A stretch of DNA of 63,337 nt, the filler included, from Reclinomonas americana ATCC 50394 (taxonomy: Eukaryota), in the NCBI GenBank assembly GCA_048213135.1. It is 4 parts of 3 records of this genome, joined end to end, with 100 filler letters (N's around TTAATTAATTAA, not from the genome) between each part and the next. Parts side by side here need not be neighbours in the genome. Positions count along the whole stretch, not along the records: positions 25,913 to 44,234 come from PS015601.1; 3 more parts are not named here. One strand, written 5' to 3'. A model generated the notes under the pieces. It was given only the letters and a program-made list of their open reading frames with translations, had not been told where the DNA came from and ran no database searches. Position numbers and translations under genes: made by a program. Below, one piece after another: positions 1 to 63,337 of the stretch (the stretch's first letter is position 1; each line of letters starts with the position of its first letter).

Positions 1-46
<46 letters not shown>

Positions 47-100
47 TCTCTCTCCTTCATCTCTTCTCTCTCCTCTCTCTCTCTTCTGTTACAAGCTTAC

Positions 101-176
101 CTGAGTAGGCCAGTGCAACAGGAGTCGCGACTGTGACAACCAAGACGAGGGCGATAAGAAAAGAGAGCTTTGTCAT
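101..176 (-). CDS. First exon (signal peptide) of a secreted or membrane protein whose remainder lies outside the window
   Basis: ATG at 176 gives MTKLSFLIALVLVVTVATPVALAYS, a typical signal peptide, followed directly by the donor G|GTAAGC and a GA/GT microsatellite intron. Confidence 0.7.
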
Positions 177-326
177 ATGCTCCTGTGTGTTTGCCACGCT
201 GCGATCGAACGAACAATCAATCAATGCGTTTTTTCCCGCCACTTTTGTGCACCTCTCCATTGTTGTACTCATTCGCGCTTGGCGCGTTCCTCGGTTATTG
301 TAGTGGTGTCTACGCCTTGCTCGTCG

Positions 327-3300
327 ATGAAGGCCTCTGCGGTGAGTGCATTCACCCCTGCTCACGCACATCTCACAACAAAATGTTTCATCTCACACAC
401 ACACACACACTAACACACACATTCGCAGTGCGGCCTCTTCTGCGCCTCCCTGCCACGCGCTCTCCTCCTCTTCTTAGCCGTCCTCTGCTTCTCCGTGCCT
501 CTTCCTTCATCGATCTCCGCTGCGACCACTGGCTTCTCACCCTCGACACTGCCATTCAACACCGCCACCACTGTCACGGTGACGGGCACTGGTCTCGCCA
601 TCTCCGACACAGTAGTCATTGTCACCGGCGCGTCGTCCACGTGCGCCGGCTCGCCGCCGTCGCGCAGCGGCTTTGTGTCGGCCTCCGCCACACTGACTGT
701 CGCTGGCGGAGGTACCAACACGCTGATTGCTGCCGTGACTCCCGTGCGCGATGGCACGNNNNNNNNNNNNNNNNNNNNNNNNNNNNNNNNNNNNNNNNNN
801 NNNNNNNNNNNNNNNNNNNNNNNNNNNNNNNNNNNNNNNNNNNNNNNNNNNNNNNNNNNNNNNNNNNNNNNNNNNNNNNNNNNNNNNNNNNNNNNNNNNN
901 NNNNNNNNNNNNNNNNNNNNNNNNNNNNNNNNNNNNNNNNNNNNNNNNNNNNNNNNNNNNNNNNNNNNNNNNNNNNNNNNNNNNNNNNNNNNNNNNNNNN
1001 NNNNNNNNNNNNNNNNNNNNNNNNNNNNNNNNNNNNNNNNNNNNNNNNNNNNNNNNNNNNNNNNNNNNNNNNNNNNNNNNNNNNNNNNNNNNNNNNNNNN
1101 NNNNNNNNNNNNNNNNNNNNNNNNNNNNNNNNNNNNNNNNNNNNNNNNNNNNNNNNNNNNNNNNNNNNNNNNNNNNNNNNNNNNNNNNNNNNNNNNNNNN
1201 NNNNNNNNNNNNNNNNNNNNNNNNNNNNNNNNNNNNNNNNNNNNNNNNNNNNNNNNNNNNNNNNNNNNNNNNNNNNNNNNNNNNNNNNTACTCGCTGTGC
1301 TACAAGGAGACGGCGAATGGGTCGTTCGCCTTCCTCGGCAACCTCACCGTGAGCGTGGCCACTGCCTTCTCACCCTCCACGCTCAGCATCGGCTCCGGCC
1401 AGTCGTTGACGCTGAGTGGCGCGGGTCTGTCGGCGGCCGACACGGTCAAGTTGGTGCCTTTCGGAGCGCTGTGCTCCGGTGCCGCGGTCGTAGGCGTCAC
1501 ACTGGGCACGCAGAGCATGGTCGGCGGCACCTTGGTACTAACGGGCATCGCTGTGTCGGCCAGTGTGGGTTGCGCCGACACACTCAGTGTGTGCCACAAA
1601 CTGGCGGCCGCCTCCAACTTCTACACGGTGGGCATGTCACTGCAGATGAATGCGAGTGCGACGCTTTCGTCGACGGGTGACATGCGTCTGTGCACCTCTG
1701 GTGTCATTTCATCTTCTGGCACCGCGTATGCTGCCGCCCTGTTGGATGTGACGCAGTTTACATTGTCGTTCCGGATGCGCATTTCGGCCGGCGCCGCAGA
1801 CGGCATGATGTTTGTCATTCAGAACATGGGTGCCACGGCGTACGGCTCTGCCGGCGGTTACCTTGGCTTCTACGGCATGACACCGAGTGTTGGCATCAAG
1901 TTTGACACGAGCAACAACAACGGTGAGGGTTCGTCGTCAACTGGACTGTATCTGAACGGTGCATTGCCATTCGACGTTGGCTCTGTGAACCTGCTGACCA
2001 GCAGCATCACGCTGGCCAGCAACAACATCATGCAGGTGGATATGACGTACGACGGAACGACGCTAGCCGTCACGATTACTAACACGGCGACGCTGGCCAC
2101 GGCCTCCCAGTCGTACACTGTCAACATTCCGTCGCAAGTCGGCGCCAACGCGGCTTGGGTTGGTTTCTCCGCCGGCACCGGCGGCGCGACGGGCAACTTT
2201 GACGTGCTCGCTCTGTCGTATGTGAGCCCCACCTCTCAAGTCACGTACCTCCCGACACAGACGACCGCACTTGCGATTACGTCGGGCACTGTGTCGCCCA
2301 CGGCGCTGTATCCGGGTGTGTTGTGGAATCTGACCGTGTCTGGCATCAACCTGGCCACCACCGACCTGATCCGGTTCGTGCCGCTCGGCACGAGTTGCAG
2401 CAGTGCGACGCAGTTCACGAGTGTCACCGCCTCGAATGCGCTTGCTGTCTCGGCTGGTAACACGGTACTGACAGTGTCGGCCGTGTCGGTGGCCTACAGT
2501 TTGGTGAATTCGTTTGTGACAGTGTGCCGGCAGCCGACTGGTGCTTCTTCGTTTTGCGCACTGAGGGCGAATCAGCAGTTTACGTTGGGGGGTGTGGCGC
2601 GTTATTCGGCTTCTGGCATCCTGCTGTACGCAGTGGCTGGCACCGTTCCGGGTATGGTGTTCACGACAAGCAAGGTGAATGTGGCGAACTTTAGCGCCAG
2701 CTTTGCGCTGCGGTTGAGCGGCGGTGGCGAGGGTGTGTGTTTCGTGATCCAGAACCAGTCTCCTGTGGGTGTCGGTATTCCGGCGTGGGGTCTCGGCTAC
2801 GCAGGCATGAGCTCGAGCGTGTGCGTCAAGTTCGACGTGGCCAATACCAGTGGCGAGGGTACCAGCTCCACCGGTCTGTACGTCAATGGTGCCGCACCAA
2901 CAAACACCGGCTCGATCAATCTGACAAGCAGCAGCATCGCCCTCGGCAACGGCAATGTGATGAACGTCAGCATGACGTACAACGGCACCATGTTGTCGGT
3001 CACCATCACCGACAGTACCACGTTGGCGACTGCCACGCAGTCGTATACTGTCGACATTCCGGCCACCGTGGGCGCCAGCTCAGCATGGGTCGGCTTCACG
3101 GCAGGCTCATCGGTGTCGAGCAGTGTCGTGTACACGCTGTCGGCATTCACATTCGCCGACCAAGCAGCGTCCACTGTGGTGACAGGTCTGCCGGCCATTG
3201 CCGTATTGAATGTGGGCGCGACGGCGCTGACACCATCAGTGTTGACGCTGTCGACTGCCACCACGGTGACTTTGTCGGGCAACCAACTGGCGACCGGCGA

Positions 3301-6300
3301 CACGGTCAAGGTGGTGCCGAATTCGCTGCAGGTTGCCGGCTCCCTGCTGGTGTCGATCGATGCCAGCACGCTGCCACTCGGTGCAGTGACGACGGTATCG
3401 AATGGTGGCACGTTGGGTGGCACCTTCACCGCGGCTGGCAGCACAATGACGGTGGCGGAGCAGTTTGCGGTGCGTGGACTCGTGTTTAACGGCACCGCCT
3501 ACATGGCGCATTCCGTCGCGACACCACCGACGACGCTGGTAGGCAGCAAACCGTCGTTTACGATTGAAGTGTGGGCATTCAATCCGACTGTTGAGTCTTT
3601 GGAATGGTTGGTTTCGTGGGGCGTTCGATCGACGTACAACCAGATCTCTTTCGGCGCTGGTTCGCATACGGGTTGGGGGGCGGTGTCTCATTTCAACAGC
3701 GATGTAATTTGGAGTGCTGGAGGACCGCCGACAGCGAACGCCTGGCACCTGTTGACGTACACGTCGGATGGCACGACGGATACAATTTACATTGATGGCG
3801 TGCTGTCCAACACCGCTACGCAGGTGTCGCTTGTCATCAGCAGCGCGGTACCGATTACAATCGGATCACAGTACGACTCAAGTGGAGTGGCATATGCCGT
3901 TGGGCGTCCAACGCTCACCATGGCTCGTATCCGTATCCACAGCGGTGCTCTTTCTGCTGCGCAAGTGCTTGCCAACTTTCAGCAGGAGCAGTGTGTGTTC
4001 CTGTCGTCAGTGGTTGTCGGCGGCAGTCCCTTGTCGGTGGCCACTGCTGGCACGCTGTTGGTCTCCATGGACGCCACTGGACTGGCGCTGGGTTCTGTTA
4101 GCACAGTCAGCAATACTGGATCACTGGGCGGTGTCTTCACGGCGACAGCGAGCACCGTGACTGTGGAGCTGACGAATGGTGCTCGTGGTCTGCAGTTTGA
4201 CGGGACGGCATACATGCCACTGTCGGTAAGCACGCCTGCGTCGCTGAAAGGCTTGCGTCCGGTTCTCTCGATCGAGGCGTGGGTGTTGAATCCAGATGTG
4301 GCGATAGAGGAGACGATTGTCGCGTGGGGAATTCGAGCAAACCAACAGTGCTTTGTATTTGAGTACGGCAGCTTTAGTGCATGGGGCGCAGTTGTTCATT
4401 ACAACGATGATATGCCGTGGGGATCACCAGTGCCCGCGGCCGGCACGTGGCACCACTTGGTGTTTACATCGGATGGGACAACAGAGCGTGTGTATGCTGA
4501 CGGATTTCTGTCGAATTCGGGAATCAAGAACCCCAATATCTCCGCGTCCACACCCATCACTCTTGCGTCGCAGTACAACGGCGACGCAAGTCCGAAAACA
4601 ACTCTGCGTGGCACCCTGACGATTGCTCGGCTGCGTATCCACAGCAGCACGTTGACGGCGGCGCAGGTGTTGAATAACTACATGGCGGAGCGTAGCACGT
4701 TTCTGTCGAGCTCCTCTCTAACGTGCACTGTACCGGCGGGCGACTGCAGTGCTGCGGCGACCTCGCTCATCAGCATCGGCGCCAAGAGTGTGGCGAGTGG
4801 AGCGTTGACTGTGGCAAGTGTCACTGCTGGCACGGGAGCGTTGATGGCACCCATGGCCGTGTGTCACATGCCAGTGTCCGCAAGCTCGTTTATCGAACAG
4901 GCGCAGCCGTTGATCACTGCTCGAGGTGCGTGACGGGCGCAGCGAAGGGTACCACCATTTCTTCCTTGTGGTCACTGACGACTGTGTTGGGTGCTGGTCA
5001 TACAGCCACAATGACTGTTTCTGCAGTGTCGCCAAGTACCATCCACCGGCGATCGTGGCAACTTGTCTCGTTGACGGGAAGTTGCGTCGCCCTCATGTTT
5101 AGAGCATCTTTATCCGAAGTACATGTCTCTAACCTGCGGTCGTCGTCATGCAGCCAACTTTTTCGACTTGTCCACCAGCGGCGACTCTGCAGCAGCGGTG
5201 CTATCATCGAATGCGGTGTGTGTGTTCCGTTGCACACCATGAAGCACAGTCTCATCAGCACTTCTAACGACTTGTGTGCAATTGTGCAGAACTGCAGCGG
5301 TACACTGGTGGTGGTGGCGACGTACCAGTCAATTGTTCTCGTCAGCAACAGCAGCTTGTGGGTGCTACTCGATGTGTCGAGCACGGCTGCTGGCACCTAT
5401 GTCATGTGCATCCGGGATCGGCCAGCCGGAGTGTACGTGCTGGCCGGGTCGGTGACCGTCGGTGAGTTGTCGTTACAGGGCAGAAAGAGAGGAGATGAGA
5501 GGGAGAAGCGATGGTAGAAGGCAAAGGTAGACGGTGCAATAGAAGATATGGTGTCTGGGGACAGAGGCACAGAAAAGAGTGAGAGCGATTGCTTCGGAAA
5601 GTGTTGATGACTGCTCATTGGGTGGTCATGTCGCGCATTGTCGTGTTTGTGGGGCACAGAAAGAGTGAGAGCGATTGCTTCAGAAAGTGTTGATGACTGC
5701 TTATTGGTGATCATGTCGCGCGCATCGTCGTGTTTGTGGGGCATTGCAAGAGTGAGGGCAGTGGAATGCAGTGTTCAGAATGCATTGGTTACTGCTTATT
5801 GGTAGTTTTGTCACGCGCACTTTCATGGAGAGGAGGGAAAAGAAATAGGAGACGGAGGTACGGAGAGAAACGACGGCATGTGGCAGAGGAGAAGGAGAGT
5901 GATGACTGCAGATTTGTATGCAATGCATGTTGTTAGTGCTGCATGGCAACCTCATTCTCTGCCCTCTCCACCTTCCCCTGACATTGTTTTTGCTGCCTCA
6001 CCGCAGTGCAAGCCACCATGTCAGTATCGACAATTTCAGCGGCCGCTGCGCAAGCGATTGCACTGACGGGCGGCAGCATGAGCAACACCAGCGCCGACGC
6101 CATGGCATTCATCGTGTCGGCTGACTGCACTGCGGTGTCGCCAGCAGTGGTTGCGTCGACCAGTGTGAGTGCGACTTTTGTCAGTGCCGCGAGTGTCAAT
6201 CTCTCCGTGAACGCCACCGGTGCCACTGCTGGAGCGTACTCGCTGTGCGTACGCTGGACATCCGGCAGTGCGTATCAGTCGCTCGGATCGCTGTCCATTG

Positions 6301-7491
6301 GTAGAAAACGATGATGCGTGCATGCACGGTTTGTTGATGTGCGCTGCTCACTCTGCTCTGCAGGCAATGCTGCTCCCACCGACATTGCGCTTTCGAGTCT
6401 CACGTACGCCGTTCCGACCACGATGAACGCCGTGGTGGGCACACTGTCGACCACAGACGCGAACGCCGGCCAGACATTCACATACACAATTGTGGGTGGC
6501 GCCAATGCGACAGCATTTGCCATCGTCGGATCGCAGTTGCAAGTGCAGACTGGTGGTCTGGTCGACCGGCAACTGCGAGTGACGATTCGCAGTACCGACA
6601 GCGGCACGCCAGCGGCGTCGATCACCAAGTCATTTGTTCTCGCTTCAGGTGCAGTATGCGCAGAGGGTGGGCTGGGAGGAGAACACACACTTGTTTGACG
6701 TCCTCACCACAGCTTCATCGCCGAGTACCAGTTGTCCGTGTCAGCGGAGTTCTGCAGTTGACCCACCAGGTTTGCTTTCTTTACTGCTGCCGACTCTGTC
6801 CTTCCTTTTCTTACTTTGGCACAATGGTGTGCCTCGCAGTCGGCCTGGAGGTGTGTCAGTTGGAGAATGTGGATCGTCCGGGCAACGTATACGCCGCGCA
6901 CAACGTGAGCAACGCGAGTGCGTGCTGCATGAAATGCGATGGCGACGCTGCTTGTCAGGCGTGGGTGTTCCTGGATGCCGCTGCTGCGTCGAATACGACC
7001 GGAAAGTCACTGTGTCACCTCAAGGTCTCGTATTTGGTGATGCATGGTTGCAATATTAATGACATCGACACTCACGTTGAGTTGGTAGGCTGTTGTTCCT
7101 GCGACGGCAGTGAACGCCGAAACCAGCAACGTGTGTGGCACGTCGTATTGCATGCTGTCTGGCAAGAAGACACTCGCAGCTGTGTACAATTCAAGCAGCT
7201 TCCAGTTCTACACCGGTTTGTGCGGCATGTCTGAAGAGAGTGTTTCACCGACTCTTTGTTCTCACCACACCACTGCTACCTGGTGCAGATCAACCCGGAA
7301 GCACCATCTTCTCGACCACCAGCAGTGGTGCACAGGCATGCTCAGTTCTGTGCTCCGGCAATGCACTGTGTGGCAGCTGGACATTCACGGTCAGCTCGTC
7401 GACGTGTACACTAAAGGCGGCAGGCGCGGCGACATCGACGACAACGACGTGTGCGACTTGTGGGGATTGTGTATCGGGGGTGAAGGTGTAG
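327..7491 (+). CDS. Large secreted multidomain lectin/adhesin: signal peptide, Ig-like repeats, 2 L-type (legume-like) lectin domains, 2 LamG-like jellyrolls, a cadherin-like domain and 2 PAN/Apple domains; multi-exon, with an N gap at 759-1289
   Basis: Exon 327-341 (MKASA|GTGAGT) spliced to 429 gives the signal peptide MKASACGLFCASLPRALLLFLAVLCFSVPLPSSISA. L-lectin motifs ADGMMFVIQ..GGYLG..VGIKFDT..AWVGFSAGTG (~1650-2225, repeated ~2580-3155). LamG motifs FTIEVW..WHLLTYTSDG..IYIDGVL..RIRIHSGALSAAQV (~3340-3985, repeated ~4045-4700). Cadherin-like NAAPTDIALS..VGTLSTTDANAGQTFTYTIV..VTIRSTDSG (6364-6648). PAN-like DRPGN..ACCMKCDGDAACQAWVF and DQPGS..ACSVLCSGNALCGSWTF..CTLK. The downstream exons splice in frame to TAG at 7489-7491. 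Confidence 0.8.
5560..5760. repeat. Intronic tandem repeat, about 85-nt unit, about 2.3 copies
   Basis: GGCACAGAAA(A)GAGTGAGAGCGATTGCTTC.GAAAGTGTTGATGACTGC...TCATGTCGCGC..GTCGTGTTTGTGGG occurs twice, followed by a partial copy. Confidence 0.75.
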
Positions 7492-10400
7492 TAGTGGTAA
7501 AGAGGAGGGAGGTTTCGCATGCACGGTCGACGATGAGGAAAGGGAGCTTCGGAAAAATCGATGTCCTCTTTGTCCTCGTGCTGCTCTTTCGTTGTGCTCT
7601 TATGTTGTGGAGCACGTGCCTCTCTCAATAAATGGGTAACGTGCGAGTGTAGGAGGAGGTACGTAGAAAGAGCGCAGAGGGGAAGGAGATCGCTTCTGCT
7701 CTGTGTGTGTGAGAGAGAGTGTGTGTGTGTTGTGTTGTGTTATGTTGTGTTGTGTTGTGTTGTGTTGTGTGTGTGTGTGTGTGTGTGTGTGTATTTTGCA
7801 GTTGCGAGTGAGTGGGATCACACTGTTGGCAGTGAGCACAATGTTAGTGCGTTCTGTTGCCAGTGAGGGCGTGCTTCTCGCTGGGAGAACGCTCCTTTGC
7901 AGAGATCTCTCATCACCGCTGTGGCTCACTGCAATGGCCTCCGACAGTGCGGCAGGTGAGGCTGACTGAGATCTCACTGCAACTCCTCCGGTAGCCAGCT
8001 ATCTGTCACTGTCGAGTCGTGTGTGATTGCGATTGCACTCTATCACTGTGCGAGTGAGCGCAAGGGTTTTGCGCGTTCTCTTGCCGAGAGAATGAGCTTC
8101 TTTGAGGGAGCACTCTTTCCTCTGAAATGCGCGTGGTCGTTACTTATTCGACCGGTTTCGTGTGCATGCAGTTGAACTTGCGTCAGATCGCAAGTGGGAA
8201 GCAGTCGCCGTCGCCACGAGGGTTGTGCTAGTGGCAAGGAGGCTCGTCACCAGTCGGCTGCAGTCATGTAACAAGTGTGGCACTGTCGCGGTGAGTAGCC
8301 TGTATCGCTCACTCCGACACGATTTTTCTCATCTTCACCTCCACCTCCCTTCTTTGCGCTTATCTACTTGACTCACTTCCTTTTGGTGTCTCACCACTGC
8401 GCGCCCTCTGGCACTCTCAGCCTTGCCCGATGGCGCAAAACTCCGTCAATCTCTTCTTTCATGTTCCTTTGTCGACGCCGCCCCACTGCGCTCTTCACGC
8501 CATTTCATTGTTCCTGCTCCTGCTGTTGCTGGTCTTCACATGCACAGAGAGAGAGAGGGAGAGTGTCTTCTATCAGTATGTGATGACTGACATTCCTTAA
8601 TCATCATGCACTGTGGACGCACGCCGAGTACTTGCGCAACGAGATGAAGCGTGAGGTGGATCGAGCTGTTCCCTTCTTCCTAGTCGCGTGGCATGTGGCA
8701 TGTGGCATGTGGCATGCCCCACTTCCTGTTTCTTGCACGAGATTGAATCGCCACCTCAATTTCTTTCTCCCCCGTCCACCTCCTTTTGCTTGCCGCCGTG
8801 CTCTCATTATCGCGTCGCATATGCTCTCTCACTCTCTGCGTGCGCGTGTGGTGCGTTGGCGTCGAATGAATGTCAACTTGCGGTCGAGTTGGTCACCTGC
8901 CACTTCTGTTTTTCATGTATTGACCGAGGGCGGGCGTCTCTGTATCATCGTTTCCTCGCGGTTGCGTTCGTCGACAGTGCGGCGAGTGTTGTCTGAGTCT
9001 TTGGGCCTCACGTCTGTTATATACGCGCGCGGTAGCTGAAGTCTAAGAAGAGAGGGCCTGTTTTTTCTGTCTCTCTCCCGTCGTTCATGCACTCTCTCCT
9101 TCTCCTCTCACATGCGCTCTCCCGCTCACGGGCATTTCGAGTGCCGGCTGCATCCCTCTGACTCTTGCGAGGCCTGCGCTGAGAAGAGGGTGTTTGAGGC
9201 GACAGCTTTTGTGCCGCCACCTCTCTTCAGCCCCCCCCTCTCTTGCTTTACTTTCCTTCTCCTCCTCTCGCATGCTCTTTGTCCATCTGTGGACACTCGA
9301 GTGCCGACTGCATCTTTCTGACTCTTGTGGTCTGTGCACAGATGATGGAGTTACTGATGGCCGTTTGCGTCACCACCTCTTTTTCTGTCTCCTCTCTCTT
9401 GCATGCACGCACAATCGCTCCACGCATGCTCGTATGTATCGGTGGGTGCGTCAGTGCTGCTTGCAGCTTTTCTTCTCGTGCTTGAGTCTCTTTTTCGCAC
9501 CATTGCGTCTTGGTTTTCCTCAATACGTGCACTTACTCCACCCATGCGTATTTTTTCCATCTGCTCAGTGGTGGTTGCGACTCTCTGCCTCTGTTAGGCT
9601 TGTGCTCGACAGTTGGTGCTTGAGATGTTGCAGCTGTGCAATCGTTTCCAATCATTCTGAACACACTCGCTGTTTGCCTTCTCAATAGTTTGGTTGCTAA
9701 ACACACTTCTCTCTGCATCTCTCCCTCCTGTTCCTCACGCTCCCTCCCTCCTGCTTTGCGTTACGGACCATTTCTGGCATACAACTCCGCTCATTGTTGT
9801 GTTCACTCTTGCAAAATCGGCATCTTTTCCCCTATTTCCGTAGTCGCACCCACTGTATACTCGCGTAACTCCTCCTCCTCCTCCTCCACCACCACCCTCA
9901 CTTGTGTACTAGCACGTGCTGCATGTGCATTTTGCCACATTTGCCTTTTTTGGCGCGACATGCCGCCCCCCCGACTGTTGCACTCTCCTCTCTCGCTGTT
10001 CCCTCGTCTCTCCTCATCAGTGCACGAGCTCCGCCAGTGCGAGTCATGCACCGCTCTGCCGCTCTCTCGATTTGGCACACTATCGGTCATGAGATATCGG
10101 CCAGTCTTTTATCCCCGTTAAGTCTCTCTCACGCTCATGTCTAGTCTTGACCTTGCAATGCACGGCGAGTTCCGTCAACTCACCTTGCTTCTCCTGTCGT
10201 GATGCATGTTGTTGAGTGTGCGTGATGGTATATCGACTCTCTCTCTCTCCCTCTCTCACCACTTCCCTGTCACTGTTTTTGTCATGATATCGGCTTTGTT
10301 TATCTCCTCACAGTCTCTCACTCATGCTCCATCTCCATCTCACGGCTTCACCGACCGTGCATTTCCTCTCCTGCGCATATTTGTTGACGATATCAGCCAC

Positions 10401-10595
10401 TTGTGGTGCTATTTCTCTTTCTCTCTCCAATCTGCGAATGCGCGCAGTCAACTCGTCCCTCTCTCTCTCTCTTCCTCACCACTTCCTCGTTCTCCCTGTC
10501 TGCATACGAGTCAACTCCGTCGTCTCTCTATCTTTCCGTTCTCCTTTTTCAGTGCATTCTGGAGTTTGCATCATGCATATCGACGCTCCTTATAT

Positions 10596-10653
<58 letters not shown>

Positions 10654-11611
10654 CTCNNNNNNNNNNNNNNNNNNNNNNNNNNNNNNNNNNNNNNNNNNNN
10701 NNNNNNNNNNNNNNNNNNNNNNNNNNNNNNNNNNNNNNNNNNNNNNNNNNNNNNNNNNNNNNNNNNNNNNNNNNNNNNNNNNNNNNNNNNNNNNNNNNNN
10801 NNNNNNNNNNNNNNNNNNNNNNNNNNNNNNNNNNNNNNNNNNNNNNNNNNNNNNNNNNNNNNNNNNNNNNNNNNNNNNNNNNNNNNNNNNNNNNNNNNNN
10901 NGGCCTAGGAGAAGAGGAGTGAAAGTTCAAGCAAGAAGACACAGGAAACAGAAATGAGAGTGAGTGCGTGTATGAGAGTGTGTGTGTGTGTGTGAGAGAG
11001 AGGAGGGGGGGGAAGAGGAGAATAACACTAGTGCAAGATTGGGATACAAAAAACATACGACTGTGAGGAACGGAGAGGTGTTAAATGTGTGGGCACGAGG
11101 GTGCACATGAGTTGAAGAGAGACAGAGAGAGGAACTTACACGGAGAAGACTCGGATATTGTCGACAATATGCGCTGATAGGAGGAGAGGATATGCGCTGA
11201 TATGAGGAAACGGAGAGGTATGCGACAGAGTGTGAGGAGATAAGACAAAGCTGTTCCCTCCTCATGCACGAACATCAATAACAGGAGAGTGGAGTGAGTT
11301 GCGCAAACTGAGCTCGTGGGCAGATGACAGTGAGAGAGACGGACGAGGAAGTAGAGAGTGCGTGAGAGAATATTGCGTGTGGCTGATATCGTCAACAATG
11401 TGCAGAGGAAACAGGCGTATCACGTGTTGGCAGAGTCAGCGCACAGAAGAGAGTGAGTGCACTAGGTGGTGAGGGAGAGAGAGAGAGCGAGACTGCGAGG
11501 AGATAAAACGAAGCAGTCGTCTCTCGATGCATGTTGCTGATGAGAGGAGACTGGAGAGACACGAGTTGATGGAGCTCGTACGTAGATGGGGGAGCGCATG
11601 ACAGGGAAGTG

Positions 11612-11656
<45 letters not shown>

Positions 11657-13467
11657 AAGGAGCGTCGANNNNNNNNNNNNNNNNNNNNTTGTTGTTCTCT
11701 CTCTCTCCTCCTCCTCCTCCTCCTCCCTCCCCCCTCCCCTCCTCTCTCTCTCTCTCTCTCTCTTCTTTCTTTCTTCTGTTTCTCGTGTCTCCATTCTTGG
11801 TTTTCAGGCAATTCTTTTTATTGGCCGTGCCCTTTCGCTCGGGCTGCCGCTGCTCTCCATCGCATAATCGACCACGCAGTCGCTCTCTCGCCAGGGCATC
11901 ACTCCCGCTGCGCGCACGTGTCCTGCATGCTCTAGTAAAACGAAACCACTGTACTCCCATCGTTCTGTCTCTGGTCACACGTGAGTGTACCTTCTCGATA
12001 TTGCGCCCAGGCCAAGAGAGCAGAACACCAACACTGGCGCCTCTGCTACTGATAGGTGGTACATTGTGGTGGCCGGCATCAGCTAGGCACAACAACCAGT
12101 CTCTCTGCACAGCAGTCTGTCATTGTGTTCCTCCCGTATCATTCCTTGTCTCCTCTTCCCCCTCCTTCATCACTCTTTGCTTCCCCACAAGCACCGTGCT
12201 TATCTCTCTGTCTCTCACTCTCTCGTTTGCCCTATGGCATTCTCTGCACTCTCACTGGCCACTCTGTATTCGCTCTCCCACTCCTCGCACGCACCCACTC
12301 TTTTACTGTACTATGCAACGCACACATCTGAGTCACTCACTGTGCACACCAAACGCACTCAAGACACAGGCAACAACGCATTCTGTTTTCCCCTAAGAGG
12401 CAACATGCCATCTCCCTCCCACTCTTTTCTGGCACGAAGGACTGTCACAGCAGGTATGCTAGGCACTCGTCCACCACTCTGCTCTATTCACACACATGCA
12501 CACACACACCACTGCGCACACGGCGACGCGCGACGCGCGACGAACAAGTCGAGTGATGGCAATGGTCATGTCACCAACACACTGCTGCCGTCTGTGCCTG
12601 TATGCATGTGCTTGAATGCCATAAGCAGTGTGTCTCTATCTCTTCTTGCATCCAGCCTCACCACTCGCACAGCTGTGCGTGCGTCTGCTGCGTTAGTGAG
12701 TGCGAGTGTGCGAGTGTCAGGATCATGGCATGTCCATTGTTTGCGTTCCTCCACCAAACACTCTTTGTGCTGTCTATCTATCTATGCAGCAGCACCGACA
12801 CGAAACACGCATGCATGTATGCATTGACGCGCGTGCAGCAACAACCTCTTCCCGTGGCAGAGGTGTGAGCGTGAGTCCTGTATTTGCTGCTTCTGGACAA
12901 CGCCGGACAGCCCCTGCCGGAGTCGCGCACTTGCAACACAGCCTTCCTCTGCAACTCCCCAGCCTCCGCCTCCAATAAGATCCTCGTCACACACAAAGCT
13001 GTCAACCAATCATCTGACAACACGCACACACAAACATGGTTCGGAGCCAGCATTTCTCCCGATTTCGGCAAACCTCGATATCTTGTTTCTCGAAACGTGT
13101 ATGGGGTTCGCCACAACACAGTGTCTGTCATATACTACCGCGCATGCCTTCCCCGTCACCAACCAAAACGCACGCACACGCTGCCCGTCGCGATGCGGTC
13201 TTACAACCCGAACCGGACCAGCCAAATATGGTAATCGATATTCCGACAACAACATTTTTTGCACACTTTTGCCTGCCCACTCCGCTCTTCCTCTGCCCCT
13301 CCATCACCTTCTCCTCTTCCTCCACACTATGCACCACACACCGCCCATCAAACCATGATCGATTTCTGTGCGTGTCCGATCGGGGCAACTGGATCAAAAC
13401 TCGATCCGTCTGCAAACTCACTCTTCTCTCTGTGCGTGCGAGAGCGCACTGTCTCTCTCTCACACTC

Positions 13468-15292
13468 ATGACAACCACAGCAACGACGACCACCGCCACC
13501 AACCCCGTCGCCTTGAGCGCCGACGAGGCACTGGAAGAGGCGCTCCAGCAGTCTGTCATTCGCGAGGCCATGGTGCACGAGGGTGTGGAGGTGGAGGAGG
13601 TCCGGAGCATTTTGCGACCATGCATCCTGGCCTTCCCCAATGGACGGGCACAGGACTTGAAGGCAGACGATCGGAAGAGGCGCTTGGAGGAGCTGAGGGA
13701 GCGCTATCCGGCGTTTTGCAAGGTGAGTGGTGTGCGGACACGGAGAATTCTTGGTGTGAGTGAGTGAGTGAGGGCGCGTGTCATGAGTGGTCACTGTGTG
13801 TGCATGTGTGTGTGGCGGTGTGTGCTGCGTCTCTCGTGGCTATGTTGTGTTCCATACAGCTCTGCGATTTGCATGCCGCCGGCATCAGCATAAGATTGCT
13901 GTTTATCTCAGTCTCTCTTCCTCCCTCTCTCTTCTTTGTCTGTCTGTCAGGCGTCTGTGTCTCTTTTCCCGCAGTCTGTCTATGTGGGTGCGTGTGTCTT
14001 ATTCCACTGCTGGGTTCTGTGTGGGAGCGATTCATGTTGTCGTCAATATGCACGCTGGAAACCAAACCTTCCCCCAATACCGCCGTCTCATATTCTCGCA
14101 TTCTCGCACACACTCTCTCTGCACACACACTCTCTCTGCACTCGCCACCACCGCAGTGCTACACATCACTTTGTCTAGCGGAACACTCCCTCTTGGCGTT
14201 CTTTCGTGAAAAGCACACGTGCATTCGCACACGCACAGGACGAATCGATTGCCTAATCAGGAGATGCAACTTTTTGTGCAGGTCTTGCCGACCCACCCGG
14301 TGAAGGGCGAGCGCATGGAGAAGCGATGCACGAGGCGGCGCATCCGCCTCAGCTCCGTGTTGAGCATGGTCAACGAGGAGAGAGCGCGCCAATCGTTGCG
14401 TCTTTTTGCTGCGTCCTTTTTTGTATCGAGTTGTGTTCGGTATTTCGTGACGCCGGTGGTGGTGGTGACGTGCAGGCGCAAGGCACTGAAGAAGAACGAC
14501 TGCTTGTGGCGCGCATGCCGCGAGGCCTTGATGGCGCTGCAAGGCGCCAGTCGCAAACGCGGCTGCTGCAGCCAATGGCGCATGCTGTCGACAATGGACT
14601 GGTCCGACGAGGCGGAACAATTGACGGTGGCGCACGAGCAGAGAATGTTGGCGGCCGCGGCCGGCGACAGCGACACTGTCTGCAGCGCCTCCACCACCGA
14701 CGACGGCGACGAAGCAGCGCCTCGCCGTACGCGGCGTTCAAAGTCGACGGGCCCGCGCAAGTCGCGCGCGTGGGCATCCGCTGCTGCCGCTGCCGGAGAG
14801 AGCAGCGGAGGCGGCCATGTCGCCGCTCCTCCGGCCAACCATTTCACGCACACGAGCGTATTTGAGCAGCCGCCACTGTCGCCGGACTGTCGCGACACAT
14901 TGCCGCCGTTCCCGCCGCCGCTGCTGCTGGCGCCACCTGTGCTGCCGATGATGGTGTTGGAATCTGGACAGGCGCCAGTGCCACTGCCGCAGCGCGGACC
15001 CTCGGCGCTGATTGTGTTTTCGTCTGCCATGAACGCGCCGCTGCTGCCGCCGTACGCGGTGATGATGCCGGTGGCTCCGTCGCCTACGACCGATGTCCCC
15101 TCGATGTCGCGCTTCGATACCGGCGCGTCGATTCCGGATTCGTTGCACCTCGGCGAGCTCGAGTGCATGCAAGCTGCGGAAGCGGCGGATGCCGACGCGG
15201 AGAGAATGCTGGCGCGCGAGGGGTCTGTCGACAGCGACGACGCTGGCGATGCGGAGTGGTCGCTGTTTTGGCCGCAGGTGCCACACCTATAG
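13468..15292 (+). CDS. Hypothetical protein, possibly a divergent bHLH transcription factor with a Pro-rich and acidic C-terminus
   Basis: Exons 13468-13722 (AAG|GTGAGT), 14282-14394 (C|GTTGCGT) and 14476-15292. Spliced product contains ADDRKRRLEELRERYPAFCKVLP...KALKKNDCLWRACREALMALQ, resembling bHLH basic/helix 1 and helix 2. The gene itself is well supported; the bHLH call is tentative. Confidence 0.6.
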
Positions 15293-15439
15293 CAGAATTC
15301 GAATACCGGCGAGTTCGAGAATAATCGTGTGCAATGACGCACTCTCGCTCGCTCGCTCGCACCCACCCACCCACCCACCATGTTGCAAGAGGATGTTATA
15401 AGTGAAATCGCTGGCCTTATCGTACGCTTGACATCCATG

Positions 15440-15890
15440 ACGGCTTGCTTCGGCTTCCGGTATCAACTTCGCGTGTCCGACTGCAGTGCTGCGCTCAGAC
15501 AGCGCATGAAAGACAGAGAGGAGAGAGCAATAGTCCGCGATATTTCTACTCTGCGCGTGATTGCAGGCGCGAGTGATTCACAACAATTTTCGGCTGTCCT
15601 GCGACGATAATTTTGTCTTCTGTCGCATTTGTGCAATGCCGTGCTGAGGCAGAGAGTGAAAAAGAGAGAAGAGAAGAGTCCACAGCTCCCTCCCCTCTGC
15701 GCATGCTTGCAGAGACGGGTGAGTCACGACATTCAGGTTGTCCTGCGACAGTAATCTTGTCTTCTTTTGCATTTGTGCACCGCATCGCTCAGGCAGCGAG
15801 TGAAAGAGAGAGAAGACCAATCCTCATCACCTCTCCTCTGTGTGTACTTGCAGGGGTTCACCGTCGTTCAATTTGTCCTGCGACGTCAAT
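15440..15890. repeat. Degenerate intergenic tandem repeat, about 130-150 nt unit, about 3 copies
   Basis: Recurring blocks GCTGTCCTGCGACG..AAT.TTGTCTTCT..GCATTTGTGCA..G..GAGTGAAA.AGAGAGAAGA. Confidence 0.55.
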
Positions 15891-15902
15891 CAACTCACAC
15901 AC

Positions 15903-18879
15903 ATGCGCAAGGGCAAGTCTCTCTTGGGCGACCAGCTCGCCGACCTACTCAACCCCAAGCCACGCGGTACGTGATCCTCCTTGCACTCTCTCTCACACAC
16001 AAGTGTCCTCGCGTGTGTGTCTGTGTGCGCCATGTGCACATTCACATCACCAACCTCACCTCGCCGCTTTACTTTGTGTAGACTTTGATCCGGAGGAAGC
16101 GGATGGTCGCGCGCAAGTCGATCGTTATGTAGCCAGCGATGAGGAAGATAGCGGGAGCGATGATGATGATGATGGCGATCAGCGTGTGCGACGACCAGCG
16201 GTGACTCACCAGTTGCGCTCATGCACTCACAACACGCACACGCACACAGAGGCACTCGTCCTCTCACTTGCTGCACAAATGTCTCTCTTTCTCTGCCTCC
16301 TCTCTCATTGCATGCAAGCATTTGCAGCACTCACTTCTTGTCCCTCTCTTCATTGTCTCTTCTCCCTTCTCTTCCCCTTTCCCTTCTCCTGCAGTCGTTG
16401 CATTCACTCTCTGTTTGCCCCCTCCCTCTTCCCCCTCCCTCTTCCCCCTTCGCTCATCCCCCTTCTCTTCCCCCTTCTCCTTCCCCCTTCTCCTTCCCCC
16501 TTCTCCTTCCCCCTTCTCTTCCCCCTTCTCTTCCCCCTTCTCTTCCCCCTTCTCTTTNNNNNNNNNNNNNNNNNNNNCAGAGGATGAAGGAGAAGACGAG
16601 GAGCAGGAGGAGGAAGGGGAGGAGGGTCGCACGCGCACGCTGCTGGAAGAGCTGCAGGACTTGAGTGACTCGTACGACGAAGACGAGGAGGATGAGGAGC
16701 AGGAGGAGAAGAAGAAGAAGAAGAAGCAGAAGAGCAAGAAAACAAAGAGGAGAAAAGCGGCGGTGGTGAGTGTCAATGGTGGTTTCCTCGCGAAAGAGCC
16801 CCTTGCTTATGTTCTGTGCAGGAGAGCGATGACGACGATGATGACGACGCTGACGATGGCGATGAAGAGGACGGAATGGGACTCGGGGAGCTCGGCGATG
16901 AGCTGGAGACGATTGCGCGCGAGCAGCAGAAGAGCAAGATGAAGCTGGTGTCGGATTCGTCGGCAGACGATGTGCAAAAGGGACTGCATGCACGGAATCA
17001 AAGAGTTGCGGGCGACAAGACGCAGGGGGGTTTGGGATGCGAGGCTTTTTGCTGACTCTCTGTGCACAGGGCCTCTACAACTCGTTCCTGCGTATGCGCA
17101 TCCATCTGCAGCGACCGCTGACGGCCACCAACCGCCTACCGCAACACGACACCCTCGGTGCCTTTGTGGAGTCGTCTGCCAAGGCAAAATCATCGCTGGA
17201 GGCGGCCAAGGAGACGGCGTACTCGCTGTTTGGCGACATGCTGGCGCTGGAGCGTGTGTTGCACAATCAGCGCCCGGAGAAAGGCAAGACGTCGGACATG
17301 GAGGCTGAGGGTGACGATGTGGCGCCGCAGAGCATTGACGAGGCGTGGGAACGGCTCGAGGCTCATCGGCAAGTGCTGGACGAGTACCGCGATGAGACCC
17401 TGGAGCGTGTCAGTCGGCGCGTGCAGGTCACCAGCGGACAGTCGTTCACGCAGCAGTTCAAGGCTGTGAACTTGGTTTGTTTTTTGATTCATGATTCAAG
17501 ACATGGGCTGTCGTGACTGACATGCAACGTTAAATAGGGTGTCATCTCTCAAGTGCACATGCTGATGCGAGCACCGGAGCGACTTGTGGGGAAGACACAG
17601 CAGAAGCGGTTCGAGGGGCGCATTCTTGGCAAGGTGTGTGTTTGGTTCGAAGATCTCTCATTGTCAGTGTTGTTCAGAACTCTTCGTGTCGTTTGTTCTC
17701 CTCTTCTGTCACTCTTGGTTTGCATTCTGAGCTCTGCTTGCCTTTCCTCTCGCCACTCTCCTCTCCCCTGCCTCTCGTGGATCTCCACCTGGCCGTTTTC
17801 TAACCACCAAGCTGCTTCCGCCCTCTCCTGTCTCTCTTGGTTGATCATCGCCCTTCGCTGCTCTCCTCTTCTGTCACTCGGCAAGTCGTAATTGTGAACT
17901 CCTACTTACCTTTGCTCACAAACCTGGCATTCACAGCTTCTTGTTCTCATGTCTACTTGTCATTATGCGCGCGTCTTGCCACCCTCTCTTGTCTTTCTTG
18001 GGTGCTGAGCGACTTCCACCCTCTCACAGCGCATTTCACCCCTGACTGTCGTTCAGATGTCCATCTGCAATTTTTCTCTCTTGTTGCTCTCTCTTCGTGG
18101 TCTGATTGCATCTGCGTCCTTTGTTCTCTCTCGCCCTCTCTTTTTGTTTTGACGTTCTGGACACCACCACGTCTCCTTTGTTCTCCAACCCGTCGTTCCC
18201 TGCTTCGTTCTCGCATTCTTTCTTGTCATTCTATCGCCACTCTACCTCCGCCCTCTCCAGTCTCGTGGTTGTCATTATTTTCCCCGTTCCTGGTCGTCGT
18301 TCCAACTCCTACGTGTCCTTTTCTCTTGTTGCCTTGCATCCACTGCCCTCTGCTCTCGTCCTTTGTTGTCATATGTGGCCCCACCTGCTGTTTGCTCTCT
18401 CATGACTCACTCTACTCGTTGCACTGCTCTCCTTTCACCCTAGGTTGTCAGTTTTCGCACCAGCGTGTCCGTTGTTCTCCTCCTCTGTCTTCCTTCTCTC
18501 CTCCCCTGTCTTCCGCTCGCTTCCCTTTCCCACTCATCTACCGCTCTTTGTTCTCCTCTCCCTCTCTCTTTTCCCTCGCACAGCGCCCTTCTTCCTCCTC
18601 CTCCTCCTCCACCACCACCACTGGCGACGATGGCGATGCTGGCGAGCCACCGCAGAAGCGCCACGAGATCGACGAGGAGATCTTTGATGACACCGACTTT
18701 TACCAGCAAGTGTTGCTCCGCGACATTATCAGCGAAACGACAGACGGAGGCGCGGGTGCCGACGACTTGGAGACCATGATGGCCTCGCGAGCGCTCCAGC
18801 GACGAGTGCCGTCCATCAAGAAGCACTACGAAGACAGAGGAGGCAGCAAGGGTCGGAAACTGCGGTGCGTGGGGGACAC

Positions 18880-18926
<47 letters not shown>

Positions 18927-19113
18927 AGGGAAGAGAGAGATGCACGTACCGAATGTTTCGCGCTCACGATTCCTCTCTCTCTCTCTCTTTCTCTCATGAT
19001 CCAGGTACGAGGTGCACGAGAAGCTGGTCGGCTTTTCAGTGCCGCTGCCGTTCGAATACCCGCCCACCACCGACAGCATAGTGGTGAATCTGTTTGGCAA
19101 GAAGCCCACATAA
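15903..19113 (+). CDS. AATF: AATF/Che-1/Bfr2 (small-subunit processome factor), multi-exon
   Basis: N-terminus LGDQLADLLNPKPR|DFDPEE, acidic tract, AATF-Che1 domain KGLHARNQR|GLYNSFLRMRIHLQRPLTATNRLPQ, and TRAUB domain EIFDDTDFYQQVLLRDII..SKGRKLR|YEVHEKLVGFSVP..NLFG; stop TAA at 19111-19113. Confidence 0.9.
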
Positions 19114-19132
19114 AACGAGAAAACGATGCTTG

Positions 19133-22100
19133 TCATGGTCGGCGGTGGATGCCCAATTGCTCGTCCTCCACTTGCTGCAGGAGCGTGAGTGGCGCAGTGT
19201 GTGCATAGTGCGGAGACTCATCCGTATCGTCGTCGGCGTCGTCGTCGCCGCCACCGCGGTGCAGTGCCTTGGTCAGTCGATGCGCTGTGGCACCAAAGAG
19301 GGCCTCAAAGCGCGGCGAGAAGCGACGGCAAAAGAGCACGAGGTCGCGCAGCCCGCCAAACATGACGCTCTGCGTCATGCGCGGTCAGCAGGAAATGGCA
19401 GACAACAACAAGAGGATGAGAGTCACCTTGATGGGCGCCTCAGGTGCATCGGTGTGAGTTTCGTCTCCGGCGGCCAGCGACACCAGCAGCGGCACGAGGT
19501 CGCGCCACGCACCCAGAAACTGCTGGTATGGGAGGGCCACGTTCTCCGCATCCACACTGCACACATCGGCAAGACGGGTGGTGAGGCACTGAAGGAGCAA
19601 TATATTTCCTCACTCTATCCCTCCTTCGCAACGTCTTGTGAACAGCCAGACACGCCATCTTCGTGCATCTCCACAGGACCAGCAAGTACTCTTGATCAGG
19701 CGAAGGCCCCTCTCTGTGCGAGGAATGAACAACAACAAGCAACTCGGAGAGGAGTTCAAGCGCCGATGACGCAACGAATTCTGCAGCTGCGCCACCCCCG
19801 CCGCACCACCACCACCACCACCACCACCACCACCAGTAGCGGTAGCCTCGCCTCGCAACGCACACCACTGCTCGCCGACAGCATCACACAATCTCAATAT
19901 CACTTCGGCATCGTTCGCCAGAGTCGTCGACTCATCGTCAGCCGTCGCTGCGCGTGTGTCGTCCAACTGGCGGCAGCTGGCACCGTCGCGACACCGAATA
20001 CGAGCGGCGGCAACCAGCAGCCAGAAGAGAATGCGCAGCTGTGCGTCGCGAGCGCCAGTGCTGGCAGTCTGCAACGGCACCCAAAGAGATTTCAGCATGT
20101 GAAATAGAGGGTTCACCGGTTGCCACTCCACTCACCGCTGTGCCTTGCCGACTCGCCGGCGCCGCAAGCATGGCAGAGAGCATGTCGGGCGACTGGCACG
20201 CCAATCGGAACGCACACTCGGAGGCCACTCGCAGCGCATCCACTTGATGGGCTACGAAAACGGAAGAGATCAGAAAAAAACGGGATGCGAGAAAAACGCA
20301 TGCAAGCAAGAGGACGAAACAGGGCACGGGCGGAACCACGGGCGCAGCAAGCATGTCCACCAAGGTCGACCATACGGCACGCGATCGCATTGACGCGGCG
20401 AGGCCATTGTGGAAGCGTGGTGCAGTCATGTCGAGTGCACAAGCCTGCACGACGGGTGTGAGTAGCAGCGCTCTAGAATCTGTGAAACGACACATGCACG
20501 CACCTCCAGTAACCGCTGGAGCTGTGCAAAGTACGGCGCCGTGCCGTGATCGACACAGGCACGCAGCAGGTTTGTCAGCTGCGACACCGAGTCGTCGGCA
20601 CTCAGCAACGGGAGACCGCGACCCGGAGTGTTGTGCGCGAGAATTGCAGCGTGCACCTCGCACACGGCCCCAATGCTGCACACCGGCGAGCGCACGGCCG
20701 CCACTAAACTGCGACGGATCGCGTCCACGCCCTCCAGCGACTGCCGCGAAAATGAGAGAAAGAGCATAATGTCAACGCGCAAAGGAAGACCAACGCACCG
20801 ACAGTGGCCGGCGAGCTGCCGAAAGCACCGCCTCGGCCAGTCGAAGGAGGGCGGTGCACAAGTCGCCGTCAGAGGCCAGTGCCGGCTGTCGCATCACACT
20901 CTCGAGCAGACTGCCGACACCGTCCACATGCGACACGTCGAGTTGCGCAGGGCACGCAAAACGCATGTACACCACCAGCTTGGAGATGGTGGACGCTGGA
21001 GGGACGTCGGCGGTGGCCGCAAACGGATCCGTGGAGGAGACAAAATCGGCGAGCTGCACGCACAAAATGATGGAGAGACATGAGAAACGAGTTGCTCTCC
21101 TCTTCCTCGCTATTTCTTCAACTCACCGGCTTCTCCAGCGGCAGCTTTGCTTGCAAGAGCAACTCTTTCAGCTCCACAAATGCCGCTCCGTGATCTGCCA
21201 ACACTCGACTCTGCTCGACCGCATCAATGGCCACCAGCGAGGAGGTGGTCACGCGAGCGAAAGCAGAGCACAGGAACTCGGCTCGCAGCGCGCGCCATCG
21301 ACTGCTCGACGCTCCCTTCTGCGGCGCCACGCACAACGCCTTCACCACCGTGCACAGCGACGTCGGAGAGACCCACGACTGGTGCTGCACAATGACGCGA
21401 CAGCACTCGAGCGAGGCCTCGCTGGGCTCGCCGGCCAACACCGCCGCCGATGTTGCTGAACAGCACATGGTGACCAACGTCTGCAACTCGCTGGAGTCGG
21501 CCTGAGGGGCGCCGTCCCGAAACACGGCCTGTGATGTGTGCAGAGGGAGTGAGAGATCAGAAAGAGACAAAAAACAAAGGAGAACGTCGCGCACATGGCG
21601 AAGCAGGGCGCAGAACGCAGAGCGCCAGTGCGCAGCGCACTCGGCGTTCCAAGGTGCTGAGGTCACGCCCAACGCCGGCAACAACAGGCGGAAGAAATGC
21701 ACTTGCCATGGTCGAGCGTTTCTGGCGTTTCGACAACGGTGAGATTGCAGGGCGACAGCAAAGGAACACATCGCAAGTCAACCAACCTAGAATTGCGCTC
21801 CACCCACTGTTGCATCTCCCGAGCAATCAGGAGCTGCAGCGGGGAATCATATCGCGATTCACCCGTGACCTGTTGCTCCACTTCGCGCGTCATCGCCACC
21901 AGACAGTGGACGTACGGTTCCGAGCTGGCGCCTGCGACCAACACTTCAGGTCGCTGCGCGAGGCACTCCAGCAGCCGGAAATACAGCTCCACGCTTGCCA
22001 ACTGCCGAGGCGGGGGGGGGGGGGGGGGGAGGTAAGCTTCTTGGAAGAGCAGAGGTGGTGAGCCAAATACAAAAGACCTTGAGACTCGTCAACTCCGTGT

Positions 22101-24705
22101 CATTGGCGCTGACGGAGCGCGCCAGGTGCGGCAGCAAGCTCTCGATAGGGAACTGAGGTGGCGGCGCGTACTCTCGCATCAGCGCCGCCACGTCGCGACA
22201 AATTTGCACGCATTGCAGTGGATCGGTGGACGAGTCGACAAAGAGAGCGTGGGCGAGGGACAGCCCGCGCTCCCACATAATGGGCGCGGCGATCCTCAAC
22301 CGACTTTGTGCATGCAGTCGCATGGAGTCCTACGTCGGAGGCACAGGTCAGTCTATAACACAAGAAGGTGCGCCTTCTATCTCCATTGCTCCCTTCGCCC
22401 ACACCCACCTGCATGGCATCCAGCGCCCGCACGACGTGCAGAAAGAGTGCACCAATGGCCGGCACGAGTGGTGTGGCCTGCGGCAAGTGCTCCAGCAGAC
22501 GGATGGTGCGGTACATGACGATTTCCCGCGGCTCCAGTGTCATTGCCGGCTGAATGAGGTCGTCGGCGCAGTTCGGCAGACAGCGAATGCACGCCGTCAC
22601 AATGGCCGCTGTGGCATCGACCGCCGACATGTACGCGTCGTCCAGCATATTCCAAATCAGCGGTAGCAGACTGGCCGCTTGTTCCTGAACCACATGCTGG
22701 CTGTTGGTGATGCCGCTGCTGAAGAGCGTGGAGCAGCCGAGAATGGCGTCAGTCATGCGCAGAATCGTGCAGGTAACCTACAGGCGTGACACAACAGCGT
22801 CAATAGGAGGGAGAACCGGCAACACCACGAAATGCTTGCGCTCACCGACGGCGGCACCGGTTGATAGAGGGCGACACATACGAGTCGCGACAGCAACACT
22901 GATGCCGGCGAGGTGAGGACGGCGGTCTTGGGCGAGCTCTGCAGGCTGAGTGCGAGGTTCACCTCCGGCAGTCCGCGATGTGCTTCGCCTGCAGTCGAGC
23001 AGCAGTGTGTGTGAAGGAGAGGGGCGAGTATCGCGTGCGCGGGGATACAGACGCAACTGCGCACAAAAGGCATGCACAATTGCTTTTCCTTGTTGCTGTT
23101 GCCCGGGAGAATGCCGCACGCCAGCTGCAGAAACTCGCATGCCAGCGTAACAAACTGCAGAAGCTCGGCCGCCGTGCACGTCTGGTACAAGTGCGCCGAC
23201 TCGGCGAGCACGCTGGCCACGTTGCCGAGCGTCGTCGCCACTGGCCCACTGGCCTCGAACAGCAGCGGCTCTGCTGACACGGACGCGGTGGAGGCGGCGT
23301 GGGTGTGCCACAAATGGCGCATTTGGCGCACAATCAGATGCAGGGCGCAGAGAGTGAAGGGGACGGGCAGGTGCGGTTGGATGGCTTCGGCGAGCACCCA
23401 GAGTGGAATGCTGATGCTGTTGAGGGGAAGAAAGGGGGCAAGTCAATACGTGCGAGGAGACGCAGACCGGACGTGCATGAGTTACCTCATGCGCGACAGC
23501 AAGCACATCCACGCACACCCACGACGGGTGCGGTTCAGCAAATCGGCGCCGTCCAGGTAGGATACGACGTGGACGCCGGTGACGCTGCGGTGGGATTGGA
23601 ACATGCGGACGACGAACTCGAATTCCTGGGAGGGGAAGGGTGGGAAGGGGTGATTGGGGGAAGGGGGATGAGAGGAAGGAAGGTGGGAGAAGAAGAAGAA
23701 GAAGAAAAAGAAGAAGAAGATGAAGATGAAGATGACGATAATGTTGATCCTATCTTTCGTCTCTCTCTCGCTCCCGCTCACGTCTTTATGCAAGCTCTTC
23801 TCCCTTTACCACTCCCTTTCCCGCCATCGCTCTCCCTCTCCAACAACCACGCAACTTCCCTATCCTCATGCATCGCCTGAAACGCGGTGAAGAGAGCCAC
23901 AAAGCTGGCGGTGAACTGCTCCGACACATCAATGTGCATGGCTGCCGCAAGCACCTCGTCCTTCATCCACGCATCGAGAACCTGCACCGCACAAATGAGG
24001 GGAAAGTCCCTGCCAGCAAATGAATGGCTGCAGTAACTCGTTGATTCGGCACAGAGGCAGCCAGCTTCTCGTGCTCGTCGATCAACTCGTCACACCAGGC
24101 CGGCAGCACGTCGCGCACGACCAGCGCAAATTGCGGTACGCGCGCCAGCAGCCGCTCCATTCTTCGCATCAGCACGGTCCAGCGGTGCTCCGTGGTCATG
24201 AACTACACATACACATTGGGCACATCAGCATTGAGGAAACACTTGCTGTGCGAGTTTCCACTTGCCGATAGTGCTGGATCGCCATCCGACCGACGCCAAA
24301 GCGGGCCGGCTTGCACGCATTCGGGTGCATCGGGCTGCATTACACGACGAAGAAGAAGTGGTTGCGCGGCACAGGCGCGGCGTAAGAAAGGGTACAGGAA
24401 TCTGGAGAGTGCGTCGTTCCTGGATGGTGGAGAGAAGTGAATGAGATGGACGAAAGGAAAGAAAGTGAAACTCGACGCACCAAGCCTGCGCTGCATCAAC
24501 AGAGTCGGTCGGCTCTGGCACATCCATGGTGGCCACGGCGGCGTAGAGAAGGCGCGATAGCACCTGGTGTGGGGAAAGAGTGAGAAAAGAGGAGCGCTCA
24601 TGATCCAGTCTCTCTCTTCCTCTCCCCNNNNNNNNNNNNNNNNNNNNCTCATGATCTCTCTCGGACGTCAACCATCAGTTCCCTGGCGCAGCGGGCCTCA
24701 AGGTC
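19133..24705 (-). CDS. Large multi-exon hypothetical protein, Leu/Ala-rich and probably alpha-solenoid (ARM/HEAT-like); 5' end unresolved
   Basis: Chain of minus-strand GC-rich exons; the junctions checked splice in frame (DAAQA W|NDALSRFLYPFLRR; AMHEDRE|EFEFVVRMF; QLQNS|EGPSPDQEYLLVLW; AVHKT|VDAENVALPYQQF). Probable stop at 19133. No recognisable catalytic motif. Confidence 0.7.
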
Positions 24706-24889
24706 TGTGCAAAAACACCTCGAAGACCGCCATTGGCGAGTTCATGACGGCGCGCCCGGCCTCAATGGAGACCTCTCGATCTCTCGAACAGTTTTTCAAA
24801 GCGAGCTCCTTCGCGATCGCGATATCTCGAGTTCGAAATGATCTCTTGCGCATGCGGAAGTCAACTATCAGCTCCCACGTGAGTACTCA

Positions 24890-25375
24890 TGATCTGTCCG
24901 AGTTGCAGAACGCGAGATACACAGACTGCTGCAGAAAACGAATTGCCAACGTCGCAAAGTCGACGTCTTCCTGCAGCTGTAGGAACAGGACCATACGAGA
25001 TCAAACGCTCCGGCTACCACGTCCACTGCCTCAGCTGCAGAACGCGCGACACACTGCAGCAGCAGAGAAAGAAGAGCCAACGTCGCAAAGTCTTCCTGCA
25101 GCTGTCACTTGCGACAATCACTGCAACTGAACAGGATGAAAGGATGTCAAGGCTTGCCATCTTGCAAGTCAACCGTCTGCGCTGCAGGATACGCAACACG
25201 CAACTGCAGAGAAAGAAGAAGAGCAAACGTCGCAAAGTCCTGACATTTGCAAAACTATCACATGCTGAAACAGGACGGTAGGAGGTCAAGGCTTAAGTCA
25301 ACCGTCTGCGCCGCAGGATACGCAACACGCAACTGCAGAGAAACAAGACGAGCAAACGTCGTAAAGTCCTGCGAA
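24890..25375. repeat. Degenerate tandem repeat, about 120-150 nt unit, about 4 copies
   Basis: Recurring CTGCAG.A.ACGC..CAC.CA.CTGCAG..AGAAA.AAGA.G.CAA.CGTCGCAAAGTC. Confidence 0.6.
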
Positions 25376-25388
25376 TCACACAACACAA

Positions 25389-25660
25389 ATGGAGCTCAGT
25401 GAGAACCAACTCTCCACTCTCAAACACCTCGAAGACCGCCTCGCCAATGCACGCGAGTTCATGACCGCGGTGCTCACACGCCCGGCCTCCGTGGAGACCT
25501 CGCTCGATCGGTTGTTGACTGGTGGCAAGGCGTCGACGTCGACACTGGCGGAGCAGCGACAGGCGCTTGCTGAGTCATTGGTGCCCGTGCGGCAGCGAGT
25601 GAGGCCGCCTCTCACTCGCTTCGCGGCCGTTGTGGATGACGTGGCGGCGGTGTTGCAGCA
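25389..25660 (+). CDS. Probable first exon of a hypothetical helical protein; gene truncated by the contig end
   Basis: MELSENQLSTLKHLEDRLANAREFMTAVL...FAAVVDDVAAVLQQ has coding-like composition and ends at A|GTTGAGT before a GA-rich intron. Confidence 0.55.
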
Positions 25661-25856
25661 GTTGAGTGGAGGGAGGGAGAGGGAGAGGGAGAGAGAGACA
25701 ACTGAGAGAGAGAGAGAGAGAGAAAACAGAGACACAGAGAGCCTGACAGGGAGAGAGAGAGAGAGCATTGAGAGAGAGCCTGGCAGAGAGACAGAGAAAG
25801 ACTGAGACACAGNNNNNNNNNNNNNNNNNNNNNNNNNNNNNNNNNNNNNNNNNNNN

Positions 25857-25868
25857 TTAATTAATTAA
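25857..25868. other. Artificial contig-joining spacer (six-frame stop linker)
   Basis: TTAATTAATTAA flanked by 44 N on each side; genes on both sides are truncated while pointing into it. Confidence 0.95.
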
Positions 25869-26102
25869 NNNNNNNNNNNNNNNNNNNNNNNNNNNNNNNN
25901 NNNNNNNNNNNNGAGAGAGAGAGAGAGACAAGAGAGACGAGACAAGCAATTCAATCAAATGGCGTATGGGAGCAAGAAACAAGAGCGGAAACAAGAGGAC
26001 GAGAGAGAAGCTGTCCAGTCACGAGAAAAGAGAGAGAGAGAGAGAGAGCAACTATCTGTGTATGAGTGAGTGAGGGTGAGAGTGTGTGGGAGGTGTGTGT
26101 AC

Positions 26103-26721
26103 CATAATAGGGCTCCGTCTCATCGGCGTCTCCGCGATCGTACATTACATAGTTCTTGAATCGGCGCCACCACTTGATGTCAAGCACAAACCACTTGGCG
26201 CCAATCTGCAAAAACAACAAAACAAACACATGAGACAACCTGGCAGAGAGAAACACGCTCACACAGAGAGAGAGGAACACACAAACACGCGCGCGCGGAC
26301 AGTAAAAGTGACGCAACATAAAAAAGACAACTCCCATGCACAACAAGCAAGACAGACAGGAGAGGCACATGCACATAGGCAGAGAGAGACACACAACGAG
26401 ACAAGACAAGAGAGGGGCGCGCGGAAGAGAAGAAGAGCGTGCGTAATGAACCGACATGACAACCACCTCAAACACACACACACACTTTCTTCTCGCTCAC
26501 ACCTCCATCTGCGTAAACGCAATCAAGCGGCGAATCTCACGTCGCTGCTCCCAAATCGGCGGCACCACCACATCCTCCTCTTCCTCTGCCTCTGCTTCTT
26601 GCGCAGGCACCGAAATGTCCGCGCCCCCGTCCTCCACATTCCCCGCCTCCTCAACCACCGCCGGCTGCTGCTGCTCAGCTGCATCTGCGTCCATTGCCGC
26701 TGTGTGACCGTCGTCGCTCAT
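26103..26721 (-). CDS. N-terminal exons of a DUSP-domain ubiquitin-specific protease (USP4/11/15-like); truncated by the contig end
   Basis: Exons 26721-26503 and 26205-26103 give EQRREIRRLIAFTQME|IGAKWFVLDIKWWRRFKNYVMYD, matching the DUSP pattern G.xWyL....Ww..wk.YV.yD. Confidence 0.75.
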
Positions 26722-26826
26722 GGTTTACACAACACAAAAAAACAAACACAACGCGCGGGATGGACGGAAATAGCCGTGGGACATACGCGCTCGCTCTGTC
26801 CGCGTTTGTCGGCTATTGTCTCATTC

Positions 26827-27310
26827 ATGGCGTCGGCTGCGCCTCCCGCGTCGCCCACTGTTGCGTCTCTCTCTCTTTCTCACACACACAGTGTGTTCTT
26901 CTCTGCGTGTGCTCTTCTTGTGTGTTTGTGTTGTGAGCGAGTCGGTCAGTTTGTTGTGTGTCATGGCGCGCGCAACTCTCTCTTGTGCAGTTCGTGTGTG
27001 TGTGTTGCTTGATGGTGTTTGTGTGCGTGTGTGTGCGCGTGTGTGAGACGCAAAGAGTGAGAACGTGCACACGAGCGCGTACACGCACACGCGTGCGGGC
27101 GGCCATTTCCTGCTTTCTGTTATGCTGGTTTTTCCCCCGTCTTCTCTGTGTCATGGCGTGTGAATGTGCATGACACTCTCTCTCTTTTGCGCGCGCGCGG
27201 AGTTGAGCATGTTGAGTGTGAGAGAGAGAGACACTGGTGCAACTTGTTTCTCCGAACGCACGCGAGTCGCGATATCACGCACTTCTGTGAAGAGAGTGGC
27301 GTGCTTGTGA

Positions 27311-27353
<43 letters not shown>

Positions 27354-27380
27354 GAGAGACNNNNNNNNNNNNNNNNNNNN

Positions 27381-27422
<42 letters not shown>

Positions 27423-28706
27423 GGAGAGCAATGGAGGCTATTCCCCCGTGACACGCGAGTCGCGATATCAGACTCTTCACTCGTGCTCTCTCGCTCTTTC
27501 ACACGTACTCAAGCACTGAGAGAAGGAGAGAATGAGAGAGCTCTCACCCGCAGAGGCACACAGGGAGTCGCACCAACACACCCACTCATGCGTCCTTTGT
27601 TGATAGACTCGCGCGATTTGTGATATCATGTACTCTCTCTTCTCCCTCTCACACCCTCCTTCTCCTCCCTCGATCAAACTCACTGAGTGCGACACCCACC
27701 CATGCGGCCTTTGTTGATAGACTCGCGCGATTTGTGATATCATGTACTCTCTCTCCACTCTCTCGCACCCTCCTCTCCTCCTCCCTCGATCAAACACACT
27801 GAGTGCAACACCTACACACCCCCCTGTTGGCTGTCACGTGCGATCCGTCTTTCTGTCTGTCCCTCTCGCTCACATGGTGATCTTGCAGGGCGCTGGTCGC
27901 CACCGCGAAGACATCAACTTCATTCCGGATTATGCGCTGGTGTTTCCAAACCCAGGTTTGTGTGTCATGACTCTTTTGTAATGGATAGATGCCTCCCTGT
28001 ATCTCTCTCCCTCTCTCTCTCGCTGCGCGTGCATGTGTGTATTTGTGCGTGCGTGTGTGCGTATGTGTGTGCGTGTGTCTCCTCCCCCCTCTCACGGCTT
28101 CCTTCTCTACACCCATCCATTCTTTCGCGCTTTCTTTCTCGCTTTCCCTCTCACCTCCCTCCCTCCTCTCTCTCTCTCTCTGGTTATCCGCCATGTGCCT
28201 CTCTTATCACCTTCTGCTATTCTTTCTCTTCACTGTGGCTCTGTGTCCTCCCTTCCTCATTTCTCTCTCTCCCTTGCCCCCATCCACAGAGCACCCCCGC
28301 GTAAAGGGCAGTGCCAAGGCCGACCTCCCGGAAGCGCTCAACAACTACCGCATGCGCATGCGCGATGCCGGTCTCGATGTGTCGCAGCAGTACAGTGCCG
28401 ACAATGACGAGCTGTTCCTCCTCGGTGAGCACTCTCTTTGAACTCCTATCCACGCGCTTCGCTCACCTTGTCCTCTTGCGCAGTCGGCGCCTCGGATCGC
28501 GTGCTCGAGCAATTCGCCGACAAGCTGAAGATTGTCATGGAGACCACGCGTGGTGGTTTCCAGCCTTTTGAACTGAAGAAGGCCGACGAGTACAGAATGG
28601 AGGATCGCAACAATCACCGCCGCTTCGGACCGTCGACTCGTTGCGTCGGCGTGCTGTGTGACATGCTTTTCCCCTCTGCTCCAGAATGTGGCATTGACAT
28701 GACTCG

Positions 28707-28770
<64 letters not shown>

Positions 28771-29277
28771 CGCGACGCCGTCGTACGTACGTTACCGACT
28801 ACTCCTACCTACCTACCGAACGACGCGTCGGTACGGTCGGACGGACGGGACGGGACGGACGGTACGGACGCGGCCGTCCGTCGGTCGCGTCNNNNNNNNN
28901 NNNNNNNNNNNNNNNNNNNNNNNNNNNNNNNNNNNNNNNNNNNNNNNNNNNNNNNNNNNNNNNNNNNNNNNNNNNNNNNNNNNNNNNNNNNNNNNNNNNN
29001 NNNNNNNNNNNNNNNNNNNNNNNNNNNNNNNNNNNNNNNNNNNNNNNNNNNNNNNNNNNNNNNNNNNNNNNNNNNNNNNNNNNNNNNNNNNNNNNNNNNN
29101 NNNNNNNNNNNNNNNNNNNNNNNNNNNNNNNNNNNNNNNNNNNNNNNNNNNNNNNNNNNNNNNNNNNNNNNNNNNNNNNNGGCGTCGTCGTTGGTCGTAC
29201 GTAGTGTTTACCCGTTTCCCTTCCGTTCTCCTCCGAACGTAACGTAGGTCGGACGTAGTACGACTAGTCGTACGTAC

Positions 29278-29342
<65 letters not shown>

Positions 29343-32333
29343 CAGCGCCTGATTTACCGCATCCTCACCTCCAAGAGCTCGAGTGGACGCGAGGGCGACG
29401 TGAGCGCGCTCCGTGGCTGCGGCTTCAGTGCGTTTTTTAGCCAGCCCATTGTCTTGGTCCACACACACACACACACACACATGTCACTCACTTCCTTGCG
29501 TGATCAACAGAGTTCCGCAGCATGGTGAAGAACGGATTGCTGGTCAAGTTCTTCCCACTGCACGAGCGCACGGAGAAGAACAATCTGGAAGCCGACTGGG
29601 CGTCCATGAAGAAACTGTTTTCGCGTCAGCCGCTGGATCGCATTCGCCGCTACTACGGTTCCGTCGTATATTCGTCCCTCCGCTTTGCACCCTAACCTAT
29701 GTGATGGCTGACCGTGGTAATGTCGCGTGCAGGCGAAAAGATCGCCATGTACTTTGCCTGGGTCGGCCACTACACGCAAGCACTGATTTTGCCGGCCATT
29801 CTGGGTCTCATTGTGGGCATTTTCGGTGTCTCGCGGCGCGATGCCGATGGCCAGTTTGAGTGGGATAACGTGCTCACGCCGATTTACACGCTGTTTATGA
29901 TTTTGTGGGGTGCGTGGTACTCTTGACGACTTTGCAGAGCAGGCAGTGGACTGCTTGTATGCTCATGTTTTGACTCGCCACAGGTACCATTTGGAACGAG
30001 CTCTCCAAGCGCAATCTCAACACACTTGCCGCGCAGTGGGGCATGACTGACTTTGAGGAGACGGTTTGTGTGTGCGGGGGGATTGTGTTGCGCGCGTATC
30101 TAGAGCATCGTGCTGAACGCCATGTATGCGTGCGCACAGGAACGCGTCCGCGATTCGTTCCAGTCCGTCAAGCGCAAGGTAGTCATCATTCCGGATCGGA
30201 ACATTTACGAACTGCAGGTGCCGGTGCGTGTGCGCAACATCAACGGCGTCTACTACGAGCGCTACTTCCCGACAACGGCCCGCTGGCGCCGTTTCCTATG
30301 CACATTCCCCGTGGTGCTGTTGATGGTGCGTTGCTGCTGTAGGGCACGTGCTTTTTTTAATTCTGGGGCGCTCACGGAAATGGGGTACCAGTGCGCCGGT
30401 GTCATTATTGCCGTCGTGTTCATCATGCTGTGGCGCGAGAGCCGCATCAAGGATCCCATCATTAGCCCGAACCAGAAGCTGCCGTTCTGGGAGAGTATTG
30501 GATTCTCGGTGCTGATCGCCGCCATTGTGATTATCAGCGGTGTCGTTGCGTCGCCTATCCCGTGCACACGCATTAGAGGGGATGCGAAAGCTGCAGACTC
30601 ACTCGTTTCGGCCTCCAGATTTACAAGGTGGTGGCTCGCATTCTCACCAATCTTGGTGAGTGGAGAGTCTCTCTTCTCACGTCTCCGTGATTTGTGTGAC
30701 TCAAAACAATGATTTCATCTCACAGAGAACCATCGCACGGACACGGAATACGAGGACTCGCTCATTCTCAAGACCTTCTTCTTCCAAGCCGTCAGCAGCT
30801 ACATTGCGCTCTTCTTCCTTGCCTTCCTCACCACTCTCGGTGACTCGACAGTTGCGCCACTCCCCGTTTTTTTCCGACGTAAATCTTGAAGGGCAAGTCT
30901 CTCATTGTGTCTTCTTGATGTCGTGCAGACCAAGATCCGCGAAATGTTCAATCAGTTGCTCGTCATCTTGCTGCTGAAGCAAGTCGTCGGCAACATTCTC
31001 GAGCTGACCATTCCGTTGCGTCGCCTCTTGCGGTAGCCGTACCCACGCTGTTTCTCATGTTCATTCTCGTTTGCATCACCGCAGTTACCTGAAGAAGAAG
31101 TTGTGCTTCTGGCTGGAGCGTCGTCGTGCCAAGAAGGCGACTGGCGACGGCGGCATTCTGCCCAAGTGGGAGGAGGAGTCCAAGATGAGCATGTACGAGA
31201 CACCGTTTGAGGACTACTTGGAGATGTGTTGCGTAACAAGCTGCTGGTGCTCGACTGGATATACTAGAAATTTGTGCAATTCTCACTTGCCATTTTGTGT
31301 TGTGTGCCGTAGGCGTGCAATTCGGTCACATGATGATGGTGAGCGGAACGGAGTATGCAGCACGAACTGTATGAAGGCGTTGAACTCACCTCGCTCTCTC
31401 CGTACATAGTTCGCTCCGGCTTTCCCGTTCGGTCCCACGCTGTCTCTCTTCAACAATGTGGTCGAAATTCGTATCGATGCCATCAAGTTGATGAAGAACT
31501 GCCAGCGGCCGGAGGCTCGTGGCGCTGAGGACATTGGTGCGTGCGAGAGTGGGCCGAAATGGAGGATGTTGCCGTGTGCTCATCATCTATCGTACAGGCA
31601 CATGGCAGCAAGTGCTGGAGGCCATTGTCTTTGTGGCCATTGTCACCACGTCGGGCATTATCTGCTTCACTTCGTCGACACTGTTTGTCAACTACTTCAA
31701 GATCGACGAGAACAACGTGTCGAACTTTGATCGACGACTGGCATTCATCATCATTGAGCACGCTCTCATCGCCATCAACGTGCTGCTGAAGTACTTGATT
31801 CCTGATTTGCCCGGCACGTTGCGTACGACGACAAGGAGGGAGATGGAGAGGTAAAGGGCATTCGACTCATTTCGACTCACACACTCTGTGCATGTCACAG
31901 TGTGCGCAAGTCACTGGCTCTCGACGAGTACGAGCGCAAGCAGGCCTACCTCAAGCAGAATGGCCTCGCCAACGACGACGACGAGGTGGACCCCGACGAC
32001 GAGTTGGAGCAAGGTGCGTAGTAGTAGAAGGGAGAGGAGGTGAAACGAGGGAACAAGCATTCTCACTTGTGCGCACAAACAGTGGCTTACGATTCGAGCA
32101 TCATTTACGGCCCGGTTGGAGGTGCGCCGGTTGGTGGTGCGCCGGCTCCCGGTGGCACTGCACGGCCGCCGTACCGTGGAGAGACCATGGTGCCACAAGC
32201 GGCGCCGACAGCGGCTGCTGTGTATGCTCCAGTTGCGTGGCAGGTTGAGAGAGGAAGAGGGAGAGTGAGGAATGAGAAGGACAGGGAGGGAGAGGGAGAA
32301 GGGAGGACGAGGCAACGCCTCGGCACATATTGA
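26827..32333 (+). CDS. Anoctamin/TMEM16 family protein (short-loop, ANO8/ANO10-like), at least 19 exons; 3' end uncertain
   Basis: Spliced motifs PDYALVF, STRQRLIYRIL, FFPLHE, QPLDRIRRYYGEKIAMYFAW, LTNLENHRTDTEYEDSLILKTF, KQVVGNILE, FEDYLEMCVQFGHMMMFAPAFP, NNVVEIRIDAIKL, QRPEARGAEDIGTW, IIIEH, IPDLP. Putative exon 1 (26827-26859, MASAAPPASPT) is in phase with the exon at 27889. Confidence 0.93.
27550..27815. repeat. Intronic tandem repeat, about 115-nt unit, about 2.3 copies
   Basis: ACACCCAC.CATGCG.CCTTTGTTGATAGACTCGCGCGATTTGTGATATCATGTACTCTCTCT...CCCTCGATCAAAC.CACTGAGTGC occurs twice. Confidence 0.85.
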
Positions 32334-32511
32334 GCGTGAAAGACAGAGAGAGAAGGGAGGGAGAGAGAGACAAGCAATTGCTGAGAGAGAACGAGAGAAG
32401 AGAAGAGGCAAACAATCAGACAGGAAACAATCAGAGTGACGCAGATATTGGGCGTGTGTGAGAGTGTGTGTGTGAGAGAGAGAAAAGGGAAGGCAGAGTA
32501 TGTGTGTGCGT

Positions 32512-32542
<31 letters not shown>

Positions 32543-32656
32543 TAGAAAGAAAGAGACAGGTTAGAAACGAAAACAAGCAGACAGGCAAAGCCAGCGCTCG
32601 TGGACTGGCCGACACGCGGAGACAAATAGAATGACGCAAACATCGCACACATTGAA

Positions 32657-32689
<33 letters not shown>

Positions 32690-33133
32690 GAGTGAGAGAG
32701 AGAGAGAGAACAAATGAGAGTCAGACGGACAGACAGTATCTCAGACTGAGCACACATACACTAAAGGAGAAAAGACCTGCCCGCTGATTCGATGACCGTG
32801 GTGCTGATGTCTAACCAACCGATGTAACATCACAGAGCGGTGCGCAGCCACGACCTCAGACGGACATGCCATACTAAATGGTTGTTGCGGCATGACTCGT
32901 CACCATTTTTGTCGACCCTCTTTTTTCCCCTTCTCTTTTCAGCTTGTTTCGTGGAGTGTGTGGGTGGTGCAGCGTGTTGCCGCTCTCGAGGCACTTGTTT
33001 CCCGTGCTCTCTCTTTTCTCTGTCCTCATTGGTATGTATTGAAGCGGCTGCATGTGTAAAACGAGAAACAACAACTGTCTTCAATGCGCCGCTTCACATC
33101 GCTTGTATCAGTCAGTCAGCGAAAACCAACTTT

Positions 33134-35858
33134 TTACGCGGTCGGGCGATCCCACGAGGTCTGCTGCGTGTAAATGTTGTAGAAATAGCGCTGTCCGTCC
33201 TCAGCAGCGTGCTGCGCCCATCCGTGTGGCAGCGGTGCCTCGGCAGTCGCCGCGGGGGGTGCCACCGCCATCGGCTGCTGTGTCGGCGGTGCCAACAGAC
33301 CACCACCACCCGGACCACCGCCCCAACCCTGCGCGCGCGCACACACACACTCACACACATTAAGTGGCTGCACGCTGTAGTATCACCAGCCGACATTACA
33401 AACCTGTGCATACCCGGCACCTGCCGCAAACGCCGGCTGTCCGTGCGCCCCAAAGAACTGCTGCTGTTGCGGTGGTTGCTGCTGCTGTTGCTGATGGTGA
33501 TGTTGCATCATCATATGCTGCTGTTGTTGCGGCGGCTGCTGCTGCTGCTGCTGCTGGGGCGGCGGCTGCTGTCCGTACATGTGCATCTGCTGCGGCTGTT
33601 GCTGCTGCTGCTGCTGCTGGTGCGGATGCTGGTGCTGTTGTGGNNNNNNNNNNNNNNNNNNNNAAACCCTGCATCATCATCTGCTGCGCTTGGTGCTGCT
33701 GCTGCTGCTGCTGCTGCGGTCCACCAGGGAAGTATCCTTGTGGCTGCTGTTGCTGCTGCTGTGGCGGCGGCATCGGTGCTTGTTGCATAAACTGCGGTGG
33801 TTGCTGCTGCTGCTGCTGCGGCGGCGGTGCACCCGGCGGCATCGGTCGCTGTTGCATCTGCGGGTGCGGCGGAGCCTGCATGGACTGCGGTCCCCACCCC
33901 TGCTGCTGCTGCGGTGGTGGCTGCTGCATTGGCGGCGGCTGCATGGGCATCGGGGCTTGCGGCATGCGATGCGCACCTCCGCCAAAGCCAGCGTCCACGT
34001 GCTGCGGCATCATTTGTCCGGGAGGAGGCTGCTGCTGCTGGTGCTGCTGTGGCGGCGGTTGCTGCAGCAAATAGCCACCACCCTCACCGTGCTATATGAA
34101 TTGAAGGCGCATGAGTTATATCAACACGACGCGATAACGAACAATAGAGAATAAACGCACCGGGTCAGGGCGACGGCCGGGTGGCGGTGGCATCGGTGCC
34201 ATCATTCGCCCGCCCTGCTGGAAGCCGTCGGCATCACGCGGCTGTGGTGGCGGCATTGGCTTCATGGGAGGCGGCGGCATGAGGCCACCACCAGCCGGCC
34301 CACTGCCGTCGTGGGCGTGCATCATGGGACCGGCACCAGCGGGCACATACGGCCGTCCGTCCATGAGCGGTTCTCCACCTCCGCGTCCCACTATGGGGGG
34401 AGAGGGAGTTGAGAACAGAGCGAGGCAACAGTGGACTAGAGAAATGCGAGCATGACAAACCAGCAGGCGGCGGACCCGGGCGCTGACGGCGAGAACCACA
34501 TGACGCAAGTGAGTTACGCAAGGAGAAGAACGAGGCGCCACCCCAAACAAGAGACGCAACGATCGGTGGCGGAGCCAAGAGAGACGCTTGCCCGACATTG
34601 GGAGGCGGGGGGCCGCGCATCATTGGCCCCGGAGGGGCAATCAGGCCGCCGCCACCGCCGCCGCCACCGCCACGGCCGAGACTGACGGGGGCGGGCAGGG
34701 CACTGCCAGAGGAACTGGAGCCGCCGCCGCGGGAGCCCGAGTTGTCACGGGCGCCCTGTGGGAAGGGGGTGAGACGGAGCACAGAAGGGGAAAGGGAGGA
34801 GAAAAAGGGAAAGGGTAAGAGAAGGGAAAAGGGAGAGACGGGAGAAAGGGAGGGAGAACGAGAAGCTGGGGAGGAGGGGAATAGGAGGGAAACGCGAAGG
34901 CCAACAAGGACGAGAGAGAAGGGAAAGGAGAGAGAGAAGGAAAGAAAGAGAAAGGGAAGAGTAGCAGTGCGAGAAGTGAGACGAGAGAGGGGGAGAATGA
35001 GAAAAGGAAAGGGGGACGAGAGAGTAGGGAAAGGGAAAGAGAAGAAGCAAGGTGAAAAATACGTGGTGAAACAGCGACAACAAGAAAGGAGTAGAAAGGG
35101 AAAAGGAGAGAGGGACGCAACCTCAATACACGAGAGACGAGGCAAAGGATCGACAGAATAAGAGAGAGCGCAGGCGGTGAGTGACGAGGAAGACAAGAAA
35201 TGAGAAGGAATTAGGGNNNNNNNNNNNNNNNNNNNNNNNNNNNNNNNNNNNNNNNNNNNNNNNNNNNNNNNNNNNNNNNNNNNNNNNNNNNNNNNNNNNN
35301 NNNNNNNNNNNNNNNNNNNNNNNNNNNNNNNNNNNNNNNNNNNNNNNNNNNNNNNNNNNNNNNNNNNNNNNNNNNNNNNNNNNNNNNNNNNNNNNNNNNN
35401 NNNNNNNNNNNNNNNNNNNNNNNNNNNNNNNNNNNNNNNNNNNNNNNNNNNNNNNNNNNNNNNNNNNNNNNNNNNNNNNNNNNNNNNNNNNNNNNNNNNN
35501 NNNNNNNNNNNNNNNNNNNNNNNNNNNNNNNNNNNNNNNNNNNNNNNNNNNNNNNNNNNNNNNNNNNNNNNNNNNNNNNNNNNNNNNNNNNNNNNNNNNN
35601 NNNNNNNNNNNNNNNNNNNNNNNNNNNNNNNNNNNNNNNNNNNNNNNNNNNNNNNNNNNNNNNNNNNNNNNNNNNNNNNNNNNNNNNNNNNNNNNNNNNN
35701 NNNNNNNNNNNNNNNNNNNNNNNNNNNNNNNNNNNNNNNNNNNNNNNNNNNNNNNNNNNNNNNNNNNNNNNNNNNNNNNNNNNNNNNNNNNNNNNNNNNN
35801 NNNNNNNNNNNNNNNNNNNNNNNNNNNNNNNNNNNNNNNNCGACGACGACGACACACA

Positions 35859-35906
<48 letters not shown>

Positions 35907-38900
35907 GAGAGAGAAAGAGAGAGACTAGCACATCGGAGACAAGTCTTCCATTCCGCAGTCCCCTCTCTCTCTCTCACGTGCATGTGCACGCACAAGCACA
36001 CGCACACACATGCAGAGACAAAATACAAACCGATCCAACACGGCGGAACACTTTGTGCAGCTCCTGCTCAGTCACGTCGGGACCCAAATTGCCGACCCAC
36101 AAAGTACGGGAAGGAGCAGGCTGTGTGAGCAAGGATTTGCACGTGAGTTGGAATGCCACTTGCAGCGAGGGGGAGCGGAGAAGAGTAGACGGAACTCCAC
36201 CCTCAGAGCCCGACGGCGGCATCATGCGACGTCCTTCCTGTGAACGCAAGGTGACGTTAGCAAATGAACAGCACCACAGCCATACAGACGGTGAGACAAC
36301 TAACCGGCGGAGGGATGAGCGATCTATTGTATGCAGACAGCGAAGAGAAAATGTAATCAGCAGCAGAATCGCACAGCGAATCCACAGACACAGAGACTAC
36401 TTCTGTTTTTCTCTGACGGCTCGCTCTCTTCCACAACTCAAGCTCGACTCTCTGACTATGCTGTGTAATCCTTCTTCAACAACAACAATAACACATGACA
36501 TGAAGGCAGACGTCGCGTACAGAGACAGACATGAAACCAACGAGGGATCAAACCATGAGCACACGCCCAGGAAAGTAAGACACATTACCAGGCTACGCAA
36601 ACGCGAAAGCCAATGTGTGCGACCAGCGCGACATATCTACGAACAGAGATTACCCGCCAAAGTAGCCGAAGACACACCAAAGTTGTCGCGTTCCGTGTCT
36701 GTACCTGTCTGCCTGTCTCTCTATCTACCAATCTGTCTCTCTCTATTTATTCTCTCTCTCTCTCTCTTACTCTCTGCCTATCTGTTCGTCTATGTCTATC
36801 GCTCACTGCCACACATAATTAGTTCTACGTACGGAGCGCCAGGGCCACCTCGAGGGACTAATCAACATCCGAAGCAATCGATCAACGACAATGGCCACAA
36901 ATGGGAGGGCACAAAACGGCACGGGTGGTGCACAAACAGGTACCCGCAGGTGGACACACACAAAACAAACACACATACGCACGCGCGCGCGCACACACAC
37001 AGACGACCACAATAAACAGGCAGACACGCACATGCAGGGACACACAAAGACCACAACATCAAACACGAAACAAGCACACGGCACGAAAGGCAAGTCAGTC
37101 GTCTGTGTCGGTGGTGCACGAGGGTGCAAGTGCAATCCAGAAGGGAAATGAAGAGTGTGGGAGTCACTGGCTGTCTATGCGCACGAAATACAAGAAAGAG
37201 AGAGGAGCAGGACAGGGAAGAGACAGAAGAGCCGAACCGCAGTGCACAGGCACAGAGGAAGTAAGACAGATGTAAGACACTCAGGCGAGCCACAGAGGAG
37301 AGACAGCAATACAAAGGAAGCGACAGGGAAAAAAGAGGAGAATGAATGAGGCATTGGGAAAGGAATGAAAAGAGAAGGCGTTCTACAGAAGGGAGAAGTG
37401 AGACACTCAGGCTAGTCACAGAGGAGAGACTGCAGCGCAAAGGAAACGACAGGGAAAGAAGACGAAAATGAATGTGGCATTGGGAAAGGAATGAAAAGAG
37501 AAGGCGTTCTACAAAAGGGAGAAGAGAGAAGTGGAGTCGCATGTGAGAAAGGAACCATAAAGGAGGAGACACATGGGCAGGAGCAAGTACAACTGCAGGA
37601 GAGGAATGAACAGAGAAGAATAACAGTGGCGAGCCATGACACAGTAAAGAACAGTGCAGGAGAGGCAGACACGACAGGAACAGGGAACGGAACACCAGGC
37701 ACACGGCCGACGAGCCATGATTGAGTAAAGAACAGTGCAGTGCGCGTTGACGGGCAAAAGATGAAGGTGGTCAAACTGAACACAGAACACAATCACAGCA
37801 GCCTTGCTGCGCGTACAGAAAAGAACACAGACGGGGAAAGATCACACGCAGAATCTCTGCCATCAGTAACGTCACGTACCCATGGGCTGGAAAGGAGGAC
37901 GACTGTGACCCGGAGCAGACAACACGGCTGCATTCATGGGAACGGCTGCGTAAGTGAAAGGCAGCGTGAGAAGCGAAGCCAGGAGGGAACAGAGAGCGGA
38001 ACAAACAGGAAACGGAAGAGTGGAACAAAGGGGGGAGAGAGGACGAAGAGAAGGAGAGAATGCAAGCAAGGGTATGCGTGAATGCGAAGGACAGGTAGGA
38101 CAAGCAGAGTGACAGTGCCCAGCGAGGGATGGGAAGTGCACAAAGGGGAAGGTGCGAAGGCAGCGCGTGAGAACAGGAAGAATGAGAGAAGGCATGGATG
38201 TGAAAGGGCAAGAGAAGAGAGAGGGAGGGACGGAGAGAGAATGCAAGCAAGAAATGCGTGAATGAGAGTGACAGTGTCCAGCGAGGGATGTGTAGTGCAC
38301 GAAAGGGGAAGGTGCGAAGGCAGCGCGCGCGAGAGGAGGAAGAGCGAGAGCAGGTGTGGAAGCAAGAGGGCAAGATAAGAGAGAGGGAGAGACTGAGAGA
38401 ATGCAAGTGTGGATGGGAAAGGAAAAGAGAGACAATGCGAATGAAAGTGATACGGTCAAACGAGGGCAGCAGGAGTTGGGAATGCAAGAAAGGCGACAGG
38501 CGTCACAACAACAGCGTGGGAGAACAGGAAGTATGCGACATGATGTGAGATGCAAGAGCGCGAGAGGAGAACGAGAGAGAGAGAGAGACAATACAAGGGT
38601 GGGAATGTGAGGATGAAAGAATGAAAGAGCAAGAGAGTGGACAGGTAGACAGTGCGATTAAAAGGAAGAGAGAACGAGGCAAGAAGCCGGGAATGCAAGA
38701 GAGGCGAAGGCATAGAAAACGCACGAGGAACTATGCGGTGATGAGAGAATGAAAGAGCAAGAAGGAGAAGGTGCGGTTAAAGAGAGAAGCAGTGTGAGAG
38801 AGTAAGAGACAGGGCAACAGAAGCTGGGAATGCAAAGGCACTTGCAAGAAGAAATCACAGGTCTTTCTCTATGCCATTCTCCCCGCCTCTCACCATGCGG

Positions 38901-39393
38901 AGGTGGCGCCAGCATCCCCGCTCGCGGCGGCGGCATGGCCATCATTCCCGCGCCGCCGGCCGGCCCCGCATGATACGGTGAAAATTGCCGCTCGGCGCGC
39001 CTATCCGGTAACCCGCCGCGCATTGCCACCGACGGCGGCGCACCCGGCGGCGGCGCCATCATCATGCCACGTGGCGGCGGCGCCATCATGGGCGGAGGTG
39101 CGCCACCAACTGGACCACCGCGGCCGCCACCGTTGCCCATGCCCATGCCACCTCGCTGAGAGAGAGAGAGAGCGTGTGTGTGAGAGAGTGAGCAAGGAGA
39201 GAGCAAAGAGAGGGAAGGAAGAGAGGAAGAAGAGGTGCGTGTTTGTGCGTGTGACATGTTTGAGGTGCAAAGTGCACTTTGACGCGACATGTGTGTGTGT
39301 GTTGCGTGCAGAGTGCGTGTGCATGCGTGCGAGAGAAAGCGCGTGTGTGTGTGCGTGAGTGTGTGTGTCAGTGGCACGCACCCCGCGATACAT
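33134..39393 (-). CDS. RNA-binding protein with RRM, Pro/Gly/Met-rich and Gln-rich low-complexity regions and a C-terminal WW domain; multi-exon, part lost in the gap 35217-35840
   Basis: Putative start MYRG|RGGMGMG (39393). RNP2 motif [23 protein letters not shown] (~36030-36121). PolyQ/P exons 33400-34070. WW domain [31 protein letters not shown] just before the stop at 33134. Linking the parts across the gap is an inference. Confidence 0.75.
37270..37520. repeat. Intronic tandem duplication, about 128-nt unit, 2 copies
   Basis: AGACACTCAGGC..G.CACAGAGGAGAGAC...GGCATTGGGAAAGGAATGAAAAGAGAAGGCGTTCTACA.AAGGGAGAAG occurs twice. Confidence 0.8.
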
Positions 39394-40247
39394 TTGCGTG
39401 ATTGCGTGAGTGGAAACAAAATGTAAAGTCGGTTGATTGAGGATCCGAGGAATGCATGGCCGGATTTCACAGTAGAGACACTTGGGGCGGCGGTTTTTGC
39501 AGAATCCGCACCTGCTGGTTGGTATACATGCAACAAAAGTTCTTCCTCGGGCAATGGACCGAGGTAGTTCCCGAACAAAAATTGATATCGAGATCGATCG
39601 CGAGGGCGCCTTCCGCTGCGCATGATGCCGCTTCCTTGCTTGCTCCTTGTCAGCTTCCTCTGGGCGATATGGGTCTGTGTATTGTCGCCGCAGGAACTGC
39701 ACGCCCGGTCAAAGCCGACTGCAGATCTGCATGCATGCATGCAGGTTCGTTCGAATTCAGTACCGGTATCGCTGCGATCGCTTCTTGAGCAGCCATTCCT
39801 TTGTGCGGACATTCCTCTCCGTGGCAGATGTCCAGATCAACAACCAGCCGTGATAGCTGACATGAGCAACTTCTACGAGAACGGCTGCACCTCCGTTACA
39901 CGCGCGGGCCTGCTTCAGTTTACCGGTGTTCTCCACACTCTCGACGACATACTTCGCACTCTCTTTCCGCATTCCTGTTTGGATCCTGGCTCCATGGCTG
40001 TCTCACACCCTCCGCTGCGTGCGCACAGTTTCCTCTTGTTAAGATGGTGATCATCATGCAGCTGCGTTGCTGTTTGGATTAGTAAAGTTGTTGTTGCAGA
40101 AACGCCAGCATCACGAACAGTTTCAAATTGTCCCCGTTTCTGGTGCTCACTCAAGCTGCGGGGTTGCTGTATGAATCGTTTTTTCTCCCTTGCCAACTCT
40201 ACATTGCCTGATAAACAAAGAATAAACAACAACACCGCGGGTGTGAA

Positions 40248-43136
40248 TCACGCATGCCGCGAGTCGTCAAGCCGCTGCGGCTTGAGCGCGGCGAGTGCAC
40301 TGCGCACGGCTGGATCGCCGACGACCGGACTGCCCATCTTGTAGTCTACGACAAAGAACGTGGCCAGGAGCGCACTGGCAATGACGGCGGTGACCAGCAA
40401 CATCAAGAAGACGTTGGTGAAGCCAGTCGAAGACGAGCTGAGCAACCCACTCGCCACGTCGAACACGATGGCGGCCAGAGCGCCAAACTGCGCGCAGAAG
40501 CAGTCAGCAACCAAATGCAAGCTGTCAGACACCTCGAACGGAAGCACACCGAGTCCAGCAATCCCGACAAAAAGCCAACGTCCTGCTCTCGCGCCTTGCA
40601 CGAAAACACAGACATTGGCAGCCAGACAGCAGGGGCTGCGAGTATCTCACTGTGAGCTGCTTCGTGCATTTTCTGGGGAGCGCGGCGACAACACAAGACA
40701 GCTCACCGAGCAAGAACCCGTAACCAAAGATCAAGAAGATCGCCATCGGCACAGTCTCAAACGACAGCCCGTTCAACATCCACAAGAGTCCAATGACCGG
40801 GCACAGACCCACTGCACGATGATGAAGAAAAGGGAAAGGTCGGTGATTCATCGAATTGCACACCAATCGACTGTGCCACGAACCAAGCAAGCACGTTACA
40901 AACGCATCACCGGCGTGCGTGTGATGTCGCACCGTCAGCCGATCGATAACAACACCGGCCACAAGTAATGACATCGCCGAGCCTGCGCAAAGCTGCACGG
41001 TAAGCACGTGCGCTGTTGTGACAAGTGTGTTGAGTGAGGAAATCACTCACCACCAGGGAAGACGGCAGTGAATGCCGCTGCCTTGTTCTCGTCCATGTGG
41101 AATGTATCTGCATGTGCGAGGGAGATGAGCGACAGTACGACACGACTGGCCGCGTGCGTACGCAACCGACGAGGAAAAGCGGAACAAACTGGCGCGCCGC
41201 AGCATCAACAACAAGACAAGCAAGCAAGCAAGCAAGCAAACAAGCAAGCAAGCAAGCAGCCAACAAGCAAACAAGCAAACAAAAACACCAGCGACAAACA
41301 GTGGTGAGTGCCACATTCTGCATGTATCAAAAACAATACCGACGCACATCGATGAATTCCCACACAATGGCCGCAGTAGCGAGGAACAGACCTGCACGCT
41401 AAACACCGTCAGCATATCTTTCCGCATCCTCACTTCCCTCCCACCCACTCACCCATGATCCAAAACCGCGGATCTCTGCAGAAGCGACCGAGTGAGCTGG
41501 AGTGCCACCGCTGACAGCACTTGGTGCCGCAGCACCGACGATGCCGTGCATGCAGATCGACGGCAGGCGCCGTCGCCACAAAGGCTGTTGGAATCGTCCC
41601 TTGATTGGAGGGGTGCAGCAGACCGCGCGAGTCGACCGTTGACATTTCTACGGACTGCATCGACGTCAGCGAGAGTACCGTGTCAGGCCGAATGGGCGAT
41701 TCGGCGCCGCGTAGATCCGCCAAGCGTTTCAGCTCGATCTTCACTGGCGACTCCGCGAAACCGGCCCTCTCCGGACTTCCGCGCAGGAACTGCAGTGAAT
41801 TTATCAACAAGGGAATACCTCCGCCTGAGCCAACACTCGATCTCCACTCTCGCTCTTCACTCTCGCTCCCCTCTCGCTTCGCGCTCCTTCCCCTTGTTCG
41901 CTACTGTAGCTTTTCGCTTCCCTGTCTCCCCCCTTCCCCCCGCCCCCGCCTCCCTCACAGCACGCAACAATGGTAGTGGTGGTAGTTGTGACAACCAGCA
42001 CTGTGCCGCAGGTGAAGAACACCTGTTTTAATGCTGTAAGTCCAAGTCCTTCCCCCGCCCACGAATGCCCGCAAACTCACCACACGCCAGCTCACTCCCG
42101 CCGTGAGTAGTGCACCGACGGCCAACTCCGACAGAATGGAACCGACGGCAAAGGCGGTGGAGAAGAGGCCCCACACCCTGCATTCGATCAACTGTCACAC
42201 ATCCAGCACATTCAGTCAGCGTACAGCAGGGGACGCAACTTGCCGTAGCCTGAGGGGAAAATCCAGTTCTGCACGTGCTTTGCGAGTGCTGGCCACGCCA
42301 CCGAGCCCGAGAAGCGAAACACGGCAAAGCTGAGACTGAGGTACGCAAAATTCGGGGACACGCTGAACAGGAAGCAGGCTGTCGCTGGTCCACACACGGC
42401 CACAATCATCGACGCCTGCGCGCACGATTGACAGGTGTCAGACAAGTTCGCCCAGCTCTACTCTGCCCCCTCCCTCCCTCTCTCTCACTCTCGCTGACCT
42501 TGGCGCCGATCATGTCCGACACGAAACCGAGCACAATCTTGCCTGCCACATCGGTCAGATTGCCGACGGCGAGCAGAGTGCCGGCCTCGGCGTTCGAAAA
42601 CGGCTGCCTCATACAGTAAGACACGTGCTGAGAGAGCAATGCTGTGCAGAGAATTCCAACGTCCCACCTGCAGGCCCTTGTCCTCGGTCATCAGCGGCAA
42701 GGCCACGGCGAGACTGGCGCGGGCGAAACACAAACTGCGTGCATGCAGCGCCGTGTGAGTCACACACACTCTTGCACAAACCACTGCAGAAATGCGTGCG
42801 CACCTGGCGTAAGCAATGTACAGGTTGAGGACCACTGCCAGTACCACCGAGTCAGTTAGTCTCGCGACGGAGGGGAACGAATGAGCACCCACACACGCAC
42901 CAATAATCTGCCATCTTCGGAACGACATGTACCGACTGCGCAAATGTTGCATGTGCTCCCCGACGACTGGGAGCGTTGGGGGCTGAGCGTGGGTCATCGG
43001 TGTTGCCGATCGCCGTCCAGCCTCACTCGGCGCCACCACGATAACCTCGGGAATTGGACGGTCGTCTGAGCGGGAGAGAGAGAGAGAGACGACTGAGTTG
43101 GGGAGAGGGAGGCACAACACCTCCTTCGAAACTCAT
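40248..43136 (-). CDS. MFS transporter of the organophosphate:Pi antiporter family (SLC37/G6PT/GlpT/UhpC-like), multi-exon
   Basis: Spliced motifs YIAYASLCFARASLAVALPLM, GTLLAVGNLTDVAGKIVLGFVSDMIGAK, SVAWPALAKHVQNWIFPSGYGK|VWGLFSTAFAVGSILS, SWRV|VF, FLRGSPERAGF, DPRFW, GVVIDRL, with many hydrophobic helices. Confidence 0.8.
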
Positions 43137-44027
43137 GAACTCAAACAGCGATACGAGTTGCCGACCACCTGCATCACAAGTGCTCATGAAAGGCTCTCCA
43201 CTTCATCTTCTTCTACTTCTTTCTCGCTACCTTTGCTCATGTTCGCATTCTCAGGATCGCCGACACATGGAATGACGAGAAGTGCCCATGGTAGGCTCCT
43301 CTTCTACTTCTTCTTCTCACGCTAACGTCTTCTCGAGTTTGACAAGATCGCCGACACAACAAGACAACACCTGATACTCCTCTTCCTCTTCTTTTCTCTG
43401 GCACGACTTCTCATGCTCGCATGCTCCGGACCGCAGACACAAGAATGACAACACCTGTTGCTCATGGCAGGTGTTGCCGACATCCTCCCTCACCTCTTTC
43501 TTCTTCTTTCTCCTTCGCTCACGTCTTCAAGATCGTCGCACAAACATGACCCTGTTGCTCCTCTTCCTCACCCTTTTCTCCTTCTTTTCCCTCTCGCACG
43601 TCTTCTCGAGTTTGTCAAGATCGCCGACACAAGAAACGGCAGGTGTTGCAGACCTTCTTCTCCCTTTCCTCTTCCTCTTTTCTCGTCATCCGTGTCGCTC
43701 GTCTTCTCGTGTTCGCATTCTCAAGATCGCTTCGCATCACGACAACTGCTGCTCATGACAAGTGTCTTCGTTCTCCTCTTCTCCTCCTCTTCCTCCTTCT
43801 CTTCTCCTCGCTTCTCCCATTCTCTCGCACACACAAAGACAAGTCTCGCCAACAAAGCGAATCTCCACTCCCCATCTCCCCCCACACCCACTCCTCATCC
43901 CTCCTTCACCACTCCACCCTTTCCCTCTCATCTCCTCTCCACCTCCTCACCTCCAAACGACAGCGACGATACCGACGTCAAAGATTCGCCGCTTCCTCCC
44001 CCGCGACCACCATCATTCGCATCTCCC

Positions 44028-44191
44028 ATGACCACCACAGTCGATGCACCCGCACCAGCAGCAGGAACAGTCACAGCAGCAGCAACAGGAGGAGGAGGAG
44101 GCGCAACAACAACAGGAGCACTGCCTCTACTTGCAGCAGCAGTTGTCGCCTCATCGTCATCCACAGCCGCTGTCATGCAAGTATCATCAAA
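44028..44191 (+). CDS. Possible low-complexity exon at the contig end; reading frame ambiguous
   Basis: ATG at 44028 (MTTTVDAPAPAAG...) ends at A|GTGAGT; a Q/E-rich alternative frame is also open. Confidence 0.3.
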
Positions 44192-44278
44192 GTGAGTCTC
44201 ACGAGACACGCAGGCGCAAGAGAGAGAGACGATCNNNNNNNNNNNNNNNNNNNNNNNNNNNNNNNNNNNNNNNNNNNN

Positions 44279-44290
44279 TTAATTAATTAA
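44279..44290. other. Artificial contig-joining spacer
   Basis: TTAATTAATTAA between N44 runs. Confidence 0.95.
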
Positions 44291-44334
44291 NNNNNNNNNN
44301 NNNNNNNNNNNNNNNNNNNNNNNNNNNNNNNNNN

Positions 44335-47300
44335 TGCCTCGTCGGAGGAGGAAGAGGGACGACGACGCACCACGCGTGGTAAGGTGGTGGAGGACGATGG
44401 GCCGTTTGTGGTGTTGAATACGCATGCGCGCCGGCCGCTGGCGGGGTCGACGGGAGTGGGCGTGGTGCCGCTGCGGCCGGGTCTGCTCACTGCGGCGAGT
44501 CTGTCGGCGCGTGATGCGGGTCTCATGCAGCAGCAGCAGCAGCAGCAGGCGGCAGAGGCGATGCGTGGGGGCGTGCGACTGGGTCCACGTCCGGTCACTG
44601 ATATCTCGTTCCAGTTGCCGCCGACGTTTGCGTTGCCGCCACTGCCCAGAGTTTCGTGCACGTCCTTTGTTGGTTTTGCGGTTGTGAAGCCTCACTTCGT
44701 GTGCCGTGTCCACTCCCCCCAACAGCCACCACAGCCACCTGGAGCTCTCGAAGGCAACGCGTATCTGGGCCTGTCACCGCCGCTTCCCAATCGTCTCATG
44801 TCGCCGTATGCAGGTGCGCCAAACAAACCATTCATGCAAACCTCTCTCCTCCTCTTGCATGCCTCACACTCGAATCACATGACAGAGGAAGGCGGTGCTG
44901 GCGGCGAGACGCGCTCACCCTCCATCTACTCGCCGCAAGTTCGCTACTTCCCGCGCAGTCTGACCGCAGGCGTCGGTTCACGCACGCCGAATTTTGACGA
45001 AGACTCCTCGGCGGACTCGCTGGGCATGACCCCGCGCACCGCTGCCCTATCACCGCCCGATTTGGCGTTCCAGGCGGCTTCACCGCCCGCCGCAGTGGCC
45101 CTGCGACGAGCAGCCGCGGCGGCAGCAGAAAAAGACACCCCGACTCGGCGACATCGGCTGTGCATCACGTGGCTGTGGGTCGCATGGGTCCTGCTTCTCA
45201 TCGGCTGTGGTATCGCCTTCTTCTTTGTGTGGCGCATACATCGCGATCAAGTGACATACAGCACCACGTCCAATACGGTGCGAATCGATTCAAGCGCCAC
45301 GTTGCGTTGTCTTGCTTTGCGTGTATTTCCTGGCACGCACCTTGCTGACGTACTGACTGCTTCCCGCACCACAGTGTCAGCGGTAATCTCACTGTAGCTA
45401 ATAATTCACTCGTTGTCGATGCAACGAGTTCGCGAGTCGGTGTGGGAACCAGCAATCCAACCAAGAGTCTAGATGTGAGTCCGCCCAGTCCCGATTGCAC
45501 AGTGCACCACGCGCGCATTGCTAATGGTGCGCGTCGATGTAGGTGGGTGGCGGCATACAAGCCAATGGTGGCACTCCGTCCGATTCGGGCGGTAATGTGG
45601 GCTACACGTTCAATACGGCCTCGTCATCGTCGTCCGCGTCTCCGACCGGTCTGTTTGCCAGCCGGTTGACCACCACAAACTCGTCGCCGGTGGCGACCAC
45701 CGTGCCTTCGGCACCGAGCGAACGAGGCGCGAGCTCTGGCTCCACAGCATTTGTGGGAGGTACACATTTCGTATCTGCTGTTGCTCCTCGCTCTCTGCCA
45801 GTCACCAACGTGCACCCTCCGACCAGCTCACGATGCGCCTACAATTTCCTCACGCGGTAGCCATGTGCCGTCACCCTCACCCTCACCCTCATCATCATCA
45901 TCATCGTCCTCCTCGTCAACATTCAACGCAGGCGGTGTCCCACCGTCGGTCGCCTCCGGTGCTGTGACAACGACGTCGGAGACCGCGATGGCTGCGTCTC
46001 AGCCGAGTGCTCATTTCCGTGGAGGTGTGTCACACACACACAGCTCCTTCGCTGCAGTTGGTGACGTGTTCGTATTGACGTTCATGTTTATTCCTGTCCG
46101 CCGTAGACACAGAAGCCAGTCCCCGCAGCACCGATGCAATGTCTCGGTCAGCGCCGGGGAGCACTCGAGGCGGATCACTATCGTCCCGTGGTTCGTACTT
46201 TTTTGCGCCACAGCAACATCGCACCTGCTGATGGTCGCCATTACTGTCCTCACTTTCTACCCTCTGCGTCGCTCGCTGTTGCAGCACCCACCACTCACCC
46301 TGTTATGAGTTTGGTGGTCTCCGGCACCGAAATGCTGCGCGTATCAAAAGAAGACAGCAGCAACACTCAATACTGGCACATGGTGGCAAATGGAAGTGCG
46401 TACATTGGCGGCTCTACTCTGGCTCTCGGTCGCCGCTCGGAGGCCGTGGACTCGGTCTCCACCTCCAACTTGGCGGACTCGTATGGTCTTGCGCGAGCAA
46501 TGCAAGTCATCTACGCCACATCGACACAGCCGACTCTGGTGCTCAATTATCAGGAGGACTTTAGTGGTGGTACGTCCTTTTTCTCACCACGCTTGCCAAC
46601 ATGTGCGTGTGCGTGTGTATAACCATGGTGCGCGCTCTGTGTTTGTGTGTGCAGGCCTCCAAGTCGGCAATCGCGCTCTCAAAATCCAACCGCTTACCGG
46701 GTACACCAGCTTTGGTCACTTGAACCCACGCGCTCAGATCGATGTGGCCGGTGGCGTGCGAGTCAACAAGGGCGTGACGAACGACCCGTCGACTTCGAAT
46801 GCTGGTTATTCCTTCGAATCGGACGCACTCACCGGCATGTTTGCCATTGGTACGTACGTGTGCATGCCACCGATAGTTTTTCATCAACGCCACGCTTTTC
46901 TTGCTGCTCACTCCGTTGTGTTGCGTGGTACAGGCGGCACCGCGGCGGACAGCAGCGTATTGACATTGTCGAATCAAGGCGTTGGGCGCATAATGGTGCC
47001 GCCGAACACGGGCACTGCAGTCCTCGTATCCGGCGACTTTAGCGTCGGCGGATCGACGCTTCGTCTCGGTTTGGGCTCGCAGGCCGCCAGCGCAGCAAGC
47101 AATCGCGCTCTCACAGCCTCCGGTCTCAAGCTGTCTCTGAATCCGGTGGGCGACTTTAATCTTGCGGTCATTGGATACGGTGTCGATGGCGCGGGACTTG
47201 TCCGTGTGCACGAAGCCCTGTCGTCGACGGACATGACGCTGGAGGTGTTTGGTGGAGTTCGAGCTGCCACGTCGTACCCTGCGTCGACTTTGGACGCCGG

Positions 47301-50300
47301 GTATTCGTTTGTCAACTTCCCGGCTACCGGCATGTTTTCTCCTGGTGAGCATCTACAATTTTACGCGCATGTGCTACNNNNNNNNNNNNNNNNNNNNNNN
47401 NNNNNNNNNNNNNNNNNNNNNNNNNNNNNNNNNNNNNNNNNNNNNNNNNNNNNNNNNNNNNNNNNNNNNNNNNNNNNNNNNNNNNNNNNNNNNNNNNNNN
47501 NNNNNNNNNNNNNNNNNNNNNNNNNNNNNNNNNNNNNNNNNNNNNNNNNNNNNNNNNNNNNNNNNNNNNNNNNNNNNNNNNNNNNNNNNNNNNNNNNNNN
47601 NNNNNNNNNNNNNNNNNNNNNNNNNNNNNNNNNNNNNNNNNNNNNNNNNNNNNNNNNNNNNNNNNNNNNNNNNNNNNNNNNNNNNNNNNNNNNNNNNNNN
47701 NNNNNNNNNNNNNNNNNNNNNNNNNNNNNNNNNNNNNNNNNNNNNNNNNNNNNNNNNNNNNNNNNNNNNNNNNNNNNNNNNNNNNNNNNNNNNNNNNNNN
47801 NNNNNNNNNNNNNNNNNNNNNNNNNNNNNNNNNNNNNNNNNNNNNNNNNNNNNNNNNNNNNNNNNNNNNNNNNNNNNNNNNNNNNNNNNNNNNNNNNNNN
47901 NNNNNNNNNNNNNNNNNNNNNNNNNNNNNNNNNNNNNNNNNNNNNNNNNNNNNNNTTGGATTTTCACTCGACACGACGACACCAACTGGCCTCTATGTTG
48001 ACAGTTATGTACTCGCGCGCTGCATCAACAACACGGTCTCGGACACCTGAATGCTAAATCTTGTTACTCTTGCATGTGCAGATGCCACTGTGGGCGACCT
48101 GGTGTTGCTGAGCCACGGCCTGGATGTCCTCCGCCTGGTGACTGCAGGCTCAACCACTCTCCGACTATTCACTCGTGATTTTGTCAGCGTAAGCGGCGCT
48201 GGAGATCTGAGTCTGGCCGATGGCTTTGGAGACGTTGTATTACAGACGAATCGCATGGTTTGTGTTTTTGACTTACGTGCGGTCGTTTGATGGAGTGCTC
48301 ACTCTTGTATTGGTGCAGGTGGTCCGCGCAGCCACTGGTTTCGTCGGTTTTGGCGTGACGAACCCGTCGTCAACTGTGCATGCTGTCGGTGGCGTGCGCG
48401 CTGGCAAGGGTGCACCAACTAGCGACAATAGCAATGCCGGCTTCTCGTTCTCGCAAGACGGCGACACAGGAATCTTTGCTGTTGGAGGTACGAGCGATGC
48501 TCATTGTGCCGATACTTTGTCCTTGCTGATCAGTCGCTGACTGTGTGCGAATGTTACTACAGGCGATGCGTCGTCGGGCAGCGAGATACAAATGATTGTG
48601 GATGGCGTAGTCCGTCTGCGCATTCCAGCGGCGTCGACTTCGCCAGTGCGTATCGAAGGAGATCTCGTTGTCACTGGTCTCGCAACTGGAGGCAGTTTCA
48701 CAACAGCAGGCACAGTTGCAGCAGCTGGCTTGATTACCGGCGGCAGTGTGACGACGACCGGCAGCGTCCAATCGGGCACTGTGAGCTCGTTCGGTCTGGT
48801 CAGCGGCGGCAGTGTGACGACAACCGGCAGCATGCAAGCCGGCACGATCAGCACCGGCTCGACGGTTGTTGCTGGCGGTTTGATCACTGGTGGCAGTGTG
48901 ACAACTGCTGGTTATCTGCAGTCCGGCACTGTGAGCTCGTTCGGCTTGGTCAGCGGCGGCAGTGTGACGACAACCGGCAGCATGCAGGCGGGCACGATCA
49001 GCACCGGCTCGACTGTAATTGCCGGCGGGTTGATTACTGGCGGCAGCGTGACGACTGCTGGTTATCTGCAGTCTGGCACTGTGAGCTCGTTCGGTTTGGT
49101 CAGCGCTGGAAGCTTCACCACCACGGGAAGCATGCAAGCAGGCACGATTAGCACCGGCTCGACTGTGACGGCCGGCGGCCTGATCACTGGTGGCAGTGTG
49201 ACGACTGCTGGTTATCTCCAGTCGGGTACTGTGAGCTCGTTCGGTTTGGTCAGTGCCGGTAGCTTCACCACCACGGGAAGCATGCAGGCTGGCACGATCA
49301 GCACCGGCTCGACTGTGATTGCCGGCGGTTTGATTACTGGCGGCAGTGTGACGACGGCTGGTTATCTGCAGTCTGGCACTGTGAGCTCGTTCGGTTTGGT
49401 CAGCGCTGGAAGCTTCACCACCACGGGAAGCATGCAAGGAGGCACCATTAGCACCGGTTCGACTGTGACGGCCGGCGGCCTGATCACTGGCGGCAGTGTG
49501 ACGACTGCTGGTTATCTCCAGTCGGGTACTGTGAGCTCGTTCGGCTTGGTCAGCGGAGGCAGTGTGACGACGACTGGCAGCATGCAAGCCGGCATGATCA
49601 GCACCGGCTCGACGGTTGTTGCCGGTGGCTTGATCACTGGCGGCAGCGTGACGACGGCAGGCAGCATGCAGTCGGGTACTGTGAGCTCGTTCGGCCTGGT
49701 CAGCGGAGGCAGTCTCACCACCACGGGAAGCATGCAAGCTGGCACCATTAGCACTGGCTCGACTGTGACGGCCGGCGGACTGATCACTGGTGGCAGCGTG
49801 ACGACAGCGGGTTATCTGCAGTCGGGCACTGTGAGCTCATTCGGTTTGGTAAGTGGCGGCAGTGTGACGACAGCCGGCAGCATGCAAGCTGGCACGATCA
49901 GCACCGGCTCGACTGTGACGGCCGGCGGCTTGATCACTGGTGGTAGTGTGACGACGGCAGGCAGTATGCAGTCTGGCACTGTGAGCTCGTTTGGTCTGGT
50001 CAGCGCTGGAAGCTTCACCACCACGGGAAGCATGCAGGCTGGCACCATCAGCACCGGTTCGACGGTTGTTGCCGGCGGCTTGATCACCGGCGGCAGTGTG
50101 ACAACTGCTGGTTACCTTCAGTCAGGCACTGTGAGCTCGTTCGGTTTGGTAAGTGGCGGCAGTTTGACGACAGCCGGCAGCATGCAAGCTGGCACGATCA
50201 GCACCGGCTCGACGGTTGTTGCCGGTGGCTTGATTACCGGCGGCAGTGTGACGACGGCTGGTTACCTCCAGTCTGGTACTGTGAGTTCGTTCGGTTTGGT

Positions 50301-53300
50301 CAGCGCTGGAAGCTTCACCACCACGGGTAGCATGCAAGCAGGCACGATCAGCACTGGCTCGACTGTGACGGCCGGCGGCTTGATCACTGGTGGTAGTGTG
50401 ACGACTGCTGGTTATCTGCAGTCTGGCACTGTGAGCTCATTCGGTTTGGTGAGCGGAGGCAGTCTCACGACGACGGGCAGCATGCAAGCAGGCACCATCA
50501 GCACTGGCTCGACGGTTGTTGCCGGTGGCTTGATCACTGGCGGCAGCGTGACGACGGCGGGTTATCTGCAGTCGGGCACTGTGAGCTCATTCGGCCTGGT
50601 CAGTGCCGGTAGCTTCACCACCACGGGAAGCATGCAAGCAGGCACCATCAGCACCGGTTCGACGGTTGTTGCCGGTGGCTTGATCACTGGCGGCAGCGTG
50701 ACGACGGCGGGTTATCTCCAGTCGGGTACTGTGAGCTCGTTCGGCTTGGTCAGCGGCGGCAGCGTGACGACGACGGGAAGCATGCAAGCCGGTACGATTA
50801 GCACCGGTTCGACGGTGATTGCCGGCGGACTGATCACCGGCGGCAGCGTGACGACTGCTGGTTATCTGCAGTCTGGCACTGTGAGCTCATTCGGTCTGGT
50901 CAGCGCTGGAAGCTTCACCACCACGGGAAGCATGCAAGCAGGCACGATCAGCACCGGCTCGACTGTGACGGCTGGCGGCTTGATCACCGGCGGCAGCGTG
51001 ACGACGGCGGGCAGCATGCAGTCTGGCACTGTGAGTTCGTTCGGGTTGGTGAGCGCCGGAAGCTTCACCACCACGGGTAGCATGCAAGCAGGCACCATCA
51101 GCACCGGCTCGACTGTGACGGCCGGCGGACTGATCACTGGTGGCAGTGTGACGACGGCGGGCAGCATGCAGTCGGGCACAGTGAGCTCGTTCGGTTTGGT
51201 GAGCGGAGGCAGTCTCACGACGACGGGCAGCATGCAAGCAGGCACCATCAGCACCGGCTCGACTGTGACGGCTGGCGGCTTGATCACTGGTGGTAGTGTG
51301 ACGACTGCTGGTTATCTGCAGTCTGGCACTGTGAGCTCGTTTGGTCTGGTCAGCGCTGGAAGCTTCACCACGACGGGAAGCATGCAAGCAGGCACGATCA
51401 GCACCGGCTCGACGGTTGTTGCCGGCGGACTTATCACTGGCGGCAGCGTGACGACGGCAGGCAGTATGCAGTCGGGCACTGTGAGCTCATTCGGGTTGGT
51501 GAGCGCCGGTAGCTTCACCACCACGGGCAGCATGCAAGCTGGCACGATCAGCACTGGCTCGACGGTTGTTGCCGGCGGTATGATCACCGGCGGCAGTGTG
51601 ACGACGGCTGGTTATCTGCAGTCCGGCACTGTGAGTTCGTTCGGGTTGGTCAGCGGAGGCAGTCTCACCACCACGGGAAGCATGCAAGCAGGCACGATCA
51701 GCACCGGCTCGACTGTGACGGCTGGCGGCTTGATCACCGGCGGCAGCGTGACGACGGCTGGTTACCTCCAGTCCGGCACTGTGAGCTCGTTCGGCCTGGT
51801 CAGCGGCGGCAGTTTGACGACAGCCGGCATCATGCAAGCCGGCACGATCAGCACCGGCTCGACGGTTGTTGCCGGTGGCTTGATCACTGGTGGCAGCGTG
51901 ACGACGGCAGGCAGCATGCAGTCGGGTACTGTGAGCTCATTCGGTCTGGTCAGCGCTGGAAGCTTCACCACGACGGGCAGCATGCAAGCAGGCGTCATCA
52001 GCACCGGTTCGACTGTGACGGCCGGCGGACTGATCACTGGCGGCAGCGTGACGACAGCGGGTTATCTGCAGTCTGGCACTGTGAGCTCGTTCGGTTTGGT
52101 GAGCGCCGGTAGCTTCACCACCACGGGCAGCATGCAAGCCGGCACGATCAGCACTGGCTCGACTGTGACGGCCGGCGGACTGATCACCGGCGGCAGCGTG
52201 ACGACGGCAGGCAGCATGCAGTCGGGCACTGTGAGCTCGTTCGGTTTGGTAAGCGGCGGCAGTCTCACGACGACGGGCAGCATGCAAGCGGGCACGATCA
52301 GCACCGGCTCGACGGTTGTTGCCGGCGGACTTATCACTGGCGGCAGTGTGACAACTGCTGGTTATCTCCAGTCGGGCACTGTGAGCTCATTCGGGTTGGT
52401 GAGCGCCGGTAGCTTCACCACCACGGGAAGCATGCAAGCTGGCACCATCAGCACCGGCTCGACTGTGACGGCTGGCGGCTTGATCACCGGCGGCAGCGTG
52501 ACGACGGCAGGCAGTATGCAGTCGGGCACTGTGAGCTCATTCGGGTTGGTGAGCGCCGGTAGCTTCACCACCACGGGAAGCATGCAGGCTGGCACGATCA
52601 GCACCGGCTCGACTGTGACGGCCGGCGGCTTGATCACCGGCGGCAGCGTGACGACGGCGGGTTACCTCCAGTCGGGCACTGTGAGCTCATTCGGGTTGGT
52701 GAGCGGAGGCAGTCTCACGACGACGGGCAGCATGCAAGCTGGCACGATCAGCACCGGCTCGACTGTGACAGCTGGTGGCTTGATCACTGGTGGCAGTGTG
52801 ACGACGGCTGGTTACCTCCAGTCCGGCACTGTGAGCTCGTTTGGCTTGGTCAGCGGAGGCAGTGTGACGACGACGGGCAGCATGCAAGCCGGCACGATCA
52901 GCACCGGCTCGACGGTTGTTGCCGGTGGCTTGATCACTGGTGGCAGCGTGACGACGGCGGGTAGCATGCAGTCGGGCACTGTGAGCTCATTCGGTCTGGT
53001 CAGCGCTGGAAGCTTCACCACCACGGGCAGCATGCAAGCAGGCACCATCAGCACTGGCTCGACGGTTGTTGCTGGCGGTTTGATCACCGGCGGCAGCGTG
53101 ACAACTGCTGGTTATCTGCAGTCCGGCACTGTGAGCGCCTTCGGCTTGGTCAGTGCTGGTAGTTTCACCACCACGGGCAGCATGCAAGCGGGCACGATCA
53201 GCACTGGTTCGACTGTGACGGCCGGCGGACTTATCACTGGCGGCAGTGTGACGACGGCTGGTTATCTGCAGTCGGGTACTGTGAGCTCATTCGGGTTGGT

Positions 53301-56300
53301 GAGCGGAGGCAGTCTCACGACGACGGGCAGCATGCAAGCGGGCACCATCAGCACCGGCTCGACTGTGATTGTCGGCGGTTTGATCACCGGCGGCAGCGTG
53401 ACGACGGCAGGTAGCATGCAGTCGGGCACTGTGAGTTCGTTCGGTTTGGTGAGTGGCGGCAGTTTGACGACAACCGGTAGCATGCAAGCCGGCACGATCA
53501 GCACCGGCTCGACTGTGACAGCTGGTGGCTTGATCACCGGTGGCAGCGTGACGACGGCGGGTAGCATGCAGTCCGGCACTGTGAGCTCATTCGGCCTGGT
53601 CAGTGCCGGCAGCTTCACCACCACGGGAAGCATGCAAGCAGGCACCATCAGCACCGGCTCGACTGTGATTGCCGGCGGTTTGATCACTGGTGGCAGTGTG
53701 ACAACTGCTGGTTATCTGCAGTCTGGCACTGTGAGCTCGTTCGGGTTGGTGAGCGGAGGCAGTCTCACGACGACCGGCAGCATGCAGGCTGGCACGATCA
53801 GCACCGGTTCGACGGTGATTGCCGGCGGTCTGATCACTGGCGGCAGCGTGACGACGGCGGGTTATCTGCAGTCGGGCACTGTGAGCTCATTCGGCCTGGT
53901 CAGTGCCGGTAGCTTCACCACCACGGGAAGCATGCAAGCAGGCACCATCAGCGCCGGTTCGACGGTTGTTGCCGGTGGCTTGATCACCGGCGGCAGCGTG
54001 ACGACGGCAGGCAGCATGCAGTCTGGCACTGTGAGCTCGTTTGGTCTTGTGAGCGCCGGTAGCTTCACCACCACGGGAAGCATGCAAGCTGGCACCATCA
54101 GCACCGGCTCGACTGTGACGGCCGGCGGTTTGATTACTGGCGGCAGTGTGACGACGGCAGGCAGTATGCAGTCGGGCACTGTGAGCTCGTTTGGTCTGGT
54201 CAGCGGAGGCAGTCTCACGACGACGGGTAGCATGCAAGCCGGCACGATCAGCACTGGCTCGACTGTGACCGCCGGCGGCTTGTTCACTGGCGGTAGTGTG
54301 ACGACTGCTGGTTATCTGCAGTCCGGCACTGTGAGCTCGTTTGGTCTGGTCAGCGCTGGAAGCTTCACCACCACGGGAAGCATGCAAGCTGGCACCATCA
54401 GCACCGGCTCGACTGTGACGGCTGGCGGCTTGATCACCGGCGGCAGCGTGACGACGGCAGGCAGCGTGCAGTCGGGCACTGTGAGCTCGTTCGGGTTGGT
54501 GAGCGGAGGCAGTCTCACGACGACGGGTAGCATACAAGCAGGCACGATCAGCACTGGGTCGACTGTGATTGCCGGTGGCTTGTTCACTGGCGGTAGTGTG
54601 ACGACTGCTGGTTATCTGCAGTCCGGCACTGTGAGCTCGTTTGGTCTGGTCAGCGCTGGAAGCTTCACCACCACGGGAAGCATGCAAGCTGGCACCATCA
54701 GCACCGGCTCGACTGTGACGGCTGGCGGCTTGATCACCGGCGGCAGCGTGACGACGGCAGGCAGCATGCAGTCGGGCACTGTGAGCTCGTTCGGTTTGGT
54801 CAGCGCTGGAAGCTTCACCACCACTGGCAGCATGTACGCCGGCACGATTNNNNNNNNNNNNNNNNNNNNNNNNNNNNNNNNNNNNNNNNNNNNNNNNNNN
54901 NNNNNNNNNNNNNNNNNNNNNNNNNNNNNNNNNNNNNNNNNNNNNNNNNNNNNNNNNNNNNNNNNNNNNNNNNNNNNNNNNNNNNNNNNNNNNNNNNNNN
55001 NNNNNNNNNNNNNNNNNNNNNNNNNNNNNNNNNNNNNNNNNNNNNNNNNNNNNNNNNNNNNNNNNNNNNNNNNNNNNNNNNNNNNNNNNNNNNNNNNNNN
55101 NNNNNNNNNNNNNNNNNNNNNNNNNNNNNNNNNNNNNNNNNNNNNNNNNNNNNNNNNNNNNNNNNNNNNNNNNNNNNNNNNNNNNNNNNNNNNNNNNNNN
55201 NNNNNNNNNNNNNNNNNNNNNNNNNNNNNNNNNNNNNNNNNNNAGCACCGGCTCGACTGTTACAGCTGGTGGCTTGATCACCGGCGGCAGTGTGACGACG
55301 GCTGGTTATCTGCAGTCCGGCACTGTGAGCTCGTTTGGTTTGGTGAGCGGAGGCAGTGTGACGACGATCGGCAGCATGGAAGCCGGCACGATTAGCACCG
55401 GCTCGACTGTTACAGCTGGTGGCTTGATCACCGGCGGCAGCGTGACGACGGCAGGCAACATGCAGTCTGGCACNNNNNNNNNNNNNNNNNNNNNNNNNNN
55501 NNNNNNNNNNNNNNNNNNNNNNNNNNNNNNNNNNNNNNNNNNNNNNNNNNNNNNNNNNNNNNNNNNNNNNNNNNNNNNNNNNNNNNNNNNNNNNNNNNNN
55601 NNNNNNNNNNNNNNNNNNNNNNNNNNNNNNNNNNNNNNNNNNNNNNNNNNNNNNNNNNNNNNNNNNNNNNNNNNNNNNNNNNNNNNNNNNNNNNNNNNNN
55701 NNNNNNNNNNNNNNNNNNNNNNNNNNNNNNNNNNNNNNNNNNNNNNNNNNNNNNNNNNNNNNNNNNNNNNNNNNNNNNNNNNNNNNNNNNNNNNNNNNNN
55801 NNNNNNNNNNNNNNNNNNNNNNNNNNNNNNNNNNNNNNNNNNNNNNNNNNNNNNNNNNNNNNNNNNNNNNNNNNNNNNNNNNNNNNNNNNNNNNNNNNNN
55901 NNNNNNNNNNNNNNNNNNNNNNNNNNNNNNNNNNNNNNNNNNNNNNNNNNNNNNNNNNNNNNNNNNNNNNTGTGAGCTCGTTTGGTCTGGTGAGTGGCGG
56001 CAGTTTGACGACAACTGGCAGCATGCAAGCCGGCACGATCAGCACCGGCTCGACGGTTGTTGCCGGCGGACTTATCACTGGCGGCAGTGTGACAACTGCT
56101 GGTTATCTCCAGTCTGGCACTGTGAGCTCGTTTGGTCTGGTCAGTGCCGGTAGCTTCACCACCACGGGAAGCATGCAAGCCGGCACGATCAGCACCGGCT
56201 TGACGGTTGTTGCTGGCGGTTTGATCACCGGCGGCAGCGTGACGACGGCAGGCAGTATGCAGTCTGGCACTGTGAGCTCGGTCGGCCTGGTCAGCGCTGG

Positions 56301-59045
56301 AAGTTTCACCACCACGGGCAGCATGCAAGCCGGCACGATCAGCACTGGCTCGACTGTTACAGCTGGTGGCTTGATCACTGGCGGCAGCGTGACGACGGCG
56401 GGTAGCATGCAGTCGGGCACTGTGAGCTCATTCGGTCTTGTCAGCGCTGGAAGCTTCACCACCACGGGAAGCATGCAAGCTGGCACCTTCAGCACCGGCT
56501 CGACTGTGACGGCTGGCGGACTGATCACTGGTGGCAGTGTGACGACTGCGGGCAGTATGCAGTCTGGCACTGTGAGCTCGTTTGGTCTGGTCAGTGCCGG
56601 TAGCTTCACCACCACGGGAAGCATGCAAGCCGGCACGATCAGCACCGGCTTGACGGTTGTTGCTGGCGGTTTGATCACCGGCGGCAGCGTGACGACGGCA
56701 GGCAGTATGCAGTCTGGCACTGTGAGCTCATTCGGGTTGGTGAGCGCTGGAAGCTTCACCACCACGGGAAGCATGCAGGCCGGCACGATCNNNNNNNNNN
56801 NNNNNNNNNNNNNNNNNNNNNNNNNNNNNNNNNNNNNNNNNNNNNNNNNNNNNNNNNNNNNNNNNNNNNNNNNNNNNNNNNNNNNNNNNNNNNNNNNNNN
56901 NNNNNNNNNNNNNNNNNNNNNNNNNNNNNNNNNNNNNNNNNNNNNNNNNNNNNNNNNNNNNNNNNNNNNNNNNNNNNNNNNNNNNNNNNNNNNNNNNNNN
57001 NNNNNNNNNNNNNNNNNNNNNNNNNNNNNNNNNNNNNNNNNNNNNNNNNNNNNNNNNNNNNNNNNNNNNNNNNNNNNNNNNNNNNNNNNNNNNNNNNNNN
57101 NNNNNNNNNNNNNNNNNNNNNNNNNNNNNNNNNNNNNNNNNNNNNNNNNNNNNNNNNNNNNNNNNNNNNNNNNNNNNNNNNNNNNNNNNNNNNNNNNNNN
57201 NNNNNNNNNNNNNNNNNNNNNNNNNNNNNNNNNNNNNNNNNNNNNNNNNNNNNNNNNNNNNNNNNNNNNNNNNNNNNNNNNNNNNNNNNNNNNNNNNNNN
57301 NNNNNNNNNNNNNNNNNNNNNNNNNNNNNNNNNNNNNNNNNNNNNNNNNNNNNNNNNNNNNNNNNNNNNNNNNNNNNNNNNNNNNNNNNNNNNNNNNNNN
57401 NNNNNNNNNNNNNNNNNNNNNNNNNNNNNNNNNNNNNNNNNNNNNNNNNNNNNNNNNNNNNNNNNNNNNNNNNNNNNNNNNNNNNNNNNNNNNNNNNNNN
57501 NNNNNNNNNNNNNNNNNNNNNNNNNNNNNNNNNNNNNNNNNNNNNNNNNNNNNNNNNNNNNNNNNNNNNNNNNNNNNNNNNNNNNNNNNNNNNNNNNNNN
57601 NNNNNNNNNNNNNNNNNNNNNNNNNNNNNNNNNNNNNNNNNNNNNNNNNNNNNNNNNNNNNNNNNNNNNNNNNNNNNNNNNNNNNNNNNNNNNNNNNNNN
57701 NNNNNNNNNNNNNNNNNNNNNNNNNNNNNNNNNNNNNNNNNNNNNNNNNNNNNNNNNNNNNNNNNNNNNNNNNNNNNNNNNNNNNNTGTGAGCTCATTCG
57801 GTCTGGTGAGTGGCGGCAGTTTGACGACAACTGGCAGCATGGAAGCTGGCACCATCAGCACCGGCTCGACGGTTGTTGCCGGCGGACTTATCACTGGCGG
57901 CAGTGTGACAACTGCTGGTTATCTCCAGTCTGGCACTGTGAGCTCGTTCGGGTTGGTGAGCGGAGGCAGTCTCACGACGACGGGCAGCATGCAAGCTGGC
58001 ACGATCAGCACCGGCTCGACGGTTGTTGCCGGTGGCTTGATCACTGGCGGCAGTGTGACGACGGCAGGCAGCATGCAGTCGGGCACTGTGAGCTCATTCG
58101 GTCTGGTCAGCGCCGGTAGCTTCACCACCACGGGCAGCATGCAAGCCGGTACCATCAGCACCGGCTCGACTGTTACAGCTGGTGGCTTGATCACCGGCGG
58201 CAGTGTGACGACGGCGGGTAGCATGCAGTCCGGCACTGTGAGCTCGTTTGGTCTGGTCAGCGCTGGAAGCTTCACCACCACGGGAAGCATGCAAGCCGGC
58301 ACGATCAGCACTGGCTCGACTGTGACGGCCGGCGGACTGATCACTGGTGGCAGCGTGACGACGGCGGGTTACCTCCAGTCGGGCACTGTGAGCTCATTCG
58401 GTCTGGTCAGCGCCGGTAGCTTCACCACCACGGGAAGCATGCAAGCCGGTACCATCAGCACCGGCTCGACTGTTACAGCTGGTGGCTTGATCACCGGCGG
58501 CAGCGTGACGACGGCTGGTTACCTCCAGTCGGGCACTGTGAGCTCGTTCGGGTTGGTGAGCGGAGGCAGTCTCACGACGACGGGCAGCATGCAAGCTGGC
58601 ACGATCAGCACCGGCTCGACGGTTGTTGCCGGTGGCTTGATCACCGGCGGCAGTGTGACGACTGCTGGCTATCTGCAGTCCGGCACTGTGAGCTCGTTTG
58701 GTCTGGTCAGCGCTGGAAGCTTCACCACCACGGGAAGCATGCAAGCAGGCACGATCAGCACTGGCTCGACTGTGACGGCCGGCGGACTGATCACTGGCGG
58801 CAGCGTGACGACGGCAGGCACCATGCAGTCTGGCACTGTGAGCTCGTTTGGTGTGGTCAGCGGCGGCAGTCTCACGACGACGGGCAGCATGCAGGCTGGC
58901 ACTATCAGCACTGGCTCGACTGTGACGGCCGGCGGCTTGATCACCGGCGGCAGCGTAACGACGGCTGGTTATCTGCAGTCCGGCACTGTGAGCTCGTTCG
59001 GTTTGGTGAGCGGAGGCAGTTTCACGACGACCGGCAGCATGCAGG
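44335..59045 (+). CDS. Giant single-pass (probably type II) membrane protein with tail-fibre-like beta modules and a very long Gly/Ser/Thr 50-aa repeat; both ends missing
   Basis: Pro/Ser-rich N-terminal region; TM helix LCITWLWVAWVLLLIGCGIAFFFVW (~45158-45232) preceded by RRHR; then in-frame spliced modules RVGVGTSNPTKSLD|VGGGIQANGG..NVGYTF, LVLNYQEDFSG|GLQVG, GYTSFGHLNPRAQIDVAGGVRVNKG..SNAGYSFESDALTGMFA, GFVGFGVTNPSSTVHAVGGVRAGKGAPTSDNSNAGFSFSQDGDTGIFA; the repeat exon from ~48562 is open in every sequenced block. Confidence 0.85.
48685..59045 (+). repeat. Coding tandem array, 150-nt (50-aa) unit; about 56 copies sequenced, about 69 if the gaps are filled with repeat
   Basis: Consensus TTGSMQAGTISTGSTV[T/V/I]AGGLITGGSVTTAG[YL/SM]QSGTVSSFGLVS[AGSF/GGSL/GGSV]T with an exact 150-nt period; most differences are at third codon positions. 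Confidence 0.97.
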
Positions 59046-59089
59046 NNNNNNNNNNNNNNNNNNNNNNNNNNNNNNNNNNNNNNNNNNNN

Positions 59090-59101
59090 TTAATTAATTA
59101 A
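59090..59101. other. Artificial contig-joining spacer
   Basis: TTAATTAATTAA between N44 runs. Confidence 0.95.
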
Positions 59102-59857
59102 NNNNNNNNNNNNNNNNNNNNNNNNNNNNNNNNNNNNNNNNNNNNGAGAGAGAGAGAGAGAGAGAGATTAGAGTCAGCATGCAGTCAGGCCATCTCACAC
59201 ACTTCGGTATCGGGATGCTCACCATAATGGACTGGTAGGATGACAGTCGGTGCATTACGAGTAGGGCAGCATGCTCGGCCTTGAGCGAGTGCGGCAAGGA
59301 GGGGTGGATGGCTGAGGAAGCAATTGAGCGCACAAAGGAGGGAGACGGCGGAGAAAGAGAAAGAGAGAAACTCTGCAAGGGACATGAAAGAGGGAGAGCG
59401 GGATGACATGCATTCTTCGCAGTCGGAAGGAGAATGCCCACGGCGCACAGGCACAATGGGAAGCAGAGCAGTGATGCCAAAGTGGTGCGCAAAGCAAGAC
59501 GCGAAGAAACAAACATCGGTGACTCGCTCTCCTGAGGCACACACATGCACGAATAAGATGCACACACAACAGACTTCACAACAAGACAACAGACACAACA
59601 GATTCCCAAGTGATTCATCGAGCTCGCACACAAAAAGGAGGTGAGAAAGAGACACGTAAACAGAGGGAGACATGCTTCACGACCGCAGACTATCATTCAC
59701 ATGAAAGGGGAACAAGCACAACAACGACCTCTCTCTCCTCCTCTGTCGTCCTCTCTTCCCCCACCCGCACCCACATGATCACCCACTCTCCCTTGCAAGA
59801 CACGAAAACCAACTCACGATCACCAGCAGCCACCTTCCCTCCCTTCGACTCACCAAC

Positions 59858-60622
59858 TCAGCACCGGAAAAGGACGACCTCGGCATCTTCCGCGATGAAG
59901 CAGCGCAGAACCAGCTCGGGAAGGCATCGTGAATCTTCTTCATCCTCCTGCATCTCTTGCACAGCCAGCATGGCCAAGCGCGCGGCGTCGAGTTCGAGAC
60001 GAGCGAGGCCACGCGGCGTGGACCACAGTCGCACGGTCTTGTCGTAGCCACCCGCACTGACAATGTGCTGACCATCGGGAGAGACGGCCACAGATGACAC
60101 CCATCCAGTGTGTCCCTCCAACCGTCGCACCTCCTCTCCACTCGCCAGAGACCATACCCGAACGGTGCTGTCTCCGCACCCGCTAACAATGTGCTCACTA
60201 CCAGGGGTGACAGCGACTGACCACACCTTTTCGGTGTGTCCGTCCAGCCGTCGCACCTCCTCCCCACTTACCAGCGACCACACTCGTACTGTGCAGTCCC
60301 AGCTCCCACTGACAACGTGCTGTCCATTGGGGGTGACGGCGACAGATGTCACAGTGTCGGCGTGTCCAACCAGCCGTCGTACCTCCTCCCCACTCACCAG
60401 CGACCACACACGTACTGCGTTGTCGAAACTGCCGCTCACAACGTGCTTACCATCGGGAGTGACGACGACAGACATCACCCTAGGGTGCCCCTCCAGCCGT
60501 CGTACCTCCTTGCCACTCGCCAGTGACCACACTCGGACGGTACTGTCCATGCACCCACCAACAATGTGCTTGCCGTCGGGAGTGATGGTGACGGATCGAA
60601 CCACTGCGGGACTACGAATGAT
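59858..60622 (-). CDS. WD40-repeat protein (about 5 highly similar repeats) with a conserved helical C-terminal tail; 5' exons not identified
   Basis: Repeats of SGEEVRRLxGHxxxVxSVAVTPDGxHxVSGSxDxTVRVWSLx, then PRGLARLELDAARLAMLAVQEMQEDEEDSRCLPELVLRCFIAEDAEVVLFRC-stop. Confidence 0.9.
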   Translation of the reverse strand: MIRSPAVVRSVTITPDGKHIVGGCMDSTVRVWSLASGKEVRRLEGHPRVMSVVVTPDGKHVVSGSFDNAVRVWSLVSGEEVRRLVGHADTVTSVAVTPNGQHVVSGSWDCTVRVWSLVSGEEVRRLDGHTEKVWSVAVTPGSEHIVSGCGDSTVRVWSLASGEEVRRLEGHTGWVSSVAVSPDGQHIVSAGGYDKTVRLWSTPRGLARLELDAARLAMLAVQEMQEDEEDSRCLPELVLRCFIAEDAEVVLFRC

Positions 60623-61544
60623 CTGTGCCGATCACTCGCGGTGAGACGCACACACGCGCATCAACATTCACGACGCGCTCAACAACAACTGCACACATGC
60701 ACGAGCACATGGATGCACGCACAGACACCAACCACGCAAAAAAGTGCGCACACATTCACACCTTTGTTGTCATTCTCCGTGTGTGTGTGTGAGCGTGTGT
60801 TTGATTTGCTCGCTCAGGATTGTCACCGTTTCCCGCCTTTCTTCTCCCGCCTTGCTCCGAGACGTCGTCCATCCCTCGCTGCGCTGCAGCCAGCACCCCA
60901 CACAGCATGCGGTAGTGTGTGAACGATGTGGCTTCTTTGATGCGAGTGGGCTTTCGAAGACCGACATGGGACTCGTCGATGAGAAATCGACAGAATGGAC
61001 ATGCAAGGTGGTGGTGGTGGCACGAGGTGAAGCTCCACTGCTCCGTGCATGTCCAGCGACACTCTCTTTCTACTGCCCTGCATTCTCTCTCAACGAGGAC
61101 TGGCATGTCGGGCTGCTTGGATGTGCCCTGTTGTGGCCCAGTTGTGCTGATGCCACAGAATCCATGAAGAAGCGAGTCATGGATACCTCACGCCTCCTTG
61201 GATCGGCCCACAGCGAAGTTGATGAGGGCACCATGATGGCAAACGGTACAAGAGAGGAGCGACCAGCACAGCAGCACAGCGGTGGACGAGGCAGCTGTGC
61301 CGTGAGACTCGCCTCCTCTCACCCAACTCACAATCAACGCCTCGCGCCTTCAATCATACTCACAGTCGGTCGGTGCATTGTCTCATGCATGCACTGTGTG
61401 GCACGGAACCACGTGTCTTCGCATGCCAGTGACGAGTCACTTGCCAGCACGCCTGCCGCACAGAATTGAGACAGTCAATCTTCAAGTCCCGCCAACTTAC
61501 TCCTCAACGAAGATGCAGAACACGCACGCACCTTGTGTTGCTGG

Positions 61545-61900
61545 CCTTGCACGTATCCGCAGTCTCCTATGGCCACCAGTATCATTACCTGGCGGCGACA
61601 GCAGCAACCAAGAAGCGCACATCATCGATCCGCTCTGACTTGCCAACCGGGATCGAGAACGATCCACCGACCAGGCCACCCATCGGGAAACACGACACGC
61701 ATGTGTCCACCCATGAGTAGATTGCCGAACACGCGTCTGCAGTCTTCCATGGCCACCAGCATCATCATTCGACGAGACGGCGGCAGCCAAGGTGCGCACA
61801 TCATCAATCCGCTCCGACTCGCCAGCCGGGATTGAAAACGATCCAACGACCAGGCCATCCGTCGCACATCACGACACACATGTGTACATCCACCCAGCCA
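61545..61900. repeat. Tandem repeat, about 180-nt unit, 2 copies
   Basis: GCAGTCT.C.ATGGCCACCAG.ATCAT...GCGCACATCATC.ATCCGCTC.GACT.GCCA.CCGGGAT.GA.AACGATCCA.CGACCAGGCCA occurs twice. Confidence 0.8.
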
Positions 61901-62951
61901 CGCTCTCCATGACGTGCACGGCCTGCATGAATGAGGTGAGTGGGAGGGAAGGAGGAGAGAGAGATCACGAAGAACAGGGCCACACAACTGCTGAGTGCAT
62001 GGTGGGATGCGAGTGGGGAGCCGAGTGAGTGAGGTGACGGTCGACAACGGGCAATGCACATCACGCCTGTCATCGCCACGACATGCTTTCCATGGCCTCT
62101 GCATGCCGGTACACTGTGAGCAAAAGAAATGAGGAAGGAGAGAGAAATCTGCTCTGTCTCGATGACAATCACACAGATAAGCACCTGATACCAACTCGTG
62201 TTGGACAGAGGCAAGCCGAGGGACGCTCACACATCCATCCTGCAAGGGAGAGAAGGAGCAGAGTCAGTATGCAGGTATGCCACCTCACACGTTTCGGCAT
62301 CGGGAAGCTCACCATGATGGACTGGCAGGATGGCAATCGCGATCGGAACACGGTGAGCGGACCAGCAGCTCGACCTCGAGCGTGTGCGGCAAGGAGGGGT
62401 GGATGACTGGGGAGGCAAATGAGCGCACAAAGGCAGGGAGATGGCGGAGAAAGAGATAGACTCTGCAGGAGGCAGGAAAAAGAGAGCTGAAAGACAGGCA
62501 TCCTGCAGAGATGGAAGGAGAATGCCCACGGCTCACAGGCACGATGGGAAGCAGAGTATAGAGGTGCCAAGGAGGTGCGAAAAACAAGACGCGAGGGAAA
62601 CATACAACGGTGACTCGCTCTCATGAGGCACGTATATCAGCGAAGAAAGATGCACGCACAACAGACATCACAACGAGGGGAAAAGAAATCACAGACTCCA
62701 ATTGATTCATCTCGCTCGCATACACACACTGAGGTGAGAAAGAGTCACGTAAACAGCGAGAGACGTGCTTCACGCCCACCCACTCCCATTCACATGACAG
62801 GGCAACAAACACGGGAGAAGAATTCTTCATCAACAACCTCTCTCTCTGCCTCTATCGTCCTCTCTTCCCCCACCCACTCTCCCTCGCAAGACACGAAAAA
62901 CAACTCCCAGTCACCAGCAGCCACCGCTCTCCCTCTCTCCGACTCACCAAC

Positions 62952-63337
62952 TCAGCACCGGAAAAGGACGACCTCGGCATCCTCGACGATAAAGCAGCGC
63001 AGAACCAGCTCGGGAAGGCATCGTGAATCTTCTTCTTCCTCCTGCATCTCCTGCACAACCTGCATGACCAAGCGCGCGGCGTCGAGTTCGAAGCCAGCAA
63101 GGCCGCGCGGCGTGGACCACACTCGCACGGTCTTGTCGTCGCCACCCGCACTCACAATGTGGAGACCATTGGGAGAGACGGCCACAGACGATACCCATCC
63201 AGTGTGTTCATCCAACCGTCGCACTTCCTCGCCACTCACCAGAGACCACACCCAAATTGTGCCGTCTTCGCTCCCGTGAACGATGTGCTGGCCATCGGGA
63301 GTGACGGTGACACAATACACCCTTCCAGTGTGTCCGT
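62952..63337 (-). CDS. Second WD40 paralog (3' part; continues beyond the window)
   Basis: GHTGRVYCVTVTPDGQHIVHGSEDGTIWVWSLVSGEEVRRLDEHTGWVSSVAVSP..DKTVRVWSTPRG with a near-identical C-terminal tail. Confidence 0.9.
   Translation of the reverse strand, partial: GHTGRVYCVTVTPDGQHIVHGSEDGTIWVWSLVSGEEVRRLDEHTGWVSSVAVSPNGLHIVSAGGDDKTVRVWSTPRGLAGFELDAARLVMQVVQEMQEEEEDSRCLPELVLRCFIVEDAEVVLFRC

Follow-up and report, generated by a model that had tools for sequence, protein, structure and literature searches.

A probable second class of 5' splice site, with the consensus GTTGCGT, in Reclinomonas americana

Shifted-register 5' splice sites were reportedly described in mammals by Roca and Krainer in 2009, and bulge +2/+3 register sites are said to have been described by Roca et al. 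in 2012; we know of offset pairing between a 5' splice site and U1, whether shifted or bulged, only as a rare mammalian exception. U12-type introns carry the donor RTATCCTT and the branch site TCCTTRAY. According to Tan et al. 2016, all validated noncanonical registers together amount to 1.5% of 201,541 human sites; for the bulge +2/+3 register, 68 human sites were predicted, of which curation left 54 (PMC4856993). Donors that pair poorly with U1 across a whole lineage occur in Fritillaria borealis, for which the authors leave a shifted register possible (PMC13326754).

Here, we analyzed a window of 63,337 nt, filler included, from Reclinomonas americana ATCC 50394 (GCA_048213135.1; 4 parts of 3 records joined), in which a first-pass annotation had listed 19 donors reading GTTGCG. 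These donors probably constitute a real, abundant, and lineage-specific class, related as a variant to the shifted or bulged 5' splice sites already known. Like shifted-register sites, they start with GU and would place the U1-pairing block one base deeper, with G+1 in the slot of exon G-1; unlike the rare human sites, they make up between about one fifth and two fifths of the introns examined, have a strict consensus of their own, and show poor complementarity to standard U1 in the shifted register. With bulge +2/+3 sites they share GU, an extra U, and an ordinary downstream block, an arrangement in which one U is looped from the U1 helix, but the exon-end G, which should still help at such sites, is absent from them, and the two differ in abundance by orders of magnitude. 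U12-type introns are likewise a highly conserved second donor class, yet their donor and branch-site consensus is absent from the GTTGCG introns. A parallel in being lineage-wide and poorly paired with U1 is F. borealis, where the GT/AG rule is abandoned (PMC13326754), whereas the GTTGCG introns keep GT-AG and differ in the position of the downstream block alone.

The sequence reads GTTGCG at all 19 listed coordinates, on the strand and at the position given. As had been claimed, none of these sites follows G; the base before the motif is A at 7 of them, C at 9, and T at 3. The intron would start with GT in every case (19/19), T occupies +7 in 16/19 and C occupies +8 in 11/19, and the longer strings GTTGCGTC and GTTGCGTCGCC are common to 10/19 and 3/19 donors, respectively. 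As a word, the hexamer is not in excess: in the whole stretch, GTTGCG occurs 49 times on both strands, level with GTTGCC (50) and GTCGCG (49), and 30 of these occurrences therefore lie outside the list. Two other composition tests found neither GTTGCG nor ordinary donors enriched and are uninformative for that reason. Within the leftmost 47,377 bases, the base after GTTGCG is T in 27/48 cases, compared with 24/87 for A/C/T-TTGCG (Fisher p = 0.0015) and with a probability of 0.214 for T after GCG (binomial p = 1.5e-7), so the T at +7 goes specifically with G-TTGCG. C follows GTTGCGT in 13/27 cases (0.26 expected), whereas G/GTGCGT (a slash marks the exon-intron boundary) is followed by G in 14/22 and by C in 3/22. 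By this difference in the next base (p = 0.023), moving the ordinary consensus by one base does not fully describe the GTTGCGT class.

A blind gene finder, having neither a donor nor an acceptor matrix, learned from four long reading frames that do not belong to the anoctamin gene and was run at four settings. GTTGCG turned up in 7/90, 4/50, 6/98, and 6/87 of its predictions, against 0.4-0.8 expected (p = 6.6e-6 to 6.7e-4; 0.0017 to 0.17 corrected for 256 hexamers), and was the first or second hexamer by enrichment at 4/4 settings. A variant equipped with an acceptor matrix made 5 GTTGCG picks outside the anoctamin contig, where 0.53 were expected (p = 1.6e-4). Four sites (5081, 30545, 31015, and 31818) were picked at 4/4 blind settings, 42239 at 3/4, and 30851 and 31228 at 2/4, and the acceptor-matrix variant adds 45301, 34560, and 23057. 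Among the blind-picked donors with a recognizable consensus, GTTGCG accounts for 7/32; G precedes 19/25 of the ordinary donors, in agreement with the expectation that these mostly follow G, but 0/7 of the GTTGCG donors (p = 0.0005), and the predicted anoctamin model gives the same contrast at -1, with G in 7/7 ordinary and 0/5 GTTGCG donors (p = 0.0013). The blind finder picked 0/16 GT[ACG]GCGT sites and 0/7 GTTGAGT sites, and a first, stricter version of it predicted 31 introns, 0 of them with GTTGCG. The finder is noisy, only 1-5 of 7 reference introns being recovered exactly, and 5/7 of the blind GTTGCG picks are concentrated in one gene.

By these predictions GTTGCG(T) acts like a real class of donors, is found in more than one gene and on more than one N-delimited contig, and comes close in frequency to G/GTGCGT, the most frequent ordinary hexamer. 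The idea of a major second donor class stands as regards abundance, spread over genes and contigs, and the missing exon-end G, but several of the 19 sites proposed for it are unsupported. A YAG 3' end and a frame-compatible exon could be assigned for 15/19. The predicted introns are otherwise ordinary, being 62-85 nt long, ending in YAG, and in some cases carrying CTRAY branch-site motifs, and a cleavage point before the G of GTT is well supported as a prediction.

The anoctamin gene allows the sites to be judged against homologues. Its profile was built from 38/150 homologues, those of 550-1100 aa, and scores were computed for all GT/GC-AG and AT-AC pairs around each junction; the same enumeration recovers the ordinary anoctamin donors 29910, 30064, 31339, and 31537. 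In addition, metagenome-contig loci of relatives with an uninterrupted gene were aligned across each predicted junction. The predicted intron 31015..31084 (+; donor c/GTTGCGTC, acceptor CACCGCAG, 70 nt) ranks top of 12 GT/GC/AT candidates (39.9 vs 34.5 bits, +5.4), and its junction is favored by 20-25/28 informative homologues and gap-free in 9/11 uninterrupted relatives. The one at 31228..31312 (+; donor t/GTTGCGTA, acceptor TGCCGTAG, 85 nt) lies within the LEM-C/VQFG motif and leads among 9 candidates by 6.6 bits (29.1 vs 22.5), with no other GT donor compatible there; its junction is favored by 22/22 informative homologues and gap-free in 9/9 relatives. For 31818..31900 (+; donor c/GTTGCGTA, acceptor TGTCACAG, 83 nt), the site is the top GT/GC-AG candidate, reaching 68.1 bits where gag/GTAAAGGG at 31851 reaches 62.2 (+5.9), and the junction is favored by 26/32 homologues, the alternative being better in 4, and gap-free in 6/7 relatives. 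An AT-AC pair at this junction, which scores 70.6 bits and is without the U12 consensus, was set aside. That 31015, 31228, and 31818 act as donors is well supported by these predictions, removal of each intron restoring a frame colinear with the homologues.

Such restoration is weaker for 30545..30618 (+; donor c/GTTGCGTC, 74 nt), which is followed by a 37-nt exon (30619-30655). Although it is top of 47 candidates, it leads ggt/GTCGTTGC at 30542 by only 3.5 bits, and 4/6 informative homologues favor the junction, which is gap-free in 4/9 relatives, so that 30545 is weakly favored as a donor. The fifth site, 30851..30928 (+; donor a/GTTGCGCC), has an in-frame rival, c/GTTTTTTT at 30866, and is ambiguous as a donor: the two score 70.7 vs 71.4 bits, and of 36 homologues 15 fit it better, 10 are ties, and 11 fit it worse. 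The claim that frame and motifs require the anoctamin sites is supported for 31015, 31228, and 31818 and, weakly, for 30545, but homology does not decide 30851. Overall, the class would account for 5/12 introns of the predicted anoctamin model; if this is true, gene finders that rely on one donor matrix would get a large proportion of the organism's exons wrong.

In the other genes, among them a putative MFS gene, for which no Pfam match or homologues usable for a frame-colinearity check were found, the candidates rest on the gene-finder runs and on reading of frames and motifs. The predicted intron 5081..5153 (+; donor a/GTTGCGTC, CTAAC at -25, acceptor TCATGCAG, 73 nt) lies downstream of a lectin/LamG frame. 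At 42178..42239 (-; donor a/GTTGCGTC, 62 nt), a supervised run prefers the in-frame GTACGCTG at 42224, giving a 47-nt intron. The candidate 45301..45374 (+; donor c/GTTGCGTT, two CTGAC motifs, acceptor CACCACAG, 74 nt) is picked by the acceptor-matrix variant and the supervised run and is absent from the 4 blind settings, and 34483..34560 (-; donor c/GTTGCGTC, 78 nt) is picked only by the acceptor-matrix and donor-trained runs. For 22989..23057 (-; donor a/GTTGCGTC, acceptor GACTGCAG, 69 nt), the acceptor-matrix, donor-trained, and supervised runs pick the site, and 3/4 blind settings took tct/GTATCCCC at 23048. Two putative introns were selected only with a motif bonus: 19714..19775 (-; donor c/GTTGCGTC, 62 nt), across which the frame links ...QLQNS to EGPSPDQEY, and 19557..19632 (-; donor c/GTTGCGAA, 76 nt), linking ...AVHKT to VDAENVAL. 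In the AATF gene, the predicted intron 17005..17069 (+; donor a/GTTGCGGG, CTGAC at -18, 65 nt) precedes an exon 2 that starts at position 13-14/137 of the Pfam AATF-Che1 profile (human AATF residue 233), and the finder's choice falls on an in-frame donor, GTGCAAAA, at 16972. A possible 230-nt intron at 23626..23855 (-; donor a/GTTGCGTG) is frame-consistent by reading, but 23855 is weak as a donor, and the finder prefers 23883, which translates a low-complexity run.

How might such donors be recognized? We consider it somewhat probable that GTTGCGT(C) serves GT-AG spliceosomal introns as a true second 5' splice-site consensus, with the pairing offset by one base. The UGCGU block, normally at +2 to +6, would be placed at +3 to +7, so that the site-defining pairing with U1 and, later, U6 would be offset by one base, either with U+3 bulged out of the helix or with the whole register shifted and intron G+1 in place of exon G-1, while the catalytic centre would still use the sole GU present. 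A G at the exon end would then bring no benefit, because the pairing is offset. Counted by position, the +1 register matches G/GUGCGU at 6/7 places, although the duplex with standard U1 there stays poor. With a standard U1 5' end, a GUUGCGU duplex yields -1.6 to +0.5 kcal/mol in any register, compared with -7.4 for GUGCGU, although the host's own U1 may differ; a plain shift on standard U1 is therefore an insufficient explanation. The shifted form of GUGAGU would reach -6.0 kcal/mol with standard U1, yet this better-paired form is not picked, which weakens a simple-offset mechanism, and the preference for an exon-end G expected of a bulge at +2/+3 is not seen either (G at -1 in 0/7 blind and 0/19 listed sites vs 19/25 ordinary ones). 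A search for spliceosomal snRNAs within the 63,337-nt window gave no match. If the motif is a main class in a lineage, it would provide a natural system for cleavage-site choice when U1 pairing and GU are out of register, open the handover of the site from U1 to U6 to study, and make it possible to test whether snRNA variants and splice-site classes evolve in concert.

Apart from a single offset system, there might be two parallel GT-AG recognition systems, in which ordinary U1 reads G/GUNNGU and an additional snRNA of U1 type, or an altered U1/U6 pair, has a 5' end that pairs with GUUGCGUC in a class of at least a fifth of introns. The motif does have an 8-base consensus of its own, with C at +8 in 11/19 listed sites and in about half of the GTTGCGT occurrences, in contrast to the G that mostly follows G/GTGCGT; standard U1 pairing with GUUGCGU is negligible in every register, and in the blind picks the extra base is T only, followed by GCG only. 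However, the sample is small, C at +8 may reflect a protein contact or chance, and UGCGU, being common to both classes, could be read by one snRNA, and we regard a dedicated factor as quite unlikely. The GTTGCG sites might instead be an artefact of hand-splicing and gene finding, with other nearby GT/GC donors used, or the introns retained, and GTTGCG just a common word near exon ends. The ordinary frequency of the hexamer, the lack of enrichment in two tests, and the rival donors at 30866, 16972, 42224, 41958, and 23883 all speak for this, but 31228 has no compatible alternative and the agreement of every informative homologue, 31015 and 31818 show the same behavior, and the blind enrichment, the contrast at -1, and the T specific to G-TTGCG at +7 would be hard to get by chance, which leaves an artefact unlikely, yet to be reckoned with.

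A mobile family of introner-like elements carrying its own donor would fit the sharing of GTTGCGTC by ten sites and of GTTGCGTCGCC by three, but the 19 sites, when stacked, have no similarity by eye past the first 8-11 bases, and their lengths and 3' ends are as in ordinary introns; such a family is very improbable, and that the GTTGCG introns are not a repeat family is well supported by this comparison. Removal by the minor spliceosome would likewise account for a second, sharply conserved donor class, but the RTATCCTT donor is found in 0/19 sites and the TCCTTRAY branch in 0/15 introns with an assigned 3' end, and a U12-type identity is scarcely credible. Offset pairing by one base in GT-AG introns stays the preferred reading.

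Not all proposed sites are supported as members of the class. Five or six of those listed are without support or have rivals, and four have in-frame or nearby rival donors. Four are judged unsupported: 14395..14475 (+; c/GTTGCGTC, first YAG-ending length 81 nt), where the motif is present and no run predicted coding sequence; 26860..26990 (+; t/GTTGCGTC), picked only by the run with a learned donor matrix; 28640..28647 (+; c/GTTGCGTC), near an N gap, motif only, which the runs read through as exon; and the tentative 32232..32239 (+; a/GTTGCGTG), motif only, followed by a purine-rich stretch. At 41961..41968 (-; t/GTTGCGTG), the runs chose another donor, either GTGCTGTG at 41963 or GTGAGGGA at 41958.

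Conversely, some unlisted sites are candidate donors. One, at 16212..16219 (+; a/GTTGCGCT), comes after an acidic frame upstream of AATF, is followed by pyrimidine-rich sequence, and is picked by the acceptor-matrix and donor-trained runs. GTTGCGT is preceded by G at four sites, none of them listed, and two to four unlisted sites of this kind look usable, so the rule that such donors never follow G is too strong, although the tendency behind it is pronounced. Two of them may be introns of untranslated regions, with putative donors at 41159..41166 (-; g/GTTGCGTA), suggested by reading only and lying upstream of what may be a start, ATGGACGAG, and at 35114..35121 (-; g/GTTGCGTC), suggested by reading and by the donor-trained run, after which about 360 nt of pyrimidine-rich sequence lead to CCCCAG.

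The hexamer GTTGCG, in which the ordinary GTGCGT block lies one base deeper, is present at every one of the 19 coordinates where the first-pass annotation had placed a shifted class of donor, and the preceding base is A (7 sites), C (9) or T (3) throughout, as had been stated; +7 is T in 16/19 and +8 is C in 11/19 (sites are named here by the first intron base, on the + strand unless marked otherwise). The class had also been called abundant, which does not apply to the raw hexamer, found 49 times on both strands of the window (cf. 50 for GTTGCC and 49 for GTCGCG), and does apply to donors predicted blindly, at which it is enriched. The extension of GTTGCG by T and then C is non-random: within the leftmost 47,377 bases, GTTGCG is followed by T in 27 of 48 cases, versus 24 of 87 for A/C/T-TTGCG (p = 0.0015), and C follows GTTGCGT in 13 of 27. 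Four occurrences at 25197-25333 (-) are a repeat and not evident introns, two GTTGCGTGTTGCGTATCCTGC copies lying there 129 nt apart as a local duplication.

All results rest on the 63 kb itself, which is eukaryotic, about 57% G+C and interrupted by 19 N runs, and on protein relatives. Pfam recognizes an anoctamin gene (29.5-32.3 kb, + strand), an AATF gene (16.6-19 kb), and lectin, LamG, PAN and TIG reading frames (0.4-7.5 kb), with no match for the remaining genes that carry listed GTTGCG sites. When the first anoctamin exon was searched against 1.84 billion representatives, 150 homologues were retrieved, none of them close, and among the cluster names of seven only a ciliate and Ancoracysta were named; a word-index search with an anoctamin exon gave no match. 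A profile was built from 38 homologues of 550-1100 residues, and at each junction all frame-keeping GT/GC-AG (and AT-AC) pairs were enumerated and their products scored against it. The ordinary donors at 29910 (g|GTGCGTGG), 30064 (g|GTTTGTGT), 31339 (g|GTGAGCGG) and 31537 (g|GTGCGTGC), all on the + strand, were recovered as best. Metagenome contigs encoding uninterrupted relatives were also aligned across each junction, and the loci reading through gap-free were counted; at ordinary junctions these numbered 10/10 to 17/17 in conserved stretches, and 2/9 and 4/10 in variable loops.

The profile puts the GTTGCG donor first at four junctions. The donor at 31015 scores 39.9 versus 34.5 bits, is favoured by 20-25 of 28 homologues and is gap-free in 9/11 loci; the corresponding values are 29.1 versus 22.5 bits, 22/22 and 9/9 at 31228, and 68.1 versus 62.2 bits, 26/32 and 6/7 at 31818, where the rival is a canonical-looking gag|GTAAAGGG at 31851. 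An AT-AC pair near 31818 reached 70.6 bits without any U12 consensus and was set aside. The donor at 30545 yields a 37-nt exon and scores 87.9 versus 84.4 bits, with 4/6 homologues in favour and 4/9 loci gap-free. The earlier view that frame and conserved motifs call for GTTGCG donors in this gene is borne out at the first three of these junctions, weakly at 30545 and not at 30851, which the profile does not separate from GTTTTTTT, a rival in frame at 30866 (15 of 36 homologues better, 11 worse; gap-free in 1/9 loci). The metagenome relatives amount to 32 loci, none of which is close, since the best reaches 67% identity over 30 residues, and at each of 11 junctions 0 loci share an intron position with the anoctamin gene. 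Inside an apparent single anoctamin exon lies an ordinary-looking, in-frame 66-nt intron at 30326-30391 (+), g|GTGCGTTG ... GGTACCAG, picked in 4/4 blind settings, at a place where homologues vary (gap-free in 2/9). For the AATF gene, the candidate donors are 17005 (GTTGCG) and its rival 16972, both on the + strand; the end of exon 1 has no PDB or Pfam match, and a word-index search with an AATF exon gave no match.

Support that draws on no donor sequence comes from a blind gene finder, a Viterbi exon/intron model that requires only GT (or GC) and AG, has neither donor nor acceptor matrix, and took its training set from four long frames that lie outside the anoctamin gene, followed by three self-training rounds. 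The finder is noisy, with 1-5 of 7 reference introns exact, and an initial, heavily penalised version predicted 31 introns, 0 with GTTGCG, and missed the anoctamin introns. In 4/4 settings GTTGCG is the first or second most enriched GT hexamer at predicted donors, being picked 7/90, 4/50, 6/98 and 6/87 times, where its 48 occurrences among 5,919 GT sites would predict 0.4-0.8 (p = 6.6e-6, 6.7e-4, 1.2e-4 and 6.3e-5, or 0.0017, 0.17, 0.031 and 0.016 after multiplication by 256 hexamers). The sites picked are 5081, 30545, 31015, 31818, 42239 (-), 30851 and 31228. Outside the anoctamin contig, the picks of an acceptor-matrix variant were 5081, 16212, 45301, 34560 (-) and 23057 (-), five versus 0.53 expected (p = 1.6e-4). 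Once acceptor or donor matrices were included, self-training drifted (1-5/7 reference introns exact), and the run trained on donors does not count as independent evidence. Two composition tests carry no weight because ordinary donors are null in them too: upstream of branch-plus-acceptor motifs, GTTGCG occurs 5 times versus 6.4 expected and GTGCGT 4 versus 11.5, and a local exon-stitching score shows no enrichment for either kind of donor.

The association that had been proposed between the exon-end base and the donor class is found in window-level counts: among blind-picked donors, G stands at -1 in 19/25 ordinary hexamers versus 0/7 GTTGCG (p = 0.0005), the finder giving no splice-signal score to that base, and in the anoctamin model in 7/7 versus 0/5 (p = 0.0013). 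Precedence by a non-G base is strong in picked donors and not absolute, as four GTTGCGT sites follow G, two of which, at 41166 (-) and 35121 (-), are possible untranslated-region introns.

Past the first 8-11 bases, the 19 GTTGCG introns have nothing in common in a stacked listing inspected by eye, so a mobile intron (introner) family is rejected. Fifteen have an assigned 3' end, and a U12-type branch site is found in 0/15, which sets aside U12-type introns; 14 short ones among them measure 62-85 nt (ordinary introns, 57-76 nt), and longer introns start at 26860 (131 nt) and 23855 (-) (230 nt). T is the only extra base seen, with 0/16 GT[ACG]GCGT sites picked, and in small samples the finder chose no slid form of other ordinary donors (GTTGAGT 0/7, GTTACGT 0/1). 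The class motif may tolerate T at +4, as a predicted donor t|GTTTCGTC at 20252-20320 (-), picked in 2/4 blind settings, is one base off GTTGCGTC and preceded by a non-G. An acceptor, TTTTGCAG, precedes an exon-like frame (IGAKWFVLDIKWWRRFKNY...) at 26095-26317 (-), with a candidate donor t|GTTGCGTC upstream at 26317; the peptide of this frame presumably resembles a DUSP domain, and a 37-residue piece of it had no match in Pfam.

Aligned on UGCGU, H|GUUGCGU agrees with G|GUGCGU at 6/7 places, and a shifted register, as in rare human sites, would fit this alignment; it would put intron G+1 in the slot of exon G-1, so that an exon-end G would not be favoured. With a simple bulge of U+3, an exon-end G would still help, yet it is not favoured at GTTGCG donors. 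A plain offset on standard U1 is at odds with the pairing energies, as the standard 5' end (AUACUUACCUG) forms, in any register, a best GUUGCGU duplex of -1.6 to +0.5 kcal/mol, versus -7.4 for GUGCGU, and GUUGAGU, at -6.0 kcal/mol, is nevertheless unused; moreover, the motif is followed by C, and G|GTGCGT by G (p = 0.023). Given this weak duplex and differing next base, a changed or additional snRNA was considered, for example a second U1 whose 5' end complements GUUGCGUC, and is judged improbable. Rfam returned 0 matches on the window at the gathering score, and 47 weak matches at E<=1, among which U1, U2, U4, U5 and U6 are absent.

According to Tan et al. (2016, PMC4856993), validated noncanonical registers make up 1.5% of 201,541 human donors, and 68 sites are predicted for the +2/+3 bulge. 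In contrast to that 1.5%, the predicted share of GTTGCG here is 5/12 introns in the curated anoctamin gene, 7/32 blind-picked donors with recognisable consensus, or 10/52 introns when the motif is given a bonus. In the surveyed listings and passages, which deal with shifted and bulged registers of human cells and with tunicates, no abundant GTTGCG-type class appears. The first-pass observation is largely real, about a third of its 19 sites being unproven, and the sequence supports reading these putative donors as a lineage-specific class.

The window holds further features. An uninterrupted lectin frame of 1,214 codons at 1289-4930 (+), with legume-lectin and LamG-type domains, has 61 database matches that cover parts of it at 31-49% identity; its few named relatives are bacterial (Planctomycetes-type), which makes gene transfer or shared domains with bacteria a possibility. 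At 48541-59043 (+), a 150-nt (50-residue) tandem unit without a Pfam family is repeated in at least 40.8 copies at 83% identity, within a 2,103-codon ORF, and runs on across N gaps. Long CAG/CTG-type repeats occupy 33400-34100 on both strands, several frames being open and giving Q, A or L runs, and (CA)n/(TG)n microsatellites are common in introns and intergenic stretches (26880-27050, 28700-28760, 29270-29330 and elsewhere).

Follow-up and report, generated by a model that had tools for sequence, protein, structure and literature searches.

Roca and Krainer reportedly described in 2009 atypical human 5' splice sites that U1 pairs in a register shifted by +1. In the accessible text of later papers, the proven non-canonical registers in humans amount altogether to about 1.5% (PMC4856993, PMC11162779), and cleavage normally takes place five bases upstream of the G that is paired by U6 (PMC11162779). 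A standard and a modified U1 together in Physarum are mentioned without details in the available part of Roy and Bowser (10.1101/2022.06.08.495308). In the literature examined, variant U1 genes had no proven natural target class, and no earlier description of a GTTGCG donor class was found in a search of openly accessible main texts. In Reclinomonas americana, the shifted signal that is rare in humans seems to be used by a large share of the introns, with a matching U1 gene.

The anoctamin gene has two kinds of predicted donor sites

The window, a stretch of 63,337 nucleotides from R. americana ATCC 50394, carries an anoctamin (TMEM16-family) gene. A model with 18 introns starting from the ATG at 26827 gives one uninterrupted reading frame. 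PF04547 was above the cut-off of 28 bits in all four anoctamin exons tested (42.6-56.3 bits), and the protein scored 547.8 bits with a homologue profile made from 55 of the 127 anoctamin homologues fetched, its own sequence being excluded. The donors of this model are seven H|GTTGCG, one G|GTTCCGT and ten of the normal register with a G at +5. The original prediction had given the same tally, including the G|GTTCCGT at 29658 and nine normal donors after G, and the nine donor sites that it quoted were all present at their coordinates.

In the normal register, nine of the ten donors have a G at −1, the exception being A|GTGCGT at 29428, whereas the seven GTTGCG donors follow T, C, C, A, C, T and C. 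The association of donor class and −1 base within the gene was significant in Fisher's test (p = 4e-4 with strict classes, p = 3e-3 when 29658 was counted as shifted). All 18 introns have GT...YAG termini with 16 CAG and 2 TAG acceptors. The gene had been proposed as an internal control, and this was borne out: the two donor classes alternate and have the YAG acceptors in common. From their sequence, the GTTGCG sites are likely the intron starts of a second donor class, here called class 2. The features are as follows.

26827..32877, + strand: anoctamin (TMEM16-family) gene, final model of 20 exons and 19 introns, 762 aa; open frame, Pfam PF04547, homologue profile and second copy
26860..27888, + strand: intron 1, class 2, T|GTTGCGT, phase 0; unpinned by homology, donor and acceptor conserved in the second copy
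28640..29340, + strand: intron 4, class 2, C|GTTGCGT, phase 1; second in the profile ranking, 0.6 bit behind; second copy
29428..29510, + strand: intron 5, normal register after A (the exception); fourth in the profile ranking
29658..29732, + strand: intron 6, G|GTTCCGT, class-2-like (+3 T, +5 C, +6 G) after G; first in the ranking by 8 bits
30545..30618, + strand: intron 10, class 2, C|GTTGCGT, phase 0; first in the ranking, one paralogue also class 2
30851..30928, + strand: intron 12, class 2, A|GTTGCGC, phase 0; variable loop, unpinned, conserved in the second copy
31015..31084, + strand: intron 13, class 2, C|GTTGCGT, phase 2; first in the ranking, one paralogue also class 2
31228..31312, + strand: intron 14, class 2, T|GTTGCGT, phase 1; first in the ranking, one paralogue normal after G
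31818..31900, + strand: intron 17, class 2, C|GTTGCGT, phase 2; first in the ranking, one paralogue class 2 and another normal after G
32232..32835, + strand: intron 19, likely class 2, A|GTTGCGT, phase 0; last exon the same in both gene copies, intron different
27956..32082, + strand: nine normal-register introns after G, donors at 27956, 28425, 29910, 30064, 30326, 30656, 31339, 31537 and 32014

The earlier count of 18 introns does give the open frame, but it most likely missed the 19th intron at 32232-32835, which would provide an eighth GTTGCG donor of the gene. The last exon at 32836-32877 (42 bases) is identical in both gene copies, and intron 19 differs with 604 vs 632 bases. An in-frame G|GTTGAG at 32244 is a weaker alternative to the 32232 donor. 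Intron 4 includes an assembly gap; its length in the second copy is 81 bases.

Placement of the junctions

Each called junction was ranked against the in-frame GT/GC-AG alternatives, scored on the homologue profile. In this comparison of the spliced protein with TMEM16 homologues, the called junction came first for 13 of the 18 introns, among them eight of the nine normal introns after G; the junction at 28640 was second and that at 29428 fourth. The GTTGCG introns at 30545, 31015, 31228 and 31818 ranked first with margins of 4.7, 6.4, 6.3 and 1.6 bits, and those at 26860 and 30851 lie in variable protein regions where the profile does not pin the junctions. The statement that most junctions are pinned holds for the gene as a whole but was overstated for the GTTGCG introns, where four of seven are firm by homology.

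A second copy of the gene (G000:C346) had all 18 junctions conserved. The two copies aligned without a gap over 2098 exon positions, the 119 gapped positions falling into intron interiors, and 0 of 35 positions had changed at +3 to +7 of the seven GTTGCG donors. The donor of intron 6 reads G|GTTTCGT in the second copy.

Four anoctamin paralogues with 30-49% identity have 11 intron positions in common, and both donor classes occur at three of these. At the position of intron 5, two paralogues have H|GTTGCG, and at 30326, where the donor is normal after G, one paralogue has T|GTTGCG. With the two-class donor model, class 2 followed a non-G in 14 of 14 cases in the paralogues and the normal class followed a G in 14 of 15. 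Since intron positions are shared among paralogues at this low identity, a recent mass insertion (introner) is an unlikely origin of class 2. Single introns appear to change class with the −1 coding base.

The position of the cut was analysed in Prp8, where the last two of ten introns were left out because of poor alignment and one more GTTGCG donor had its next exon masked. In three GTTGCG introns, a cut at H|GT gives Arg, Asn and Thr, with agreement of the homologues in 32/35, 31/35 and 34/34, and moving the cut by one base gave other residues in all three informative introns. An HSP90 junction with A|GTTTCGT, read by eye, gives a conserved Ile and so weakly supports this cut; pieces of the HSP90 gene are inverted in the assembly. 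The best named matches of the HSP90 were 88% identical and belonged to several supergroups.

If the real junctions were elsewhere, they would be either at G|TTGCG, the acceptor moving by one base as well, or else at a GC donor 3 bases downstream. Three of the seven anoctamin GTTGCG sites have no firm pinning by homology, and a test of codon likelihood at the class-2 junctions gave an intermediate value, −0.41 compared to an expected +0.22 for the unslid and −0.90 for the slid cut; the deviation came chiefly from an excess of T and a shortage of G at synonymous positions. A stop-codon test of the slid cut (1/61 and 0/128) had too few cases. However, with the slid cut Prp8 would lose near-invariant residues in 3/3 informative introns. 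The GC donor at +3 scored 4.7-6.4 bits lower in five of seven anoctamin introns where it was listed, and it inserts an extra residue into invariant Prp8 segments. We hold such other junctions to be most improbable. From the near-invariant Prp8 residues, the cleavage in class 2 is predicted at H|GT.

GTTGCG donors in the genome sample

A donor-blind gene finder was run on 552 kb. GTTGCG was the commonest donor with 61 of 396 introns, compared to 1% of all GT, and outside the window it was found in 56 of 367 introns. A base other than G preceded 59 of the 61 GTTGCG introns, and 76 of the 94 GTGCG or GTGAG donors followed a G. The shifted class preferred C over A at +5 with 61 GTTGCG vs 5 GTTGAG, whereas the normal class had 54 GTGCG and 40 GTGAG (p = 7e-7). 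In position logos that included the exon side, class 2 appeared as the consensus displaced by +1. About a fifth of the predicted introns seem to belong to the GTTGCG class, and standard gene predictors would mis-score these donors.

In the second-round gene models, donors were modelled as two classes and the normal class was given a prior for G at −1, so that the link between class and −1 base is partly built into them. With these models, 8 of 452 G-ending exons used class 2, and class 2 had an A at −1 in 63 of 153 cases vs 39 expected; this A pairs with U10 of the variant U1 described below. T at +3 and G at +6 are near-fixed (153/157 each), and +4 has a G instead of the best-pairing A. Between alleles, 3 of 175 positions had changed at +3 to +7 of class 2 vs 6.2% in intron interiors (p = 0.005). 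These donor positions are under purifying selection.

The branch motif CTVAY was found in 88 of 125 class-2 and 204 of 287 normal introns, and in both classes its median position was 19 nt before the 3' end. The intron lengths were 70 for class 2 and 68 for the normal class. A U12-like branch motif occurred in 2 of 153 class-2 and 3 of 372 normal introns, and no convincing case of an AT-AC version of class 2 was present among 678 loose candidates. The major spliceosome is the best reading, since the alternating classes share acceptors and branch sites and there is no match to a U12-type donor or to U11. The original prediction had reached the same view, and both of its arguments were confirmed: the YAG acceptors are common to both classes, and GTTGCG does not match the U12-type donor. 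It did not name the probable reader of class 2, the variant U1 described below.

A variant U1 gene matches class 2

The genome has two kinds of U1 gene, a canonical one at one locus and a variant at one locus with two allelic copies. The 5' arm of the variant has the canonical length (11 nt) with the substitutions U5G, C8A and G11U. The RNA folds normally, with the cloverleaf, the U1-70K and U1A loops and the Sm site, and the gene has the shared snRNA promoter element at −66. This element is located at −62 to −72 in all nine snRNA gene copies with readable upstream sequence. The Rfam RF00003 model gave 64 bits for the variant (E 4e-14, full-length) and 63.7 for the canonical U1, at a gathering cut-off of 69.5. 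Contigs with the canonical U1 and contigs with the variant both carry both donor motifs.

On class-2 donors, the computed duplex energy was −9.2 kcal/mol with the variant and −1.7 kcal/mol with the canonical U1, the variant being better in 70 of 70, with a pairing that covers −1 and +1 to +7. On normal-class donors the canonical U1 was better in 134 of 165, and for the donor G|GTGCGT the computed pairing was equal with both. A G at −1 could wobble with U10, which leaves the avoidance of −1 G unexplained by the variant U1.

Our results suggest that the GTTGCG introns are probably spliced by the major spliceosome with a dedicated variant U1 and with U6 one base out of register. The variant U1, if expressed and used, would first recognise the GTTGCG donor, and the ordinary spliceosome would then remove the intron. 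C9, the usual partner of the G that ends the exon, would pair with the G at +1 of the intron, A8, A7, U6, G5, C4 and A3 would pair with +2 to +7, and U10 would be opposite −1. In this +1 shifted register the donor would be almost fully Watson-Crick paired, and an exon-final G would no longer be required. The canonical U1 would read the G|GTRAG-type donors. The class of an old intron may track the coding-constrained −1 base, with one T gained or lost switching the class.

The canonical U1 itself might read GTTGCG in the shifted register, with the variant U1 as a passenger or a mere helper. Shifted pairing is proven in human cells according to the available text of PMC4856993 and PMC11162779, on the exon side class 2 has a bias like that of the normal class shifted by one position, and GTTGAG does occur at a low level (5/396). 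However, the computed pairing is just −1.7 kcal/mol, and an A would be expected at +5, yet C dominates with 61 vs 5. Moreover, the promoter element of the variant gene is intact, and each of the gene's three substitutions suits class 2. We consider this reading unlikely.

Alternatively, GTTGCG might be specified by a protein (U1C, LUC7 or TIA-1-like) or by a route independent of U1, with the variant U1 coming later; in our view this is distinctly unlikely. In its favour, pairing alone would not predict so near-fixed a motif with +3 T, +6 G and +4 G, nor so strict an avoidance of −1 G. Against this, the pairing of the variant U1 already explains −1 and +1 to +7, and no candidate factor was identified, U1-70K being found as one locus pair only. 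For U1C, the search of the genome gave no match; short exons are likely. U5 snRNA was not found by family or pattern search, and one U5 candidate pair turned out to be coding sequence.

U6 and the minor spliceosome

In the main model, the variant U1 would hand the donor over to U6. Class 2 lacks the +5 G that U6 pairs in the normal register and has +5 C and +6 G. Three U6 copies were found, all with the canonical box, which in the usual register forms no pair with class 2. None of the three pattern matches was a variant U6. This step counts against our main model. We infer that the unmodified U6 would pair its ACA with +5 to +7 instead of +4 to +6, while cleavage stays at GT. The cleavage site is generally taken to lie at a nearly constant distance from the G that U6 pairs, and class 2 would depart from that. 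The U2 genes have the usual branch-pairing sequence, and the class-2 branch site and 3' end would be read in the usual way.

The register problem of U6 would be solved by a hybrid catalysis, where the variant U1 and U2 hand the class-2 intron to a CC-type U6atac whose box pairs with +5 C and +6 G in the normal register. The assembly has a single U6atac core with two alleles, and its C14 and G15 are complementary to +6 G and +5 C. On paper it can form helix I with U2 (−7.0 kcal/mol). At two places with a canonical-looking U6atac box the downstream stem pattern was absent. However, C13 of the U6atac mismatches +7 U, the class-2 branch sites are U2-like, and the same intron position changes class among the anoctamin paralogues. 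A conventional partner set is also present: U11 is canonical, begins with AAAAAGG and is unable to pair with GTTGCG, and a U12 candidate, found by pattern, has a fully compensated helix I (−10.3 kcal/mol). Family searches gave no match for U12 and U4atac, a result that does not speak for their absence. As far as the accessible text of PMC2396436 goes, the CC variant occurs in Trichoplax, cnidarians, Acanthamoeba, Physarum, moss and oomycetes. Its presence in this genome therefore calls for no particular explanation, and the U6atac was largely dropped as a class-2 partner. If true, the hybrid would be a third pre-mRNA splicing route for about a fifth of the introns and would give a use to the unexplained CC U6atac, but we regard it as very unlikely.

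Comparison with known systems

With the dedicated variant U1 as the preferred reading, three questions can be tested in one organism: whether U1 paralogues can share out the introns of a genome, whether U6 can pair routinely in the +1 register, and why the −1 G and the intronic signal compensate each other.

The human shifted sites resemble class 2, according to the available text of PMC4856993 and PMC11162779, in having the consensus one base into the intron, GT cleavage and the major spliceosome. They are rare there and use the canonical U1 with a mismatch, whereas here about a fifth of the predicted introns and a second U1 gene would be involved, the variant carrying the compensating C8A in addition to U5G and G11U.

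In the accessible part of bioRxiv 10.1101/2022.06.08.495308, Entamoeba and Mastigamoeba balamuthi have a U1 5' arm altered to match an atypical donor, as here, and the Mastigamoeba change (G opposite the +4 C of GUGCG) is the same U5G as in our variant. In contrast, these organisms are described with one U1, one consensus and the normal register, and here two U1s occur with a shifted class tied to the −1 base. The donor classes of U5 loop 1 vs the U6 ACAGA box (Parker, Fica and Simpson 2025, PMC11732430) likewise are a −1 G split within one spliceosome, but in the text available they have the same register and the same U1, and the non-G class keeps the +5 G, where class 2 has +5 C/+6 G. The transformed minor introns of Physarum polycephalum (Larue et al., 10.1101/2020.10.12.336362) are also a large second class with a co-evolved snRNA. 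As far as the accessible text goes, that is a U12 system with changed U12 and branch site, whereas here U2-type branch sites are found alongside a separate conventional minor system.

Anoctamin gene model and a second copy

Joining 19 exons over 18 GT-YAG introns from the ATG at 26827 gave a single open frame for the anoctamin gene. PF04547 scored above its cut-off in 4/4 exons tested, and the best full-length homologue of the predicted protein is 34% identical. All nine donors for which the original prediction gave positions lie where it had placed them, and our count agrees with its tally of seven H|GTTGCG donors (class 2; H, non-G), one G|GTTCCGT and ten normal donors, nine of these after G. 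Donor class was associated with the base at -1 (Fisher p = 4e-4). The junctions were scored against 249 in-frame alternatives (any GT/GC donor, any AG acceptor) with a profile of 55 of 127 fetched anoctamin-like proteins, leaving out the gene's own sequence. The called junction ranked first in 13 of the 18 introns, which bears out the claim that most junctions are pinned, but this held for only four of the seven GTTGCG introns. The junction at 28640 ranked second, 0.6 bit behind, and those at 26860 and 30851 were not pinned by homology to the 55 proteins. We conclude from the predicted junctions that the donor pattern is real, beyond chance, and that the gene is, as proposed, a good internal control for the two donor classes.

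A second copy on contig C346 (93% identity) keeps 18/18 junctions and an open frame. The copies differ at 43 of 2098 exon positions, with no gaps, and at 182 of 2153 positions in intron interiors, where 119 positions are gapped; the seven GTTGCG donors are unchanged at +3 to +7. Right after 32232 the copies part ways, and letter-for-letter identity resumes from 32836 to 32877, suggesting a 19th intron whose donor is A|GTTGCGT.

Window 32232-32877: probable intron 19 and final anoctamin exon (42 bases; identical in the second copy)

With this intron the predicted protein has 762 amino acids. Intron 4 (28640-29340) has 701 bases, contains a gap and looks noisy; it is only 81 bases long in the second copy, so the 701-base form is probably an assembly artefact. 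About 105 bases before the anoctamin ATG there is another ATG, on the minus strand (26720-26827); a divergent gene is predicted there, and the promoter that the two genes share would be very short. In the matching region the second copy is longer by about 350 bases.

Several features of the assembly were also recorded. The short T/A linker between two N runs at 25857-25868 is an assembly spacer, and gaps of the same shape lie at 44279-44290 and 59090-59101. The cytosolic HSP90 gene (L068:5000-7400) is in pieces mutually inverted across N gaps, a mis-oriented scaffold. The stretches G000:C1 (L015), L011 and L090 are gene-dense, repeat-free and bacterial-looking. Both haplotypes of the eukaryote are present as separate contigs.

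Class 2 across the genome

A gene finder accepting any GT as donor was run on 60 stretches (552,338 bases). Its coding model was seeded from the anoctamin frame and then trained on long open frames. Fixed criteria for length and for coding signal in the flanks left 396 of the 1186 predicted introns. GTTGCG was the commonest intron start in this donor-blind set (61/396, vs 0.97% among all GT; 56/367 outside the window) and was preceded by non-G in 59/61 cases, and GTGCG/GTGAG donors were preceded by G in 76/94. A second-round finder with a two-class donor model, hence not independent of its class result, gave GTTNCG in 161/720 introns, 153/268 after non-G vs 8/452 after G. Branch motif, branch distance and intron length were identical or nearly so between the classes. 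Between ten pairs of allelic stretches, intron interiors differed at 6.2% of sites, but +3 to +7 of class 2 at only 3/175 (p = 0.005); for the normal class the figure was 10/248 (p = 0.1). Literature searches outside supplementary files found no report of GTTGCG as a donor.

Four anoctamin paralogues (30-49% identity) have 11 intron positions in common. Among the 29 intron instances at shared positions, 14 belong to class 2 and invariably follow non-G, and 14 are normal and follow G. The junctions of the paralogues were called by the second-round finder, which builds in part of this link to -1 but not the sharing of positions. The remaining instance is 29428, normal after A and already listed as an exception, where two paralogues have H|GTTGCG. 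Both classes occur at the shared positions 29428, 31228 and 31818, and pairwise alignment adds 30326. One allele pair has A|GTTGCG vs G|GTTGCG, so G at -1 is sometimes tolerated. To judge from these alignments, class 2 is a state of an intron and no separate intron family.

Position of the cut

Reading frame alone still allows a slid cut, G|TTGCG with the acceptor also moved one base. A codon-likelihood test at class-2 junctions gave a value between the unslid and slid models, mainly from an excess of T and a shortage of G at synonymous positions. At phase-2 class-2 introns the next exon began with T in 17 cases (7.6 expected from codon use) and with G in 12 (23.7 expected). With a profile of 41 Prp8 homologues, the unslid cut at three GTTGCG introns yields Arg, Asn and Thr, matching 32/35, 31/35 and 34/34 sequences; the slid cut yields Gly, Ser and Ala. 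Wherever it can be read, Prp8 is decisive for the predicted H|GT cut. The Prp8 gene also holds a probable intein (L091:3-638); part of it resembles a homing endonuclease (PF05204, E 4e-4), and its last residues, His-Asn, precede a Cys.

U1 genes and donor pairing

Two kinds of U1 gene were found: C343 carries the canonical one, and the other is a variant starting ATACGTAACTT, whose start has only two exact matches in the assembly, on C429 and C479; these are alleles (flanks 92-97% identical). The contigs carrying either kind abound in both donor motifs, so the two kinds belong to one organism. The variant arm is unchanged in length and has the substitutions U5G, C8A and G11U (Rfam alignment), with U1, U6 and U6atac positions numbered by what we take to be the usual conventions. 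The loops and the Sm site of the variant gene are the usual ones, and the gene has the promoter element common to 9/9 snRNA gene copies with readable upstream sequence, at -62 to -72; the canonical U1 gene is masked upstream.

Computed duplex energies for class 2 were -9.2 kcal/mol with variant vs -1.7 kcal/mol with canonical U1, the variant pairing better in 70/70. For normal donors canonical U1 paired better in 134/165, strongly so for GTGAG, and the two tied for GTGCG. At +5, class 2 has C 61 times vs A 5, the matching normal-class position 54 vs 40 (p = 7e-7), and -1 is A in 63/153 vs 39 expected. These two features, +5 C and -1 A, set class 2 apart from a simple shifted register read by canonical U1. 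Contrary to a pure pairing account, however, class 2 has G rather than A at +4 and avoids G at -1 although wobble is possible there. The variant is the likely reader of class-2 donors and would recognise GTTGCG through its complementary 5' arm.

Catalytic step

In the usual register none of the three U6 copies found, all of them canonical, makes a pair with class-2 donors. The U6atac box can base-pair with +5 C and +6 G, which raised the idea of a hybrid spliceosome, in which variant U1 and ordinary U2 define the class-2 intron and U6atac then acts as catalytic RNA; the U6atac core with this box is the only one in the assembly. We regard this as very improbable, since the following components include a canonical U11, a U12 candidate that fully complements the U6atac of this genome and one textbook-like AT-AC intron candidate, and since the 'CC variant' box is reported from many unrelated eukaryotes (PMC2396436).

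L123:1501-1632 and L124:1501-1630: U6atac, CC type
L127:1501-1625: canonical U11
G000:C69:117942 and C74:41446: U12 candidate
G000:C5 near 90000 (L063/L062 boundary), minus strand: candidate AT-AC minor intron, start ATATCCTTTT

The branch-pairing part of the U12 candidate has C instead of the usual A and fits CTTGAC-type branch sites. A minor spliceosome appears to be present; the minor system is treated in PMC10639083, PMC8329584, PMC11347168 and bioRxiv 10.1101/2020.10.12.336362. In addition, a 4-bp hairpin is possible between the U6atac box (L123, L124) and the helix-I strand downstream of it. The U2 genes fall into two divergent types (L075:1501-1699 vs L076:1501-1717), which share the normal branch-pairing sequence and differ in the bulge bases of helix I. 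For class 2, pairing of U6 in the +1 register is the most likely; U6 would meet these donors one base out of register.

Comparison with known systems

Shifted U1 registers were reportedly described by Roca and Krainer in 2009. They are also discussed in PMC4856993 and PMC9311317, and a -1 U6 register is proposed for human STAT3 (PMC11162779). U1 has co-evolved with donors in Entamoeba and Mastigamoeba according to bioRxiv 10.1101/2022.06.08.495308, where two U1 forms of Physarum are mentioned in passing, and a review covers two donor classes split by G at -1 (PMC11732430). In humans the shifted U1 register is rare, whereas the same mode is routine among the predicted introns here, most likely with a dedicated U1.

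Follow-up and report, generated by a model that had tools for sequence, protein, structure and literature searches.

The window analysed here is a 63,337-nucleotide stretch of Reclinomonas americana ATCC 50394 DNA (assembly GCA_048213135.1) that joins four parts of three records. One of these scaffolds, PS015601.1, carries a fibre gene as its only gene; it is truncated at both ends and contains four internal N gaps. The visible protein comprises at least 3,800 residues, and both gene ends lie beyond the scaffold. The initial annotation placed the gene at 44335..48690. Its core observation, a membrane helix followed by modules in an intron-containing gene, stands, but its coordinates are too narrow, because 44335 is the scaffold edge, where the reading frame is open, and 48690 is internal to the last exon, which extends to 59045. 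Past 48690 this exon is a 150-nt (50-residue) tandem array interrupted by N gaps only, so that a repeat shaft exceeding 10 kb inside the window, making up most of the protein, had been overlooked. The features are as follows.

44235-44334 and 59046-59145: N44-TTAATTAATTAA-N44 linkers between joined scaffolds
44336..45157, + strand: Pro/Ala/Ser-rich coding region of 274 residues, open at its 5′ side from the scaffold edge, N-terminal to the membrane helix
45158..45232, + strand: transmembrane helix of 25 residues, from hydropathy
45301..45374, + strand: intron 1, 74 nt, shifted-class donor GTTGCGT after an exon-final C
45375..45474, + strand: exon encoding the capping loop (RVGVGTSNPTKSLD) and the rest of the first half of M1; aligns to P0025 residues 227-253
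45421-45474 plus 45543-45668, + strand: module M1, complete
45475..45542, + strand: intron 2, 68 nt, GTGAGT..TAG, dividing M1 (from comparison with P0025)
45543..45759, + strand: exon in which the remainder of M1 (to 45668) is followed by the start of a Ser/Thr/Pro-rich linker
45827-46024 and 46107-46190, + strand: two Ser/Pro/Thr-rich linker exons, joined by frame-preserving phase-1 splices
46025-46106, + strand: intron between the two linker exons
46285..46569, + strand: spacer exon, ending in LVLNYQEDFSG
46655..46849, + strand: exon of module M2 (complete, 46657-46848), with identity to P0007 and P0179
46934..47344, + strand: exon with one whole repeat period, a spacer and then module M3 (complete, 47152-47343)
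47378..47955, no strand: assembly gap (N) within the gene, concealing the remainder of one intron and most of M4
47957..48003, + strand: end of module M4 (GFSLDTTTPTGLYVD), partial, cut by the assembly gap
48082..48257, + strand: spacer exon
48319..48487, + strand: exon of module M5, complete; matches P0025, P0081/P0179 and phrog_33377
48488..48562, + strand: last intron, 75 nt, GTACGA..CAG (from comparison with P0121)
48563..48726, + strand: head of the last exon, a spacer segment leading to the array
48727..59045, + strand: tandem array of 50-residue (150-nt) units (TRF period 150), ended by the scaffold edge
54850-55243, 55474-55970 and 56791-57786: N gaps in the array

With ten complete GT..AG introns (61-94 nt) removed, a single reading frame stays open over 818 residues and on through the array, and one further intron extends into the assembly gap with the same frame maintained. 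The initial reading of spliceosomal introns with shifted-class donors is sustained by this set and by one such donor, GTTGCGT, which was taken for intron 1 because no other donor preserves the frame. Two of the introns are verified by relatives that lack an interruption at these places: the exons on either side of intron 2 match residues 227-253 and 256-287 of P0025, an S74 protein, and those on either side of the last intron match residues 66-103 and 110-148 of P0121, adjacent stretches in each case.

The pattern G[YF][ST][FL]x5-12TG[MILV][FY] occurs five times, always in + strand exons (45600-48477), and is absent elsewhere in all six frames of the 63-kb window. Four copies had been annotated; M1, M2, M3 and M5 are complete, and M4 is present additionally as a partial copy. 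The loop G[VF]GxxNP, which had been placed before three modules, is exact in M1 (GVGTSNP) and M5 (GFGVTNP), while M2 has the near match SFGHLNP. Segments of the LxLNxxxDF type were found as LVLNYQEDF and LSLNPVGDF, and the segment LxLNxxxDFxGG is common to the relatives P0105, P0129 and P0028; the exon with M3 aligns over its length with the first two. None of eight exon pieces matched a Pfam family at any threshold, no Peptidase_S74 domain was seen on the visible gene, the scaffold stopping within the array, and the module phylogeny gave an unresolved tree in which the four modules of this gene are not in one group.

A module profile search covering 1.84 billion representative proteins returned 3,958 matches at E ≤ 0.001, 362 of them at E ≤ 1e-10. 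A Pfam scan of the 33 best matches found a C-terminal Peptidase_S74 in 11 (in one of these together with BppL_N), a phage tail Collar in one and a Gp53-like_C domain in one; 17 have no Pfam family, and three others gave only matches judged to be chance. The likeness to trimeric fibre modules proposed in the initial annotation is now a tested homology. Individual modules show 50-61% identity to fibre proteins of bacteria and viruses: M5 to P0025 (51% over 55 residues, E 8e-18) and to P0081/P0179 (61%; a Candidatus Omnitrophota protein over 51 residues), and M2 to P0007 (58% over 50 residues) and to the Omnitrophota protein P0179 (54%). M5 also matches the PHROG family phrog_33377 (E 3e-7). The DNA motif for GYAFxxDGDTGMF was found in three viral contigs and six species genomes, among them Bdellovibrio sp. 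qaytius and a Bdellovibrionales MAG, and all three of the ORFs scanned that contain it have S74 and tail-fibre PHROG matches; the proposed occurrence in phages and predatory bacteria holds, therefore, for Bdellovibrio and for uncultured viral contigs. The 50,697 records of named phages yielded a single weak match, to a major tail protein (E 0.01). No solved chain was significantly similar in sequence, the best relevant ones being the Bdellovibrio fibres 8ojn and 8oml (E 2.3-4.9).

The available text of Caulton et al. 2024 (PMC10769870) defines this loop, under the name 'capping loop', on the solved trimeric β-helices of Bdellovibrio MAT (mosaic adhesive trimer), T5 and K1F. Examples of MATs and of bacterial or phage fibres akin to them that end in S74 are Bd3182 (PDB 8ojn/8onb/8onc), the T5 L-shaped tail fibre (4UW8) and the K1F endosialidase (3GW6). 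The protein described here shares with the B. bacteriovorus MATs the capping loop V-G-x-G-x-x-x-P-x-x-x-L-x-V and the module that follows; its single modules are 50-61% identical to those of MAT-type bacterial proteins, two Bdellovibrionales genomes have the exact module motif, and it is trimeric like MATs, by prediction for one exon. It differs in being encoded by a eukaryotic gene with spliceosomal introns and in that a uniform 50-residue repeat forms most of its length, with the tip and any S74 domain lying beyond the scaffold. Moreover, the MAT N-terminus described in that text is a signal peptide with a domain of about 130 residues, whereas here an internal membrane helix stands behind a 274-residue tail.

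The array spans at least 10.3 kb within a single exon. We measured 51 complete units. The three N gaps make the copy number uncertain; their sizes, if true, would bring it to about 69. The units have a nucleotide identity of 0.847 and an amino-acid identity of 0.93, and their differences at the three codon positions number 4307/2317/22545; the array is coding and under strong purifying selection. The visible array comprises 2,809 residues, 62% of them Gly/Ser/Thr and 40% Ser/Thr, and only two are charged, both Glu, while D, K, R, H, C, P and W are all absent. Periodicity peaks at 5-6, 11, 22 and 50 residues, each unit consisting of nine segments, 5-6 residues long and delimited by Gly, that form four 11-mers G-[ST]-x-[ST]-[ST]-x-G-x-x-x-x and one 6-mer. 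Since the differences lie mainly at third codon positions, the units are distinct copies rather than assembly echoes. This weighs against the scaffold being an assembly artefact, with a collapsed or inflated repeat, or a bacterial or phage contaminant, an origin that the sole gene, the two cut ends, the four internal N gaps, the fact that none of the listed sequencing runs contains the scaffold, and the high identity of the modules to bacterial proteins (50-61%) might suggest. Bacterial or phage DNA would not have introns that interrupt conserved modules exactly where the relatives are continuous, and we regard such an origin as extremely improbable.

Three copies of the 136-residue exon with M3 were predicted to intertwine with a score of 0.47, against 0.00 for the best control (runs of 0.53, 0.46 and 0.47, contact agreement of at least 79%, partner pLDDT of at least 55). 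The homotrimer of the initial annotation is so supported for one exon, by alignment-free predictions with pLDDT 55-64 whose calibration was on pairs, not trimers, and whose score may partly reflect memory of solved fibres. As a monomer, exon 7 was modelled with pLDDT 57.5 and pTM 0.23. The shaft might instead be a single-chain β-solenoid, as in autotransporter passengers and antifreeze proteins, with trimerisation limited to the proximal modules or absent. Its monomer model is indeed all-β and regular within each 50-residue unit, the top Foldseek rows obtained with it (none at E ≤ 0.001) are single-chain β-helices such as TibA and an antifreeze protein, and some array relatives are named 'autotransporter adhesin' or 'filamentous hemagglutinin' in their sources. 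However, the confidence of that model is low (pLDDT 59.5; the other four, 34-41), nine segments per unit suit three turns of a triangular three-chain helix, and a trimeric stem built on a G-S-x-x-S repeat has been solved, according to the available text of bioRxiv 10.1101/2025.09.30.679562. The array profile matched 27 proteins at E ≤ 0.001, which are of low complexity, so these matches may be partly compositional; two of them, P0152 and P0155, terminate in S74, a trimerisation chaperone. We consider a single-chain shaft unlikely.

The Pro/Ser-rich segment and single membrane helix annotated at the start of the gene were recovered as the Pro/Ala/Ser-rich 274 residues (P 0.12, A 0.12, S 0.09), which may include an in-frame 72-nt intron at 44814-44885, and the helix at 45158-45232, which reaches 2.56 on the Kyte-Doolittle scale (19-mer maximum; second-best segment, 1.27). 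Positive charge is greater on its N-side (K, R, R, H, R) than on its C-side (R, H, R, D). As the N-terminus is missing, the positive-inside rule is the one basis for the outward topology, which an upstream signal peptide, possible beyond the scaffold, may invert. MYRF and Dictyostelium MrfA are, in the available text on them, eukaryotic membrane proteins with a phage-type triple β-helix and an S74 domain, and the capping-loop motif is present in MyRF according to that of PMC10769870. With the true N-terminus off the scaffold, the gene could encode a similar membrane-tethered factor, with a cytosolic β-helix and a missing S74 domain releasing a fragment by self-cleavage. Nevertheless, the Pfam scan of the N-side segment found no family and no DNA-binding domain, including none of the Ndt80 type of MYRF and MrfA; in MYRF the membrane span comes after the helix and chaperone, but before the fibre in the present protein, and the charge around the helix favours N-in. 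Size and repeat content also differ greatly, and a 2,800-residue uncharged Ser/Thr-rich rod would be out of place in such a factor. What is shared with MYRF and MrfA is a eukaryotic membrane protein with a phage-type triple β-helix, predicted here, together with the capping loop of MyRF; a tethered factor is very improbable.

Alternatively, the gene could be part of a virus endogenous to the protist (polinton-like virus, virophage or giant-virus insert) and encode a virion attachment fibre. According to the available text of PMC12220804, polinton-like viruses integrated in protist genomes ubiquitously encode S74-terminated fibres that reach 3.9k residues; one top profile match, P0002, combines BppL_N and S74 in the way described there, and with no other gene on the scaffold there is no neighbourhood to consult. 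These fibres are likewise long, modular, of S74 type and in protist DNA, but they are described as belonging to viruses and as built of Laminin_G_3, collagen, PTR or BppL_N modules, whereas the present gene has other modules, a membrane anchor and host introns. A viral gene is made rather improbable by the host-type signals of its ten spliceosomal introns, the unusual GTTGCGT donor among them, by a cytoplasmic-type tail and membrane helix superfluous for a virion fibre, and by a very long array under strong purifying selection. The gene is a resident, domesticated, spliced fibre gene.

We propose, with reasonable though not high confidence, that this spliced nuclear gene encodes a giant single-pass membrane protein with phage-type modules and a repeat shaft, forming a surface fibre. 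In the model, the Pro-rich tail would lie in the cytoplasm and everything beyond the membrane helix outside. The proximal outer part is a chain of periods, of about 140 residues where one is seen whole, running from a β-strand spacer ending in LxLNxxxDFxGG through the capping loop VGxGxxNPxxxLDV to GGxRAxKGxPxxxxxNxGYSFxxxxxTGMF. The module is a homologue of bacterial and viral shaft modules, in which three intertwined chains form a triple β-helix folded via a C-terminal S74 chaperone. The distal part is the uniform array of 50-residue units, over 10 kb, in which each segment may form one side of a triangular triple β-helix, one unit therefore making three turns of a chain.

A precedent is TLP-12, whose solved trimeric stem, in the available text of the above preprint (bioRxiv 10.1101/2025.09.30.679562), is built of G1-S2-x-x-S5 dodecapeptides with two triangle sides per repeat and O-glycans on S2 and S5; its candidates are giant alveolate (Amoebophrya) proteins, one of 19,853 residues, with a C-terminal ICA/S74 domain. 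By that description, both are giant eukaryotic proteins akin to S74 fibres, with short Gly/Ser-rich repeats, G at position 1, Ser/Thr at 2 and 5, and segments of about six residues that would each be one side of a triangular three-chain helix. The basic repeat is 12 residues in TLP-12 and 11 here, nested in the 50-residue unit (4 × 11 + 6), and this array is richer in Thr and hydrophobic residues, the Amoebophrya proteins being likened by description. The present gene adds MAT-type modules and a membrane anchor before the shaft, while 'transmembrane' occurs 0 times in the preprint text. The shaft also matches P0151, its best relative, P0152 and P0155 (E 6e-56 to 4e-24; 32-37% identity across 80-92% of a 500-residue query, perhaps partly compositional), phage-like fibre proteins of 1.6-2k residues from uncultured sources. 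Their similar Gly/Thr/Ser repeats have a period of 17 residues, about one third of the 50-residue unit; their head and tip domains are different, and P0151 and P0152 lack the membrane helix of this gene.

Applying the published TLP-12 rise would give a shaft length of the order of 0.2 micrometre and, given 40% Ser/Thr and almost no charge, the shaft probably bears a coat of O-glycans. The polinton-like virus fibres described in the available text of PMC12220804 suggest how the modules may have reached a eukaryote. Taking into account: (i) the phage-type shaft modules; (ii) the long charge-free rod, and (iii) the membrane anchor, the cell probably displays on its surface a long fibre of borrowed design, which would serve as a coat or hair, or in adhesion or particle capture.

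The gene occupies a scaffold of its own (44335-59045), which carries no other gene and contains four internal N gaps. Since the linkers are artificial joins of separate scaffolds, any feature crossing them would be an artefact, and position 44335, which the initial annotation took for the gene start, is the scaffold edge, with the linker 44235-44334 directly before it. Open reading frames upstream of 44235 therefore belong to other DNA, on a different scaffold, and were rejected as parts of the gene. The end proposed at 48690 had to be abandoned as well, as the last exon runs on into a tandem array of 150-nt units that reaches the scaffold end at 59045. The description of the feature was correct: the helix after a Pro-rich stretch and the repeated module signature are seen in the exons. 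The gene and its surroundings are arranged as follows:

25813-25912, 44235-44334, 59046-59145: N44-TTAATTAATTAA-N44 linkers, artificial joins of separate scaffolds
25857-25868, 44279-44290, 59090-59101: TTAATTAATTAA cores with stops in six frames, between runs of 44 N
44336-45300, 45375-45474, 45543-45759, 45827-46024, + strand: first four of the eight exons before the gap, by frame joining
46107-46190, 46285-46569, 46655-46849, 46934-47344, + strand: last four of the eight exons before the gap, by frame joining
47378-47955: N gap in the gene
47957-48003, 48082-48257, 48319-48487, 48563 onward, + strand: the four exons after the gap, by frame joining
48727-59045, + strand: tandem array of 150-nt units

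The exons before the gap give 818 residues without a stop over seven introns of 67-94 nt; after the gap the frame stays open over three further introns (61-78 nt) and then into the array. Each of the ten complete introns is GT..AG. Phase 1 was found at 8 of 11 donor sites, the exceptions being 45301, 45475 and 48258, and the phase-1 donors lie mostly between two G's, directly past a module end. At the first intron the sole workable donor is GTTGCGT and the preceding exon ends in C; an extra in-frame intron of 72 nt (44814-44885) is possible. Two introns are confirmed by flanking exons that align to neighbouring stretches of related proteins retrieved by sequence searches (identified here by P numbers): exons 45376-45474 and 45546-45668 align to residues 227-253 and 256-287 of P0025, which is uninterrupted, and exons 48322-48486 and 48565-48726 to residues 66-103 and 110-148 of P0121.

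The most serious rival to a resident host gene is the fibre gene of an endogenous virus. According to PMC12220804, polinton-like viruses (PLVs) in protist genomes often carry fibres with a Peptidase_S74 (S74) domain, of up to 3.9k residues, and the neighbourhood is unreadable on a scaffold with this gene alone. However, the ten complete introns are of host type, whereas a PLV fibre gene would be expected to be intron-less and to have genes for capsid, ATPase and integrase beside it. A membrane anchor and a tail of cytoplasmic type also argue for a host gene. PLVs are a plausible entry route for the modules. That the scaffold is a contaminant of foreign origin is a less likely reading of this intron-bearing gene than a host gene.

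The module signature G[YF][ST][FL]x5-12TG[MILV][FY] occurs five times in the six frames of the window, always in exons of the gene, in four complete modules and one cut by the gap (M1 to M5 in gene order). In the work of Caulton et al. 2024 on the solved Bdellovibrio fibres (PMC10769870), a loop V-G-G/N-pi-x-x-P-x-x-x-L caps the edges of the three-chain beta-helix and is common to the T5 fibre, the K1F endosialidase and MyRF. The loops VGVGTSNPTKSL of M1 and VGFGVTNPSSTV of M5 both fit this published motif; that of M2 is weaker (SFGHLNPRAQI) and that of M3 degenerate.

A module profile retrieved 3,958 of 1.84 billion representative proteins at E<=0.001, of which 362 reached E<=1e-10. Among 33 matches taken from the best 150 and scanned with Pfam, Peptidase_S74 was located at the C-terminal end in 11, one of which also contained BppL_N; one other had a phage tail Collar and one Gp53-like_C, 17 had no Pfam family, and three more gave weak or implausible rows only, taken for chance. 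Over its full 55 residues, M5 shares 51% identity with the S74-ended P0025 (E 8e-18); with a protein named from Candidatus Omnitrophota it shares 61% over 51 residues, and M2 is 58% identical to P0007 over 50 residues. In a degenerate DNA motif scan, GYAFxxDGDTGMF was matched exactly in three contigs of uncultured viruses and in the genomes of six species (Bdellovibrio sp. qaytius, a Bdellovibrionales MAG, Thioploca, Parabeggiatoa, Omnitrophota and Kordiimonadaceae), and the three motif-bearing ORFs scanned all gave S74 and tail-fibre PHROG matches. The likeness to S74-type fibre modules noticed initially is thus upheld by the profile matches and by P0025, as homology of shaft modules.

Pfam yielded no family above threshold in the eight exon pieces, Peptidase_S74 with its catalytic SDxxxK included; the scaffold ends inside the array, before the C-terminus. 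Rows for DUF1206 and Bflower_2 were below the cut-off and taken for chance. In PHROGs, M5 matched unnamed families only (phrog_33377, E 3e-7; phrog_14570, E 3e-4) and the array gave one weak tail-fibre row, and a tblastn search of named phages returned nothing beyond one weak match. A word-index search of longer proteins with M2 found none. The PDB gave no significant match by sequence, the modules touching Bdellovibrio fibre chains only, and non-significantly; array rows naming decay-accelerating factor and MORN were set aside as compositional. The protein atlas placed exon 46936-47343 solely with unnamed bacterial clusters (0.90), a recognition below the mark and a lead only.

In four of the five modules (M2-M5) a phase-1 intron is located three residues past the closing F/Y, with donors at 46850, 47345, 48004 and 48488. 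This shared position suggests that the modules were duplicated along with their intron, that is, within a eukaryotic genome; intron gain at similar sites is the alternative. Five proteins from short contigs (P0121, P0105, P0129, P0083 and P0028) have the whole period in common with the gene, including the spacer-end segment LxLNxxxDFxGG. Several of the five run out into, or are broken by, sequence resembling translated intron or flank, and on this ground the fibre family probably exists in further, uncultured eukaryotes. In a tree built by a quick method from 56 columns and 159 modules, poorly resolved, the four modules of the gene fall within a group of 31 (support 94) together with bacterial modules of GGIRAxKG type, and M1 and M3 in a subgroup of eight formed solely by this gene and the same five proteins. 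The four modules did not form one group in this tree, four changes being needed, and clustered no better than shuffled labels.

At 45158-45232 lies a helix of 25 residues, the sole strongly hydrophobic segment (2.56 versus 1.27 for the next); a Pro-, Ala- and Ser-rich stretch of 274 residues precedes it. The helix is flanked by K, R, R, H and R on the N-side and by R, H, R and D on the C-side, and the outer part before the gap is cysteine-free and Ser/Thr-rich, with four N-x-S/T sites. The flanking charges and this composition favour a cytoplasmic N-side and an external fibre, although the assignment is not secure because the true N-terminus lies beyond the scaffold edge. A cytosolic arrangement as in MYRF is less likely. 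MYRF and MrfA carry an Ndt80-type DNA-binding domain and an ICA (S74) domain N-terminal of the membrane span, whereas the fibre modules here come after the helix, and no Pfam family, MYRF-type domains among them, was detected in 44336-45277. Membership of the sarcoglycan family found no support by sequence, since every Pfam row stayed below its threshold. The mosaic adhesive trimer (MAT) fibres of Bdellovibrio begin, as described in PMC10769870, with a signal peptide and a conserved beta-rich N-terminal domain of about 130 residues; here, in contrast, the fibre comes after a Pro-rich segment of 274 residues and then an internal membrane helix. Judging from the functions of such fibres in other systems, the protein could serve as coat or hair, in adhesion, or in the capture of bacteria.

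Three copies of exon 46936-47343 (136 residues, one full period) were predicted as a homotrimer of intertwined chains with a score of 0.47 (runs 0.53, 0.46 and 0.47), against 0.00 for the best control, although such a score may owe something to solved fibres already learnt by the predictor. This prediction agrees with the trimeric nature that the initial annotation had proposed. The models agreed in contacts to at least 79% and had a partner pLDDT of 55 or higher, with 633-679 contacts along nearly the entire chain. In calibration, the mark was reached by 21 of 30 solved same-chain pairs and by none of 23 single chains, which is only a rough guide for three copies. As a monomer, the same exon gave a pLDDT of 57.5 and a pTM of 0.23; a chain able to fold only in intertwined form is expected to give a poor monomer, which is no proof in itself. 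A shaft built as a single-chain solenoid is less likely than such a trimer.

The array beyond the modules contains 51 complete measured units, each of exactly 50 residues, and about 69 units if the N gaps reflect true lengths. Between units, identity is 93% for protein and 85% for DNA, with 4307, 2317 and 22545 differences at codon positions 1, 2 and 3, respectively. This third-position excess, together with a protein identity above the DNA identity, indicates that the array is coding in the + frame, old and under purifying selection. Reverse-strand open frames in the array (for instance 48370-49836) were rejected as genes, since the variation tracks the third codon positions of the + frame. 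Of the 2,809 visible residues, Gly accounts for 23%, Ser for a fraction of 0.187 and Thr for 0.208; the charged residues are limited to two Glu, and Asp, Lys, Arg, His, Cys, Pro and Trp are absent. Delimited by Gly positions, the segments of a unit number nine and are 5-6 residues long; the unit is made up of the 11-mers GSVTTAGYLQS, GTVSSFGLVSA, GSFTTTGSMQA and GTISTGSTVTA and the 6-mer GGLITG, and autocorrelation peaks at 5-6, 11, 22 and 50.

With a 500-residue piece of the array, 27 proteins were obtained at E<=0.001, the best being P0151 (E 6e-56, 37% identity), and these matches may be owed in part to composition. In P0151 and P0152 the Gly/Thr/Ser repeats are similar and recur about every 17 residues, and P0152 and P0155 end in S74. 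A search among longer proteins gave one match, P0181; its coverage of 3,668-5,000 residues places alveolate proteins of about 20,000 residues out of its reach. The monomer AlphaFold model of six units had low confidence (pLDDT 59.5), and Foldseek with this model returned nothing at E<=0.001.

The design of the array resembles that of the pond glycofibril TLP-12. The cryo-EM structure, as described in the preprint 10.1101/2025.09.30.679562, has a stem formed by a trimer of G1-S2-x-x-S5-x7 dodecapeptides, 18 repeats measuring 14 nm. The candidates for its protein are giant Amoebophrya proteins ending in an S74-type domain, and candidates number about 150 across six alveolates. Proteins of this type would carry densely O-glycosylated repeat serines within a shell of glycans, and a C-terminal ICA (S74) domain. 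All four 11-mers of the array keep G1, [ST]2 and [ST]5, but the period is a dodecapeptide there and 11 within a 50-residue unit here. Since the periods differ and the comparison was made by description rather than by direct sequence alignment, the two would share a likeness in design short of membership. We propose a triangular three-chain helix in which every Gly-delimited segment would supply one side and nine of them would complete three turns, which would explain the 50-residue super-period. Judging from composition, the charge-free Ser/Thr surface would be glycosylated; with the rise of TLP-12, a length of the order of 0.2 micrometre is expected for the visible shaft.

Other coding stretches are located on separate scaffolds. 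A single open frame of 1,213 residues (1292-4930, + strand) contains two legume-lectin and two Laminin_G_3 domains. Given that Laminin_G_3 arrays are reported in viral fibre proteins of protists in PMC12220804, its product may likewise belong to the surface or fibre-type proteins. Two stretches that code for WD40 repeats and closely resemble each other (59858-60631 and 62952-63335, both − strand; the first with five WD40 repeats, E 1.7e-54) lie within repeats of 126 nt and 179 nt reported by TRF, and the pair looks like a local gene duplication.

S74-folded fibres are known in four settings: the attachment organs of phages, the prey-binding fibres of Bdellovibrio, the virion fibres of PLVs, and cells, as the small MYRF helix and, following a 2025 preprint, as unassigned glycofibrils linked to giant alveolate proteins. 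Searches of open-access papers and preprints brought up no spliced membrane-anchored cellular gene joining MAT-type modules to such a repeat. It is conceivable, though rather doubtful, that the protist turned prey-binding or phage fibre modules into a surface-organelle family of its own, namely membrane-rooted, three-chain, glycan-coated hairs of about 0.2 micrometre, in which a charge-free 50-residue repeat would be a new way to a triple beta-helix of arbitrary length, serving as coat, as flagellar hairs or in the capture of bacteria. A spliced, membrane-anchored host gene with modules 50-61% identical to bacterial ones and a rod of more than 2,800 residues offers a testable case of the passage from fibre to cellular surface structure, and its regular array, with nine Gly-delimited segments per unit, a handle on how a very long triple beta-helix is specified. 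If the proposal is true, the viral-type triple beta-helix would be a structural material of eukaryotic cells, beyond its use in viruses or as a bacterial weapon.
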